Part shown: one piece after another, positions 1-39,269 of the stretch
Layout of the letters: each line of letters opens with the position of its first letter
Position numbering within the stretch: position 1 is the first letter of the stretch
Source: Chlamydiia bacterium
GTDB taxonomy: Bacteria > Chlamydiota > Chlamydiia > Chlamydiales > SM23-39
DNA: 39,269 nucleotides
Assembly: GCA_016194825.1 (NCBI GenBank)
Contig: JACQAR010000094.1
Coordinates: 1-39,269 of the forward strand
Direction: 5' to 3'
Notes under the pieces: generated by a model
Databases searched by the model: none
What the model was told of the DNA's origin: nothing
The model's input: the letters and a program-made list of their open reading frames with translations, nothing else
Program-made: the position numbers and the translations under genes

Positions 1-246
1 GTTGAGAGCGATCTGGGCATGTTGAGAGAACACATCGAATTCGAAATGGGATTCGGCTGGGGTTCATACTTCGACAATGACAACTGGTACTTCGATCTCA
101 GCGCAGGGTACACATGGCAAGTCTTCTTCGACCAAAACATGTTCAACTCAGCCTCCTGGGTCAACGATGTTCGTCCTAGACCTACCCAAGCTTACGGCAA
201 CCTCTACGTCAACGGGTTGACTGTCAATGCTAGACTCGACTTCTAA
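1..246 (+). CDS. Outer-membrane beta-barrel protein, C-terminal fragment (5' end lies outside the window)
   Basis: The frame is open from nt 1 (VESDLGMLREH...). It shows an alternating aromatic/hydrophobic strand pattern (WYFDLSAGYTWQVFF, LYVNGLTVNARLDF) and ends in Phe, as is typical of OMP barrels. A strong terminator follows. Confidence 0.5.
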   Translation, partial: VESDLGMLREHIEFEMGFGWGSYFDNDNWYFDLSAGYTWQVFFDQNMFNSASWVNDVRPRPTQAYGNLYVNGLTVNARLDF

Positions 247-278
247 CATCTAAGTTGGTCTATTAACCACCAAAACGG

Positions 279-309
279 CAGGCCAGGAGAAATCCTGGCC
301 TGTTTTTTT
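279..309 (+). terminator. Rho-independent terminator after the OMP gene
   Basis: caggccagga-gaaa-tcctggcctg forms a perfect 10-bp GC-rich stem with a 4-nt loop. It is followed directly by a T7 run (303-309), 33 nt after the stop codon. Confidence 0.8.
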
Positions 310-323
310 GTTTCAAAGGAATC

Positions 324-594
324 ACCACAGAGATAGATACCACAGAGAAAAACTGAGGAATCTATACTGAGAGAGATTCAAAAATCGGGAGATGCCAAGG
401 AGGCGCCCCGATTTTGAACCAGGCAAAGCCGGCGTCGAAGCAGCTCAACTTGAATAAGTTGAGCGATGCAGACGGGCTCAAAAGCGGTGGCTGTCCGACG
501 CCGGCAGAACCGATGTTTGAATCACGATCAGTATATCGTTGTCTATCAGAGCCGATCGCCCTAGTTTCTTCTCTGAGGTGTCTATCTCTGTGGT
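324..594. repeat. Long imperfect foldback (nested inverted-repeat) element, either MITE-like or a structured RNA
   Basis: Outer arms accacagagatagataccacagagaa (324-349) and ttctctgaggtgtctatctctgtggt (569-594) are reverse complements with 2 mismatches. Inner matches are tatactga, gattcaaaaatcgg versus ccgatgtttgaatc, and gccggcgtcg (428-437) versus cgacgccggc (496-505). The central hairpin is gctcaactt-gaat-aagttgagc (443-464). Confidence 0.6.
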
Positions 595-619
595 AAACTT
601 TTCATAACTAGATGATCTG

Positions 620-647
620 TTGCCAAAATTCCTTGCTCTCGTAGCAT
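620..647 (+). promoter_or_regulatory. Possible sigma-70/66-type promoter for thyX
   Basis: TTGCCA (620-625), a 16-nt spacer, then TAGCAT (642-647), 34 nt upstream of the thyX ATG. Pattern match only. Confidence 0.25.
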
Positions 648-680
648 ATCGTATGGCAACCTCGTTACCATGAGGTACCT

Positions 681-2318
681 ATGATCAGCGCAGAATTCTC
701 CGAAAGTCAGATTAAAATTCTCGAACGTTTTGTCACCAATACAACAAGCAACGTATTTGTATTGAGAAACTTGCCCGAAGTCATTAAAGGAGCGCTTTTC
801 TCTCGCTATTCTCGCTCTACTTTAGGTCTGAGAGCTTTGCTTCTCAAAGAGTTTATCCTCAATGAAGACACCGCCTTCGGCAGTATTGCTGGGAAATTAC
901 TGGAGAGCGATTCAGGACAAGAACAGATGGTCGCAGTGCAAAAAGCACAGAGTTTCTACGATCGGATTCTAGACGGCTATGGCGATGATTCGATTGGAGA
1001 ATTGGGAGGCGCCCATTTGGCCATCGAGAGCATTTCTATGCTGGGTGCAAAAATCATTGAAGATTCTCGGATTGGGGGCTCTCCTTTGGAAAAATCGACC
1101 CGTTACATCTATTTCGATCAAAAAGTAGAAGGGAACTATCTGTTCTACCAAGAGCCCGTGCTGATGACCTCTGCCTTCCGTAACCTTTACGTCGATACGT
1201 GCAATGTACTCTTTGACACGTACAATCAACTCATTCCCTCACTCACCGCACAAATAGAGCAGAGCTTTCCAAAAGATCCCTCCATTTCAAAGGGGGCATA
1301 TACCGCAGCACTTCGTGCAAAAGTGCTCGATTGCTTGAGAGGCTTATTGCCCGCTAGCGCACTGACCAATATGGGAGTATTTGGCAATGGCCGCTTCTAC
1401 GAAGGACTGTTGCAAAAATTGAACTGCCACAACCTGGCGGAAATGCAAGATATCGGCAGGAAATCGCTGACCGAGTTAAATAAGGTCATTCCCTCTTTCA
1501 TTCGTAGAGCAGATCCCGAGCACCGCCACCAGCAGTCTTTCAGTCAGTTCATGGAATCTATGCAAGAGACTCTCGAACGGTTTTCTCAAGAACATGCTAG
1601 AGAAATAGAGAGCTTTTCGGAAGCCTGCGGAGTCCGATTGATCGACGCAGATCCAAAGGGCATTTCTAAAGTGGCAGGAGCTCTTCTATTTTCCCATGCT
1701 CACGGTTCATTAGAGAAGCTCCAAGCATATTGCGCGTCGCTGCCAGAAGAAAAAATCGGAGCCCTCTTTGATGCCGTAACAGCTGGCAGACAAAATCGAA
1801 GGCATAAGTCTCCGCGTGCATTGGAACATGCTGGCTTTACATTTGAGCTGTTAGCCGATTTTGGGGCCTATCGCGATCTGCAGCGCCATAGAATACTCAC
1901 GCAGGAAAGACAAAGACTCACCTGTCATTACGGCTATTATATGCCGCCCGAACTTGCTGGGACGGAGATGGAAAAAGAATATAGAAAGGCAATGGAATTG
2001 GCAAAAACTGCCTATGATCAAATCGCACCCACTCTTCCTGAAGAAGCGCAGTACGTCGTTCCCATGGCCTACAACATCCATTGGTATATACACACCAATC
2101 TGCGTGCGCTGCAGTGGATGTGTGAAATCCGATCTCAAGCAGCAGGTCATAGTACCTATCGCCGCATTGCACAAGAAATGGCCGCTCAGGTGTGCGAGAG
2201 ATTTCCTCTTTTGCAGAAATTTTTCCAGTTCGTCGATTACGAAGGATATGAATTGGGACGACTGAATGCAGAAATGCGGAAAGAGGAAAAGTTGAATCTG
2301 TTGCCCAGAAATGGATGA
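681..2318 (+). CDS. thyX: Flavin-dependent thymidylate synthase, long form
   Basis: 545-aa ORF with a ThyX-type core (ALEHAGFTFELLADFGAYRDLQRHRILTQERQ, containing the RHR signature). GAGG lies 4 nt upstream of the ATG. Its length matches the long chlamydial-type ThyX rather than the ~220-aa form. Confidence 0.8.
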   Translation: MISAEFSESQIKILERFVTNTTSNVFVLRNLPEVIKGALFSRYSRSTLGLRALLLKEFILNEDTAFGSIAGKLLESDSGQEQMVAVQKAQSFYDRILDGYGDDSIGELGGAHLAIESISMLGAKIIEDSRIGGSPLEKSTRYIYFDQKVEGNYLFYQEPVLMTSAFRNLYVDTCNVLFDTYNQLIPSLTAQIEQSFPKDPSISKGAYTAALRAKVLDCLRGLLPASALTNMGVFGNGRFYEGLLQKLNCHNLAEMQDIGRKSLTELNKVIPSFIRRADPEHRHQQSFSQFMESMQETLERFSQEHAREIESFSEACGVRLIDADPKGISKVAGALLFSHAHGSLEKLQAYCASLPEEKIGALFDAVTAGRQNRRHKSPRALEHAGFTFELLADFGAYRDLQRHRILTQERQRLTCHYGYYMPPELAGTEMEKEYRKAMELAKTAYDQIAPTLPEEAQYVVPMAYNIHWYIHTNLRALQWMCEIRSQAAGHSTYRRIAQEMAAQVCERFPLLQKFFQFVDYEGYELGRLNAEMRKEEKLNLLPRNG

Positions 2319-2352
2319 TCGATTACTTTGATTATTCAGACTTGAGGAAATA

Positions 2353-3339
2353 GTGAAAAAGATTTGTGTTCCTGGAGGGGCAGGCTATGTGGGCTCTCGC
2401 CTCGTCCCCGAATTACTAAAACGGGGCTATCACGTCAATGTGCTCGATTTGTATCTATACGGAGACGAGGTTCTCGAAAAGCATCCTCATCTCACCCAAA
2501 TCAAAGGCGATATCCGAGATCCCAAGGTAGTGGAAAAGGCTCTTGATCAATGTAAAGCCGCTTTACATTTGGCTTGCATCTCCAATGATCCGAGCTTTGA
2601 GCTCAATCCAGAGCTTGGTAAGTCGATTAATTTGGATTCTTTCGAGCCCTTTGTGCAAATCGCCAAGAAAAAAGGGGTAGAGCGCTTTATTTTTGCCTCT
2701 TCTTCTTCTGTATATGGAGTCAAAGAAGTTCCCAATGTCACCGAAGATATGGAGTTGGAGCCTTTGACCGATTACTCCAAATACAAAGCGGAATGTGAAA
2801 AAATCCTACTTAAGTATGCTTCGGATGATTTCATCTGCACGATTTTACGGCCTGCAACTGTATGTGGGTTTGCCTCTCGCCAAAGGCTTGATGTAGTGGT
2901 CAACATCTTGACCAACTTGGCCTATCGCACCGGCAAGGTGAAAGTAATGGGTGGCGCGCAGATGCGTCCCAATATCCACATCGAAGATATGGTCCGCGCT
3001 TATATCCATGTACTGGAAGCGCCGAAAGAGAAGATCCAGAAGAAGATCTACAACGTCGGTTATCACAATCACACTGTCTTGTCGCTTGGCCAGATGGTGC
3101 AGCAGATTGTTGGGAAAAAGCGGCCTGTTGATCTGGTGGTAGAGCCGACAAACGACAACCGCTCCTACCACGTTTCATCGAAGAAAATTGCCGAAGAGCT
3201 CGGATTTCATCCGAAGTACACGATCGAAAATGCCATCGAAGATCTTTTGCAGGCCTTTGAATCTGGCAAACTGCCCAATTCGCTCGAAGATCACCGCTAT
3301 TTCAACATCAAAACGATGAAGGCAATCCAATTACAATGA
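2353..3339 (+). CDS. NAD-dependent sugar epimerase/dehydratase (extended SDR)
   Basis: GTG start preceded by GAGGA. Rossmann motif GGAGYVGSRL, HLAC strand, SSSSVYG, and catalytic YSKYK (YxxxK). Confidence 0.75.
   Translation: MKKICVPGGAGYVGSRLVPELLKRGYHVNVLDLYLYGDEVLEKHPHLTQIKGDIRDPKVVEKALDQCKAALHLACISNDPSFELNPELGKSINLDSFEPFVQIAKKKGVERFIFASSSSVYGVKEVPNVTEDMELEPLTDYSKYKAECEKILLKYASDDFICTILRPATVCGFASRQRLDVVVNILTNLAYRTGKVKVMGGAQMRPNIHIEDMVRAYIHVLEAPKEKIQKKIYNVGYHNHTVLSLGQMVQQIVGKKRPVDLVVEPTNDNRSYHVSSKKIAEELGFHPKYTIENAIEDLLQAFESGKLPNSLEDHRYFNIKTMKAIQLQ
2549..2569. repeat. Inverted pair A of the GCTTTACAT word
   Basis: aatgtaaagc-c-gctttacatt has perfect 10-nt arms. It lies inside the epimerase CDS, where it encodes CKAALH. 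Confidence 0.9.
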
Positions 3340-4322
3340 AAACCCTTGTCACAGGTGGAGCCGGATTCATTGGAAGCCATCTCGTCGATTTGCTTCTGAA
3401 AAAAGGGCATCAGGTGACTGCCTTTGATAATCTTTGCGGCGGATGGATGAAGAATTTGGCCGAAGCCCAGCAACATCCTCGCTTCCGTTTTGTGCAAGGA
3501 GATATTCGCAATAGGAACAGTTTAGAAGGGCTCTTTGATGGCGTAGATTGGGTCTTTCACTTGGCGGCTTTAGCCGACATCGTCCCTTCCATGGAAAAGC
3601 CGCGCGATTATTTTGAAACAAACGTAGATGGCACCTTCAATGTGCTGGAAGCGGCTAAAGAGGCTCGTGTGAAGCGCTTTCTTTACGCGGCGTCTTCTTC
3701 GTGTTACGGCATTCCCTCACAATATCCGACTCCAGAAACAGCGCCCATTATGCCACAATACCCTTACGCTCTGACCAAATATCTCGGCGAGCAGTTAGTG
3801 CTGCATTGGGCGCAAGTATATAAGCTGCCCGCCCTGTCGCTGCGCCTGTTCAATGTCTACGGACCCCGATCCCGTACTACTGGTGTGTATGGCGCAGTCT
3901 TTGGCGTCTTTTTGGCACAAAAACTCCACGGCAAGCCGTTTACTGTGGTCGGAGATGGCAAACAGACACGAGATTTTACTTATGTAGCCGATGTAGCAGA
4001 TGCTTTTTATACCGCAGCCGAGTCTAATCTGAGCAACGACTTTTTGAACATTGGGAGCTCGGGCCATTACAGTGTCAATCGTTTGGTGGAATTGCTCGGA
4101 GGCTCTGTGACCTACATCCCTAAGAGACCGGGTGAGCCTGACTGCACCTTTGCAGATGTAACGGAGGTCCAACAGAAGCTCAACTGGAAGGCGAGAGTCT
4201 CTTTTGAAGAAGGGGTTCAGCGCCTTTTGTCTCGGATCAACGACTTCAAAGATGCGCCTCTTTGGGAGCCACAATCGATTGAGAGAGCAACCGAGAATTG
4301 GTTTAAATACCTGTCAAAATAG
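3336..4322 (+). CDS. NAD-dependent nucleotide-sugar epimerase/dehydratase (extended SDR)
   Basis: ATGA overlap with the upstream gene. Motifs VTGGAGFIGSHL, HLAALA, ASSSSCYG, and YALTK (YxxxK). Confidence 0.75.
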   Translation: MKTLVTGGAGFIGSHLVDLLLKKGHQVTAFDNLCGGWMKNLAEAQQHPRFRFVQGDIRNRNSLEGLFDGVDWVFHLAALADIVPSMEKPRDYFETNVDGTFNVLEAAKEARVKRFLYAASSSCYGIPSQYPTPETAPIMPQYPYALTKYLGEQLVLHWAQVYKLPALSLRLFNVYGPRSRTTGVYGAVFGVFLAQKLHGKPFTVVGDGKQTRDFTYVADVADAFYTAAESNLSNDFLNIGSSGHYSVNRLVELLGGSVTYIPKRPGEPDCTFADVTEVQQKLNWKARVSFEEGVQRLLSRINDFKDAPLWEPQSIERATENWFKYLSK

Positions 4323-4330
4323 GGATAGAT

Positions 4331-4942
4331 ATGTTTGCAAAACGCTTTCACGACTTAAGCCGCTCATTTGCTTCCACTGTATACACAGCCTCATCTGGCC
4401 CTATTACGGAAGATGCGGCTTTGGAAAAAGCGTTTGAAATGCTCGGCAGAGTGCACGATCAAAGAGGGATTGCTTATGTCATTGGCAATGGGGGGAGCGC
4501 TGGCATTGCCTCTCACTTCAGTACCGATCTGATCAAGTCTTTGAAGATCCCCTCTTCGACCCTATTTGACTCAAATTTAGTCACGTGCCTTTCTAACGAC
4601 TACGGATATGATCAAGTCTTTTGCTATCCTCTGGAACACATATTGCGACCGAATGATCTTTTAGTAGCGATCAGCAGTTCTGGGAAATCGCCCAATATCA
4701 TCCAAGCAGCGCAGGTTGCTTTGAGAAAAGGGGTTTCTCTCATCACGCTCAGCGGATTTTCCGACCAGAATCCCCTTCGCACCATGGGGGATCTAAATTT
4801 TTGGGTTGCGCAGAACGATTACGGTCTCGTTGAGACGACCCATTTTTTCCTGCTGCACACCATCATTGATTTTTGGAACCAACAAGCAAGAGTGAAGGAA
4901 TATGCCCGAATCCTTGGATCTACGGCAGCAAAGCAAAATTAG
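4331..4942 (+). CDS. gmhA: SIS-domain sedoheptulose-7-phosphate isomerase
   Basis: Motifs IGNGGSAGIASHFSTDL and AISSSGKSPNI, and a C-terminal HFFLLHTIID region that aligns by eye with E. coli GmhA. Confidence 0.75.
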   Translation: MFAKRFHDLSRSFASTVYTASSGPITEDAALEKAFEMLGRVHDQRGIAYVIGNGGSAGIASHFSTDLIKSLKIPSSTLFDSNLVTCLSNDYGYDQVFCYPLEHILRPNDLLVAISSSGKSPNIIQAAQVALRKGVSLITLSGFSDQNPLRTMGDLNFWVAQNDYGLVETTHFFLLHTIIDFWNQQARVKEYARILGSTAAKQN

Positions 4943-6452
4943 AACATTCGATGCGCTGCAAAGCGCTCTCGAAGAGGACCGTAGGCACCAGCGCATCATC
5001 GTACAGTGTCATGGGGTGTTTGATTTGCTCCATCCCGGTCATATTCGTCACTTCCAAGAAGCGAAAGCGCAAGGAGATCGGTTGATTGTCACCTTGACAC
5101 CCGATCGTTTTGTCAATAAAGGGCCTGGCCGTCCCGTATTCAATGAGCAGTTGCGCCTTGAATCGATTGCTGCGCTGCAAATGGTGGACTACGTCGTTCT
5201 GAATGACTCCCCAGACGCCGTATCGGCGATCCGGAGAGTGTGTCCTTCGCTTTACGTGAAGGGAGTTGAGTATAAACAGCACGACCAGGATGTGACGGGC
5301 AAAATCTCCGAAGAAGCACGTGCCGTGGAAGAGGTAGGAGGAGCGATCTATTACACAGATGACATCGTGTTTAGCTCTTCTTCGCTTCTGAATCGCTATT
5401 TTGATACTGCTCCTCCGAAAGTCACCGAATTTTTGTCTCAACTTCGTAAAGAATACACAACGCAAGATATCATCCAAAAAATCGATGCCCTTTCTCAATT
5501 GAATGTACTGGTGGTCGGAGATGCCATCATTGATGAATACCAATATACGCGGATTCTTGGACAGACAGGCAAAGGTCTCCATATGGTGGCGCGCTGTTTG
5601 GATCGAGAAGTTTTTCTGGGTGGCTCATTGATCATTGCCAATCATGTAGCCCAGTTTGCGAAACAGGTGACTTTAGTTACGGCTTTAGGAAAAAACTGTC
5701 CACATCTCCATTTCATCCGCGAGAATTTAGAACCGAATGTGCGTGGAGAGTTCACATTTTTAGATAAGTCACCGACCTTAACAAAAAAAAGATATGTCTG
5801 GAAAGACGGTACAACTCTCACCAAACTTTTTGAAACATATTCGAATCAAGAAGAAGCTTTAAATGAAGCGCAAACAGGGCAAATCATCGATTTCATACGG
5901 AAAGAAGCTGCTCACTATGATTTGATTCTAGTATCTGATTTTGGGAATGGCTTTACGAATCATCCCCTGGTTGAAGCGCTGTGCGACGTACCTGGCTTTT
6001 TGGCCCTCAATACCCAAACCAATAGCGGTAATCGAGGCTTCAACGTGGTAACCAATTACTGCAGAGCGGATTATATCTCGCTCAATGAGCCAGAACTGAG
6101 ATTAGCGGCACACGATTCCAAGAGCGCTCTAGAGGGTATAGCGGCTGATATTTGCCAGATTCTGAACTGTCCCCTTTTGTCAGTAACTCAAGGGGTGCAT
6201 GGAGTCAGTTGCTTTTCAAGAGAAGAGGGTGTTGTACATATTCCTGCATTCGCGACCCACAGTGTAGATCGGATCGGTGCAGGCGATAGCTATCTATCGC
6301 TCTCTTCTCTGTGCCTAGCTCACGGGTATTCCACTATGCTGGCCGGGTTTATCGGTTCAATCGCAGCAGCAATGAGCGTTCAAGTTGTAGGGAATCAAGA
6401 ATCTGTGAAAAAAGTTCCCCTCTGCAAATTCATCACGCGTCTGCTCAAGTAA
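4902..6452 (+). CDS. Bifunctional sugar-phosphate nucleotidyltransferase (N-terminal) and PfkB sugar kinase (C-terminal), HldE-like with reversed domain order
   Basis: The N-terminus has CHGVFDLLHPGHIRHF (HxGH cytidylyl/adenylyltransferase, RfaE domain II-like) and DYVVLNDSPD...YVKGVEY. The C-terminus has VLVVGDAIIDEY...GGSLIIANH and DRIGAGDSYL (PfkB). It overlaps gmhA by 41 nt, so the start is uncertain (TTG at 4911 is also possible). Confidence 0.7.
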   Translation: MPESLDLRQQSKIRTFDALQSALEEDRRHQRIIVQCHGVFDLLHPGHIRHFQEAKAQGDRLIVTLTPDRFVNKGPGRPVFNEQLRLESIAALQMVDYVVLNDSPDAVSAIRRVCPSLYVKGVEYKQHDQDVTGKISEEARAVEEVGGAIYYTDDIVFSSSSLLNRYFDTAPPKVTEFLSQLRKEYTTQDIIQKIDALSQLNVLVVGDAIIDEYQYTRILGQTGKGLHMVARCLDREVFLGGSLIIANHVAQFAKQVTLVTALGKNCPHLHFIRENLEPNVRGEFTFLDKSPTLTKKRYVWKDGTTLTKLFETYSNQEEALNEAQTGQIIDFIRKEAAHYDLILVSDFGNGFTNHPLVEALCDVPGFLALNTQTNSGNRGFNVVTNYCRADYISLNEPELRLAAHDSKSALEGIAADICQILNCPLLSVTQGVHGVSCFSREEGVVHIPAFATHSVDRIGAGDSYLSLSSLCLAHGYSTMLAGFIGSIAAAMSVQVVGNQESVKKVPLCKFITRLLK

Positions 6453-6461
6453 AAGATTTCT

Positions 6462-6490
6462 TTGCAAAAAAGAATCTATCTCTGTAAAAT
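6462..6490 (+). promoter_or_regulatory. Sigma-70/66-like promoter ahead of GT11 paralog 1
   Basis: TTGCAA (6462-6467), a 17-nt spacer, then TAAAAT (6485-6490). The ATG lies only 8 nt downstream, which implies a near-leaderless transcript. Confidence 0.35.
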
Positions 6491-6498
6491 TTTAACTT

Positions 6499-7380
6499 AT
6501 GTTTTACAAATTCCTCGTTTTCGTTTTCTCTGGCTTGTCTGTCTGTATCTACGGAACCTCCTGCATCACCTGTGAATTTGAAGGACAGCTCGGCAATCAT
6601 CTCTTTCAGATTGCCGCCGCAACGGCGTATGCTTTAGACCATCAGTGCGAAGCAGTTTTCCCTATGCTCATCGCCTATACCCATGGACAGAGTTATTATC
6701 GCGACGTCTTGCATCGTGTGAGTCTTAAGTCAATTCCCAGACATAGTAAATTGTATCATCATTCTGAAGATCATTATACGCGGTACAGTCCGATTCCTAA
6801 TGTGCACAACAAAACTCTTGTATTGCACGGGCTTTATCAAACCGAAAAGTATTTTGCCCATCATGCCGAAACGATCCGAGCCCTCTTTGCTCCTTCTGAG
6901 AGGATTTTGCAAGAGATTAACGAAAAATATGGAACTCTGTTGCAAAACAACAAGACAGTAGCCATTCACGTAAGAACCTTTATTCCTGATGGGAGATCTC
7001 CAGAGTTATTTGCGGAAGACAACGTTTGGTGGGATTATTTCGCGCAAGCCATCGAGTATTTCCCTTCAGAATATCTGTTTCTCGTATTCATGGACGCGCC
7101 CCATGTGGTGGTGCCGAATTTCCCAAAACTACCTGGTCGCAATATCCAATTCATCATCAACGAGCCGTATTATATCGACTTTTATATGATATCTCTTTGT
7201 AACTATGTTGTGGTTTCTCCTGGCTCTACTTTTTCTTGGTGGGCTGCTTGGATCAATAAGCATGCAGATAAAGTGATCATAGCTCCTGACCGATGGACAG
7301 GTCACTCTGGTGAAGAAGTGATCCCAAATACTTGGATTCGGATCCCCAGCCTGCCTCATGCCCCTAGAGGACGGAAATGA
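6499..7380 (+). CDS. GT11-family glycosyltransferase (alpha-1,2-fucosyltransferase-like), paralog 1, with N-terminal hydrophobic leader
   Basis: N-terminal GQLGNHLFQIAAATAYAL (GT11 motif GGLGNQxFQYA), VAIHVRT, and STFSWWAAWI (GT11 C-terminal motif). The leader is MFYKFLVFVFSGLSVCIYG. Confidence 0.7.
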   Translation: MFYKFLVFVFSGLSVCIYGTSCITCEFEGQLGNHLFQIAAATAYALDHQCEAVFPMLIAYTHGQSYYRDVLHRVSLKSIPRHSKLYHHSEDHYTRYSPIPNVHNKTLVLHGLYQTEKYFAHHAETIRALFAPSERILQEINEKYGTLLQNNKTVAIHVRTFIPDGRSPELFAEDNVWWDYFAQAIEYFPSEYLFLVFMDAPHVVVPNFPKLPGRNIQFIINEPYYIDFYMISLCNYVVVSPGSTFSWWAAWINKHADKVIIAPDRWTGHSGEEVIPNTWIRIPSLPHAPRGRK

Positions 7381-8198
7381 GACTTTTTTATTGGTTACTT
7401 TTGATCGCAGCTAACGTAACAGGAGTGGCCTGGGGAGCTGAATATGTGATGATTTGTCAGGAAGGAGGGCAATTTGGGAGTCAAATGTTTTCGTATGCCA
7501 TGGTCCCTGAAATAGAAGTGGATCAAACTACTTTCCAATGTCTTCCTTATATTGGAAAGAATGGCGCGCCACTTCCTTATGTAAAAGGGAATGTTTGTCT
7601 ATGTAGTACATCCCACGAGCTCTCTTATTTTCACGAGTATCGTGAAAAAATTCGAGAGCTATTCGGGCCTTCTGATGTCGTTATTGCAGAATTAAAAGAG
7701 AAATACGATTTCATATTGAATCATCCTAAAACCGTAGCTGTTCATGTACGGACGTATCATCCGATTTTGTTAAAACATTGCTGTTTGGGATCCGATTACT
7801 ATCAGAATGCTCTGAATCAATTTGATGAAGATCATTTATTTGTGATTTTTTCTGATCGGATTGAATGGTGTAAAAAGCACCTAGATCTGCAAGGCAAGAA
7901 TGCAATATTTATTGAGGGGAACCATCATATCCTCGATTTCTATCTGATGAATTATTGCAAAAACATAATCACATCTAATTCAACTTTTAGCTGGTGGGCC
8001 GCCTATCTCAAGAAGGATCCTAGCGGATTAATCATTGCCCCAAAGCGTTGGTTTTATGATCCGTATGATTCAGATCCGTACGTAAATCGAATAACGAAAC
8101 AGTTTTATCCGAAGGAGTGGATCATACTTCCAGCAGCGTCTCCGTCCCGGGATTATAATTTGTTGGAATTTGATACTACATCAATCGATGAACAGTAG
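7377..8198 (+). CDS. GT11-family glycosyltransferase, paralog 2 (shortened N-terminal region), with leader
   Basis: ATGA overlap. Motifs GGQFGSQMFSYA, HPKTVAVHVRTYHP, and SNSTFSWWAAYLKK. The leader is MRLFYWLLLIAANVTGVAWG. It is close to paralog 3 but lacks ~37 aa after the first motif. Confidence 0.65.
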   Translation: MRLFYWLLLIAANVTGVAWGAEYVMICQEGGQFGSQMFSYAMVPEIEVDQTTFQCLPYIGKNGAPLPYVKGNVCLCSTSHELSYFHEYREKIRELFGPSDVVIAELKEKYDFILNHPKTVAVHVRTYHPILLKHCCLGSDYYQNALNQFDEDHLFVIFSDRIEWCKKHLDLQGKNAIFIEGNHHILDFYLMNYCKNIITSNSTFSWWAAYLKKDPSGLIIAPKRWFYDPYDSDPYVNRITKQFYPKEWIILPAASPSRDYNLLEFDTTSIDEQ

Positions 8199-8207
8199 GA
8201 GTTTTAG

Positions 8208-8876
8208 GTGAGAAATTTAATCATTGCGTGTCTTTTATTTTCGCAAAGCTTGATAAGTCAGGAGTTTCACTCTCAAGCTTATCAAGATCAGTTTGTTCAT
8301 CATTTGCTGTATAAACTTCTTAATAAGCAAGATGAGGGGCATTATCTTGAAATTGGAGCGTGGCAGCCGATTTATATTAATAATACTTACGTGTTTGAAA
8401 AAGACTTCGGATGGAAAGGTGTGAGCATTGATATCTCAGATGCCTATGTACCTGATTGGAAAAAAAACCGTCAAAATATGTTGTTGATCCAAGATGCGAC
8501 AGAAGTAGATTATAATGCGCTGTTACTCTCTTTTCCGTGTATTATTGATTATCTTTCTCTAGACGTTGATGGTAATTATGATGCTGTCTTGCGAAAAATA
8601 CCGCTTAATACCTACAAATTTAAGGTAATTACTATAGAGCATGATTATTACAGATATGGAGATGTCTATAGGAGCAAGGAGCGAGAAATTCTTTCTTCTT
8701 TTGGTTACTGCCTGATTTGCTCTGATGTGTCAATGGGTGGTGATAAATTTGAAGATTGGTGGATACATCCTGATTGTTTTCCTGCTGAAATTGTAATGAA
8801 ATTGCAAGATTTAAATCTGCACGGAAAGGAATATTATCAAATAATAGAAAATCTACAGTCTAGTGAAATCTTATGA
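8208..8876 (+). CDS. Putative FkbM-like SAM methyltransferase with N-terminal leader
   Basis: GTG start with AGGAG upstream. Motifs YLEIGAWQP (motif I-like) and IDYLSLDVDGNYDAVLRKIP...VITIEHD (resembles the FkbM DvEGxE block). The leader is MRNLIIACLLFSQSLISQ. Confidence 0.4.
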   Translation: MRNLIIACLLFSQSLISQEFHSQAYQDQFVHHLLYKLLNKQDEGHYLEIGAWQPIYINNTYVFEKDFGWKGVSIDISDAYVPDWKKNRQNMLLIQDATEVDYNALLLSFPCIIDYLSLDVDGNYDAVLRKIPLNTYKFKVITIEHDYYRYGDVYRSKEREILSSFGYCLICSDVSMGGDKFEDWWIHPDCFPAEIVMKLQDLNLHGKEYYQIIENLQSSEIL

Positions 8877-9805
8877 AGATTTTTGTTTTAGTTTTTCTGA
8901 TTGTTGGTAAATGTCTGGCTAGGGATTATGTAACAATTTGCGAGGAATGGGGGCAATTTGGTAGCCAACTTTTTTCCTATGCAATCGTAATGAGTTGGGC
9001 ATGGACTCATGATAAAATACCAGTTTTCTCAAAAGAATTTTTAATTGGGAGGCCTGGGGGGCAACTCAATTACGATCGAATTTTTCATCGGTTACCGCAA
9101 AATATTTCGGGAGATATACATATTAATCCCGATAAGCCTTATCACATTGGCAAATATCAGAGTATAGGGGGAATCCCCTGTCATTTTGTTCCTGGCAATG
9201 TTTGCATGTGTGGGGTAACGCATGAATTTACATACTTTGATCCATATAAAGATCGAATTCGTGAGCTTTATGCAGCACCAGCTGAAGTCTTAAGTGAATT
9301 AAAAGGAAAATATTCTCGGATCCTTGATCATCCCAAAACGGTGGCAGTTCACATAAGGACCTATCATCCTCAACTTGAATTACATTGTTTTTTAGGCGAA
9401 GAGTATTACCAAACAGCAATGGATTTTTTTGATGATGAGCATTTATTTGTGGTATTTTCAGATAGAATAGAGTGGTGTAAAAGGCATTTGAATTGGCAAG
9501 GCGAGAATGTTGTGTTTATTGAGGGTAATGATTATATAACTGATTTTTATTTAATGACTTTTTGTAAAAATCTTGTGACCAGCAATTCTACTTTTAGTTG
9601 GTGGGCAGCATACCTCAAGCAAACTCCTGATGGATTAATCATTGCTCCGAATCGATGGTTTTATGACCCATACGACGCCGATCCATATTTAAATCGAATT
9701 TCAAAGAATTTCTATCCGAACGATTGGGTTATTCTCTCTGTTCCATCACCGGAGCGAGATTGGACTTTAATAGAGTACAAAACAAGTTCGCTTCATGAAA
9801 ATTAA
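8873..9805 (+). CDS. GT11-family glycosyltransferase, paralog 3, with leader
   Basis: ATGA overlap. Motifs WGQFGSQLFSYA, HPKTVAVHIRTYHP, and SNSTFSWWAAYLKQ. The leader is MKIFVLVFLIVGKCLA. Confidence 0.7.
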   Translation: MKIFVLVFLIVGKCLARDYVTICEEWGQFGSQLFSYAIVMSWAWTHDKIPVFSKEFLIGRPGGQLNYDRIFHRLPQNISGDIHINPDKPYHIGKYQSIGGIPCHFVPGNVCMCGVTHEFTYFDPYKDRIRELYAAPAEVLSELKGKYSRILDHPKTVAVHIRTYHPQLELHCFLGEEYYQTAMDFFDDEHLFVVFSDRIEWCKRHLNWQGENVVFIEGNDYITDFYLMTFCKNLVTSNSTFSWWAAYLKQTPDGLIIAPNRWFYDPYDADPYLNRISKNFYPNDWVILSVPSPERDWTLIEYKTSSLHEN

Positions 9806-9811
9806 AAAATC

Positions 9812-9840
9812 TTGACGGTATGAAAAATTTTCTTTATAAT
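9812..9840 (+). promoter_or_regulatory. Near-consensus sigma-70/66 promoter for the GT17 gene
   Basis: TTGACG (9812-9817), a 17-nt spacer, then TATAAT (9835-9840). GGAGG (9860-9864) lies 4 nt before the ATG at 9869. Confidence 0.55.
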
Positions 9841-9868
9841 CCATCGGTACGTTTTTAACGGAGGTTTT

Positions 9869-10714
9869 ATGAGAAAATTTTTTCTTGCAATGCTGATTTT
9901 GGTCTCTGGTTGGAGCCAAGCTGCTGAACGAAATTACAAGATTTATGACTGTTTCCCATTTTTGAATGAATATGACCTGTTGGCAATCCGTTTGCGCGAG
10001 TTGTCAGATAAGGTAGATTATTTTGTCTTGATGGAAGCGGTAGAAACGTTCCGAGGCAATCCTAAGCCTTTATATTTCCAACAAAATAAGCACCTTTTTG
10101 AGCCTTATTTGCACAAGATTATCCATGTTGTAGTGAATGAGCGGTATAAACCAGGAACCGCTGATCCTTGGGGAAGAGAAGAATTCCAAAAAAACCAAGT
10201 CATCCGAGGACTGGTCAACTGCTCACCGAATGATGTAATCATCATCAATGACTGCGATGAAATCATTCGAAATAGAAACTTCGATGAGATGCTTGAGATT
10301 CTACAGGCAGGCGGGCACGGAAGAATCGTTTCCTGTGAGGGCGGATTTTATCAGTTTTTTTACAACCGAAAAATGGGAGAGTGGAACGGCCCAGCTATGA
10401 CTCACTTTTCTACAGTGCAAGCACTGAGCCCTGATGGCATTCGAGCGCGTAGAGATCATTGCGGCTTTCATGTCCGAAATGCAGGATGGCATTTCAGCAA
10501 TATGGGGGGCTTAAAGACGTATGTGGAAAAACTGGCCTCCTTTTCTCATGGTGAAGCAGATATTCCCTTGCATAGAGATCCAAACCATATTTACGGCGCA
10601 GTCCAAGGCCTGCGTCTTGTGGAAATTGATGACAGTTTCCCCGAATACATCAAAGAAAACGTAGAGTATTTCCGATCTAAGGGATTGCTCGATGATGGCA
10701 CAGGGTATCGCTAG
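9869..10714 (+). CDS. GT17-family glycosyltransferase (bisecting beta-1,4-GlcNAc-transferase-like) with N-terminal leader
   Basis: YKIYDCFPFLNEYDLLAIRLRELSDKVDYFVLMEAVETFRGNPKPLYF matches the characteristic start of the Glyco_transf_17 domain. The leader is MRKFFLAMLILVSGWSQAAE. Confidence 0.7.
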   Translation: MRKFFLAMLILVSGWSQAAERNYKIYDCFPFLNEYDLLAIRLRELSDKVDYFVLMEAVETFRGNPKPLYFQQNKHLFEPYLHKIIHVVVNERYKPGTADPWGREEFQKNQVIRGLVNCSPNDVIIINDCDEIIRNRNFDEMLEILQAGGHGRIVSCEGGFYQFFYNRKMGEWNGPAMTHFSTVQALSPDGIRARRDHCGFHVRNAGWHFSNMGGLKTYVEKLASFSHGEADIPLHRDPNHIYGAVQGLRLVEIDDSFPEYIKENVEYFRSKGLLDDGTGYR

Positions 10715-10728
10715 GATTTTTCAAAACA

Positions 10729-10880
10729 GTGCTCCCTAAAACGAGTACCTCGACTTAAAAATTTTCACAAAGGATTTGTGTTCAGATTTTCCTGTCTAGC
10801 AAAGCGCGAGCGCAAAGCTAGGCGGGAAAAGATGAACCAAAGCCTTCTGAAAATTTTTAAGTCGAGGTACGAGGGGGCAC
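10729..10880. repeat. ~150-nt imperfect palindrome between convergent operons (bidirectional terminator or MITE-like foldback)
   Basis: Perfect 23-nt arms gtacctcgacttaaaaattttca (10745-10767) and tgaaaatttttaagtcgaggtac (10848-10870). Outer pairing is gtgctccct (10729-10737) with agggggcac (10872-10880). Inner imperfect arms are ttcagattttcctgtctagc and gctaggcgggaaaagatgaa. Confidence 0.65.
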
Positions 10881-10895
10881 TTCTTAGAGAAGGGC

Positions 10896-11669
10896 TTATT
10901 GGTTGAGCATTTTAGAAGCTTTCAGCCTGGCTTTACACGCAAAGATTTTAAGTAAGAGAGGATAAGGGAGAGAGCGAAGCTGAGGGAGAAAGCGTTGAAA
11001 TTCTTCCATACGCCCTCTGTGGAGGGCCACCAGGTCGGTATGAGCAGAAATATAGCCAGGGCTGACTTGTTCCATCGTTGTTAAATCAAAGCAGTCAAAG
11101 CCCATGTTTCCCATAATCTCGATCATGTTTGATTCAAACTTGTTAGGAATAAAACCATATTCCATGATGACGATGGGACGGAAGCTCTGCAACAGTTTTT
11201 GGGCCCCCATGAGGACTTGATCCTCATGCCCTTCGGTATCGATTTTGATGAGGCTAAGAGGGTGTGGATTGAGGGAATCCATCAATTGATCCAAGGCCTC
11301 GGTTTGCACGTCAATGAGAGCAGTATGGCCTGGCATCCGTTCGGCATCCATCAGGCTTTGTTCTACCGTACATCCGAGATTGGCTTCATGGGGATAGATT
11401 TTCATCGAGATACGACGGTTCGGGACGGAAGAAACGGCGCAGGGGGAAAGAACGATGTTGGTGGTGTGTCTTTTCCTGATTTCTTGAGAGATGAGCTCGA
11501 AGGCGCGGGGCTGTGGCTCAAAGGCAAAGATCTTGCCATTGGGGCCTACAAGCTTGCTGTAGAGAAAGCTGTAATACCCTTCAAAAGCACCAGCATCAAT
11601 CACGGCGTCGCCTGGTTGGATATAGCGGAGGGCTAAGGCATATTTTCTCAGTTCTTTTTTTTCGAACAC
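10896..11669 (-). CDS. FkbM-family SAM methyltransferase
   Basis: Motifs VIDAGAFEGYYSFLYSKLVGPNGKIFAFEPQPRAF and LIKIDTEGHEDQVL (FkbM signature blocks). GTG start. Confidence 0.7.
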   Translation of the reverse strand: MFEKKELRKYALALRYIQPGDAVIDAGAFEGYYSFLYSKLVGPNGKIFAFEPQPRAFELISQEIRKRHTTNIVLSPCAVSSVPNRRISMKIYPHEANLGCTVEQSLMDAERMPGHTALIDVQTEALDQLMDSLNPHPLSLIKIDTEGHEDQVLMGAQKLLQSFRPIVIMEYGFIPNKFESNMIEIMGNMGFDCFDLTTMEQVSPGYISAHTDLVALHRGRMEEFQRFLPQLRSLPYPLLLKIFACKARLKASKMLNQ

Positions 11670-11676
11670 GGTGCAC

Positions 11677-12738
11677 CTATTCTCGAAAGGCTGCGATTTG
11701 CTTTTCTAGAGATTGCTGGTAGCGAGTGACTGCTTCTTGATCGCTGTCCAGAGGAGCCCAAGGAGCCCAGAGGGTGTCTTTGCGATCAAAGGGGCCCGGG
11801 GTTGCCTCGTGGATGATGAGGTGATTGCTTCTCATGATGATGGTGTGATAGACGCCTTGAGGAACGCGGACAAAGAAATTACGATGGGAATATTGATCGC
11901 CCAGAGGAATGACAGCAGTTACTTTGCCTGTTTCATCAAAAAAGATGAAGTCGGCCTCTCCTTCAAGAATGTGAAGCGATTCATCTTTGCCGATGTGGAG
12001 ATTGGGTCGTACATAGGTCATGTCGGTATAGACAACAAACATCTCATGCAGAGCTGCTTGGTCATCGAGGTGGATACAGAGGCGGATTCTTTTTCGAGTC
12101 GTTTTGTAGACTTCTGATTTCAGATACTCCAAATCTGAGCGCTTTAAAGTGACTACGCCCGGCTTAGCGCGGCACATCTCTTCTGTAATCCGATCGAATT
12201 GACATCCTGTGATCGCACTGACCGGTTCGGTGGCATGGTGTGCGCGATACTGTTCTTTTTCGGCATCTGTTTGTAGATCGGCAGACCAGGCAGGGAATAT
12301 GGTATTGGCTCTTGAAAAAGGACCGGAGATGATTTCGTGGGCCATGGCATTTTTTGAAAAAAGGATAAGCGAATGCGCCTGATGCTTAGGGATGCGGCAA
12401 TAAAAAGGGAGCTCACTGTGATAAGGCCCCAGCCTTACGTCATGGGTGAAGCGGCCTTCTGCATCAAAAAAGAGGTATTTGCCAAAGCCTTCAATCACGT
12501 GAAAGGATTCGTCGATGTGGTGAAAACTCGGCCTTACATAGGTTTTCCCACTGAAAGCAATGAACATCTCTTGCATCCGATCTTCCAGGCCGGAATGCAT
12601 GCAGACACGGGAGCGAAGAGTAGGAGAGAGGTCGATCCCTTTCATAAAAAAGGGGATTTCGTGTTTTGAAAATCGTGGAAATTTTTCAGTGCAATTCCAA
12701 ACGCCCGCGCTAACGAGTTGTGTATTGAGAGCTTTCAT
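11677..12738 (-). CDS. Tandem double-cupin protein (WbuC-like)
   Basis: It contains two homologous halves, RVCMHSGLEDRMQEMFIAFSGKTYVRPSFHHIDESFHVIEGFGKYLFFDAEGR and RLCIHLDDQAALHEMFVVYTDMTYVRPNLHIGKDESLHILEGEADFIFFDETGK. The start is set at ATG 12738, which forms an ATGA overlap with the upstream stop. The track's start at 12756 is an alternative. Confidence 0.45.
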   Translation of the reverse strand: MKALNTQLVSAGVWNCTEKFPRFSKHEIPFFMKGIDLSPTLRSRVCMHSGLEDRMQEMFIAFSGKTYVRPSFHHIDESFHVIEGFGKYLFFDAEGRFTHDVRLGPYHSELPFYCRIPKHQAHSLILFSKNAMAHEIISGPFSRANTIFPAWSADLQTDAEKEQYRAHHATEPVSAITGCQFDRITEEMCRAKPGVVTLKRSDLEYLKSEVYKTTRKRIRLCIHLDDQAALHEMFVVYTDMTYVRPNLHIGKDESLHILEGEADFIFFDETGKVTAVIPLGDQYSHRNFFVRVPQGVYHTIIMRSNHLIIHEATPGPFDRKDTLWAPWAPLDSDQEAVTRYQQSLEKQIAAFRE

Positions 12739-13412
12739 GCTTTTTTCCCTGTGCAAACAATGAATAGATAGTGAGCAAGTTTAGAAAATCCTGTGTGGAC
12801 GACCTCATCATTCATGGAAAAGAGGAGGACCGTATGAAAATAGTGCTTCCATAGATTCTGTAAGTCTTCTCCCGATTTACAGTTCACATGGCCAGCTTTA
12901 GAGCCTGCGGAAGCATAAACTTGCGATTCTAAGGAAGGGCAGCCGATGACTGCGATTCCATTTTGACTCATGGAGTCTCTTATGTTGAGAATGAAGCGTT
13001 TTTCATCTTTAGGATGAATGTGTTCAAAGACATCGCACGAATATACCCCATCAAAAGAACCGGGAACGGGGGCCGATAGAATGTCATGAATACGGTAAGA
13101 GATAGGCCATGTGCTTTTCTGTTCCCTTCGGATACAGTCTTCAATGAAAATGGGATCGATGTCAGTGGCCACTACTTCAGGGACTGCTTGTCGGACGATT
13201 CTGGTTCCAAAAGCATCTGCACAGCCAATCTCTAAGGCATTACGACATCCGGTGAGCATTTTGGAAACAAATTTGTACCGAGATAAGAGAAAGACCAATC
13301 TCTTTGGGTCTGTTTGCCAAACGAAATTGCTCATAATCCCAAACTCAGATCGACCAAATTTTTCATCGATTTCCAGACACGGCATGTATTGTTTTTCAAA
13401 TGTCTCTTGCAT
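12735..13412 (-). CDS. Class I SAM-dependent methyltransferase
   Basis: Motifs ALEIGCADAFGTRIV (motif I) and FDGVYSCDVFEHI (motif II/III region). Confidence 0.65.
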   Translation of the reverse strand: MQETFEKQYMPCLEIDEKFGRSEFGIMSNFVWQTDPKRLVFLLSRYKFVSKMLTGCRNALEIGCADAFGTRIVRQAVPEVVATDIDPIFIEDCIRREQKSTWPISYRIHDILSAPVPGSFDGVYSCDVFEHIHPKDEKRFILNIRDSMSQNGIAVIGCPSLESQVYASAGSKAGHVNCKSGEDLQNLWKHYFHTVLLFSMNDEVVHTGFSKLAHYLFIVCTGKKA

Positions 13413-14644
13413 TATTCCACTCGTAAATTCGGCAGAGGGATGAGGAATTTCCCTCCGGCATTTTTATAGGCTTGGTTCTTTTTCATAATCGCATCGGCGA
13501 AACGCCAAGCAGAAATGATGGTCAGGCTGGGTTGGTATTTGAGAAGGGAGTCTGAGGCAAGTACTGGGGTGAAGTAGCCTGGGCTCAACCGCTTTTGTCT
13601 CAGCGGGTTATCGTCGACAATAAAGGAGATCTGATCGGAGATGCCCAGCATTGCATTCAAAACAGTGCTTGTTGCGGAAGCGCCATACGCAGCAATCCGA
13701 TGTCCTTGAGCCAATTCTTGTTGGATTTTCTCCTGCAACTGGGATCGGATCGCATCGATCTTCTTTTCTAGTTTTGCATAAGTTTCTGCATCATAAAGGC
13801 CGCTCTTTTTTTCCTCCGCAATCATTTTCTCAACGGTGGGAGAAGGGGCTATGGGATTGGTGGCCTTTATCGCATAGCATCGGATGCTGCCGCCTTTGGT
13901 TGCAATTCGCTCTACATCGATGAGTTTGAGATCGCAGCTTTGCATGAACTGTTGGAGAGGGAGGATGCTGTGATAGCAGAGATGCTCATGGTAAATGTAA
14001 TCGAGCACTAAGTTTTCCACCGTGTCTTTTAGATAAGATACTTCAAAAACGAAAGTGCCAGTGTCTTTTAATAAAGCGTGAACAGAGAGCGCAAATCCAC
14101 GGAGATCGTCGGCATGGGAAAAGACGTTATTCGCCGTCACTAGATCCATTTTCCCATATTTTTCGGAAATTTTGTTGGCGAGAGAGGCGTTGAGAAAGCC
14201 TACTTCGGTATGGATGCCACTGGCTTTTGCTAAAGAGGCTACATATTGCGAGGGATCGACGCCTAGTACCTGGAATCCAAGGTTTTTGAATTTGGAGAGG
14301 AGCAATCCATCATTGCTGCCGACATCGAGGACATGGGCTCCCTTCGCCAATTTCAGTTGCTTGGCTACGTGAGATGCGTAAGCGGTAAAATGGGCATCTA
14401 AGTCGGGAGAGCTAGAAGAAGTGTAGATATAGTTTCCATAGAGAATATCGGGAGATACGACATCCAGTAATTGGGCATGCCCACATTTTTTGCACATGTA
14501 TAAATCCATGGGGAAATGAGGCAGGGAAAGTTCGTCATCTTCCAACTTCCTAAAATTATCTACCGGAGGGGAAGATGGCATCTTCAAAATCAGGTTTACA
14601 TTTTTTGAATGGCAAAGCCTACAGTGGTCGTTTTTGCTGATCAT
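13412..14644 (-). CDS. NDP-hexose C-methyltransferase (TylCIII-like), copy 1
   Basis: N-terminal Cys4 zinc ribbon CRLCHS...CKKCGHAQ, SAM motif VLDVGSNDG, and a long C-terminal domain. It is a paralog of 28376-29569. Confidence 0.7.
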   Translation of the reverse strand: MISKNDHCRLCHSKNVNLILKMPSSPPVDNFRKLEDDELSLPHFPMDLYMCKKCGHAQLLDVVSPDILYGNYIYTSSSSPDLDAHFTAYASHVAKQLKLAKGAHVLDVGSNDGLLLSKFKNLGFQVLGVDPSQYVASLAKASGIHTEVGFLNASLANKISEKYGKMDLVTANNVFSHADDLRGFALSVHALLKDTGTFVFEVSYLKDTVENLVLDYIYHEHLCYHSILPLQQFMQSCDLKLIDVERIATKGGSIRCYAIKATNPIAPSPTVEKMIAEEKKSGLYDAETYAKLEKKIDAIRSQLQEKIQQELAQGHRIAAYGASATSTVLNAMLGISDQISFIVDDNPLRQKRLSPGYFTPVLASDSLLKYQPSLTIISAWRFADAIMKKNQAYKNAGGKFLIPLPNLRVE

Positions 14645-15350
14645 ATGTGTGGATCAATTCCTCCTGCAATCTGTTGGTTAACCCTCCATCGAGAGTGATG
14701 GTTTGTCCATTGATACAAGCCGCTTTATCTGAAATGAGATACTCCACTAAATGGGCAATATTCTGTACAGTACAGACATTTTTTGCAGACCATTCTTGAA
14801 GAAGCTCAAAAAAGGAACGATGGGAGGGGGGGTAATTTTCGATGGTATCTTTTAAAAAACTTCCGGGAGCGATGCAGTTGATGTGAAAAGTCGAGGCGCT
14901 CTTGCGTACAGAGTAGTATTTCATCAGTTGGATTTGGGATGCTTTTAACCAATGATACCAAAAAGAAAGATGAGGGTTAATCAAAAAAGCATTCACCGAA
15001 GAAATGATGACAACCGATAAGGGGCTGGTGGCTTTAGCACAGCTCTCTTCCAAGATTTGCTGTGTCGAGAGTATTTCTGTGTTGCAGGCTATAGACATAT
15101 CAAACTGACTTGCAGGTCGATACCGTTGGCAAAAAACAATGGCGCGGGGCAAGTGATGGGTCAGTAAATCGGGAAGAGCAACAAGAGGTTGAGAGAGATC
15201 TACAGGATAGTGGATAAAATGATGGGTATTGGCTTTACAGGCTGTTCGACTGAGGGAGATGACTTGGTAGTTGGGTTCCAATAAACCTGCTATTGTTTGG
15301 CCGAGTTTCCCCGATCCACCAACTAACCACACGATGGGCAAATGGCTCAT
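14619..15350 (-). CDS. Short-chain dehydrogenase/reductase (classical SDR), probably a keto-sugar reductase
   Basis: Motifs VGGSGKLGQTIA (Rossmann), YYSVRK (YxxxK), and NCIAPG. Confidence 0.6.
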   Translation of the reverse strand: MSHLPIVWLVGGSGKLGQTIAGLLEPNYQVISLSRTACKANTHHFIHYPVDLSQPLVALPDLLTHHLPRAIVFCQRYRPASQFDMSIACNTEILSTQQILEESCAKATSPLSVVIISSVNAFLINPHLSFWYHWLKASQIQLMKYYSVRKSASTFHINCIAPGSFLKDTIENYPPSHRSFFELLQEWSAKNVCTVQNIAHLVEYLISDKAACINGQTITLDGGLTNRLQEELIHTYDQQKRPL

Positions 15351-16340
15351 TTATTCCTTATGCACATAGGACAAGGGGAGTTTTACGAGCTCGTTGTAAT
15401 TCTCTTGTACCCACTGAATGGTGTTGGGGACCCCTTTTGTAAGAGGGATCTCAGGGAGCCACCCCAAGGTTCGGCGAGCTTTTGTGGAGTCGATGATATA
15501 GGCTTTGTCTTGTCCTAGTCTTTCAGGGGCCACTACTGTTGCCTTCTCAAAGGGAACTGCCAGATTCTTGCAAATTTGCTCTACTACACTCCGTACGCTA
15601 ACTCCTGCATCTGGAGAAAGGTGATAGATTTGTCCAATTTCTCCCTTTTCCATGGCTAAAAGTTCGCCTTTCGATACATCGCGGATATGGATGTAAGATT
15701 TGACCGCCACTCCTCCACCATGGAGTTCAATGGGTTTATTCCCCTTGATATAGAGGATAGAGCGGGGAATGATTTTAAACAGTTGTTGGTAGGGGCCGTA
15801 GACATTGGTGGCCCGAATCATGACGAAGGGGAAGTGGAAATTTTTATAAAAAGTAAAGAGGGAAAGGTCCCCCGCGGCTTTGGAAGCGGCGTACGGGGTC
15901 GTGGGATTTAAGGGGGCGTTTTCATAAACGGTTCCCTCACAAGTCCCGTAGACCTCTGGAGAAGAGATGTGCACATATTTGGCCAAGTATTTTTTATCTT
16001 TCAGCAGGTTGAAGAGGCAGGTGAGTGCTACAGCATTGGTCTGAAACCAATGCCCGGGGTTTTCCCAGCTCGGGGCCACTTCGCTTTGCGCAGCAAAATT
16101 CACAATGTATTTGGGTTGAAATGCGTCGAGAAGTTGGTTGAGTTTGCCTAAATCTTGATTCAGATCGATTTGATGAAAGGTGTAATTCTGAGAAGATTTT
16201 TTTTTGTAGGGCAGAAATAATGCGCTCTTTTCCGGAGAGCGACTCACTCCCATGACTTGGTATTTTCCCTCTTCTAGCAAAAGATCAATGAAATCGCTTC
16301 CCGAAAACGAATTGCTGCCAATGACTAGAACTTTATCCAT
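15351..16340 (-). CDS. NDP-hexose 4,6-dehydratase-like extended SDR
   Basis: Motifs IGSNSFSGSDFIDLLL, NFAAQSEVAPSWENP, SSPEVYG, and YAASKAAGD (YxxxK). Confidence 0.65.
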   Translation of the reverse strand: MDKVLVIGSNSFSGSDFIDLLLEEGKYQVMGVSRSPEKSALFLPYKKKSSQNYTFHQIDLNQDLGKLNQLLDAFQPKYIVNFAAQSEVAPSWENPGHWFQTNAVALTCLFNLLKDKKYLAKYVHISSPEVYGTCEGTVYENAPLNPTTPYAASKAAGDLSLFTFYKNFHFPFVMIRATNVYGPYQQLFKIIPRSILYIKGNKPIELHGGGVAVKSYIHIRDVSKGELLAMEKGEIGQIYHLSPDAGVSVRSVVEQICKNLAVPFEKATVVAPERLGQDKAYIIDSTKARRTLGWLPEIPLTKGVPNTIQWVQENYNELVKLPLSYVHKE

Positions 16341-16352
16341 CGCAAAAAACCC

Positions 16353-17015
16353 CTACTCAAAATAAATGAAAGAATTGTCGCCTGTATATCCGCAATGCTT
16401 AAACCACCACTGCCAATCTTCTGGAGAATAAAAAGAACGGCATGTCAGCTGCCAGTACAGTAAATTGACCTTTTCTTCTTCATTGCGGAATGATTCCACT
16501 ACTAAGTACTTATTTTTTTTACCTACTCGTTCCATTTCTTTCAGAGCCGATTCGAGTTTGGCGCAGGGTAAATTGTGCAAAGTATTGATCGAAATCACAA
16601 GATCGAACGAATGATCTGGAAAGGGAAGCTTTGCGGCATCTGCTACCTGCAGACAAGATCTGACCTCTTCTTTCGCTGTGCGAATCCCGTATTCCGAGAT
16701 ATCGACGCCCTTCACAGACAGGCCGGGAACAGCTTGCGTGAGATCATAGAGCAAAAAGGCGCGGCCACATCCTACATCGAGAACGGTATCTCCTGCTTTT
16801 AACCCATAATGCTCTTTGAGTAGATCTGCCACAGCTCTCCAACGGCCGTCATATTTATAACCGCCATACCCATATTTGCGATCTCCATCCCAGTATTCTT
16901 GCCCAAATTGGCAAGCGATCGTTGCTACTTCGGCTTTAGGAGCTTCATTGACACGACCTAAATAATCTCGTTTGGTTTTTCGATGCAGAGGAGAGATAAA
17001 ATCTATGTAAGACAT
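16353..17015 (-). CDS. Class I SAM-dependent methyltransferase
   Basis: Motifs VLDVGCGRAFLLYDL and FDLVISINTLHNL. The start is set at ATG 17015 (MSYIDF), which has AGGAAAAGT upstream. The track's start at 17045 is an alternative. Confidence 0.65.
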   Translation of the reverse strand: MSYIDFISPLHRKTKRDYLGRVNEAPKAEVATIACQFGQEYWDGDRKYGYGGYKYDGRWRAVADLLKEHYGLKAGDTVLDVGCGRAFLLYDLTQAVPGLSVKGVDISEYGIRTAKEEVRSCLQVADAAKLPFPDHSFDLVISINTLHNLPCAKLESALKEMERVGKKNKYLVVESFRNEEEKVNLLYWQLTCRSFYSPEDWQWWFKHCGYTGDNSFIYFE

Positions 17016-17962
17016 ACTTTTCCTAAGAGTTGTTTTGCTGCGCATAACTGCTTTTCTTGGTGTGCGACTTCATCGGAGTGAGAAAAAATCCTTCGGCTTT
17101 TCCCAACTTCAGTAAAGGTGTTCAGCAGGATGCAACACCACTTAATTTGCATCACAGGACGAATGATTGCAATGCTTTTGAAGAACATTTCCGGGTTTTT
17201 TGTGACAGTAGCAAAAGCTTGTGTAACGGTGGGAAAATAGTGTTCGGGAAAGGGGATTTTCGGTTGACTAAAGAGATCACAAAGAGTTTTCACAGGATGA
17301 TCCCAGCCCGCATATTCAAAATCGAGGAATGCCACGGTATCATCTGGTTGCAAAAGCGCATTATGGAATCCAAAATCAGAGGGAGAAATGCATCGATCTT
17401 CCCAATGTAAAGCAGCTTTACATTGCAGCTGTTTTATTTTAACCCATTGTGGATAAAGATCTTGTTTGTAAAAGCGAAGGGCTTCTTGTTCGACCGGGGT
17501 ACTTGCTATCATGGTTTGCAGTCGAGCGATTCTCTCATCAGTCACTTCGATAAATTTTTCGAGAGAAAAGCAGGCTTCCGACGCTATGTTCAATTGCGCA
17601 GCAGGTAAATGGGAACGATTCAAACAGAGAAAAAAATCGATCGTTTCTTGCACCCTTTTTGGTCCTATTTCTTCCGGTCGCAGGGCTCTTCCGGGCAAGT
17701 AAGAATAGAGGGCAGCGTTGGCTGCTGCGTCCATTTGCAAGGGCTTCGGGATGTTGCGAATCCCGATATCCCATGCATATTGTAGAAAAGAGAATTCGTT
17801 TTGCAACCGAGGTCGGGAATCTTTGGGATGCTGGAAATACTGTTTGTAAATCACAGGTTCGAGATCCTCAAACTCCAGCTTGTAGACCCTGTTATTGGCT
17901 CCTCCCGCTAACGGAACAGAACGGAGAGGTTTAGGGATGTGAAAAAGTGCTTCAACTGCCAT
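17003..17962 (-). CDS. Choline/ethanolamine-kinase / aminoglycoside-phosphotransferase-family kinase
   Basis: Motifs LAGGANNRVYKL (nucleotide loop), CISPSDFGFHNALL (catalytic D...N) and FLDFEYAGWDHP (ChoK-type DFEYA). The start is uncertain. ATG 17962 is chosen because it minimises overlap with the upstream HAD gene. 17983 and 18109 are also in frame. Confidence 0.6.
   Translation of the reverse strand: MAVEALFHIPKPLRSVPLAGGANNRVYKLEFEDLEPVIYKQYFQHPKDSRPRLQNEFSFLQYAWDIGIRNIPKPLQMDAAANAALYSYLPGRALRPEEIGPKRVQETIDFFLCLNRSHLPAAQLNIASEACFSLEKFIEVTDERIARLQTMIASTPVEQEALRFYKQDLYPQWVKIKQLQCKAALHWEDRCISPSDFGFHNALLQPDDTVAFLDFEYAGWDHPVKTLCDLFSQPKIPFPEHYFPTVTQAFATVTKNPEMFFKSIAIIRPVMQIKWCCILLNTFTEVGKSRRIFSHSDEVAHQEKQLCAAKQLLGKVCLT
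17403..17425. repeat. Inverted pair B of the GCTTTACAT word
   Basis: caatgtaaagc-a-gctttacattg has perfect 11-nt arms. It lies inside the kinase CDS, where it encodes QCKAALHW. Positions 17404-17427 are identical to 28326-28349. Confidence 0.9.
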
Positions 17963-18533
17963 ACAATATCTGAGTGATTTCATCCCAGGAAGAGGCTGTT
18001 TCCAATTCCGTATGATGCACTTTATGTGGATCAAAGAGAATCTTTCGGACATTGTCAGGGAATTGTGGGTGCTGCAAAACTTCTGGGAGATCATCAATAA
18101 AGACAGCACACTTTTGTGTGCGGATGCGTTGCAGTTTTTCTTCGAGCGTCAATTCAAAAAAAGCGGGTGGTTTCCAAGGAAAGTCTTGCGATTGAAACCA
18201 TTGCATCGCAGCTGCATGCAAATCATAGGCGGGTCCCAAAAAGGGGTGCTTAGTCTTATGGCTGATGACGTAAATGGGGGTGTTCTTGCTCTGGCTCAGC
18301 TGCAGAAATCGATCTACTCCAGGAAAAGCGGAAGCAAGATTCATCCGCTGTCCATAGATATAGCCTTGTAGCTCTGTCCAGGATGTTTCTTGTTTTTGCT
18401 GGCGTAAATAATCACGCACACCATTTTTTGAGTGGGGAATGGTTTCAGGAACGAGCTCTCGTTCTCGAGCTGCTTGATAAAAGGCATCGTCGTAACAGAC
18501 AATGGTATTATCAAAGTCGATGCCAATGGTCAT
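17952..18533 (-). CDS. HAD-superfamily hydrolase/phosphatase
   Basis: It starts MTIGIDFDNTIV (HAD motif I DxDxT) and has FIDD near the C-terminus (motif IV-like). ATGA overlap with the upstream ADH gene. Confidence 0.55.
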   Translation of the reverse strand: MTIGIDFDNTIVCYDDAFYQAARERELVPETIPHSKNGVRDYLRQQKQETSWTELQGYIYGQRMNLASAFPGVDRFLQLSQSKNTPIYVISHKTKHPFLGPAYDLHAAAMQWFQSQDFPWKPPAFFELTLEEKLQRIRTQKCAVFIDDLPEVLQHPQFPDNVRKILFDPHKVHHTELETASSWDEITQILYGS

Positions 18534-19561
18534 GGTGCACTCATGTCGATGATGGGACGTAAGGTGTGTCCCTGTTCGAGATCGCTCAACGCTTGTTCAA
18601 TCTGAGATAAGCTATAGCTTTTGCCGATTAGAGGTTTCACATTGAGTTGTCCGTAGTGAATCAAATTGCAATAGCGAGGATAATGCACATCGGGGTGATT
18701 GTCGCCTCCCCAGGTTCCCAAAATGCGCTTTCCCTGGTTCAATTCTTTTGGATCCAGAGACCAGAAGTGTTCTTGTTTTGCATTGCCGATGATCACAGCA
18801 GTTCCTCCCTGAGAGCGAACCGATTTGAGTGCTTGGTTCATGACGGCAGGGTGACCGCTTGCCTCAATGGCGTAATCGAGAGGGCCGATTTTTTGAATGG
18901 CTTGGATGGGATCTTCTTTTGAGGCATCGATGACGTGGGTGGCGCCCATTTGTTTTGCGCTTTCGAGCTTAGAAGCTTGGATATCAACAGCAATGATCGG
19001 CACGCAGCCGGCGATAGCTGCTCCTTTAATTGCGCAAAGACCAATGCCGCCGCATCCGAAGACGGCCAAACTCTCTCCGGCTCGCGGTTTTGCTGTGTTA
19101 AAAACTACTCCCAAGCCTGTTGGAATGGCGCATCCGAGTAAAGCGGCCTCCTTCATCGGGAAATCATTCCGAATGGGGGTGAGGCGATTTTCGCTGATGA
19201 TCGAATATTTGCTAAATGTTGTAATCGCACCTGCATTGACCTTTTGCCCTTTCCAATCGAAAATCGAACCGGCGATATTCGCGCCTGATCCTTTAATCCA
19301 GGAGAGAATGACTGCATCACCTGGCTTGACTTTTTCTACTTTTTCTCCCACTTCCACCACGACTCCACTGCCTTCATGTCCCAAACAGTGAGGAAGGTAG
19401 GGGTCTTTGCCCCGATGGCCTCGGTATTCTAAGACTTGGGTATGGCAGACGCCGCTATATTTGACCTCAATGAGGACTTGTCCTGGCTTTAGCGGGGGCA
19501 GAGTCAGGGTATCAATCACAATCCGATTGATATCAACGAGGATGGCTGCTGGTGTTTGCAT
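18530..19561 (-). CDS. Zinc-dependent medium-chain alcohol/polyol(-phosphate) dehydrogenase
   Basis: Motifs GVCHTQ, GHEGSGVVVEVG (zinc ligands), and GCGGIGLCAI (NAD(P) Rossmann). Confidence 0.8.
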   Translation of the reverse strand: MQTPAAILVDINRIVIDTLTLPPLKPGQVLIEVKYSGVCHTQVLEYRGHRGKDPYLPHCLGHEGSGVVVEVGEKVEKVKPGDAVILSWIKGSGANIAGSIFDWKGQKVNAGAITTFSKYSIISENRLTPIRNDFPMKEAALLGCAIPTGLGVVFNTAKPRAGESLAVFGCGGIGLCAIKGAAIAGCVPIIAVDIQASKLESAKQMGATHVIDASKEDPIQAIQKIGPLDYAIEASGHPAVMNQALKSVRSQGGTAVIIGNAKQEHFWSLDPKELNQGKRILGTWGGDNHPDVHYPRYCNLIHYGQLNVKPLIGKSYSLSQIEQALSDLEQGHTLRPIIDMSAP

Positions 19562-20471
19562 AAAAACCTATTTTTTGTTCGATCCGATTAGCGATAGCTT
19601 GTGGGGTCAATCCGAATTGCTCTCGGATGTATTTTTGTGAACCGATGGGATGGGGAAAACGATCTTGCGTCCCGATGCGAAGCAGAGGGGTCGTGATCGA
19701 TTGATCCACAAGCCATTCAGCGACTGCAGAGCCGAAGCCTCCCATCAAACTGTGTTCTTCCAGCGTGACAAGCAGAGAAAAACGATGAGAGATATCTTGC
19801 AAGAGCTCGGTATCTAGGGGCTTGACTGTATGCATGCTGATGATGGCAGGAGGTTCTTTCAAGAGTTTTGAGGCTTCCATTGCTACTGAGAGCATATTCC
19901 CTGTGCTCAAGATGCAAATTTCTGTGCCTTTTTGAATCCAAGATCCTTTGCCGATCGCAATCTCTGGTACGGAAGAATAGATTTGCGGCTCGCCTGTTTT
20001 CCCAATCCTCATATACATGGGGCCAGGCCAGTTGAGACTTGCCCGCAAAAGAGCTCTTAGCTCCAGAGCATCGGCTGGACAAAGAACAGTCATATTGGGG
20101 ATGGTTCTGAGAAAGGCAATGTCCTCGCAAGAGTGATGCGTGCATCCCAAAGAAGCGTAAGAGAGGCCAGCACCCGTTCCTACAATGAGGACAGGAACTT
20201 GGTGGTAGCAAATATCATCTCGGATCTGCTCTAGACAGCGGGTTGTATTGAAGGGTGTGATGGTATAGGTGATGGGTCTCAGCCCACACATGGCCATTCC
20301 GGCAGCGACACTGGCCATATTGGCCTCGGCCACGCCGCAGTTGAAAAAACGGTTGGAGAATTTTGTTTTGAAGGGCTCGAAGAGCCGGTTCCCAATATCC
20401 CCTGAAAGCAGGACAATCCGAGAGTCGCTTCCCGCCAGTTGGCCAATTTCATCTGCAAATGCATTTCTCAT
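19533..20471 (-). CDS. Transketolase, C-terminal (pyrimidine-binding) subunit
   Basis: FFNCGVAEANMASVAAGMAMCGLRP, typical of the split transketolase B subunit. ATG 20471 overlaps the upstream TGA by 1 nt (the track's TTG at 20474 is an alternative). Confidence 0.85.
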   Translation of the reverse strand: MRNAFADEIGQLAGSDSRIVLLSGDIGNRLFEPFKTKFSNRFFNCGVAEANMASVAAGMAMCGLRPITYTITPFNTTRCLEQIRDDICYHQVPVLIVGTGAGLSYASLGCTHHSCEDIAFLRTIPNMTVLCPADALELRALLRASLNWPGPMYMRIGKTGEPQIYSSVPEIAIGKGSWIQKGTEICILSTGNMLSVAMEASKLLKEPPAIISMHTVKPLDTELLQDISHRFSLLVTLEEHSLMGGFGSAVAEWLVDQSITTPLLRIGTQDRFPHPIGSQKYIREQFGLTPQAIANRIEQKIGFYANTSSHPR

Positions 20472-21283
20472 CAAACACCTAGTTCCGCTTTTGCCTTGGC
20501 TAACTCTTCATCGTTCGGAATCCGGTAGTGCCAGTTGTTATCATCTCTCATGAATGAAACCCCTTCTCCTTTCACGGTATGCGCGATGATTGCGGTCGGT
20601 TTCCCTCTCGTTTCGGGGATCTTAGAAAATACGGACAAGATCTCCTGAAAATTGTGGCCGTCAATCTCATATGTTTGCCATCCAAAGGCTTCCCATTTTT
20701 CTTTCAAAGGAGACAGTTGCATGATTTCTTGGCTTCTCCCTGTAGCCTGCCATTTATTGAAATCGACAATAGCAATCAGGTTGTCTAATTTGCGGGCGGG
20801 AGCAAACATCGCAGCTTCCCAAACAGAGCCCTCATTGCACTCGCCGTCGCTCAAAAGAACCATGAGTCGGTACGATTCGTTGAGGATGCGCCCTGCTAAG
20901 GCCTGCCCAATGGCAACCGACAAGCCATGCCCTAGAGATCCGGTCGCCATTTCCACTCCCGATACGCATTTCGGAGTGGGGTGTTCCGGCAATGCCCCTC
21001 CATCTTTATTGAATGTTTTGAGCCATTCGCTAGGAAAAAATTTTCTCTTGGCCAAGAGTGCGTATAAGGTGCTGATTGCGTGACCTTTGCTTAAAATAAA
21101 ACGATCTCGCAGTCGGTGTTGAGGCAATTGGGGGTCAATCTGCAAGAATTCGTAATAGGCAGCGACGAGAATATCTACGCAAGATAGAGAAGAGCCTAGG
21201 TGAGGGGCTTTTCCTATTTTGGACATTTCAATGATTGTATAGCGGATTTCTCTTGCTATGCGTTGTAAATCTTCGATTTCCAT
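20471..21283 (-). CDS. Transketolase, N-terminal (ThDP-binding) subunit
   Basis: Motifs APHLGSSLSCVDILVAAYY and LLSDGECNEGSVWEAAMFA. The start is set at MEIEDLQRIAREIR (ATG 21283), which fits the family N-terminus. The track's start at 21331 would overlap the GT2 gene by 76 nt. Confidence 0.85.
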   Translation of the reverse strand: MEIEDLQRIAREIRYTIIEMSKIGKAPHLGSSLSCVDILVAAYYEFLQIDPQLPQHRLRDRFILSKGHAISTLYALLAKRKFFPSEWLKTFNKDGGALPEHPTPKCVSGVEMATGSLGHGLSVAIGQALAGRILNESYRLMVLLSDGECNEGSVWEAAMFAPARKLDNLIAIVDFNKWQATGRSQEIMQLSPLKEKWEAFGWQTYEIDGHNFQEILSVFSKIPETRGKPTAIIAHTVKGEGVSFMRDDNNWHYRIPNDEELAKAKAELGV

Positions 21284-22170
21284 AAACCTTTTCGCAGTTT
21301 TCTCGCGACTAAATGAAGAAAAGCACTCCATCGATTCGGCTTCAAAAATTCAGCAGGAATGGCTCTGAAAACCCATCCCAAAAGACAGGCGCGATAAAAC
21401 AGCTTTTGTGAGGGCTGTTGATCCAGAAATTTTAAAAATTGCCTGGCGCCCGCTTTTCTTGTTTCTTTCGTGCGCACGAGTTTAGCACTGTAAGAATGAG
21501 AATGGGAATAGAGATAGGCAAGAACTTCTGGGAGGTAAACGACCCCCTCATTGAGGGCGATATAATGAAAGAGATACCAGTCGCATTTTTCTCGGATTGC
21601 GGCCTCAAATTTTCCATATCGGATGACCGATTCTTTTTTGACGATTGTTGTGTGACCCGGGATCCAAAAGTTGGATGTTTGCAATTGCTTAATGAGCGTG
21701 TCTGGTTGCAAAACGACAGGAGCTGAGACTCCTTTTAAAAGGGGGAAGGAGAAGAGATGGGATCTTCCGGTTCGCTCCTCTACATACCCAAAATCAGAAC
21801 AACAGATTCCAATCGCTGGGTTTGCCAAAAGCGCCTCCATCGATTTTCTGAGGAACTGACGGTCTCGAAAATCATCTGCTGCGAGCCAATGGATGTATTT
21901 TCCCTGCGCCAGATCGATGCTATGGTTCACCGAAAAGTGGGTTCCTCGATTTTGTTCATAGAAAATGGGGCGGATATAGGGGTATTTGCGGGCATATTCC
22001 TGGATGATGTCTCGACTATTATCTGTGGAAGCATCATCAATGATAATCAGCTCCATTTGTTCAGAGGGGAAGTCCTGGATGAGAATGGAATCAATGGCAT
22101 CACGAATAAAATGTGCGTAATTGTAGCTTTGAATGACGACGGAAAGGAGCGGCTGTGATGACATTGCCAT
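21256..22170 (-). CDS. GT2-family glycosyltransferase
   Basis: LSVVIQSYNYAHFIRDAIDSILIQDF...LIIIDDASTDNS (GT-A DxD region). Confidence 0.8.
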   Translation of the reverse strand: MAMSSQPLLSVVIQSYNYAHFIRDAIDSILIQDFPSEQMELIIIDDASTDNSRDIIQEYARKYPYIRPIFYEQNRGTHFSVNHSIDLAQGKYIHWLAADDFRDRQFLRKSMEALLANPAIGICCSDFGYVEERTGRSHLFSFPLLKGVSAPVVLQPDTLIKQLQTSNFWIPGHTTIVKKESVIRYGKFEAAIREKCDWYLFHYIALNEGVVYLPEVLAYLYSHSHSYSAKLVRTKETRKAGARQFLKFLDQQPSQKLFYRACLLGWVFRAIPAEFLKPNRWSAFLHLVARKLRKGLWKSKIYNA

Positions 22171-22188
22171 TAATTGTATCGTTTTTTG

Positions 22189-23475
22189 CTATATGAGTAA
22201 ATGTTCATATTTTCTCAGAAACATTTTCCCGACCCGAGCCTGAGAGCCTTTGGAAGGATTAAAGGAGCTGAGCATGGATTTAAAGCGGAGTTGAAGCTCC
22301 TGGTCTTTGGCCTCTATTTGTAATCGATTCTCTAGCCGATCAAACATCTCTAACACCGTATCTAGTATTTCTTCAGGTGCATTTTCTGTTAATTCTATTT
22401 GGAACTCATTGTATTCGTTGCTATTGATGGAAGTGGAAAGGAAGGATTGCAGACAAATCGAGAAGGGAATCCATTTCTGATCTACTTTCGATTTTTGGAG
22501 CTTAAAGATCACAATATCATCTTCTTTTGAAGCGACTCCCAGGATGCCAAAGGGAACGACATTGACCCAGATACAAGGAACGCCAAAGAGACTCGCAGTC
22601 ACTGTTAGGCCGCTATTATTGCCGAGAAAAAATCGGCAATGAGACACCAAAAATATATCCATAAAGTCACTGACATACTCCGTATGAGGGTAGTCAATGA
22701 TTCTAGGAGAGGCGAGAGAGGGAGGGAGCGGACTTGCGAATGCTGACCCTGTACGAATGCACCACCCTCCTCTTTGGACTATTTCTTCTAGGGCAAGCTG
22801 TAAATGTTCGATCTTGGCATTACGACAAGTGGTTTCATGGGGAGCATAATACCCTTCTTCACGGCAATTGAAGCAGACAAACCATGCATCTTTTGGAACG
22901 CCTAGTTTCTCTAGGATGGCTCTTCCTTGCTGTTTCTGTTTTATATCTAGGGAAAGTAGGGGAGAAAAGCCTCTGTTCTTTTCAAATTTATCTCGAAACG
23001 CGTTGTGAATGGATATGTAATCCCAGCCGGGCCGATAGTTTCTGGCAAATTTTAACTGCAAATAATAATCGCAATCATATTGTAATAGCGGCGATTTCAG
23101 AATGGGGTAAAGAAGGATATATAGAAAGAGATTGTCAATAACAAAGAAGTGTTTGCGCCAGCAATCTAAAAGTGTTTGGTTGCACACTGCAGATCGCAAA
23201 GACTTCTCAAATAAAAATGAACGAAAAGGGGGAAAGAGAATGGTGCGATGCTTGTTGTTCAAAATCAAATGTTCTCGGAGATAAAGATCGGGTTCTACCG
23301 CAAGATGACCGATGGCTTGAAATTTCACAGCCAGCACGCGCACCTTGGCAAGCTTTAAAAGAAAAGCGACGGGAAGCAACAGCCAAGTCAATCCTTCTAA
23401 GCTTTTTTTGATGAGCAGGTGCAATATTCTACGGGACCAGGAAGAATCGTTAAGAGGGCGAATGGCTCTTTTCAT
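22189..23475 (-). CDS. Uncharacterised 428-aa protein, putative GT-B-like glycosyltransferase
   Basis: The only recognisable feature is the C-terminal-half block FFLGNNSGLTVTASLFGVPCIWVN, which resembles nucleotide-sugar-binding loops of GT-B enzymes. ATGA overlap with the upstream gene. Confidence 0.3.
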   Translation of the reverse strand: MKRAIRPLNDSSWSRRILHLLIKKSLEGLTWLLLPVAFLLKLAKVRVLAVKFQAIGHLAVEPDLYLREHLILNNKHRTILFPPFRSFLFEKSLRSAVCNQTLLDCWRKHFFVIDNLFLYILLYPILKSPLLQYDCDYYLQLKFARNYRPGWDYISIHNAFRDKFEKNRGFSPLLSLDIKQKQQGRAILEKLGVPKDAWFVCFNCREEGYYAPHETTCRNAKIEHLQLALEEIVQRGGWCIRTGSAFASPLPPSLASPRIIDYPHTEYVSDFMDIFLVSHCRFFLGNNSGLTVTASLFGVPCIWVNVVPFGILGVASKEDDIVIFKLQKSKVDQKWIPFSICLQSFLSTSINSNEYNEFQIELTENAPEEILDTVLEMFDRLENRLQIEAKDQELQLRFKSMLSSFNPSKGSQARVGKMFLRKYEHLLI

Positions 23476-24587
23476 CTTATTTCTAAATGCTGAAGGGTTT
23501 TGGCGAACGTACTTTCACAATGGTATTCTGCATAGCTTTGCCGCATGATTTCAAGTCTTTTATGCAATATTTGATCCCCTAATAAATCAGACATGCGATG
23601 CTCAAAACACGACCAATCCACAATGTAGTCAGAAAGATCATAACGCAGGCATTCGTGAGACATCCAGGTGTCTGCTTGGACTAGAGGGATTGCTTGGCTC
23701 AAGATAGCCTCCACAAAAATTCCCGAGGTTCGATTTCCGTAAATCTGCTTATCATAAGGAAGTAAGACAAAGTGTACCCGACTCAGCCACGTACAATATT
23801 CCTCGCGTGAAAGGATGCTAGGTAAAAATTGCACTTTCTTATGTTGAAAAGTAGGGTCCGTTTGTAGAGCATCAGCGACAAGCAGTTGTATTGGCTGTGA
23901 GCTTTGTGACAATCTCCGCGAAAACTCTACAATCATGGTGAGCCCTTTCTCACTTCTCGGAGGGCCTGGCCACCAACACAGAATGGGGGAAGCGGAGAGC
24001 GTCTGTTTGCGAAAGACGCCTTGTGTATGCGGAATAGGAATCACGCGGACAGGTTTTTGCAAAAAAAGGGAAAGCTCTTTCGCAATGGGCTCGCTATCAC
24101 TCAATAACACTGTTCCATTTTTCCCAATCCCCCAATCAAATAATTTTTGAAGAAGTCGATGGATTTTCCCTCCGGTTTTCAACTGTCCAGGTGCAAAGCG
24201 GATCATATGCCAAAACTGTACCTTGGGGCGGATGCAAAAAAGAGCTACAGCTAAGGCGGCTAAAACGGGAAGCGTGTAGTATTCGAGGAATAGAACTGCT
24301 TTTTTAGTTCTCAGTTTGCGCAAAAAATAGAAGAAAAAGAGAAGGTTCCCAAAGAAGGGGCGCAGCAGTCTTTCCACAACTGAAAAAGTTCCCATTATTT
24401 GTGTGTTGAAATGGAGGGCCCGTATCCAAGTTTTTGGAGGCGCCTGAATCTGACAATTTTTGGGAATTAAGGAGATATGTTTCCAACCATTGGTGCGGGC
24501 TGCTTGAGAAACAGAGTGATTGTAGATGGCTACATGCCCACTTTCATCGTGTAAAGAGGGAAGGAGAGAGTAAAGAATTGTCTTCAT
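23472..24587 (-). CDS. Uncharacterised putative glycosyltransferase, paralog a
   Basis: It aligns end to end by eye with 25545-26612 (LFLEYY/LFLEHF, VIPIPH/VVPIPH, CWWPG, LLPYD, TSGIFVEAI). The SGIFVEAI block resembles the GT-B EX7E region. Confidence 0.4.
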   Translation of the reverse strand: MKTILYSLLPSLHDESGHVAIYNHSVSQAARTNGWKHISLIPKNCQIQAPPKTWIRALHFNTQIMGTFSVVERLLRPFFGNLLFFFYFLRKLRTKKAVLFLEYYTLPVLAALAVALFCIRPKVQFWHMIRFAPGQLKTGGKIHRLLQKLFDWGIGKNGTVLLSDSEPIAKELSLFLQKPVRVIPIPHTQGVFRKQTLSASPILCWWPGPPRSEKGLTMIVEFSRRLSQSSQPIQLLVADALQTDPTFQHKKVQFLPSILSREEYCTWLSRVHFVLLPYDKQIYGNRTSGIFVEAILSQAIPLVQADTWMSHECLRYDLSDYIVDWSCFEHRMSDLLGDQILHKRLEIMRQSYAEYHCESTFAKTLQHLEIR

Positions 24588-24590
24588 TAA

Positions 24591-26608
<2,018 letters not shown>

Positions 26609-26612
<4 letters not shown>

Positions 26613-27292
26613 ACAACCAGAGATTTTAACACGTTTTGGGCATCTTGGAGCGATTGAGGCGTGCCGATGTCGATAAAAGTAGCAGAGTGGCGATAGGCAA
26701 ACACTCCTTGCGGGATAAGGGTGGGGAAAATGTCTTTTTCTAAAGAACAAGACCGAAGGGGAAAAGCTTCTAGCGCTTTTTTTTGCATGAGGTAGATGCC
26801 GGCATTGATCCAGCCGGGTTTAGATTCTCCCCGCTTTTCCTGAAAGCAGCGGATGCGTCCCGTCTCTTCTAACTCCAGAGAGCCATAGCGGCTAATGTCT
26901 TCGATATGATGGCAGGCAATCGTAGCGACAGCGGAATGGGTGCGGTGGAGCTCGAGGAAAGGAGCCAGTGGCAGATCAAAAAAAGAATCGCCGTTCATGA
27001 CCAGAAAAGTCTCTGCGCGGATTTTAGAGAGAGCATTGAGGAGCGCGCCTCCGGTGCCAAGAGGGGCAGTTTCCCAGGAGTATTCGATTGGCAAGTGGAG
27101 GCTGTTTACATAGTCGACAATGGCTTGCGCCCTGTGCCCGATGGCAAGGACGATCTTGCTCACTTGCCAGTGGGTGAGCTGATCGAGCAGAATTTTGAGG
27201 AAAGGGATCTGTTGGATCGGAGCCAGGGCTTTTGGAAGATTAGGCAATGCGAGGCGGGTTCCAAGCCCACCGACTAATAGAAGTGCTTCCAC
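26609..27292 (-). CDS. Sugar-1-phosphate nucleotidyltransferase (HddC-like heptose-1-phosphate guanylyltransferase candidate)
   Basis: LLVGGLGTRL (GGxGTRL) at the N-terminus and a ~227-aa single domain. It lies adjacent to a GHMP kinase, as in hddA-hddC pairs. GTG start. Confidence 0.65.
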
Positions 27293-27293
27293 A

Positions 27294-28295
27294 TCAGTCC
27301 TTCATGTAAATAATGGTGCTCCCCTCGTTTTCAAAACGGACAGGGACTTCGAGAAGATCTTTGAGTGCAGCGCGGACGTTGGGCTGCGCTTCGGGAGGAA
27401 CAAAGAGGGCCAGAAATCCTCCGCTGCCCGCCCCGCAGAGCTTGCCGCCATAGGCGCCACATTGGAGCGCCATTTGATACATAGCATCGATCGTCGGATT
27501 GGAAATTTTACTCGAGAGCTGTTTTTTCAAACTCCACCCTTCGTTTAAAAGTTTGCCGAGCTCGGGCATCATCTGATGCGGTGTGGCGTCGGACAGAATT
27601 CCTTCTGCTTCAAAGACCATCTCATACATGCGCTTCAAGTAGCTGTCGTTGTCGAGACTTTGGGTCTTATCGATCTGCTCTTTCACGATTTCACTGGCAA
27701 AGCGGGTCAGTCCTGTATAGAAGACGAGGAGATGATTTTGGAAGAGCTCTTTTTTCTCTGGAGAAATGATGACGGGGCGCACGCGGATTTGCGAGGCGCT
27801 AAATTCCATGATGTTCATGCCGCCAAAAGCTGCGTGGAACTGATCTTGCGATCCCACGTTTTCTCGGATGACCTGTTGCTCCACATGGCATGCCTCTTGT
27901 GCGAGGGTCTGTTTGCCGATTTTTTTTCCTTCCAAGGCATAGAGCGCATTGAGAAAGCCGACTGTGAAAGAAGATGAGGAGCCAAGACCTGTTTTTGCAG
28001 GGAGGTCTGCAGAGACATGGATATCGATTTTCGGGAACATCCCTTTGTGTTGCAGACAGCCACGGACGCTGGGATGCTGGATCTCTTCGAGCGTCCGGAT
28101 GAGTTCAATTTTGGAATAGCTAATGCGGAGTTTATGGTCGAAAAAATCGCTCAATGTGTTGATGTTGATGTAGGTGTATTTGTCGATGGTCGTCCCCAGA
28201 ATAGCACCCGGATGTCTGAGGTAATAGGCTGGATAGTCGGTGCCCCCTCCAAAGAAGCTGATCCGGACAGGTGTTCGGGAGATGATTCTTCGCAT
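27294..28295 (-). CDS. GHMP-family sugar kinase (HddA-like heptose-7-phosphate kinase candidate)
   Basis: Motifs PAKTGLGSSSSFTVG (GHMP motif II) and GGKLCGAGSGGF (motif III). Confidence 0.7.
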   Translation of the reverse strand: MRRIISRTPVRISFFGGGTDYPAYYLRHPGAILGTTIDKYTYININTLSDFFDHKLRISYSKIELIRTLEEIQHPSVRGCLQHKGMFPKIDIHVSADLPAKTGLGSSSSFTVGFLNALYALEGKKIGKQTLAQEACHVEQQVIRENVGSQDQFHAAFGGMNIMEFSASQIRVRPVIISPEKKELFQNHLLVFYTGLTRFASEIVKEQIDKTQSLDNDSYLKRMYEMVFEAEGILSDATPHQMMPELGKLLNEGWSLKKQLSSKISNPTIDAMYQMALQCGAYGGKLCGAGSGGFLALFVPPEAQPNVRAALKDLLEVPVRFENEGSTIIYMKD

Positions 28296-28325
28296 AGAAG
28301 TGTCAGTTTGGCAGCAATTGGCTCA

Positions 28326-28346
28326 AATGTAAAGCAGCTTTACATT
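28326..28346. promoter_or_regulatory. Inverted pair C of the GCTTTACAT word, in a divergent intergenic region (candidate operator)
   Basis: aatgtaaagc-a-gctttacatt has perfect 10-nt arms. It is the only copy outside a CDS, and it lies between divergent starts at 28295 (-) and 28376 (+). Confidence 0.5.
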
Positions 28347-28367
28347 GCACTTTCGGTGCGCTATCAT
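28339..28367 (+). promoter_or_regulatory. Possible promoter for the 28376-35437 operon, with its -35 embedded in palindrome C
   Basis: TTTACA (28339-28344), a 17-nt spacer, then TATCAT (28362-28367). The ATG lies 8 nt after the -10, giving near-leaderless geometry. Confidence 0.4.
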
Positions 28368-28375
28368 CAAAGGAT

Positions 28376-29569
28376 ATGCAATGCAGAGTATGTGATCACG
28401 AAGAGTTCGAAGTGGGTGTCGATCTAGGAAAGCAGCCGGTGGGACTCCATTTCTTAAGACAAGAAGATGTGGGCAAAGAGCCCTTTTACCCGCTCCGTGT
28501 TTTGCTTTGTAAAAAATGTGCCACAGCGCAAATCGACTATACGGTCAAAAAAGAAGCGATGTACACGACCAATACCTACCTTTCGGGGATCACTCGCTCT
28601 CTCGCAGATCACTTCGATCGGGTGGCCAAAACCGTGGACGAACGTTTCCACGCCGACAAAAAGCAAAAGTCGGTGTTGGATATTGGCTCGAATGATGGGA
28701 CGCAACTCATTTCGTATCAAAAACTCGGCTATGATGTTTTAGGTGTGGAAGCGGCGCATAATGTAGTGGAAATTGCTGAAAAGAGGGGAGTGCCTACGCG
28801 GTGCGACTTTTTTAATCTAGAAGTAGCGGACAAGATTGGCCGCTCTTTCGATGTGATCAACGCTTCGGGCGTATTTTTCCATTTAGAAGAGCTCCACTCC
28901 GTCACTGAAGCGATCAAAAAATACCTAAAACCCGATGGTGTTTTCGTTGTGCAGTTTCTCTATATGAAAAAAATCATGGAGAATGTCGCGTTTGATCAGA
29001 TTTACCATGAACACCTACTGTATTACACGCTGCGCACGATCGATGTATTATTGAAACGGCATGGCCTGGAGCTATTTGATGCAGAGCTCGCTCCCATTCA
29101 TGGCGGCTCGATCATGGGATATGTGGGTCATATAGGCAAGCGGAGCCCAAGCGAGCGCCTTTTGCAGATGAAGCGAGAAGAAGAGGAATCTGGCTGCAAT
29201 GCGTTGGATGCTTATCGCCGTTTTGCCGAAAAAATCGCGCAATTAAAAGAAAAAAACCTCGCCTACTTGCAGCAAAAAAAAAGAGAAGGGAAGCGGATTT
29301 TTGGCATGGGAGCGCCTGTCAAGGGCAACACACTGCTCAACTATTTTGGCATTGGTAAGCAGTATCTGGATTGTCTTGTGGAAAAAAACGAACTGCGCCG
29401 CCATCTCTTTAGTCCTGGGATGCACTTGCCTGTGCTGATTGAAAAGGAGATCGCTCCTCCCGATGTCTACTACGTGTTGGCGTGGAATTTCAAAAAAGAG
29501 ATCCTACAGAATAACCAACATCTGATCCAAAAAGGGGTCGAATTCTTTTTCCCTATCGAGACAGCATGA
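28376..29569 (+). CDS. NDP-hexose C-methyltransferase (TylCIII-like), copy 2
   Basis: Zinc ribbon CRVCDH...CKKCATAQ, then VLDIGSNDGTQL. It is collinear with 13412-14644 (YHEHLLYYT versus YHEHLCYHS). Confidence 0.7.
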   Translation: MQCRVCDHEEFEVGVDLGKQPVGLHFLRQEDVGKEPFYPLRVLLCKKCATAQIDYTVKKEAMYTTNTYLSGITRSLADHFDRVAKTVDERFHADKKQKSVLDIGSNDGTQLISYQKLGYDVLGVEAAHNVVEIAEKRGVPTRCDFFNLEVADKIGRSFDVINASGVFFHLEELHSVTEAIKKYLKPDGVFVVQFLYMKKIMENVAFDQIYHEHLLYYTLRTIDVLLKRHGLELFDAELAPIHGGSIMGYVGHIGKRSPSERLLQMKREEEESGCNALDAYRRFAEKIAQLKEKNLAYLQQKKREGKRIFGMGAPVKGNTLLNYFGIGKQYLDCLVEKNELRRHLFSPGMHLPVLIEKEIAPPDVYYVLAWNFKKEILQNNQHLIQKGVEFFFPIETA

Positions 29570-30480
29570 AAATGTTAGTCACCGGTGCAAGTGGATTTTT
29601 AGGGAGATTTTTGGTGCCGCACCTCAAAAAAGAGGGGCATGAGGTTGTTGAAGTTTCTTCCAAAAACTGCGATCTGACGCAAGCCGACTCGCTGACCCAA
29701 TTCAATGCTCACCGCTTCGATCAGATCTACCATTTGGCCGCATGGACGCAGGCAGGTGATTTTTGTCTGCGCCATCCAGGAGAGCAGTGGCTCATCAACC
29801 AAAAACTCAACACGCATATGCTCGACTGGTGGCAGAAGCGTCAGCCGCAGGCGAAGATGATTGCCATGGGCACCAGCTGCTCCTACGATCCTCAGCTTCC
29901 TCTAGAAGAAAAAAATTATATGGTAGGAGAGCCGATCGATAGCCTCTTTACCTACGCGATGACCAAGAGAATGCTCTATGCAGGTCTTATGGCTTTACAT
30001 AAGCAATATGGACTGGAATTTCTCTATGTGATTCCTTCTACTTTATATGGCGGCGGCTATCATACCGACGGAAGACAGCTCCACTTCATCTTCGATTTGA
30101 TCCGGAAGATTCTCCGAGGCAAGCTCTACGGCGATGCTGTCGTGCTGTGGGGCGATGGGATGCAAAAAAGAGAGCTCGTGCATGTGCAAGATTTCATCCA
30201 GAACTTACAGCTATTGGCGGAAAGGGAAAAAAATACCTTGATCAACATTGGCGAGGGAAAAGAGCATTCTATCCGAGAGTATGCCCAACTGATCTGCGAA
30301 GAGGTGGGCTATCCATTTGAGAAGGTGCAATTCGATGTGTCCAAATATGTGGGGGCTCGCTCGAAGGTGCTCTCCATTCAGAAGTTGCAGCACATTCTAG
30401 GGCACTACTCGACTGTTCCCTTGAAACAAGGGATCCGAGAGGTCATTGCGTGGTTTCAAGAGCATTCGGAAGTTTTGTAA
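29566..30480 (+). CDS. GDP-L-fucose synthase-family (Fcl/WcaG-like) nucleotide-sugar epimerase/reductase
   Basis: Motifs VTGASGFLGRFL, HLAAW, MGTSCSYDPQLPLEE and YAMTKRM (YxxxK). The layout is typical of Fcl and related GDP-6-deoxyheptose reductases. ATGA overlap. Confidence 0.65.
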   Translation: MKMLVTGASGFLGRFLVPHLKKEGHEVVEVSSKNCDLTQADSLTQFNAHRFDQIYHLAAWTQAGDFCLRHPGEQWLINQKLNTHMLDWWQKRQPQAKMIAMGTSCSYDPQLPLEEKNYMVGEPIDSLFTYAMTKRMLYAGLMALHKQYGLEFLYVIPSTLYGGGYHTDGRQLHFIFDLIRKILRGKLYGDAVVLWGDGMQKRELVHVQDFIQNLQLLAEREKNTLINIGEGKEHSIREYAQLICEEVGYPFEKVQFDVSKYVGARSKVLSIQKLQHILGHYSTVPLKQGIREVIAWFQEHSEVL

Positions 30481-31457
30481 AAAAGTGCCCTTTTTTCTTT
30501 GTGAACCGGATGCGGTGGGAAGAAAAGAGACGCTCTCCTCTGCCTAGCTGGGCCCAAGTCCGCATTGAGGGACCCAATGACGTGGCAAGAACCGTTGCTG
30601 AAATCGAGCGGTGTGGCTTGGGGCAAGCGGCGCAGCTGACCCGATTTTCGATCCAGAAGGGGCGCATCGTTTCTCCGACGATCCAGCAAGCATGGCAACA
30701 CCCTCGCGTTCTTAAGATGCGATTTTTTATCCAGAGACTGTTGCCTTTGCCAGATGTGGAGTTTTTGTTCACGAGTCACGATTTGTACGAAGATCCACAA
30801 TTATTGGCGTGTACCCATGCTCCTGTATTTGCGATTTCTAAAACGTCTCAAAATGCAAAGGTCGTCCTATTCCCTCATGTAGAATGGCTCTTTCATTGGC
30901 AGCGGTTGAAGAGAAAACTCCAACAGCAAGAAATGGCATGGGAACAGAAAAAACCTGTGCTCTTTTGGCGGGGAGCGACGACTGGCTTTACATCAAGGTA
31001 TCCGATTGTTCAGCTCTCTCGAAAATATCCCGAAGAAATCGATGCTCTTTTTTCCTCTTTCCCGCAAATCGATGAGGCCGTCCAGAGACGGCTGATGGAG
31101 GAAAATCTTGTCGGACAGGGGGTTGCTGAAGAGGCTCAAGCGCAATTTCGGTATCTGTTATCGCTCGACGGCAATTGCTTTGGCGGCTCGTTCTTTTGGC
31201 AGTTGGCGAGCGGCTCGGTCGTGTTTAAGCAAGATTCCGATTACCAGGAATGGTACTATCCGGGTCTATCTCCCTATGTCCACTACATTCCTTTTGCTCG
31301 CAATGGCGCGGAAAAAAAAAAAAAAAAGAGGTGGCCCGAAACGCACGAAGAAGAGTGCAAGGGATTGGTGAGGAGCGCGATAAAATTCTCGGAGGAGATT
31401 TTGTCGGTAGAGGCTATGATGGCCTATGCCGACTATCTGTTGCATCAGCTTATATGA
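30450..31457 (+). CDS. GT90 / CAP10-domain glycosyltransferase (eukaryote-type lipopolysaccharide-modifying family)
   Basis: LFWRGATTG...RYLLSLDGNCFGGSFFWQLASGSVVFKQDSDYQEWYYPGLSPYVHYIPF matches the CAP10 core. GTG 30450 has GAGAGG upstream, and ATG 30510 is an alternative start. The gene contains the A16 tract. Confidence 0.6.
   Translation: MVSRAFGSFVKKCPFFFVNRMRWEEKRRSPLPSWAQVRIEGPNDVARTVAEIERCGLGQAAQLTRFSIQKGRIVSPTIQQAWQHPRVLKMRFFIQRLLPLPDVEFLFTSHDLYEDPQLLACTHAPVFAISKTSQNAKVVLFPHVEWLFHWQRLKRKLQQQEMAWEQKKPVLFWRGATTGFTSRYPIVQLSRKYPEEIDALFSSFPQIDEAVQRRLMEENLVGQGVAEEAQAQFRYLLSLDGNCFGGSFFWQLASGSVVFKQDSDYQEWYYPGLSPYVHYIPFARNGAEKKKKKRWPETHEEECKGLVRSAIKFSEEILSVEAMMAYADYLLHQLI
31312..31327 (+). 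repeat. Homopolymeric A16 tract inside the GT90 CDS
   Basis: Counted directly as g-a(16)-gagg. It is read as E-K-K-K-K-K-R. All three forward frames are open across it. Confidence 0.95.
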
Positions 31458-32530
31458 AATATCTGATCCAAAACCGCTTTTCTCTGGCTGTCATGAAGAC
31501 GATGGATGGGTTGTTGCGCTTCTTCACCCGGCATCGGCGGGAATTTCCGATAGAAAAAGCGCCTCAGAAAATTTTGGTTTGCAATACAGGATTTATGGGA
31601 GACGCGGTGATTGCGACAACGGTCCTCCCTGCTCTTAAAAAAAAGTTTCCCGATGCAAAAATTGGCTTTTTAGTGGCGAGCAAGTCGGTCCCAGTAATCA
31701 AAGAGCTTCCCGAGGTGACATGGATCCACTCTTTTGATCATGGGTATGTGAACAAATCGCTCAAACAGCATCTGCAAACAGCTCGGACAGCGCTGCAAGA
31801 GATCCGAGCAGTAGGCTATGATGTCGCAATCAATCTGCAGCCTTATTTTCCGAATGGGATCGGACTGTTATATCGCTCGAAAATCCCTGTGCGGATCGGT
31901 TATGCAACGGGAGGACTGGGCCCTCTATTGACGCACTGCGTTCCTTTTGCCGGAACGGAAAAGTACATCGGGTTTGCGTTTTTGAAACTTCTGCAGCCCC
32001 TGCATATCGCTGCGGAATTCGAATCGCCTTTGCCCTATTATGCATGCAAACAACAGCAAACAGATGCCTTTGTCATCCACATGGGCACCTCTTCAGAGTT
32101 GAAAGAATGGCCATTCGAATCGTGGAAAGAGCTGATCAAACTGCTCGGCGATAGACCGCTCTTTTTCACAGGACAAGGGGAGCGTGAATGGGAGCGAGCA
32201 GACGCCGCTTGTCAATTGGCAAAAAATGGGATAAATTTGTGTAACCGGCTCAACTGGCGTCAATTTGTGGAAACAGTACAACAAGCAAAGTGTCTCATCA
32301 GCGTCGATTCAGCAGCCATCCATGTTGCTGCGGCAGCCAAGGTGCCGACAGTCGCTCTTTTTACAGGTATCGCAGACATGCGCCTATGGCTTCCTCCTCA
32401 CCCTCATTGCAAAGGATTGATTCATAAAGTACTCTGCTCGCCTTGTTTGAATAAACGGGGCTGTGCATTCATGGCTTGCATCCGGCAGATCACGCCCAAA
32501 GAAGTATTAGCTGCGGTAAAAAGTTTATGA
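31454..32530 (+). CDS. GT9-family glycosyltransferase (LPS heptosyltransferase-like), copy 1
   Basis: The start is set at MKYLIQ (ATG 31454), which forms an ATGA overlap with the GT90 stop. Motifs GFMGDAVIATTVLPALKKKFPDAKI and SVDSAAIHVAAAAKVPTVALF (GT9 signature). The track ORF extends upstream to 31250 only because the frame is open. Confidence 0.75.
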   Translation: MKYLIQNRFSLAVMKTMDGLLRFFTRHRREFPIEKAPQKILVCNTGFMGDAVIATTVLPALKKKFPDAKIGFLVASKSVPVIKELPEVTWIHSFDHGYVNKSLKQHLQTARTALQEIRAVGYDVAINLQPYFPNGIGLLYRSKIPVRIGYATGGLGPLLTHCVPFAGTEKYIGFAFLKLLQPLHIAAEFESPLPYYACKQQQTDAFVIHMGTSSELKEWPFESWKELIKLLGDRPLFFTGQGEREWERADAACQLAKNGINLCNRLNWRQFVETVQQAKCLISVDSAAIHVAAAAKVPTVALFTGIADMRLWLPPHPHCKGLIHKVLCSPCLNKRGCAFMACIRQITPKEVLAAVKSL

Positions 32531-34323
32531 GATTTCCCCATATCCGTCACATTCTGCTGGGCAAAGCGAGCAAAAATTTATGGCCCTTTTCTCTCATGGC
32601 GGGACTCAATTTTATTTCCGCGCTCTTTGAGGGGTTGACCTTTGGATTTATCTTACTGGCGATGGGGGAATTGAGTGGAGGACAAAAGGGAGAAACAGGG
32701 GCTTTTTTGACTTGGGTCATGCACTACTTCCAGCTACAGGGAAGCTTTACCCTGTTCATTGTAGCCGGTGTCTGCATGCAAATTTTACGGAGTATGACCG
32801 CCTATGCCGGACAATATACTTCGATGATACTCGGGATTCGGATCCAGAATGAGGCGCAAGAAAAGATCTATTCCCAGATCTTGAAATTCTCTTTTGCCTG
32901 TGTCAATCGGTATAAAAGTGGAGATCTGCTCGAATACGCAAAGATGCCCGCTACCATGACAATGCCTCTGATGAATGCGCTGAACGGACTTGTGGTGTCT
33001 GCGCTGATGATTTTGATCCAACTCTGGATGATGGTCTACTTGTCTGTGCCACTCACTCTTTTAGTGATTGTGACGTTTGGCTCCATTACTTTGACGCAGA
33101 AAGTGGTGATCCGACGTATTTCCAAATACTCTCAGCACCTCCAAGAGCACATCGTCGATTTCAGCAAGCAAACCGTGCAAAGTTTGAATGGACTCAGAGC
33201 CATTCACACATTCTGTCGCCAAGCGGCGGTGATGGAGCGCATCCGGGGGACATTGGGGCGGATTGCAGAGCTGTCCAAGAGAATCATGCTCTGGAGTAAC
33301 ATCATCCCCTCCTTTAATGAAATCACCGGAATTAGTCTGGTCGCCGTATTTTTAGTGGTGGGACAAACGATTCTCTCTTCATCGGCCATTCCACTGCTTT
33401 TGACATTCATCCTCATTTTATATCGGCTGAATACTCGCATTCAGATGTTTCTGGTCAATCTCGGCGCGATTGCAGGCAATTGGGGGCAGGTGCTGCGGTT
33501 AGAAGAAATTCTAGATGAATCGGATAAGCAATTTATCTCCCATGAAGGGGTGCCTTTCCCCGGACTGCAGCATGTCATGGAGTTTCGAGACGTCTCTTTG
33601 AAGTATGAAAATACGAAAGAAGATGCGATCCGTTCCTTGCATGTGACCATTCGGAAAGGACAGACAGTGGCCTTTGTCGGCTCTTCTGGCGCAGGTAAAT
33701 CGAGCTTTTTGGATCTGTTACTGCGGCTCTACGATCCTACAAGTGGCCGCATTACCATCGATGGCATGGATCTGCGCACATTTGAGCTCACTTCTTGGCG
33801 CGATAAGATTGGGATGGTGAGTCAGGACACCTTCATTTTCAACGACACCATCGAAGAGAACATCCGCTTTGGGAAATTGGATGCGAGCAAAAAGGAAATT
33901 GAGCAGGCCGCCGTGTGGGCGCACGCCGACCAATTCATCGAGCGGTTGCCCGATGGCTATCAAACGGTATTGGGAGAGAGAGGATATCGCCTGTCGGGTG
34001 GACAAAGACAGAGGATTGCGTTGGCTCGTGCTTTGGTCCGCAATCCAGAGATTTTGATCCTCGATGAAGCCACGAGTAATCTTGATAGCCAATCGGAACG
34101 GGCCATCCAAAATGCCTTGGCACAGTTCTACGGACAAAAGACTCTGATCATCGTGGCGCATCGTCTCTCTACGATCTTCCACGCAGACCAAATCATTGTT
34201 CTGGAGCGTGGCTCTTTTATTGAAAGCGGAACACACCAAGAGCTATTGGAGACGAAGGGTCGTTATGCCAGCCTTTGGAACATCCAGTCGCAGCATGTAG
34301 ACAATATCTATGCGCGCGAATAA
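32527..34323 (+). CDS. ABC exporter, fused TMD-NBD half-transporter (MsbA-like)
   Basis: The start is set at MRFPHIR (ATG 32527), which forms an ATGA overlap. It has six hydrophobic segments, then Walker A GSSGAGKSS, signature LSGGQRQRIALARAL and Walker B ILILDEATSNLD. Confidence 0.85.
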   Translation: MRFPHIRHILLGKASKNLWPFSLMAGLNFISALFEGLTFGFILLAMGELSGGQKGETGAFLTWVMHYFQLQGSFTLFIVAGVCMQILRSMTAYAGQYTSMILGIRIQNEAQEKIYSQILKFSFACVNRYKSGDLLEYAKMPATMTMPLMNALNGLVVSALMILIQLWMMVYLSVPLTLLVIVTFGSITLTQKVVIRRISKYSQHLQEHIVDFSKQTVQSLNGLRAIHTFCRQAAVMERIRGTLGRIAELSKRIMLWSNIIPSFNEITGISLVAVFLVVGQTILSSSAIPLLLTFILILYRLNTRIQMFLVNLGAIAGNWGQVLRLEEILDESDKQFISHEGVPFPGLQHVMEFRDVSLKYENTKEDAIRSLHVTIRKGQTVAFVGSSGAGKSSFLDLLLRLYDPTSGRITIDGMDLRTFELTSWRDKIGMVSQDTFIFNDTIEENIRFGKLDASKKEIEQAAVWAHADQFIERLPDGYQTVLGERGYRLSGGQRQRIALARALVRNPEILILDEATSNLDSQSERAIQNALAQFYGQKTLIIVAHRLSTIFHADQIIVLERGSFIESGTHQELLETKGRYASLWNIQSQHVDNIYARE

Positions 34324-35437
34324 ATGGCTCCATTTCTTCGATCGGTATGGAGGAATCCCTCTTCTGTGGGCTTTGGGGCTATTGCGAAGGAAAAAAAAAC
34401 TTTCGGCTCCCATTGCGAGCTTCGGACTGCTCAATACCGCCGCTATCGGTGATACCATTCTCATCACCGGTGTGATCGCCGATCTGCAAGAGCAGTTTCC
34501 TGAGGCTAAAATCACGTTTTTTGTCGGCCCTTCCAACGTAGAAGCCGCACAACTCATTGCGGGGATCGAAGTAGTGCAGATCCAGGTGACCAAGTTGTGG
34601 CAGGCAATCCGAATCATCCGGCATCATCGAGTGGATGTGTGGCTTGATTTTGGCCAGTGGCCGAGAATCAATGGGCTCTTTTCTTATTTTGCCAAGGCTC
34701 GTTTCAAAGTGGGTTTTCAGACACCCAACCAGTATCGGCATTACATCTATGACCAAGCCATTCCCCATCGATACTGCCATGAATTGGAGAATTTCCGCAG
34801 CCTCCTGTGCCCTCTGGGGATTGTTGGGTCGCATGCCCCAAAGATTGTATTGCCACAGAGAGAAAAATCAGATGTAAAGCTGGCTTTACATTTGAATCCG
34901 GGTGGATCGCAAGCGCACCTGAAGCGGTGGCCAGAAAGTCATTGGGTCGCTTTGATTGATGCGGTAACCAAACAGGGATTGCAGGTTTTCCTAACAGGAG
35001 GAAAAGGGGATTGGCCCTTGTGCGAACGTGTGAAGAAACAGTGTGCGCAGCCTGAACAGATTGCGATTGTCGCAGGGCAGTTGTCCCTTCGGGAAACCGG
35101 CGAGCTGCTCTTATCTTGTGTTGCTCTGGTCACGGTGGATACGGGGATTATGCATTTGGGGGCGGCAGTTGGGTGTAAGACCTTGGCTTTACATGGTCCG
35201 AGCTCTGCAAAACGTTGGGGAGGGGTTGGATCGCATGTCATTCCGATCACGCCTAAAAAGGGCTATTCCCCCTGCTTGAGTCTTGGTTTTGAAAAGGGGT
35301 GCACGCAAAGTCACTGCATGGAAGCGATTGAGCCAAGCCAGGTGATGCAAGTTCTTTTCGAAGAAATAGAGAAAGAAAAAACCAAAAAAAGGCCATTGTC
35401 GGCAAATAGAGGATGGCTCCATCCGATCCACAGATGA
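34310..35437 (+). CDS. GT9-family glycosyltransferase (heptosyltransferase-like), copy 2
   Basis: Motifs AAIGDTILITGVIADLQEQFPEAKI, LHLNPGGSQAHLKRWP and TVDTGIMHLGAAVGCKTLALHGP. The last ~25 aa extend beyond the point where copy 1 ends, and they overlap the convergent gene. Confidence 0.75.
   Translation: MRANKWLHFFDRYGGIPLLWALGLLRRKKKLSAPIASFGLLNTAAIGDTILITGVIADLQEQFPEAKITFFVGPSNVEAAQLIAGIEVVQIQVTKLWQAIRIIRHHRVDVWLDFGQWPRINGLFSYFAKARFKVGFQTPNQYRHYIYDQAIPHRYCHELENFRSLLCPLGIVGSHAPKIVLPQREKSDVKLALHLNPGGSQAHLKRWPESHWVALIDAVTKQGLQVFLTGGKGDWPLCERVKKQCAQPEQIAIVAGQLSLRETGELLLSCVALVTVDTGIMHLGAAVGCKTLALHGPSSAKRWGGVGSHVIPITPKKGYSPCLSLGFEKGCTQSHCMEAIEPSQVMQVLFEEIEKEKTKKRPLSANRGWLHPIHR
34872..34891. repeat. 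Inverted pair D of the GCTTTACAT word
   Basis: atgtaaagc-tg-gctttacat has perfect 9-nt arms and a 2-nt spacer. It lies inside GT9 copy 2, where it encodes DVKLALHL. Confidence 0.85.
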
Positions 35438-36521
35438 TCAGGTAATTGATGAGTCCTAATAAGAGCGTCTTGTGTGTCGTACTCAAATGCCTGCGACATC
35501 CCTTGATCAACAGGGCCGAGAACATCGCTAGAAAGAAACCAAATACTCCTAACCACCCAAATGATTCAGCCACACCAGCATAGATAACCTCCAAAATGCC
35601 TTCAAAGGGTTTATTCGATAAAAATCCGGTATCGCTAAACATCTGGTCGATGTGCTGTCTTCTGCCTCCGAAGGATGTGTCCACAAAAAATTGAAATGAA
35701 AATCCAAAGAAACGCCCGAAAGCCAATAAAAATAGGGCCACTGCACTCACCGCAATCGCCATTTTCACAATGGCCTTTGCCTTATCCTTCAGAATGAACC
35801 AAGGATAGAGGATTTCATGCAAAAGAAGTCCGATCCAGACCGTGCGTGAGAGGGTCAATAGAAACGAGAGTTTTACAATCCATTGGCAATAGCGCCTTCT
35901 TTCCAAATAGCAATACAGAGACAGCGCCATGATCAAGCAAGCGCCGTAGAGATTCCCATTGTTATAGGTCGAGATCAGTTTAAAGATGCTGCCGCGGGCA
36001 ATACTTTTGTTTTCTAACTCCCCTACATCCCCCATATTCACAGTCAAAAGAGGGATTTGTAAAAATTTCCCCGTATAGAACTTTAGAAAGAACAGAGCGA
36101 TGCCGTAGCTGGCGATAAACAGCATTCCTTTTTTAAACAGATTGAAAAACCATTCTTGGTCGAGCTCTTCAATAGCTCGAGAAAAGAGTCCCAAAAATAC
36201 ATAGGGTAGGAAAAGAAAGCTGATCCAAAAAGAAATGGTCATCCCGAAATTCGAGATACCGTTCATCGCCATCGTATAGAAGGCGATGACTTGAAAGGGA
36301 ATCAAGAAAATCAGGGCCTGCAGGCGCTCTTTGTGGATGTAAAAAGGGCCTGCAAACAGGGTCCCCACCCCGATGCATCCGAGCAAAAGATATCCCCAAG
36401 TCAGCGGGATGCCTGCGAGTTTGATGCCGCCTTTGGGAAAAACCAGCAGAAAGGCAAGGAGCAGAAAGGCGTAGGGTTTCCAGTGAAAGAGCTGAATGCC
36501 AGGGCGGCCAAGGCGCATCAT
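35253..36521 (-). CDS. Polytopic membrane protein of the O-antigen ligase/polymerase (Wzy_C, WaaL-like) family
   Basis: It has roughly 10 or more hydrophobic segments and the block LSFLLTLSRTVWIGLLL, which resembles the conserved SR-containing loop/helix of Wzy_C proteins. It sits next to GT9 and ABC genes. Confidence 0.5.
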   Translation of the reverse strand: MMRLGRPGIQLFHWKPYAFLLLAFLLVFPKGGIKLAGIPLTWGYLLLGCIGVGTLFAGPFYIHKERLQALIFLIPFQVIAFYTMAMNGISNFGMTISFWISFLFLPYVFLGLFSRAIEELDQEWFFNLFKKGMLFIASYGIALFFLKFYTGKFLQIPLLTVNMGDVGELENKSIARGSIFKLISTYNNGNLYGACLIMALSLYCYLERRRYCQWIVKLSFLLTLSRTVWIGLLLHEILYPWFILKDKAKAIVKMAIAVSAVALFLLAFGRFFGFSFQFFVDTSFGGRRQHIDQMFSDTGFLSNKPFEGILEVIYAGVAESFGWLGVFGFFLAMFSALLIKGCRRHLSTTHKTLLLGLINYLIICGSDGAILYLPTMAFFWFFLSLFLRKELASPGLAQSLPCSDFACTPFQNQDSSRGNSPF

Positions 36522-36563
36522 GAACCTATCCCAGAATTCTTAATGATTGATCTTTGTGCGCTT

Positions 36564-39146
36564 TTAGCCGCTTTTTGTGCCTCCGGCCTCATCAAGATGA
36601 TCGTCCCAATATTGATTTCGGCCAACATTCGGCCCAAAAATCGGCTTAAAATCATCACAAATCTCAATGTTAAGAATTGCTAGCTTCTCATCGGGTTTGA
36701 TGAGTCGTTTATTCGCTTTGTCTTGCAATTTGTGCGTTTTGATGTAGTCCCAAATCAATTTCGTGGCTTCGGGTCGCGTGGCTTCTTTGACGCCGAGAAT
36801 GGAGGCCAGTTCACCTGACAATTTATACTTGAGCTGCGGGAAGGCCGATTTGCCCTTGCCTGTTGCTCCTTTTGCACCTGCTTTCCCTTTGAATTTCGAT
36901 TTTTTGACGTAGGCGGTTTTGGGATGGTCTTTATATTTTTCTCCAAGCTCGTCGAGCTCATTGACAATCACATCGCATTCAGGATAGTTCGAGCAGGAGA
37001 AAAAGGTTTTGCCAAAGCGCGATTTACGGGCGGTGAGATGGCCATCGCATCCAATGGCAGGACATGCAGGGAGATCTTCGGCTTTGTAGCTCTTTTCCCC
37101 TTTTTTCGGGATATTGACGATCCTTTTGCATTCGGGATAACGAGAGCAGCCCAAGAAGGGGCCAAACCGTCCATGTCGAAGGATCATCGGGGAAGAGCAT
37201 TTGGAACAGGGCTGTTCCCAATCAAAATTGGGATCGTAATCCTCTTTATTGAATTCGAGCGCTTCAATGGGTGCGGTAAATTCACAAACGGGATAGTTAG
37301 AACAGCCGTAGAAGTATTTATTGCGCGACCAAATTTTCTGGAGCTTGTGTCCACAGTTGGGACAGTCGATGAGTGTGGAAATTTTGGGGACAGAGGCCTC
37401 TTTTTCTGCTTTATCCACCAGAGGAGTAAATTCTTTCCAAAATGTCCTGAGCAGCTCTTTCCAATCGCGATTGTGCTCCGCAATTTGCTCGAGCTGATCT
37501 TCCATCTGTGCGGTGAAGGTCACATCCATGATGGGGGCAAAGTTCTGTTCCAGCATTTCGCAGATCACTTTCCCCAATTCGGTCGGTTTCAGGGTTTGGT
37601 GCTCTTTCACCGTGTAATCGCGGCTTTGGATCTTGTTCATGATGGCCGCATAAGTAGAGGGTCTTCCAATCCCTAGTCGCTCGAGTTCTTTTACTAGTGA
37701 TGCTTCTGTAAAGCGAGGAGGTGGTTTTGTGAAAGACTGTGTGGGGGTGAGCTGATTCAAACGGAGTGGTGAACCGCTGTGTAGAGAAGGAAGGATTTTC
37801 CCATTTTCATCCTCTTCTTCAGAGCTCGTATCCCTTCTCTCTTCATAGGCAGCTAAAAATCCATTGAACTTGATGACGGAACCATTGGCTCTTAAGGTCA
37901 GGTTTTGGTCCGTTTCAATGTCGGCAGAGACTGTGTCATAAATCGCAGGATTCATCTGTGATGCGATGAAGCGGCGCCAGATGAGGAGATAGAGCTTGTA
38001 CTGATCGCTGGTCAGATAGGCTTTGATTTTTTCGGGGGCGCGCAAAAGGCTCGTTGGCCGAATGGCTTCGTGCGCTTCTTGGGCGCTTTTTTTCGAGGCA
38101 TAGATGCGGGGCTGGTCGGGAAGATATTCAGGCCCAAAATGGCTCCCAATGTATTTGCGTGCAGAGGAAATGGCTTCAGGGGCAATGTTGACCGAATCGG
38201 TACGCATGTAGGTGATCAACCCTTCCGTGCCTTCCGCGTCCATATCGATCCCTTCATAGAGATCTTGTGCAATGCTCATCGTGCGCGATACGGCAAAGCC
38301 ATAGTGGCGGCTCGCCTCTTGCTGCAGCGTAGAGGTGATGAAAGGAGGAACGGGATTTCTCTTCTTCTCTTTTCGCTCGACATCCCCCACTTTGTATTGG
38401 GCTTTTTTTAGTCGTGAGAGGAGTTCTTGGGCCGTTTCCTCATTCGGGATGAGAAAGCAGGGCTTATCGCCTACCTTTTCTTTTTCTACCTTCAATCCGT
38501 TGACGAGATTCAAAAAAGCAGGAAAAGGACGAGGATCGTCAGGGGTCGTTAAGAGGGCGGTGAGTGTCCAATATTCGATTGGTTGGAATGCTTCGATCTC
38601 TTTTTCGCGCATCACCACCAGTTTGAGAGCGACCGATTGGACTCGCCCTGCGGAAGAGCCTTGTTGGCCTCTTTTGACTTTGCGGGTGAGAATGGGAGAG
38701 ATTTTGTAGCCTACAATCCGGTCGAGGAGTCGTCTGGCTTGCTGTGCATTGACGAGGTCGATGTCGATGTCGCGGGGGTGAGCAAGCGCCTCTTGCACCG
38801 CATCTTTGGTGATCGACTGGAAAGCGGTCCGTTTGATCTTGGTCGTTTTGGGCAGAAGCGCGGCAATGTGCCACGCGATGGCTTCCCCTTCGCGATCAGG
38901 GTCAGGAGAGAGGTAGACAATATCTGCTTTTTTCGCAGCATCTTTTAGCTTCTGAATCACTTCCTTTTTATCAGGCAGCGTCACATACTTAGGTTCAAAA
39001 TCATGCTCGACGTCAATCCCAAACTCTTTCGCTGGCAGATCGCGGATATGCCCGATCGAAGACTCAAAAGAAAAATTAGGCCCCAAAAACTTCTTGAGTG
39101 TTTTGATTTTTGCCGGGGATTCTACAATGACAAGAGCTTTAACCAT
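36564..39146 (-). CDS. topA: DNA topoisomerase I with C-terminal SWIB domain
   Basis: The start is set at MVKALVIVESPAK (TOPRIM). Further motifs are DPDREGEAIAWH and the active-site region GLITYMRTDS. There are three Cys4 ribbons (CPNCGH..CSNYPVC, CSKCSS..CSRYPEC, CPAIGCDGH..CSNYPEC), a Lys-rich linker, and a SWIB-like segment LSGELASILGVKEATRPEATKLIWDYIKTHKLQDKANKRLIKPDEKL. Confidence 0.9.
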   Translation of the reverse strand: MVKALVIVESPAKIKTLKKFLGPNFSFESSIGHIRDLPAKEFGIDVEHDFEPKYVTLPDKKEVIQKLKDAAKKADIVYLSPDPDREGEAIAWHIAALLPKTTKIKRTAFQSITKDAVQEALAHPRDIDIDLVNAQQARRLLDRIVGYKISPILTRKVKRGQQGSSAGRVQSVALKLVVMREKEIEAFQPIEYWTLTALLTTPDDPRPFPAFLNLVNGLKVEKEKVGDKPCFLIPNEETAQELLSRLKKAQYKVGDVERKEKKRNPVPPFITSTLQQEASRHYGFAVSRTMSIAQDLYEGIDMDAEGTEGLITYMRTDSVNIAPEAISSARKYIGSHFGPEYLPDQPRIYASKKSAQEAHEAIRPTSLLRAPEKIKAYLTSDQYKLYLLIWRRFIASQMNPAIYDTVSADIETDQNLTLRANGSVIKFNGFLAAYEERRDTSSEEEDENGKILPSLHSGSPLRLNQLTPTQSFTKPPPRFTEASLVKELERLGIGRPSTYAAIMNKIQSRDYTVKEHQTLKPTELGKVICEMLEQNFAPIMDVTFTAQMEDQLEQIAEHNRDWKELLRTFWKEFTPLVDKAEKEASVPKISTLIDCPNCGHKLQKIWSRNKYFYGCSNYPVCEFTAPIEALEFNKEDYDPNFDWEQPCSKCSSPMILRHGRFGPFLGCSRYPECKRIVNIPKKGEKSYKAEDLPACPAIGCDGHLTARKSRFGKTFFSCSNYPECDVIVNELDELGEKYKDHPKTAYVKKSKFKGKAGAKGATGKGKSAFPQLKYKLSGELASILGVKEATRPEATKLIWDYIKTHKLQDKANKRLIKPDEKLAILNIEICDDFKPIFGPNVGRNQYWDDHLDEAGGTKSG

Positions 39147-39163
39147 ATATGTAAATCGGTCAG

Positions 39164-39192
39164 ATGGTAGCGGATTCTCAGACAAAGTACAA
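39164..39192 (-). promoter_or_regulatory. Possible promoter for topA
   Basis: On the minus strand: TTGTAC (39192-39187), a 17-nt spacer, then TACCAT (39169-39164), 17 nt upstream of the ATG. Pattern match only. Confidence 0.25.
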
Positions 39193-39269
39193 GTCTGAAA
39201 CAAGAACCTATCCCATTAAAAGGGTTTCGTCGCTTTTGCGGATTATTTTGGCCGCTTTTCGATTCAAAA

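Follow-up and report, generated by a model that had tools for sequence, protein, structure and literature searches.

A variable locus for a probable envelope glycan, with predicted heptose pathways, beside topA in an environmental chlamydia

The DNA analysed here (the window, 39,269 nucleotides) is a complete contig of an uncultured environmental chlamydia. In the open reading frame listing, it contains a 34-kb block of 35 tightly packed genes (2353-36521) between thyX and topA-SWIB. Many environmental Chlamydiota carry a variable locus, probably for an envelope glycan, at a fixed chromosomal site adjoining topA, and this interval is probably the version of the present organism, acting through the heptose-glycan mechanism proposed below. 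Most likely, an LPS core or outer glycan containing heptose is built at the cytoplasmic side, flipped by an ABC exporter and finished by a WaaL-like protein. The locus is real and under-described, yet it is not unique within the phylum, because many related chlamydiae have versions of other composition at this place in the chromosome. Two parts are conserved, namely the WaaL-like protein and its convergent GT9 gene on the topA side and a four-gene heptose operon on the thyX side; between them lies a mosaic of exchangeable modules.

Gene content and chlamydial flanks

The sole gaps among the 35 genes, which are listed as non-overlapping, are located at 6453-6498, 9806-9868, 10715-10895, 24588-24620 and 28296-28375. 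Pfam assignments were judged against gathering scores and NCBIfam equivalogs against curated cutoffs. Families above the Pfam gathering score include two GT9, GT17, GT2, GT90, FkbM and class-I methyltransferases, two Methyltransf_14 C-methyltransferases, six extended SDRs, a SIS protein, a fusion of CTP_transf_like and PfkB, ABC_membrane with ABC_tran, NTP_transferase and a GHMP kinase. About eleven glycosyltransferases are encoded, including those of a low-GC GT11 cassette. The glycan toolkit of the original prediction was confirmed, as every family named was found by Pfam at the coordinates given and only Wzy_C stayed below its threshold.

The left housekeeping anchor is a long ThyX of 545 aa with two Thy1 stretches (681..2318, +; Pfam Thy1, 152 bits), and the right one is a TopA-SWIB fusion of 860 aa (36564..39146, -), in which the Pfam domains Toprim, Topoisom_bac, Zn ribbons and SWIB (68.6 bits) all exceed the gathering score. 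The expected chlamydial context of the flanks is borne out by both: thyX has 67-73% identity to chlamydial loci (67% in L016 and 73% in L087), and the named members among 8000 TopA-SWIB homologues are Chlamydiales/Chlamydiia MAGs with 74-81% identity. TopA is nearest to Parachlamydiales-labelled MAGs, with just 62-64% identity to Parachlamydiaceae.

A recent insertion of foreign DNA, found in this organism alone, or a chimera of chlamydial ends and non-chlamydial DNA created during assembly is highly improbable as the origin of the interval and already largely refuted. Such an origin would fit the GC3 of the GT11 cassette at 7377-9805, which falls to 0.30-0.36 compared with 0.41-0.59 in the remaining genes, and the exact window proteins are not on record elsewhere. 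However, the GC of the interval outside this cassette matches that of the flanks, and for modules across the whole interval there are homologues with 40-82% identity on contigs of chlamydiae in which topA or thyX is present as well. In the MAG GCA_018239895.1, both anchors are present on one 484-kb contig, 31.5 kb apart, with glycan genes filling the interval. This matching island shares with the window g02-g05 (56-78%), g16/g17 (72/47%), g20-g22 and g36 (46%).

A conserved site next to topA

In at least ten further loci of chlamydiae, Anoxychlamydiales among them, the gene after topA encodes a membrane protein of WaaL-like or Wzy_C type, and the variable glycan genes that come next differ from locus to locus. 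This protein belongs to the g36 family in L012, L081, L082/83, L084 (Anoxychlamydiales), L085 and L088, whereas L004, L007 and L014 have a canonical Wzy_C protein instead (45.9-57.1 bits, cutoff 31.7); a 5'-truncated Wzy_C protein in L002 scores 31.5 bits, slightly below this cutoff. Heptose-module genes adjoin topA in L090, and the divergent g29|g30-g31...GT9 layout of the window is repeated in L091 at 65-77% identity. Directly upstream of topA, relatives carry GT9, Kdo hydroxylase, rpoN and uvrD. The locus had been regarded as unusual for its lineage, which holds only relative to Chlamydiaceae, since topA-adjacent WaaL-like or Wzy_C proteins with variable glycan genes are found in many chlamydial loci. 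Equivalent clusters, which the original prediction had named as a ground for its refutation, appear by and large to be common in the phylum. No published description of these topA-adjacent glycan clusters was found in a literature search.

Predicted heptose activation at the thyX end

A conserved core of the clade is the operon with the order SDR, SDR, GmhA-like and domain-swapped HldE-like enzyme (62-82% identity). Its first gene, g02 (2353..3339, +), encodes an extended SDR (Pfam Epimerase; 72-75% identity in L007, L086 and L087). The second, g03 (3336..4322, +), encodes an extended SDR of GalE/WbpP-like type (78-82% in the same three loci) and is a candidate nucleotide-heptose epimerase. 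The heptose_epim (HldD) model gives 68 bits for g02 and 114.6 bits for g03 (cutoff 274.6), and the GalE and LegB models score higher. The GmhA-like SIS isomerase g04 (4331..4942, +; Pfam SIS_2; 54-61% identity in relatives) has gmhA as its best NCBIfam match, at 82.6 bits versus a cutoff of 209.45. The HldE-like bifunctional enzyme g05 (4902..6452, +; Pfam, NCBIfam) carries both domains in the reverse of the canonical HldE order (N-terminal PfkB, C-terminal adenylyltransferase), with the nucleotidyltransferase N-terminal and the PfkB kinase C-terminal. It scores 148.9 bits on HldE (cutoff 521), with single-domain scores of 102.6 and 95.2 bits (cutoffs 345 and 181.5). The swapped architecture is present in all of the best 120 homologues (62-76% identity), the named ones being Chlamydiales MAGs. 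No heptose or fucose enzyme of the window reaches its NCBIfam equivalog cutoff, though each is the best match.

No recognizable GmhB was found on the contig, where a HAD motif is present only in g19. This HAD-type phosphatase, encoded together with an APH-family kinase (17003..18533, -; Pfam APH), holds the DxDxT motif in MTIGIDFDNT and is a candidate GmhB substitute; it has a weak NT5C match (E 0.0039) and no NCBIfam match. The adjacent genes g20-g22 (18530..21331, -; Pfam) encode a Zn-ADH and a split transketolase (N and pyr/C subunits) with 48/27/43% identity in L088, and this transketolase probably supplies sedoheptulose-7-P.

A predicted GDP-heptose branch and the question of fucose

The presence of a GDP-heptose branch is well supported by sequence similarity. 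The Cj1427-like SDR g26 (24621..25574, +) matches PDB 6VO6/6VO8 with about 430 bits (429.6) and 61% identity over 307 aa, which places it with the Cj1427-type C4-dehydrogenases. We take 6VO6 to be Campylobacter Cj1427, a GDP-heptose C4-dehydrogenase. The function of Cj1427 has been described (PMC10680097). GDP-heptose activation is predicted for the HddC-like nucleotidyltransferase g28 and the HddA-like GHMP kinase g29 (26609..28295, -; Pfam, NCBIfam), with HddC (142.5 bits, cutoff 300) and HddA (140.9 bits, cutoff 600) as the best NCBIfam matches, both below cutoff. The best PDB matches of g29 are heptose-7-P kinases (120-124 bits), with fucokinase at 73-77 bits. The g26/g28/g29 trio occurs together in 48/80 metagenome loci; among these 80 loci, Fcl-like genes are present in 28 and GmhA-like genes in seven, and the split transketolase accompanies GDP-heptose modules in seven.

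The C-methyltransferase g30 and the Fcl-like epimerase/reductase g31 (28376..30480, +) form a conserved two-gene module, with 68%/63% identity in the Anoxychlamydiales locus L084 and 74%/65% in L091. Between the divergent genes lies a 21-bp palindrome (28326..28346, no strand), which is a possible operator. An RmlC-type C3/C5 epimerase (dTDP_sugar_isom cupin) is not present on the contig, which has only the tandem WbuC cupin g12.

GT11-family enzymes are encoded by a single gene (6499..7380, +) and by the low-GC cassette (7377..9805, +), in which two GT11 genes enclose a gene for a 222-aa protein with a signal-peptide-like N-terminus and no assigned family. The two GT11 paralogues of this cassette have a 65-nt repeat in common. 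A smooth fucosylated LPS had been predicted from these families, in which GDP-fucose made by the Fcl-like enzyme would be used by three GT11 fucosyltransferases to decorate an O-chain. This is rather unlikely. All three GT11 proteins exceed the Pfam threshold (46.6, 92 and 87.7 bits, cutoff 23.9), with the donor sugar only predicted, a WaaL-like protein is present, and the best NCBIfam and PDB matches of g31 are GDP-L-fucose synthases. However, g31 reaches only 138.4 bits on the Fcl model (cutoff 500), no GDP-mannose 4,6-dehydratase (Gmd) is present on the contig (best gmd score 76.8, cutoff 415), which leaves the contig without a GDP-L-fucose pathway of Gmd and Fcl equivalogs, and no Wzy/Wzz or Wzm/Wzt is present to make a polymer. 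In addition, g31 is conserved in partnership with a C-methyltransferase and with GDP-heptose genes of Cj1427-like type, its homologues lying beside the latter in 28/80 metagenome loci, and the heptose C4-reductases of Campylobacter are members of the GDP-fucose synthase family (PMC10680097, PMC7949155). The fucosylated glycan of the original prediction thus holds up poorly.

Deoxysugar module and further glycosyltransferases

A deoxy/branched/methyl-sugar module (10896..17045, -; Pfam, NCBIfam) encodes an FkbM methyltransferase, the tandem WbuC cupin, a methyltransferase, a C-methyltransferase, a short SDR, an RmlB-like 4,6-dehydratase and a further methyltransferase; this dehydratase and methyltransferase (g16/g17) have 72%/47% identity to L087. 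It is preceded by a GT17-family glycosyltransferase (9869..10714, +; Pfam 94.2 bits) with 37-48% identity in L084 and L085. Three glycosyltransferases, of GT2, TIGR04372 and unannotated GT-B-like type, are encoded at 21256..24587 (-; Pfam, NCBIfam). Another GT-B-like glycosyltransferase (25545..26612, -) is 35% identical to its paralogue at 23472-24587, and its top Foldseek matches are PimA, MshA and BshA (E ~1e-7), obtained with a query model of only 56.7 pLDDT. A GT90-family enzyme (30450..31457, +; Pfam 102 bits) precedes g33.

Two genes belong to GT9, the heptosyltransferase family, according to Pfam (cutoff 22), with donor and acceptor only predicted: g33 (31454..32530, +; 79.1 bits; start revised from 31250) and g35 (34310..35437, +; 97 bits). 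The PDB matches of g33 are all GT9 (3TOV, WaaF and WaaC). The best PDB match of g35 is WaaF, and homologues at the same position in L006 and L081 have 49-51% identity. A link of the locus to LPS is suggested by these two GT9 genes together with the GT9 and Kdo hydroxylase genes directly upstream of topA in relatives. Attachment to LPS is nevertheless only predicted, because an initiating transferase, lpx, kds and waaA are all missing from the contig.

Proposed export and transfer of the glycan

None of the 37 contig proteins matches the Wzx, Wzz, Wzm/Wzt, Bac_transf or MraY/WecA families in Pfam or NCBIfam. The original prediction had likewise noted no Wzx, Wzy or Wzm/Wzt and no phosphoglycosyltransferase, and neither a Wzx and Wzy system nor a Wzm/Wzt system with an initiating phosphoglycosyltransferase was found among these proteins. 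An ABC exporter half-transporter of MsbA/HepA/Sav1866 type (32476..34323, +; Pfam ABC_membrane and ABC_tran) is encoded, with 39-46% identity in L005, L006 and L086. The proposed MsbA-like exporter stands at the level of the ABC-exporter family but not as MsbA itself, since the HepA family scores higher (454 bits, cutoff 725) than MsbA (367.7 bits, cutoff 602), both below cutoff; PglK scores 216 bits. In the PDB, Sav1866 (269 bits) and MsbA (253 bits) are matched. As the exporter is present in only 4 of about 12 comparable loci, its role is putative.

The best NCBIfam match of the exporter, to the HepA family that serves heterocyst polysaccharide export, would also fit a capsule or exopolysaccharide exported and not ligated to LPS, and the GDP-heptose modification genes of Campylobacter are capsule genes (PMC10680097). 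This is nonetheless quite improbable, as KpsMTESD, Wza/Wzc and Wzx/Wzy were not found in the window, and the site has conserved GT9 and WaaL-like genes.

The protein g36 (35253..36521, -), convergent with the GT9 gene, is a Chlamydiota-specific WaaL-like polytopic membrane protein. Its Wzy_C score of 22.3 bits does not reach the Pfam gathering score of 31.7, and a Wzy_C match at E<=0.01 is found in 15 of 32 members of its family, which comprises 856 homologues. The AF2 model (pLDDT 82.7) predicts a WaaL-like polytopic fold, with WaaL 7TPG as the top Foldseek match (prob 1.00, TM 0.51-0.53) and the SEDS proteins FtsW and RodA next. WaaL has a conserved periplasmic Arg pair and a catalytic His. 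R226 and R287 are invariant across 32 g36-family sequences, their structural match to the WaaL Arg pair being only putative, and no invariant or near-invariant His is present in these sequences. With hhalign, no relation was found between the g36 profile and the canonical Wzy_C proteins that take its place in other loci.

This divergence and the lack of an invariant His would also suit the glycosylation of proteins or other lipids, with a PglK-like exporter acting on an undecaprenyl-linked oligosaccharide and g36 acting as a PglL-type O-oligosaccharyltransferase. PglL-type enzymes have the Wzy_C fold in common, many surface autotransporters are exposed by Chlamydiae, and the exporter matches PglK, as given above. 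However, the best fold match of g36 is WaaL itself, the site is flanked by two GT9 genes, joined in relatives by a Kdo hydroxylase, and a PglC- or WecA-type initiator is absent, which makes this role unlikely.

Proposed pathway and comparison with known systems

The gene families, their synteny and conservation and the sharing of modules are observed; in the preferred reading, a heptose glycan of the envelope, we infer the substrate of each enzyme, LPS as the acceptor and the order of the steps. Sedoheptulose-7-P would be isomerised first, and an ADP-type heptose would be made for the GT9 enzymes, which would extend Kdo-lipid A. In parallel, the isomerised sugar would be activated as GDP-heptose, which may undergo C4 oxidation, epimerisation or C-methylation, reduction and O-methylation by a branch including the HddA-like kinase, HddC-like nucleotidyltransferase, Cj1427-like C4-dehydrogenase, C-methyltransferase and Fcl-like C4-reductase. 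A second, deoxysugar branch would use the 4,6-dehydratase, cupin, and C-methyl and O-methyl enzymes. A further module of the mosaic combines the split transketolase, Zn-ADH, kinase and HAD phosphatase. The glycosyltransferases would assemble an oligosaccharide at the cytoplasmic face on lipid A-core (LOS style) or undecaprenyl phosphate, the ABC exporter would flip it, and the WaaL-like protein would complete its attachment at the periplasmic side.

The LPS of Helicobacter pylori, which Hug et al. are said to have described in 2010, reportedly involves WecA, stepwise glycosyltransferases including fucosyltransferases, the Wzk ABC flippase and WaaL. The window similarly combines an ABC half-transporter and a WaaL-type protein with the absence of Wzx, Wzy and Wzm/Wzt, and resembles it in a predicted heptose-rich core, GT11-type enzymes and many single-addition glycosyltransferases. 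Unlike H. pylori, it has no visible WecA-type initiator, its exporter is no nearer PglK than MsbA or HepA, and its WaaL-like protein falls below the Wzy_C threshold and has no conserved His. The enterobacterial inner-core system (GmhA, HldE, GmhB, HldD, WaaC/WaaF, MsbA, WaaL) uses the same families for the isomerase, kinase/nucleotidyltransferase, SDR, GT9, exporter and ligase-like protein. In contrast to that system, the window enzymes are all below equivalog thresholds, the HldE domain order is reversed, GmhB is unrecognizable, and the locus is hypervariable among relatives in the manner of an O-antigen locus.

The phase I LPS locus of Coxiella burnetii encodes the C-methyl branched sugars virenose and dihydrohydroxystreptose and an O-antigen polymer with Wzm/Wzt-type export. 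Coxiella differs in this polymer system and in being an unrelated lineage; by description alone, it is similar in its obligate intracellular life and its large LPS glycan locus with sugar C-methyltransferases and heptose.

In Campylobacter jejuni, ADP-heptose is directed to the LOS core and GDP-heptose, through HddA, HddC, Cj1427/MlghA, MlghB and MlghC, to the capsule (PMC10680097, PMC7949155). The window differs in having no Kps capsule export genes, a tandem WbuC cupin instead of an RmlC-type epimerase, extra C-methyltransferases and an HldE-like enzyme with swapped domains. It is similar in its two predicted parallel heptose activation routes, in the 61% identity of g26 to 6VO6, in its methyltransferases and in the HddA- and HddC-like genes that adjoin an Fcl-family reductase.

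Gene Content and Origin of the Contig

The window is the complete 39,269-bp contig (database record P0001) and carries 37 genes according to the ORF listing and Pfam. Between a long thyX (681-2318) and a topA-SWIB fusion gene (36564-39146), both recognized by Pfam, 35 genes are densely packed at 2353-36521. With the exception of Wzy_C, the families named in the original prediction are all found above the Pfam threshold: SIS, a cytidylyltransferase fused to PfkB, an NTP_transferase and a GHMP kinase, two GT9, an ABC exporter, three GT11, an Fcl-like SDR, two C-methyltransferases, several O-methyltransferase-type proteins, GT2, GT17 and GT90. The absence of Wzx, Wzy/Wzz, Wzm/Wzt and an initiating transferase from the contig was also confirmed. 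In addition, the interval encodes a tandem WbuC cupin and TIGR04372 glycosyltransferase, a split transketolase with a Zn-ADH, an APH-type kinase, a HAD-motif protein, a Cj1427-like dehydrogenase and two unannotated paralogues (g25 and g27) resembling GT-B glycosyltransferases, none of which had been listed before. The GT-B matches of these paralogues are only suggestive, with a low-confidence AF2 model (pLDDT 56.7). Start codons were moved to 31454 for a GT9 gene and to 26612 for a GT-B-like gene, since both genes then abut their upstream neighbours. Rfam and tRNA scans of the window returned nothing, searches for the exact sequences of two window proteins matched no further contig, and the frequency of promoter-like and terminator-like sites in the window does not exceed that in shuffled sequence.

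The expectation of chlamydial flanks was borne out. TopA-SWIB has thousands of homologues, the best of which are 74-81% identical, and the named ones among these are all Chlamydiales, Chlamydiia or Parachlamydiales MAGs, apart from a few labelled 'Verrucomicrobia' that share this fusion. When the TopA search was limited to a single representative genome for each species, chlamydial MAGs made up all of the top 18 loci, and identity to Parachlamydiaceae was just 62-64%. Homologues of thyX are 67-73% identical and lie on similar chlamydial contigs. Because of these relationships, the source is assigned to an uncultured environmental chlamydia that belongs to neither Parachlamydiaceae nor Chlamydiaceae. 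The contig is judged not to be a chimera, because chlamydial homologues exist for modules throughout the interval and because the GC content matches that of the flanks everywhere except at 7377-9805. This cassette (GC 0.35-0.39, GC3 0.30-0.36) encodes two GT11 enzymes and a 222-aa protein with a signal-peptide-like N-terminus, and was probably acquired more recently than the remaining locus.

Several MAGs named 'Verrucomicrobia bacterium' (P0011 and P0313 from GCA_018239895.1, P0089 and P0117) contain the chlamydial TopA-SWIB fusion at 74-76% identity, P0313 being a domain-swapped HldE-like protein, and are probably mislabelled chlamydiae. At the left end of the window, positions 1-246 encode the C-terminus of a protein with the final residues ...NGLTVNARLDF, a terminal Phe being typical of outer-membrane beta-barrels, and with weak homologues (29-32%) in the chlamydial loci L003 and L004. 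The 430-bp stretch upstream of thyX (250-680) is free of ORFs, has no Rfam match and contains 29-nt inverted repeats at 324-352 and 566-594 that are 90% complementary.

A Fixed Site with Variable Content next to topA

Comparison of gene order with related loci identifies the position next to topA as a conserved site with variable content, which is the main result of this analysis. A member of the family of g36, the WaaL-like membrane protein of the window, directly follows topA in L012, L081, L082/83 (Parachlamydiales HW387), L084 (Anoxychlamydiales), L085 and L088. In L004, L007 and L014, this position is occupied by a canonical Wzy_C protein (45.9-57.1 bits), and in L002 by a 5'-truncated Wzy_C protein that scores slightly below the cutoff (31.5 versus 31.7 bits). 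Beyond the topA-adjacent protein, the glycan genes differ by locus and include ManC, GT4s, GT17, DAO, epimerases, C-methyltransferases, FkbM methyltransferases, a sulfotransferase, aminotransferases, ABC exporters and GT9. In GCA_018239895.1, topA (206,455-209,007) and thyX (approximately 240,514-242,148) lie 31.5 kb apart on a single 484-kb contig, and the interval is full of glycan genes, including homologues of g36, the transketolase genes with their Zn-ADH (g20-g22), the SDR-SDR-GmhA-like-HldE-like operon (g02-g05) and the RmlB-like dehydratase with its methyltransferase (g16-g17). Equivalent loci are common in public chlamydial MAGs, and the locus is unusual relative to Chlamydiaceae only. 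The literature searched, including the Waddlia genome and chlamydial pangenome papers, yielded no description of heptose, O-antigen or comparable loci in environmental chlamydiae.

Upstream of topA, relatives share a common neighbourhood of uvrD, GT9, rpoN and Kdo hydroxylase (PF11004) genes (L081, L085 and L088), which the window stops short of; the Kdo hydroxylase connects this region with LPS. Parachlamydiaceae loci carry other glycosyltransferase-like or unrelated genes after topA, with rpoN-uvrD in two loci. In L016, thyX-uvrB abuts topA in inverted orientation. This arrangement (topA, a 242-aa ORF, thyX) was considered as an empty site and dropped, since a rearrangement by inversion would fit as well as loss. 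Within the window, a 35-nt inverted repeat (10745-10779 and 10836-10870; 86% complementary, 56 nt between the arms) takes up the space that separates GT17 from the convergent FkbM gene, and may be a bidirectional terminator or a mobile-element remnant at a module junction.

The WaaL-Like Protein Family

The protein next to topA in the window had been described as Wzy_C/WaaL-like. Its Wzy_C match is below threshold (22.3 bits versus 31.7), while the WaaL-like fold is upheld: the confident AF2 model (pLDDT 82.7) has WaaL 7TPG as its best fold match (TM 0.51-0.53), followed by SEDS proteins. The family has 856 detectable members, every one annotated as hypothetical, and weak Wzy_C matches occur in 15 of the 32 members sampled. 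Two arginines are invariant in the family, and no histidine is invariant among the 32 sequences. A family profile gave only noise against PDB sequences, leaving the fold comparison as the informative one. Orthology with the canonical Wzy_C proteins found at the same position is not claimed, as hhalign found no relation. At their 3' ends, the GT9 gene and the WaaL-like gene, which converge, share 185 nt (35253-35437); on the WaaL-like side this stretch encodes the C-terminal tail, which is not conserved. L081 shows an equivalent convergent arrangement with a 62-nt overlap. The record of one family member (P0228; 421 aa, 42% identity) places it on a 3.79-Mb contig labelled Aeribacillus sp. FSL M8-0254. 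Such a host is unexpected in a family that is otherwise chlamydial, and could reflect contamination or transfer.

Conserved Operon and Probable GDP-Heptose Module

The SDR-SDR-GmhA-like-HldE-like operon recurs with 54-82% identity in L007, L086 and L087. In its HldE-like enzyme (4902-6452), the nucleotidyltransferase domain precedes the PfkB kinase domain, the reverse of enterobacterial HldE. This swapped order is present in all 120 best homologues (62-76% identity), the named ones being Chlamydiales MAGs. Since the fusion is about as conserved as TopA, the operon is part of the clade core and not an accessory island gene.

The heptose reading is supported by several observations. None of the heptose or fucose enzymes reaches an NCBIfam equivalog threshold, and the best matches are consistently gmhA, HldE, HddA and HddC, all below cutoff. 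The HddA-like kinase g29 is closest to solved heptose-7-phosphate kinases (120-124 bits versus 73-77 bits for fucokinase). The dehydrogenase g26 shares 61% identity along its entire length with PDB 6VO6, which we take to be Campylobacter Cj1427, a GDP-heptose C4-dehydrogenase. The function of Cj1427 has been described (PMC10680097). The identity to a Campylobacter protein was considered as a sign of horizontal transfer of g26, and this reading was dropped; a metagenome scan with g26 as query yielded 80 loci across which the family is 53-74% identical, and the family is thus slow-evolving. Genes resembling the HddC-like g28 and HddA-like g29 are found in 48 of these 80 loci, Fcl-like genes in 28, and GmhA-like and split transketolase genes in 7 each. 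Of these 80 loci, L090 has the GDP-heptose module adjoining topA and L091 repeats the divergent layout of the window at 65-77% identity, which together tie the module to chlamydiae.

The split transketolase (19533-21331; N and pyr/C subunits) lies inside or beside GDP-heptose modules in L126, L128, L142, L143, L147, L157 and L168, loci otherwise unlike each other. This linkage suggests that the enzyme serves to supply sedoheptulose-7-P to the module or plays another part in heptose chemistry.

The fucose reading is not clearly supported, as Gmd is absent from the contig and the Fcl-like gene (g31) is a fixed partner of a C-methyltransferase. Reduction of a 4-keto heptose or deoxysugar at C4 is a likelier role for its product than fucose synthesis. 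GT11-like genes flank the GDP-heptose module in L093, which is only a hint at the GT11 donor sugar, and a fucosylated polymer is a weaker reading of the locus.

Proposed Pathway and Implications

The locus is best read as a pathway for an LPS core or outer glycan. In this scheme, nucleotide-heptoses and modified sugars would be made in the cytoplasm, the GT9 enzymes would extend Kdo-lipid A, and about eleven glycosyltransferases would assemble an oligosaccharide that is flipped by the ABC exporter and acted on by the WaaL-like protein on the periplasmic side. The acceptor could be lipid A-core itself, as in LOS, in which case the ABC exporter would play the part of MsbA, or else undecaprenyl phosphate, as in the Wzk/WaaL route of H. 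pylori. The exporter had been called MsbA-like; it is not an MsbA equivalog and is seen in some loci only. The WaaL-like gene is nearly constant at the site among loci, which argues for a ligation step. Protein glycosylation and a capsule are weaker readings than the LPS pathway.

The enzyme families and overall logic are all known, so that the locus extends a known kind of system and is not a new one. At one chromosomal position, many environmental chlamydiae retain a large glycan locus that is modular and changes fast, in a way similar to the O-antigen locus of enterobacteria. The LPS of Chlamydiaceae is an invariant Kdo3-lipid A, the textbook minimal rough molecule. The loci compared here indicate that this picture holds for Chlamydiaceae only, which would correct its generalization to the whole phylum. 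This variable-locus biology, known from comparative genomics alone, is testable. If the product is on LPS, the locus would offer a handle for typing and for the study of host range in protists, would suggest that envelope simplification went with the move to animal pathogenicity, and would provide unstudied enzymes, namely the domain-swapped HldE-like fusion, the divergent WaaL-like family and the C-methylating heptose or deoxysugar branches.

ADP-heptose is an innate-immune agonist in animals. It is a serious if tentative possibility that environmental chlamydiae as a group have, anchored at topA, a locus for the LPS outer glycan that is hypervariable in a serotype-like manner and is served by machinery specific to their lineage (a histidine-less WaaL-like family, everywhere annotated as hypothetical, and an HldE with swapped domains), that their LPS is heptosylated and strain-variable, that loss of the locus marks the transition to the pathogenic family, and that nucleotide-heptoses are made inside eukaryotic cells.

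A Recurrent Palindrome

Three copies of a perfect 21-bp palindrome, AATGTAAAGC-N-GCTTTACATT, are present in the window (2549-2569, 17404-17424 and 28326-28346), with 0 copies expected. The third falls within the 80 bp that separate the HddA-like gene from the divergently oriented C-methyltransferase operon, overlapping a promoter-like site at its -35 hexamer. The palindrome may act as an operator or represent a repeat element specific to the clade. Its core, TGTAAAGCNGCTTTACA, is present in 7 of the 168 fetched loci, six of them chlamydial and the seventh (L091) an unlabelled metagenome contig with the gene layout of the window.

Follow-up and report, generated by a model that had tools for sequence, protein, structure and literature searches.

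Signal-peptide-like leaders on a five-gene glycosyltransferase and methyltransferase block in a chlamydial lipopolysaccharide-type locus

Why do five consecutive sugar-modifying enzymes of a chlamydia begin with what look like export signals, and on which side of the inner membrane would they work? The question is raised by positions 6499-10714 (plus strand) of the window, that is, the whole 39,269-nucleotide stretch of DNA analysed, where five genes lie in a row, some of them overlapping: three for GT11 enzymes, one for an FkbM-like SAM methyltransferase, and one for a GT17 enzyme. Open reading frames are present for all five genes at the coordinates below, and their N-termini match exactly those quoted in a preliminary description of this DNA, which had attributed a Sec-like leader to each.

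6499..7380, plus strand: GT11a, GT11-family glycosyltransferase, 293 aa (PF01531, 46.6 bits)
6499-6555, plus strand: leader of GT11a, residues 1-19, MFYKFLVFVFSGLSVCIYG followed by TS
7377..8198, plus strand: GT11b, GT11-family glycosyltransferase, 273 aa (PF01531, 92 bits)
7377-7436, plus strand: leader of GT11b, residues 1-20, MRLFYWLLLIAANVTGVAWG followed by AE
8208..8876, plus strand: FkbM-like SAM-dependent methyltransferase, 222 aa, GTG start (no Pfam match)
8208-8261, plus strand: leader of the FkbM-like methyltransferase, residues 1-17/18, MRNLIIACLLFSQSLIS followed by QE
8873..9805, plus strand: GT11c, GT11-family glycosyltransferase, 310 aa (PF01531, 87.7 bits)
8873-8920, plus strand: leader of GT11c, residues 1-16, MKIFVLVFLIVGKCLA followed by RD
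9869..10714, plus strand: GT17-family glycosyltransferase, 281 aa (PF04724, 94.2 bits)
9869-9922, plus strand: leader of the GT17 enzyme, residues 1-18, MRKFFLAMLILVSGWSQA followed by AE
7377..9805, plus strand: low-GC three-gene cassette (GT11b, FkbM-like, GT11c), from GC and GC3
9812..9840, plus strand: promoter-like TTGACG-17-TATAAT in the 63-nt gap 5' of the GT17 gene, 11 of 12 positions matched

The four glycosyltransferase matches all exceed the Pfam gathering scores, which bears out the earlier assignment of three GT11 enzymes and one GT17 enzyme. Pfam and NCBIfam searches gave no match for the third gene. Its 852 homologs (52-63% identity) carry chlamydial names wherever one is given; some are called “FkbM family methyltransferase,” and a few match PF05050. 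The predicted structure (pLDDT 91.4) has a class-I SAM-methyltransferase fold, and it is on these names, the few PF05050 matches, and this confident model that its assignment as a methyltransferase rests. The title “five Leloir-type enzymes” of the preliminary description is thus right for the four glycosyltransferases and overstated for gene 3, which is not a Leloir enzyme.

The GT11c model (pLDDT 91) matches the fold of GDP-fucose fucosyltransferases, and H160 and R162 are conserved in the alignment, as is the STFSWWAAYL motif. D128, D130, and E131 of the GT17 enzyme are invariant in the alignment and constitute the expected DxD-type metal-binding motif. Judged from these motifs and models, the three GT11 enzymes, the GT17 enzyme, and the FkbM-like methyltransferase are catalytically intact. 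At the HxR motif the window GT11s read HVRT(Y/F), which differs from the classical HxRRGDY. GT11b and GT11c share 51% identity in a BLASTP local alignment (58% in alignment A2). The cassette that they form with the methyltransferase gene has a GC content of 0.35-0.39 (GT11b, 0.39; FkbM-like, 0.35) against 0.469 +/- 0.024 in the other 32 genes, and a GC3 of 0.30-0.37 against 0.496 +/- 0.049. The succession of an FkbM-like gene and a GT11 gene recurs in another locus (L002). In rhizobia, NodZ and NoeI, a GDP-fucose fucosyltransferase and an FkbM-family O-methyltransferase, produce the 2-O-methylfucose of Nod factors; NodZ is among the structural matches of the GT11-fold model, and here too a fucosyltransferase-fold enzyme adjoins an FkbM-like methyltransferase. 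By this analogy, the pair suggests a methylated deoxyhexose product, although NodZ and NoeI are cytoplasmic and leaderless, whereas the chlamydial pair is leader-bearing.

Each focal N-terminus consists of a K/R residue, a hydrophobic core of 8-16 residues, and a small -3/-1 site. The preliminary description was right that there is a hydrophobic run, but its length of 12-18 residues is corrected here to 8-16. A K/R residue followed by such a run occurs in 5/5 focal genes and in 0/32 other window genes; the chance of this exact partition is 1/C(37,5), about 2e-6; in addition, the five lie side by side. The first conserved motif begins 2-8 residues past the predicted cleavage site, in line with the earlier remark that the first catalytic motif directly follows the leader. 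In the GT11c model, the leader is a separate helix (residues 2-13) that precedes beta-1 (19-24). By the simple sequence rules used for our cleavage and translocation calls, the leaders resemble Sec signal peptides of the cleavable kind. In GT11a, an uncharged run of 21 residues merges into the first beta-strand and could be an uncleaved anchor.

Choice of an upstream start codon could also create an apparent leader. GT11a and GT11c lack a clear Shine-Dalgarno sequence, and a few database homologs look leaderless or truncated. However, neither gene has a second in-frame start codon past its leader and ahead of the first catalytic motif, and few exist in the other three genes. Shine-Dalgarno sequences, 8-11 nt upstream of the leader-including starts, are found for GT11b (GAGGA at -10), the FkbM-like gene (AGGAG at -11), and the GT17 gene (GGAGG at -9), and ATGA overlaps join GT11a to GT11b and the FkbM-like gene to GT11c; thus, the leaders do not stem from overextended gene calls. 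With the same leader form in hundreds of homologs from independent assemblies, an annotation artefact is barely credible. The promoter-like element before the GT17 gene is weak evidence, because the total of such sites across the region is no higher than the shuffled expectation.

Close homologs of all four families nearly all bear a leader, whose form, and not whose sequence, is kept across hundreds of chlamydial proteins. The 50 nearest GT11a representatives include 32 with a leader, 4 without, and 9 fusions; the leader is present in 60/75 sequences of the GT11c homolog set, in about 60 of the nearest GT17 homologs, and in 105 (in a second count, 114) of the top 120 FkbM-like homologs. It occurs in 18/18 GT17 loci labeled chlamydial in GTDB reference genomes, whereas about 54 non-chlamydial GT17 loci (Bacteroidota, Proteobacteria, Firmicutes, Spirochaetes, Bdellovibrio, and others) begin “M[IV]YDCF” without it. 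The two classes separate in a neighbor-joining tree of GT17, and distant GT11s are leaderless. A leader is missing from some close relatives (L003 and P0095-P0097), a point against the export reading. Other chlamydial loci contain leader-bearing GT25, GT34, GT90, GT2-TPR, FkbM, and sulfotransferase proteins and, in three of them (L020, L246, and L264), a leader-bearing GDP-mannose dehydratase (Gmd). Judged from these sequences, the leaders are real and lineage specific to chlamydiae. Nesting among ordinary bacterial homologs with the same leaders had been named earlier as grounds for refutation, and the outcome is mixed: the genes do nest among homologs that share the leaders, but these are chlamydial and not “ordinary” bacteria, so the leader is a phylum-wide trait that is not peculiar to the window.

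The leaderless bacterial enzymes (cytoplasmic GT11 alpha-1,2-fucosyltransferases of the FutC/WbgL/WbsJ type and GT17-like proteins from polysaccharide loci) fall into the same Pfam families as the chlamydial ones, with HxR and S(T)FSWWAAYL in common for GT11 and YDCF and DxD for GT17; the GT11s also share the predicted GDP-sugar fucosyltransferase fold. Their genes, too, occur together in glycan loci; a leaderless GT11 gene accompanies a leaderless GT17 gene in Lachnospiraceae, Eisenbergiella, and Spirochaetales. However, they begin at the first catalytic motif (M[IV]YDCF; MKIVKLKGGLGNQ in P0075), whereas the chlamydial enzymes have an additional Sec-type leader of 16-30 residues. That ordinary bacterial relatives are leaderless, as the preliminary description assumed, is therefore seen directly for GT17 and for distant GT11s.

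Is the leader instead a type II Golgi anchor, retained by genes that came from a eukaryote or giant virus? Both GT11 and GT17 are prominent eukaryotic Golgi families (FUT1/FUT2 and MGAT3, respectively), and the catalytic domains of both groups would be non-cytoplasmic if the chlamydial leaders work as predicted. Giant viruses encode GT11-fold proteins (the best viral structural match is the Bodo saltans virus alpha-1,2-fucosyltransferase, TM 0.74), and GT17 relatives exist on some giant-virus-sized contigs. Yet the closest relatives beyond the chlamydiae are bacterial proteins without a leader (33-38% identity), while viral relatives are distant (by tblastn, at most 41% identity for GT17 and 32% for GT11; 26% in the structural alignment) and nearly all leaderless or fusions. 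Moreover, a cytoplasmic tail, a full-bilayer transmembrane segment, and a stem region characterize the eukaryotic enzymes. The homolog leaders have a core with a median of 11-12 aa (at least 18 aa in only 4/60, 1/61, and 3/114), a signal-peptidase-type site, an acidic C-flank, and no stem; lipobox or Tat motifs are essentially absent from them. The claimed “exactly” eukaryotic layout is not borne out by this anatomy, and the same leader type is found on the FkbM-like methyltransferase and on Gmd, which are not Golgi-anchored enzymes. On this anatomy and the bacterial and viral relatives compared, retention of a eukaryotic or viral anchor is highly improbable.

The orientation of the leaders bears on a more ordinary alternative, also raised at the outset, in which an uncleaved leader tethers the enzymes to the cytoplasmic face of the inner membrane, near the lipid-linked acceptor and the sugar-nucleotide pathway. 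The charge difference of the window leaders is +2 to +3, as in OmpA, PhoA, MalE, and DsbA, and opposite to the cytoplasm-facing anchors of WaaA and LpxK (-5 and -6). Homolog leaders have a net positive N-flank in 82-87% of cases, a charge bias pointing N-in/C-out in 49/60, 53/61, and 100/114 (85-88%), and a small -3/-1 site in about 90%. Their cores are too short for a bilayer span, and the leader helix lies only about 5 residues ahead of the first buried beta-strand. For a tether speak (i) the leaderless cytoplasmic enzymes of the locus for ADP-heptose and GDP-heptose or deoxyhexose-type donors, GDP-sugars being the donors of GT11-fold enzymes; (ii) the leaderless cytoplasmic GT11 and GT17 members of polysaccharide loci elsewhere in bacteria; (iii) the leader on Gmd in some chlamydiae, which tethering explains more easily than export; and (iv) a search for cysteines specific to the leader-bearing clade, which found none conserved and hence no positive sign of an oxidizing compartment. 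Disfavored by the charge asymmetry, the tether is unlikely, though it deserves to be kept in mind. Export across the inner membrane, which the preliminary description had raised as one of two possibilities, appears to be the best reading of the leader anatomy, and we regard it as probable.

The surroundings of the block indicate what exported enzymes might act on.

32476-34323, plus strand: MsbA-like ABC exporter (Pfam)
34310-35437, plus strand: GT9 heptosyltransferase (Pfam)
35253-36521, minus strand: Wzy_C/WaaL-like membrane protein (Pfam Wzy_C 22.3 bits, below the gathering score of 31.7)
36564..39203, minus strand: topoisomerase I with C-terminal SWIB (Pfam: Topoisom_bac, Toprim, zinc ribbons, SWIB)

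The TopA-SWIB fusion, a chlamydial hallmark, agrees with the homolog names in marking the source organism as a chlamydia, in line with the earlier mention of an obligate intracellular bacterium. The locus is of the lipopolysaccharide (LPS) type and combines genes for heptose synthesis with GT9, MsbA-like, and WaaL-like genes. The last three kinds also flank leader-bearing GT17 genes in L004, L013, L018, and L022, and topoisomerase homologs adjoin GT17 in L004 and L022. The locus encodes leaderless cytoplasmic sugar-nucleotide enzymes (HddA-, HddC-, Fcl-, GmhA-, and HldE-like); these would more naturally feed cytoplasm-facing glycosyltransferases, which speaks against export.

We propose that the five genes are translationally coupled as a block, that each product is made with a cleavable-type Sec signal peptide, and that the catalytic domains cross the inner membrane. 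The acceptor would be an envelope glycan exported beforehand, LPS core or O-chain being the likeliest candidate. After MsbA flipping and WaaL-type ligation, the enzymes would tailor it, probably by adding 6-deoxyhexose or fucose-like residues, O-methyl groups, and a HexNAc-type residue. We put the probability of such envelope-glycan tailoring by Sec-exported enzymes at roughly 55%.

The same Sec-leader evidence would fit enzymes that also leave the periplasm, through type II secretion or in outer-membrane vesicles, and reach the inclusion lumen or host, where they would use host nucleotide sugars and remodel host or inclusion glycans. GT11, GT17, GT34, GT90, and sulfotransferases are typical of the eukaryotic secretory pathway, GDP-mannose, which the leader-bearing Gmd needs, is abundant in host cells, and the low GC of the three-gene cassette hints at a mobile, accessory role. 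In Rhabdochlamydia porcellionis, the FkbM-like gene is found by itself, away from any glycan locus. The inclusion lumen supplied with UDP-glucose is a precedent (PMC4829429). Against this, repeated linkage to MsbA-, WaaL-, and GT9-type and sugar-nucleotide genes points to a bacterial glycan acceptor, and neither secretion-system genes nor host-targeting motifs turned up near the focal genes. We consider such a role in the host doubtful.

Envelope-glycan tailoring outside the cytoplasm entails that the donors (GDP-sugar, UDP-sugar, and SAM) be available there, and with an exported Gmd, donor synthesis would also take place outside, in a compartment that must be metabolite rich. We know of no source of these donors in any bacterial periplasm. 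They could be host derived, since an obligate intracellular bacterium imports host nucleotides and cofactors via the periplasm. Chlamydia trachomatis secretes GlgA and other glycogen enzymes into the inclusion lumen, into which host SLC35D2 imports UDP-glucose (Gehre et al. 2016, PMC4829429), so that a chlamydial Leloir enzyme uses a host nucleotide sugar outside the bacterium, a plausible answer to the donor problem. However, GlgA travels by type 3 secretion and makes glycogen, whereas the enzymes described here have predicted Sec-type signals and a presumed glycan-tailoring role in an LPS-type locus. GtrABC, ArnT, and three-component pentofuranose systems (PMC11127046) likewise decorate LPS and O-antigen after export, on the periplasmic side, but avoid periplasmic nucleotide sugars by using flipped polyprenyl-phosphate-linked donors and integral-membrane GT-C enzymes. 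The focal enzymes have, in contrast, predicted soluble Leloir folds of the GT-A and GT-B types and a SAM methyltransferase, and no GtrA/GtrB-like genes were seen beside them.

Evolutionarily, an ordinary cytoplasmic module of bacterial polysaccharide loci was probably retargeted by the gain of signal peptides within Chlamydiota. An export signal that is common to chlamydiae and absent from their other bacterial relatives implies that these organisms probably modify sugars outside their own cytoplasm.

The five open reading frames under study, together with the N-termini quoted for them in the preliminary description, were recovered exactly. Four of them encode Leloir-type enzymes, as had been proposed (three GT11 and one GT17), whereas gene 3, also counted as one in that description, falls outside this class. 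The Pfam scores compare with gathering scores of 23.9 (PF01531) and 26 (PF04724).

6499-7380, forward strand: gene 1, GT11a (PF01531, 46.6 bits)
7377-8198, forward strand: gene 2, GT11b (PF01531, 92.0 bits)
8208-8876, forward strand: gene 3, FkbM-like methyltransferase, GTG start (assigned from homolog names and modelled fold)
8873-9805, forward strand: gene 4, GT11c (PF01531, 87.7 bits)
9869-10714, forward strand: gene 5, GT17 (PF04724, 94.2 bits)

All five proteins begin with a leader composed of one to two basic residues (K/R), a hydrophobic core free of charges, and a small -3/-1 site, and the same rule detects none in the other 32 genes of the window; adjacency aside, the probability of such a partition is 1/C(37,5), or ~2e-6. 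The first motif follows directly, 2 to 8 residues past the -3/-1 site, as had been described, but the cores (8 to 16 residues) are shorter than was claimed. ATGA overlaps join genes 1 and 2 as well as genes 3 and 4, the remaining gaps are 9 nt (genes 2-3) and 63 nt (genes 4-5), and the Shine-Dalgarno sequences GAGGA, AGGAG, and GGAGG lie 8 to 11 nt upstream of the starts of genes 2, 3, and 5, respectively. On the evidence of the start codons, Shine-Dalgarno sequences, and ATGA overlaps, we rejected the explanation that the leaders are artefacts of start-codon choice, which we find scarcely credible. A promoter and terminator scan of the region returned a TTGACG-17-TATAAT element upstream of gene 5, the sites scored across the region as a whole being no more common than in shuffled sequence. 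Genes 2 to 4 (7377-9805) have a GC content of 0.35 to 0.39 versus 0.469 +/- 0.024 for the other genes and look like an inserted cassette; the order FkbM-like gene followed by GT11 gene also occurs in L002, a related locus.

The catalytic residues of these enzymes are conserved. In the GT11 alignment, H160, R162, S239, and S242 are invariant, W243, W244, A246, Y247, and L248 are nearly so, and the STFSWWAAYL motif is kept. The classical GT11 motif is HxRRGDY; since the window proteins have HVRT(Y/F) in its place, donor or acceptor specificity may differ. The modelled structure of GT11c (pLDDT 91) matches AtFUT1, FUT8, NodZ, and POFUT1, that is, the fold of GDP-fucose-dependent fucosyltransferases, and resembles the alpha-1,2-fucosyltransferase of Bodo saltans virus (TM 0.74). 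In GT17, the YDCF motif is kept and D128, D130, and E131, the expected DxD-type metal/donor site, are invariant. An N-glycan acceptor, as used in MGAT3-type bisecting beta-1,4-GlcNAc transfer, is unlikely for this enzyme because its gene sits in a predicted bacterial LPS-type locus. A search for sequences identical to the window GT17 returned no match. GT17 also occurs fused to an N-terminal methyltransferase-like domain, with a leader in L009:5290-6760 (forward strand, 491 aa) and without one in protein P0136 (443 aa, PF13578 plus PF04724).

Gene 3 matched no Pfam or NCBIfam profile, PF05050/Methyltransf_21 included, even at E <= 10, and BLASTP found no similarity to the window's true FkbM protein. 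Its family comprises 852 homologs (52 to 63% identity), whose given names are chlamydial and in some cases FkbM methyltransferase; among the 120 homologs listed, some are FkbM-named by NCBI and only 3 have a precomputed PF05050 match. The model (pLDDT 91.4) adopts a class I SAM methyltransferase fold, SAM methyltransferases, KijD1 and TcaB9 (both sugar C-methyltransferases) among them, account for almost all of the top 50 PDB matches listed (probability 1.0, TM 0.4 to 0.5), and the glycine-rich motif I reads YLEIGA, with G44 and G50 invariant. NCBIfam searches with all five focal proteins gave no matches, and a PDB sequence search with genes 3, 4, and 5 found no relatives. Neither model includes the leader in its fold: residues 1 to 20 of gene 3 are of low confidence, and the GT11c leader forms a separate helix (residues 2 to 13) ahead of the first buried strand (residues 19 to 24). 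With motifs and folds intact and the leader outside the fold, the focal enzymes look active and should require GDP- or UDP-sugars and SAM.

Leader anatomy matches that of cleavable Sec signals. All five leaders fit the Sec (SPase I) layout of a positive n-region, a hydrophobic core (about 7 to 15 residues by this criterion), a polar c-region, and small residues at -3/-1, and the cleavage sites predicted for genes 1 to 5 are G19|T, G20|A, S17|Q, A16|R, and A18|A. Among homologs, cores have a median of 11 to 12 aa (interquartile range, 9 to 15), a small -3/-1 site is found in ~90%, the N-flank is net positive in 82 to 87%, and the net charge of the 15 residues past the core is neutral or negative in 73 to 90%. 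The stretch leading up to the conserved domain has a median of 6 to 15 aa in homologs; in the window proteins it measures 2 to 8 aa when counted from the predicted cleavage site. We rejected lipoprotein and Tat signals, lipobox-like motifs being present in only 4/77, 1/62, and 0/120 homologs and Tat-like motifs in only 2, 1, and 1 sequences of 77, 62, and 120. A search for signs of an oxidising compartment found no cysteines specific to the leader clade; the conserved columns are common to the leader-bearing and leaderless classes.

Textbook accounts have every nucleotide-sugar glycosyltransferase and SAM-dependent sugar methyltransferase working on the cytoplasmic side and assign tailoring in the periplasm to GT-C enzymes with lipid-linked donors. 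N-terminal anchors that leave the catalytic domain facing the cytoplasm, such as those of WaaA and LpxK, carry positive charges after the hydrophobic N-terminus (positive-inside rule), with the C-terminal domain in the cytoplasm. No such positive cluster follows the hydrophobic stretch here, which speaks against a WaaA/LpxK-type anchor. The charge difference (N-flank minus C-flank) of the window leaders is +2 to +3, compared with +1 to +3 for the textbook cleaved signal peptides of OmpA, PhoA, MalE, Bla, DsbA, and LamB and -5 and -6 for WaaA and LpxK. Charge bias in homologs likewise predicts an N-in/C-out orientation in 49/60, 53/61, and 100/114 cases (202/235), and we regard a cytoplasm-facing tether as rather unlikely. 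The layout of a type II Golgi anchor, which the preliminary description had recognized in these leaders, was not borne out: Golgi signal anchors consist of a cytoplasmic tail, a transmembrane helix of ~17 to 23 residues, and a stem, whereas the chlamydial leaders lack all three, with cores of at least 18 aa in only 4/60, 1/61, and 3/114 leader-bearing homologs (8/235) and a short spacer to the domain.

Leaders are common among close homologs and give way to leaderless forms farther out. An N-terminal extension with a hydrophobic core is present in ~60/75 of the GT11c homolog set, and 114/120 FkbM-like homologs have a leader (105/120 at a stricter threshold). An exhaustive GT11a search (14,509 relatives) yielded 32 leader-bearing, 4 leaderless, and 9 fusion proteins among the 50 nearest representatives; at ranks 100 to 149, leaderless proteins outnumber leader-bearing ones 23 to 12. 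Essentially all of the ~60 closest GT17 homologs have a leader, farther homologs begin with MIYDCF, and the two classes fall apart in a neighbour-joining tree. It is the form of the leader that is kept across homologs, not its sequence. In GTDB reference genomes, 18/18 GT17 loci labelled chlamydial encode a leader, as do three unlabelled and two Verrucomicrobia-labelled loci, and ~54 loci are leaderless, beginning with M[IV]YDCF or a close variant. The latter come from Bacteroidota, Alpha-, Beta-, and Gammaproteobacteria, Firmicutes, Spirochaetes, Bdellovibrio, Patescibacteria, Kiritimatiellaeota, Actinobacteria, and other Verrucomicrobia, among others, and Lachnospiraceae, Eisenbergiella, and Spirochaetales have leaderless GT11 and GT17 in the same loci. 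The presence of leaderless GT11 and GT17 in loci of other bacteria suggests that the module is ordinary in bacteria and that the leader is a chlamydial addition.

One possibility raised in the preliminary description was that the genes came from a eukaryote or giant virus and kept its anchor. GT17 relatives are numerous in IMG/VR (28 to 41% identity), and nearly all of them begin with MKIYDCF or have another domain fused at the N-terminus. Over the full length, identity to viral GT11 relatives does not exceed 32%, versus 45 to 58% for chlamydial relatives, and the best viral structural match to GT11c has 26% identity. Because viral relatives are distant and mostly leaderless, and because the FkbM-like methyltransferase and GDP-mannose 4,6-dehydratase (Gmd), which are not Golgi enzymes, bear the same type of leader, retention of such an anchor is not supported and we judge it highly improbable; two scans of viral sequences and a fold search among viral proteins led us to reject a giant-virus origin. 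Two IMG/VR contigs (L096 and L097, 6 and 41 kb) are the only viral ones with a convincing GT17 leader (MKWFLILLMIPLTLTAKV); they may represent DNA of chlamydiae that was wrongly binned as viral, or else an element associated with these bacteria.

The window encodes a topoisomerase I-SWIB fusion (36564-39203, Pfam), a chlamydial hallmark, and named homologs of every focal protein belong to Chlamydiota (Protochlamydia, Rhabdochlamydiaceae, Simkania, Anoxychlamydiales, and Parachlamydiales), the taxonomy of the GT11 clade being based on few named matches and one chlamydial locus (L022). From their gene content, the surroundings of the focal block are predicted to be an LPS-type glycan locus, composed of the following genes, all without leader:

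directly upstream of the block: GmhA-like and HldE-like genes
in the window: HddA-, HddC-, and Fcl-like genes (tentative, under NCBIfam cut-offs)
in the window: several SDR dehydratases/epimerases; C- and O-methyltransferases
in the window: a split transketolase-like pair
in the window: GT2, GT90, and two GT9 heptosyltransferases
in the window: an MsbA-like ABC exporter
in the window: a Wzy_C/WaaL-like membrane protein (Wzy_C match under the Pfam gathering score)

Similar loci exist on two related contigs (L001 and L002). In other chlamydial genomes (L004, L013, L018, and L022), a leader-bearing GT17 adjoins TopA-SWIB, MsbA, WaaL, GT9, and GT2 genes, and in L024 it adjoins HddA, HddC, Fcl, and C-methyltransferase genes.

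Several other features of the window were recorded. (i) The split transketolase-like pair (TK_N, TK_C) lies at 18530-21331 (reverse strand) with a zinc alcohol dehydrogenase, an APH-family kinase, and a HAD-like protein; this set is kept in chlamydial glycan loci, L001 and L002 included, beside C-methyltransferases, which suggests that an unusual sugar, either branched or higher-carbon, is made. (ii) The GT90 ORF (30450-31457, forward strand), without leader in the window versus leader-bearing in L002, contains an A16 homopolymer tract (31312-31327) in its 3' part, where it overlaps an over-extended GT9 ORF (31250-32530) by ~200 nt; the tract could reflect slipped-strand phase variation in a glycosyltransferase gene, an assembly indel, or a pseudogene. 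(iii) ThyX (681-2318, forward strand) is unusually long (545 aa, two Thy1-domain stretches) and looks duplicated or fused. (iv) Three ORFs of 371 to 428 aa at 22189-24587 and 25545-26750 (reverse strand), which have no Pfam match, probably encode uncharacterised glycosyltransferase-like proteins; those of 371 and 401 aa look paralogous, and that of 428 aa has an N-terminal hydrophobic segment after many basic residues and a homolog in L001.

Many genes near GT17 in 25 chlamydial loci likewise encode classical leaders, and metagenomic relatives of Gmd add two further cases (L246 and L264):

L005:200-12700 (Parachlamydiaceae MAG contig_62823): ~14 leader-bearing ORFs of 200-330 aa packed around GT17
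L005: two GT25 and an FkbM methyltransferase, leader-bearing (Pfam)
L004, reverse strand: Sulfotransfer_1 (PAPS-type), 266 aa, with leader, near GT17
L009, forward strand: GT2-TPR, 691 aa, with leader, near GT17
L064, forward strand: GT34 (GMA12/MNN10, a Golgi-type family), 254 aa, with leader, near GT17
L002: GT90 and DUF1796 proteins, leader-bearing (Pfam)
L020:4437-5582, forward strand: Gmd (509 bits) with leader, domain from residue 33, no alternative start ahead of it
L246:3971-5110, forward strand: Gmd with leader
L264:263-1471, forward strand: Gmd with leader

A leader on Gmd (for example, MRKLLCFFVFLTSVLCFASE, from the L020/L246/L264 set), an enzyme that modifies sugar nucleotides, is hard to explain. 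Of 80 close metagenomic Gmd relatives, 75 begin ordinarily ("MKKAL..." or similar), and the leaders of L246 and L264 are convincing; that of the Fcl-like protein in L020 is ambiguous, as its internal Met24 could be the true start. In L246, Gmd is followed by five more leader-bearing ORFs, one of them GT34-like. The leader-bearing GT25, GT34, GT90, sulfotransferase, and Gmd neighbours point to whole blocks of enzymes needing cytosolic cofactors in some Chlamydiota. A leader-bearing family in L005 with a RILTFHCNQA motif and no Pfam match recurs in L009 and L011.

We propose, with a probability of roughly 0.55, that the focal enzymes are exported and act on the bacterial envelope. The catalytic domains would be moved across the inner membrane and there tailor an exported envelope glycan, with the three GT11 enzymes probably adding fucose- or deoxyhexose-like residues, GT17 a HexNAc-type residue, and the FkbM-like enzyme O-methyl groups. 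The combination of FkbM-like and GT11 enzymes resembles, by analogy, the pairing of NodZ and NoeI in rhizobia. Two sources of donors can be envisaged: (i) donors made by the bacterium would reach the periplasm by some route, or (ii) host nucleotide sugars and SAM would be used, a plausible course where host nucleotides and cofactors already enter the bacterium via its periplasm. Chlamydia trachomatis GlgA acts in the inclusion lumen on UDP-glucose brought in by host SLC35D2 (PMC4829429), although it is exported by type 3 secretion, whereas the focal enzymes have Sec-type leaders. Onward release of the exported enzymes, with action on host or inclusion glycans, would place them in a setting like that of GlgA; we consider it quite improbable. 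Taking all loci jointly, Chlamydiota might run a Golgi-like tailoring of glycans outside the cytoplasm, in which Sec-exported, soluble, cofactor-dependent enzymes in the periplasm or inclusion lumen would use host GDP-/UDP-sugars, SAM, and PAPS to decorate the bacterial surface or host/inclusion glycans after export. The putative toolkit would comprise GT11, GT17, GT25, GT34, GT90, FkbM methyltransferases, sulfotransferases, and, in some lineages, Gmd. We advance this broader proposal tentatively, as possible but short of an even chance.

The enzyme families themselves are known; what appears to be new is an export signal on several of them across the phylum, where at least four such families have seemingly gained Sec signals. 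Within the incomplete coverage of our literature search, no Sec-leader-bearing GT11, GT17, or FkbM protein was described in Chlamydiae or other bacteria, nor was periplasmic Leloir glycosylation in bacteria, GlgA/SLC35D2 being the only precedent. Either activated donors exist outside the chlamydial cytoplasm or Chlamydiota give these enzymes an unusual membrane topology. A periplasmic or inclusion-lumen pathway, if true, would be categorically unusual: Leloir-type glycosylation would then have its first case in the periplasm of a bacterium, and metabolic parasitism a new form. The finding bears on the composition of the LPS and surface antigens of environmental chlamydiae, and, if donors are present outside the cytoplasm, the idea of the inclusion as a metabolic compartment would widen from glycogen to the remodelling of surface and host glycans.

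Follow-up and report, generated by a model that had tools for sequence, protein, structure and literature searches.

A run of 16 consecutive A residues inside a family 90 glycosyltransferase (GT90) gene of an uncultured environmental member of Chlamydiota is described here as a plausible candidate for a homopolymer contingency locus. Such loci in glycosyltransferase genes form a well-known class; those of LPS/LOS synthesis include the poly-G tracts of Neisseria lgtA/C/D and Campylobacter and the poly-C tracts of Helicobacter fucosyltransferase genes. The present candidate is unusual within this class, being poly(A) rather than poly(G/C), lying near the 3' end of the gene, coding for part of a helix, and having an environmental Chlamydiota host. 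The reading that we favor, with roughly even credence, is that GT90 is expressed weakly and noisily because of the tract and can be turned on and off heritably through replication slippage, the present majority state being ON. The tract was found in a contig from a groundwater metagenome; the window, i.e., the whole stretch of DNA that was analyzed, is 39,269 nt long.

The A16 tract and its coding

The 16 A residues occupy positions 31312-31327 of the plus strand, as determined by reading the sequence and by a homopolymer census. In the frame of the open reading frame (ORF) 30450-31457, the codons GCG GAA AAA AAA AAA AAA AAG AGG TGG encode A-E-K-K-K-K-K-R-W, and the tract itself is GA[A AAA AAA AAA AAA AA]G (E-K-K-K-K-K). 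The initial annotation had placed an A16 run encoding EKKKKKR at 31312-31327 within a GT90 gene, and both the run and its coding were confirmed. It had also called the run the longest homopolymer, with the others that it counted at 9 nt or below, and the census of the 39,269-nt window gave the same result: the runners-up are 9 nt long (T9 at 16197, A9 at 29274, and A9 at 34391). An A_AAA_AAG heptamer (31322-31328, plus strand), read in phase in the GT90 frame, lies at the 3' end of the run.

The expected number of A16 runs, calculated from the base composition of the window, is 1.6e-5; the tract is thus, like the repeats of contingency loci, an uninterrupted mononucleotide run far beyond composition. 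Related loci, examined over about 100 kb, have no homopolymer above 10 nt, even though several of these loci have a G+C content of only 26-29%, and runs above approximately 10 nt therefore seem to be generally purged. The codons used are unremarkable given the peptide. AAA accounts for 70% of the Lys codons in the window, and the probability of a pure A run, given E-K-K-K-K, is 0.16 under the codon usage of the window; hence, the codon choice of the tract alone needs no selection. The unusual feature is the tract peptide itself, E-K5; nowhere else in the 37 ORFs examined are there more than three lysines in a row.

The GT90 gene and its product

The gene that carries the tract (30450-31457, plus strand) encodes a 335-aa CAP10/POGLUT-like glycosyltransferase. 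Pfam PF05686 (Glyco_transf_90) matches residues 59-333 of the 335 with an E value of 4e-29, scoring 102 bits where the cut-off is 24. When a profile built from GT90 and its homologues was compared with the PDB, it matched human POGLUT2 (E 6e-48) and human POGLUT1 (E 2e-43). The AF2 model of the protein has a pLDDT of 86.6 and a pTM of 0.85, and its best Foldseek matches are again POGLUT2 and POGLUT1 (9w47 and 5l0r; E 1e-20, TM 0.74-0.75). The protein is accordingly classed as a family 90 member with a predicted POGLUT-like GT-B fold.

GTG 30450 is the best candidate for the start codon of GT90. It is preceded at a spacing of 7 nt by the Shine-Dalgarno-like sequence GAGAGG (30437-30442, plus strand), and N-terminal homology to relatives, at residues K11 and P14, extends upstream of ATG 30510. 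Inspection of the sequence ahead of GTG 30501 and of ATG 30510 revealed no Shine-Dalgarno-like sequence at either. From GTG 30450, GT90 begins within the 3' end of the epimerase gene that precedes it, and it shares an ATGA between its own stop and the start of the downstream family 9 glycosyltransferase (GT9) gene.

Eighteen homologues of GT90 were found in 5.8 billion proteins, the closest being metagenomic proteins with 45-48% identity. Exact-protein look-ups for the GT90 and GT9 of the window gave no match. In an alignment of the window protein with eight homologues, i.e., nine sequences, 28 columns are invariant, window residues included. GT90 departs from the consensus at 7 highly conserved columns, compared with 2-4 in close relatives.

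Origin of the tract and frame of the assembly

The alignment with the eight homologues is gapless over the tract, and homology in frame 0 is found on both flanks. On this evidence the assembled genotype is ON, i.e., in frame, and the length of 16 (mod 3) is sensible; a length error other than a multiple of three is unlikely to be present. A false join of unrelated sequences at the low-complexity word was considered as well, and is ruled out by the continuous in-frame homology on both sides.

At the site of the tract, the two closest homologues read D-L-M-K-K-K-K-W and D-L-I-K-K-K-K-W. Their codons are GAT CTC ATG AAG AAG AAA AAA TGG, with an A run of 6, and GAT TTA ATT AAA AAA AAG AAA TGG, with an A run of 8. 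More distant homologues read K-D-L-I-[SA]-K-I-[HN]-W, with A runs of 3-4, and human POGLUT2 reads S-D-L-L-E-K-L-K-W. In the AlphaFold model the tract encodes the opening turns of helix 269-278. The homologue peptides mark the site as the start of an old lysine-rich helix (D-L-x-K-K-K-K-W), from which the tract arose. In the window, E-K-K-K-K-K-R-W replaces the conserved Asp-Leu-[Met/Ile] by Glu-Lys-Lys. The Leu lost to the tract is conserved in at least seven of the eight homologues, and the change from Leu to Lys is one of the seven deviating columns.

Consequences of a change in tract length

Translation beyond the tract was followed in the three forward frames, and all three outcomes that the initial annotation had listed were reproduced. 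With A16 (frame 0), 42 more codons lead to the TGA at 31455-31457. With one A fewer (frame 1), 13 foreign codons are followed by a stop at 31369-31371 (plus strand), and GT90 is truncated. With one A more or two fewer (frame 2), translation continues in the frame of ORF 31250-32530, enters GT9, and ends at the stop at 32528-32530. The resulting fusion is approximately 693 aa when counted from GTG 30450, close to the roughly 690 aa given earlier. The link between the tract and the GT9 start (31328-31453, plus strand) comprises 42 open codons in frame 2; in frame 0 the same stretch encodes the last three helices of GT90.

Either shift of one nucleotide thus costs GT90 42 C-terminal residues forming three helices (269-278, 280-297, and 300-314 in the AlphaFold model). 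These helices are part of the Pfam domain and carry columns that are conserved across all aligned homologues. Since they are removed, a frameshift of +1 or -1 would likely abolish GT90 activity, even though the OFF variants retain about 87% of the protein. A change of one unit that abolishes the normal product is a feature of contingency loci, and the tract shares it to the extent that this predicted loss of activity is real.

The stop of the -1 state lies 83 nt upstream of the GT9 start. Because its start overlaps the GT90 stop (ATGA) and no ribosome-binding site of its own precedes it, GT9 may also be translated less in the -1 state.

The downstream GT9 gene and the fusion frame

The downstream gene (31454-32530, plus strand) encodes a 358-aa GT9 protein of the heptosyltransferase family (PF01075, E 2.5e-22). 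No Shine-Dalgarno-like sequence is present within the 24 nt before its ATG. Together with the ATGA overlap, this suggests that the translation of GT9 is probably coupled to that of GT90.

The initial annotation had proposed that the tract can fuse GT90 to GT9. The frame is indeed open, yet this proposal was not supported. Of comparable 42-codon stretches in the genes of the window, 17% are open by chance in the corresponding offset frame. The linker peptide of frame 2 has no counterpart among GT9 homologues, and a GT90-GT9 fusion architecture occurs in none of the 112 GT9 homologues and none of the 18 GT90 homologues. Moreover, the three conserved helices at the C-terminal end of the GT90 fold would be missing from the product. 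The fusion looks like a by-product.

Several other roles for the region were tried. A lost N-terminal extension of GT9 in the frame-2 stretch was rejected, as GT9 homologues begin only approximately 5 residues ahead of the window ATG. The tract as an UP element or a promoter of GT9 was rejected because no promoter-like site is found on the plus strand between the tract and GT9. A dnaX-like frameshift cassette was rejected for want of downstream structure. The heptamer A_AAA_AAG (31322-31328, frame 0) does have the slippery form X_XXY_YYZ of dnaX-type sites; no stimulatory stem-loop follows it, as the segment 31329-31400 folds at -15.1 kcal/mol (z = -0.61), and 55 of 200 shuffled sequences fold as well. 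The window has no Rfam matches. Programmed transcriptional slippage calls for a run of about nine or more A/T on the coding strand, a length that A16 exceeds, and for a conserved or functional product in the alternative frame, which frame 2 does not provide.

Operon, glycan island, and host

GT90 is preceded by an NAD-dependent epimerase/dehydratase gene (29566-30480, plus strand), which abuts GT9 in related loci. An MsbA-like ABC exporter gene (32530-34323, plus strand) lies downstream of GT9. The operon, which unites GT90 with GT9, the MsbA-like exporter, a second GT9, and a Wzy_C-like gene, is LPS-core-like in its predicted gene content. It belongs to a glycan-synthesis island of approximately 35 kb, recognized by domain matches, that fills most of the window. 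The sugar genes of the island comprise several epimerases/dehydratases, a SIS-domain gene, a PfkB+cytidylyltransferase gene, and a GHMP kinase; the SIS-domain and PfkB+cytidylyltransferase genes resemble the ADP-heptose pathway. The transferases comprise three GT11, a GT17-like enzyme, a GT2, GT90, two GT9, and several methyltransferases. The membrane proteins are the MsbA-like exporter and the Wzy_C-like protein. The initial annotation had called homopolymer length variation in glycosyltransferase genes a classic mechanism of surface-glycan phase variation, and GT90, located within this island, has the classic setting of such a switch.

The two related loci with the closest GT9 (L012 and L013; 56-57% identity) have the order GHMP kinase (minus strand), C-methyltransferase, epimerase, GT9, and ABC exporter, and their neighbor genes are 70-81% identical to those of the window. 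No trace of GT90 is present in the syntenic operon of L012 and L013, in which the epimerase overlaps GT9 directly. This absence from an otherwise syntenic operon argues that GT90 is an accessory, dispensable gene that was either acquired here or lost on two occasions. Its operon context and its absence from L012 and L013 are those of a dispensable surface-structure gene, the kind in which contingency loci are found. Elsewhere, GT90 adjoins an MsbA-like transporter and not GT9, and the adjacency of GT90 and GT9 is not conserved. Base composition gave no signal of recent foreign origin for GT90, the G+C content being 48-52% as in neighboring genes. The window as a whole has 46% G+C and no other long A/T runs.

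The ORF 36564-39203 (minus strand) encodes topoisomerase I with a C-terminal SWIB domain, an architecture described as unique to chlamydial TopA (PMC12445093). Named GT9 homologues include proteins of Chlamydiae/Chlamydiota MAGs. By these gene-level signatures, the host is a Chlamydiota member.

Public sequence data over the tract

Parts of the window are matched by five 2020 runs of one groundwater study, as contigs only, with approximately 5x coverage for the organism. The window assembly is the sole source of the tract length of 16. Contigs of the two main runs leave 31156-31428 uncovered, at both 90% and 80% likeness. They stop at 31122 or 31155 and restart at 31429 or 31438, so that the gap begins 157-190 nt before the tract and ends 101-110 nt after it. 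A 306-nt stretch around the tract was matched by no indexed run, and no RNA run matched the sequence. The public contigs are fragmented throughout, lacking 12% and 27% of words over 10 kb and showing many other gaps over 19 kb. Since assemblies at approximately 5x are fragmented everywhere, the gap is not specific to the tract and is no evidence for tract heterogeneity. It may reflect a loss of read quality past the run, which would leave only half of the depth usable within about a read length of it in either direction. A search for contigs of the same species yielded none, with one distant match in the genome collection and 8 loci of at most 44% identity in the metagenome collection.

Published thresholds for slippage and sliding

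Among transcription errors in A/T runs, one-nucleotide insertions predominate, and they increase exponentially as runs become longer; coding A/T runs reach at most 9 nt in E. coli and 11 nt in Buchnera (PMC5574713). Nine A/T in a row allow slippage that gives mRNAs with extra bases, and E. coli coding sequence contains a single AAA_AAA_AAA (PMC5009743). On iterated AAA codons E. coli ribosomes slide, and truncated product is robust from A11 up (PMC4363877). That a long A run provokes transcriptional slippage had been argued in the initial annotation, and A16 is well above the threshold of approximately 9 (PMC5009743, PMC5574713). It also exceeds the ribosome-sliding threshold of about 11. With both thresholds exceeded, unstable and attenuated expression together with heritable ON/OFF frameshifts would be mechanistically expected.

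Discussion

In the favored reading, a switch by replication slippage, the length of the run would make expression unstable at three levels. Replication slippage would create heritable +1 and -1 variants, both most likely GT90 OFF, and further replication slippage would restore ON. Slippage of RNA polymerase would give mRNA tract-length heterogeneity in any genotype, judging by the published thresholds, and its commonest outcome would be a one-A insertion leading into the GT9 frame. Pausing or sliding of ribosomes on the four or five AAA codons would leave less full-length protein. The net effect would be a phase-variable addition of one accessory sugar to the surface glycan, with truncated GT90 and the GT90(deltaC)-GT9 read-through as by-products of the OFF states.

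This reading is favored by the accessory and dispensable nature of GT90, as genes of this kind are usually the ones under contingency loci. It is weakened by the presence of only one long tract in 39 kb; contingency-locus bacteria usually carry many tracts. The overwritten conserved Leu and the 7 deviating columns would fit relaxed constraint as well, and A/T runs are in general less mutable than G/C runs at the DNA level, which further weakens it.

In the main rival reading the run would be incidental, the lysine-rich surface helix of a dispensable gene having drifted to all-AAA and expanded by slippage under relaxed selection. It would then be mildly harmful, making expression lower and noisier, and GT90 would be on its way to a pseudogene. 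We regard this as a possible but somewhat unlikely explanation. A pure A run given EKKKK has a probability as high as 0.16, the conserved D-L is overwritten, 7 conserved columns deviate compared with 2-4 in close relatives, the two closest syntenic loci have no GT90, and there is just one long tract in 39 kb. However, the gene is intact and in frame, and its residues agree with the 28 invariant columns of the nine sequences; the K5 run is unique among 37 ORFs, and no run above 10 nt occurs even in relatives with 26-29% G+C. As such runs seem to be normally purged, the persistence of A16 needs either recency or benefit. An error of assembly or sequencing would mean that the true length is not 16, and either that the gene in fact carries a frameshift or that the run is shorter and interrupted. 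The coverage of only approximately 5x per sample, the breaking off of the independent assemblies of both main runs around the tract, and the 306-nt stretch matched by no run are in line with such an error. We nevertheless judge it improbable, since a length of 16 aligns without gaps and in frame with all homologues, whereas a random error would break the frame two times out of three, and since contigs at this depth are fragmented everywhere and not at the tract in particular.

Programmed recoding, in which the tract or its terminal A_AAA_AAG yields a functional GT90-GT9 fusion as a regulated second product, has models in dnaX tau/gamma and in the transcriptional slippage of insertion-sequence transposases. 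The one-A insertion by RNA polymerase, i.e., the commonest slippage product, enters the GT9 frame, as do ribosomes that shift by -1 on the in-phase A_AAA_AAG, and all 42 linking codons are open in that frame. We consider programmed recoding very unlikely all the same. Such openness arises by chance in 17% of comparable stretches, the linker is without homologue, none of the 112 GT9 or 18 GT90 homologues is fused, and the GT90-GT9 adjacency is not conserved; in addition, there is no downstream stem-loop (z = -0.61), and the fusion is without three conserved GT90 helices. Another view takes the tract as a three-state device: GT90 and GT9 would be separate proteins in frame, one A fewer would give a truncated GT90 with GT9 and the exporter down, and one A more would give a fusion with altered activity. 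The fusion state would be reached via DNA slippage, via the commonest RNA-polymerase error, or via a -1 shift on A_AAA_AAG. We attach hardly any weight to this view. If it were true, one homopolymer would reprogram, in heritable and in non-heritable ways, the outer structure of a chlamydial surface glycan, and the tract would be the first contingency locus for LPS-like glycans outside Chlamydiaceae.

Returning to the replication-slippage switch, variation of the tract would mean that uncultured environmental chlamydiae diversify a complex LPS-like glycan by the stochastic switching of free-living mucosal pathogens. This would be unexpected, as the best-known members of the phylum make a minimal, invariant LPS. 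Variation would also provide a natural case of one A run acting at the DNA, RNA, and ribosome levels together. If the tract is invariant, it is an unusually long lysine-coding run, and the assembly frame of GT90 needs checking against reads.

The tract resembles the Neisseria, Campylobacter, and Helicobacter loci in being an in-frame mononucleotide run in an accessory glycosyltransferase gene of a surface-glycan cluster, in which a change of +1 or -1 truncates the product and the in-frame state is ON. It differs from them in consisting of A rather than G/C, in coding for lysines of a folded protein, in lying near the 3' rather than the 5' end, and in being single in 39 kb; it is a candidate known from one assembly. 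With the tracts of the insect endosymbionts Buchnera and Blochmannia (PMC5009743, PMC5574713) it shares a long coding A run in an intracellular bacterium, for which mRNAs in several frames are expected. Those genomes are very A+T-rich and carry many tracts, and slippage there restores function to genes whose DNA carries a frameshift. The window, in contrast, has 46% G+C and a single tract, and its DNA is in frame. Since the DNA is already in frame, slippage here would mostly lose function. The analogy with reduced endosymbiont genomes, which the initial annotation had invoked, thus holds for the Chlamydiota host, but not for the composition: at 46% G+C and with no other long A/T runs, the window is unlike Buchnera and Blochmannia.

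With respect to ribosome sliding on AAA (PMC4363877, PMC4552401), the four AAA codons and their flanking A residues make up A16, above the threshold of A11 for robust sliding in the E. coli cell-free system. By analogy, less full-length GT90 and termination out of frame would be expected; the effect was demonstrated with reporters in E. coli and eukaryotes (PMC4363877, PMC4552401). The A_AAA_AAG heptamer at the 3' end of the run is in phase and identical to that of dnaX, and a long open frame is entered by a -1 shift. Unlike in dnaX, no stem-loop follows, the position of the upstream Shine-Dalgarno-like stimulator falls inside the A run, and the -1 product is not conserved.

The tracts of C. 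trachomatis are from the same phylum, and read-level heterogeneity is documented there (PMC4514472). The tract in the lpxC promoter, also a gene of LPS synthesis, is 87% A12 and 9% A11 in deep reads, and CT166 has a poly(G) ON/OFF tract (PMC4514472). Both of the two are shorter than 16 nt, and neither is located in a glycosyltransferase gene. The lpxC tract lies in a promoter spacer and the CT166 poly(G) at the 5' end of its gene, whereas A16 of the window lies within coding sequence.

Position of GT90 in the operon

In the two closest related loci, L012 and L013, the epimerase and GT9 genes overlap directly (3197-3200 and 3304-3307, respectively). In the window, a complete GT90 gene (30450-31457) sits between the two and overlaps both neighbours. 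The difference is either a clean insertion of one gene's size in the window or a clean deletion in both L012 and L013.

Gene content of the glycan-synthesis island

The operon belongs to a glycan-synthesis island that covers almost the entire window (2353-36521) in this Chlamydiota genome. The island carries ADP-heptose-pathway-like genes, namely a SIS gene (4331-4942) and a PfkB plus cytidylyltransferase gene (4902-6452), followed by three genes of GT11, the fucosyltransferase family (6499-9805), a GT17-like gene (9869-10714), and, on the minus strand, a gene for a Wzy_C-like protein (35253-36521). GT2, GT90, two GT9 genes, and an MsbA-like exporter are also present. LPS of Chlamydiaceae is minimal; the gene content of the island suggests an LPS-like glycan that is far more elaborate. 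Several of the glycosyltransferase families represented in the island are found mostly in eukaryotes.

A split transketolase-like pair lies inside the island on the minus strand (19533-21331), where it is accompanied by an alcohol dehydrogenase and a phosphotransferase; the half with the pyrimidine-binding and C-terminal parts occupies 19533-20474 (minus strand). Together with two C-methyltransferase genes (13412-14644 and 28376-29569), these genes hint that an unusual sugar, either branched or C-methylated, is made.

Other A runs in glycosyltransferase genes

The second GT9 gene of the window (34310-35437) contains an A9 run at 34391-34399, which forms codons 28-30 and is read as AGG AAA AAA AAA CTT (R-K-K-K-L). 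This run lies at the 5' end of the gene, which is the classic place for a switch in glycosyltransferase genes, and its length just reaches the lower slippage threshold. Among all related loci examined, the longest homopolymer was an A10 run (3450-3459) in the GT90 homologue of L004, a related locus of 35% G+C; it is located elsewhere in the gene than the A16 run of the window.

Features near the contig ends

The ThyX-like ORF at 681-2318 encodes 545 aa, approximately twice the usual length, and two Thy1 stretches were matched within it; this ORF looks like a tandem duplication or a fusion of ThyX. At the other end, the depth of the public-run contigs, which come from groundwater metagenomes, rises from approximately 5 to 11-39 at 36075-36717 and 38004-39269, with single contigs at 108-138. 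These contigs showed many alternative joints and loose ends over the 5' portion of topA and at the end of the window's contig. The raised depth reflects either a conserved stretch common to several related organisms in the samples or a repeated stretch. Either situation is probably the reason that the window's contig ends here.
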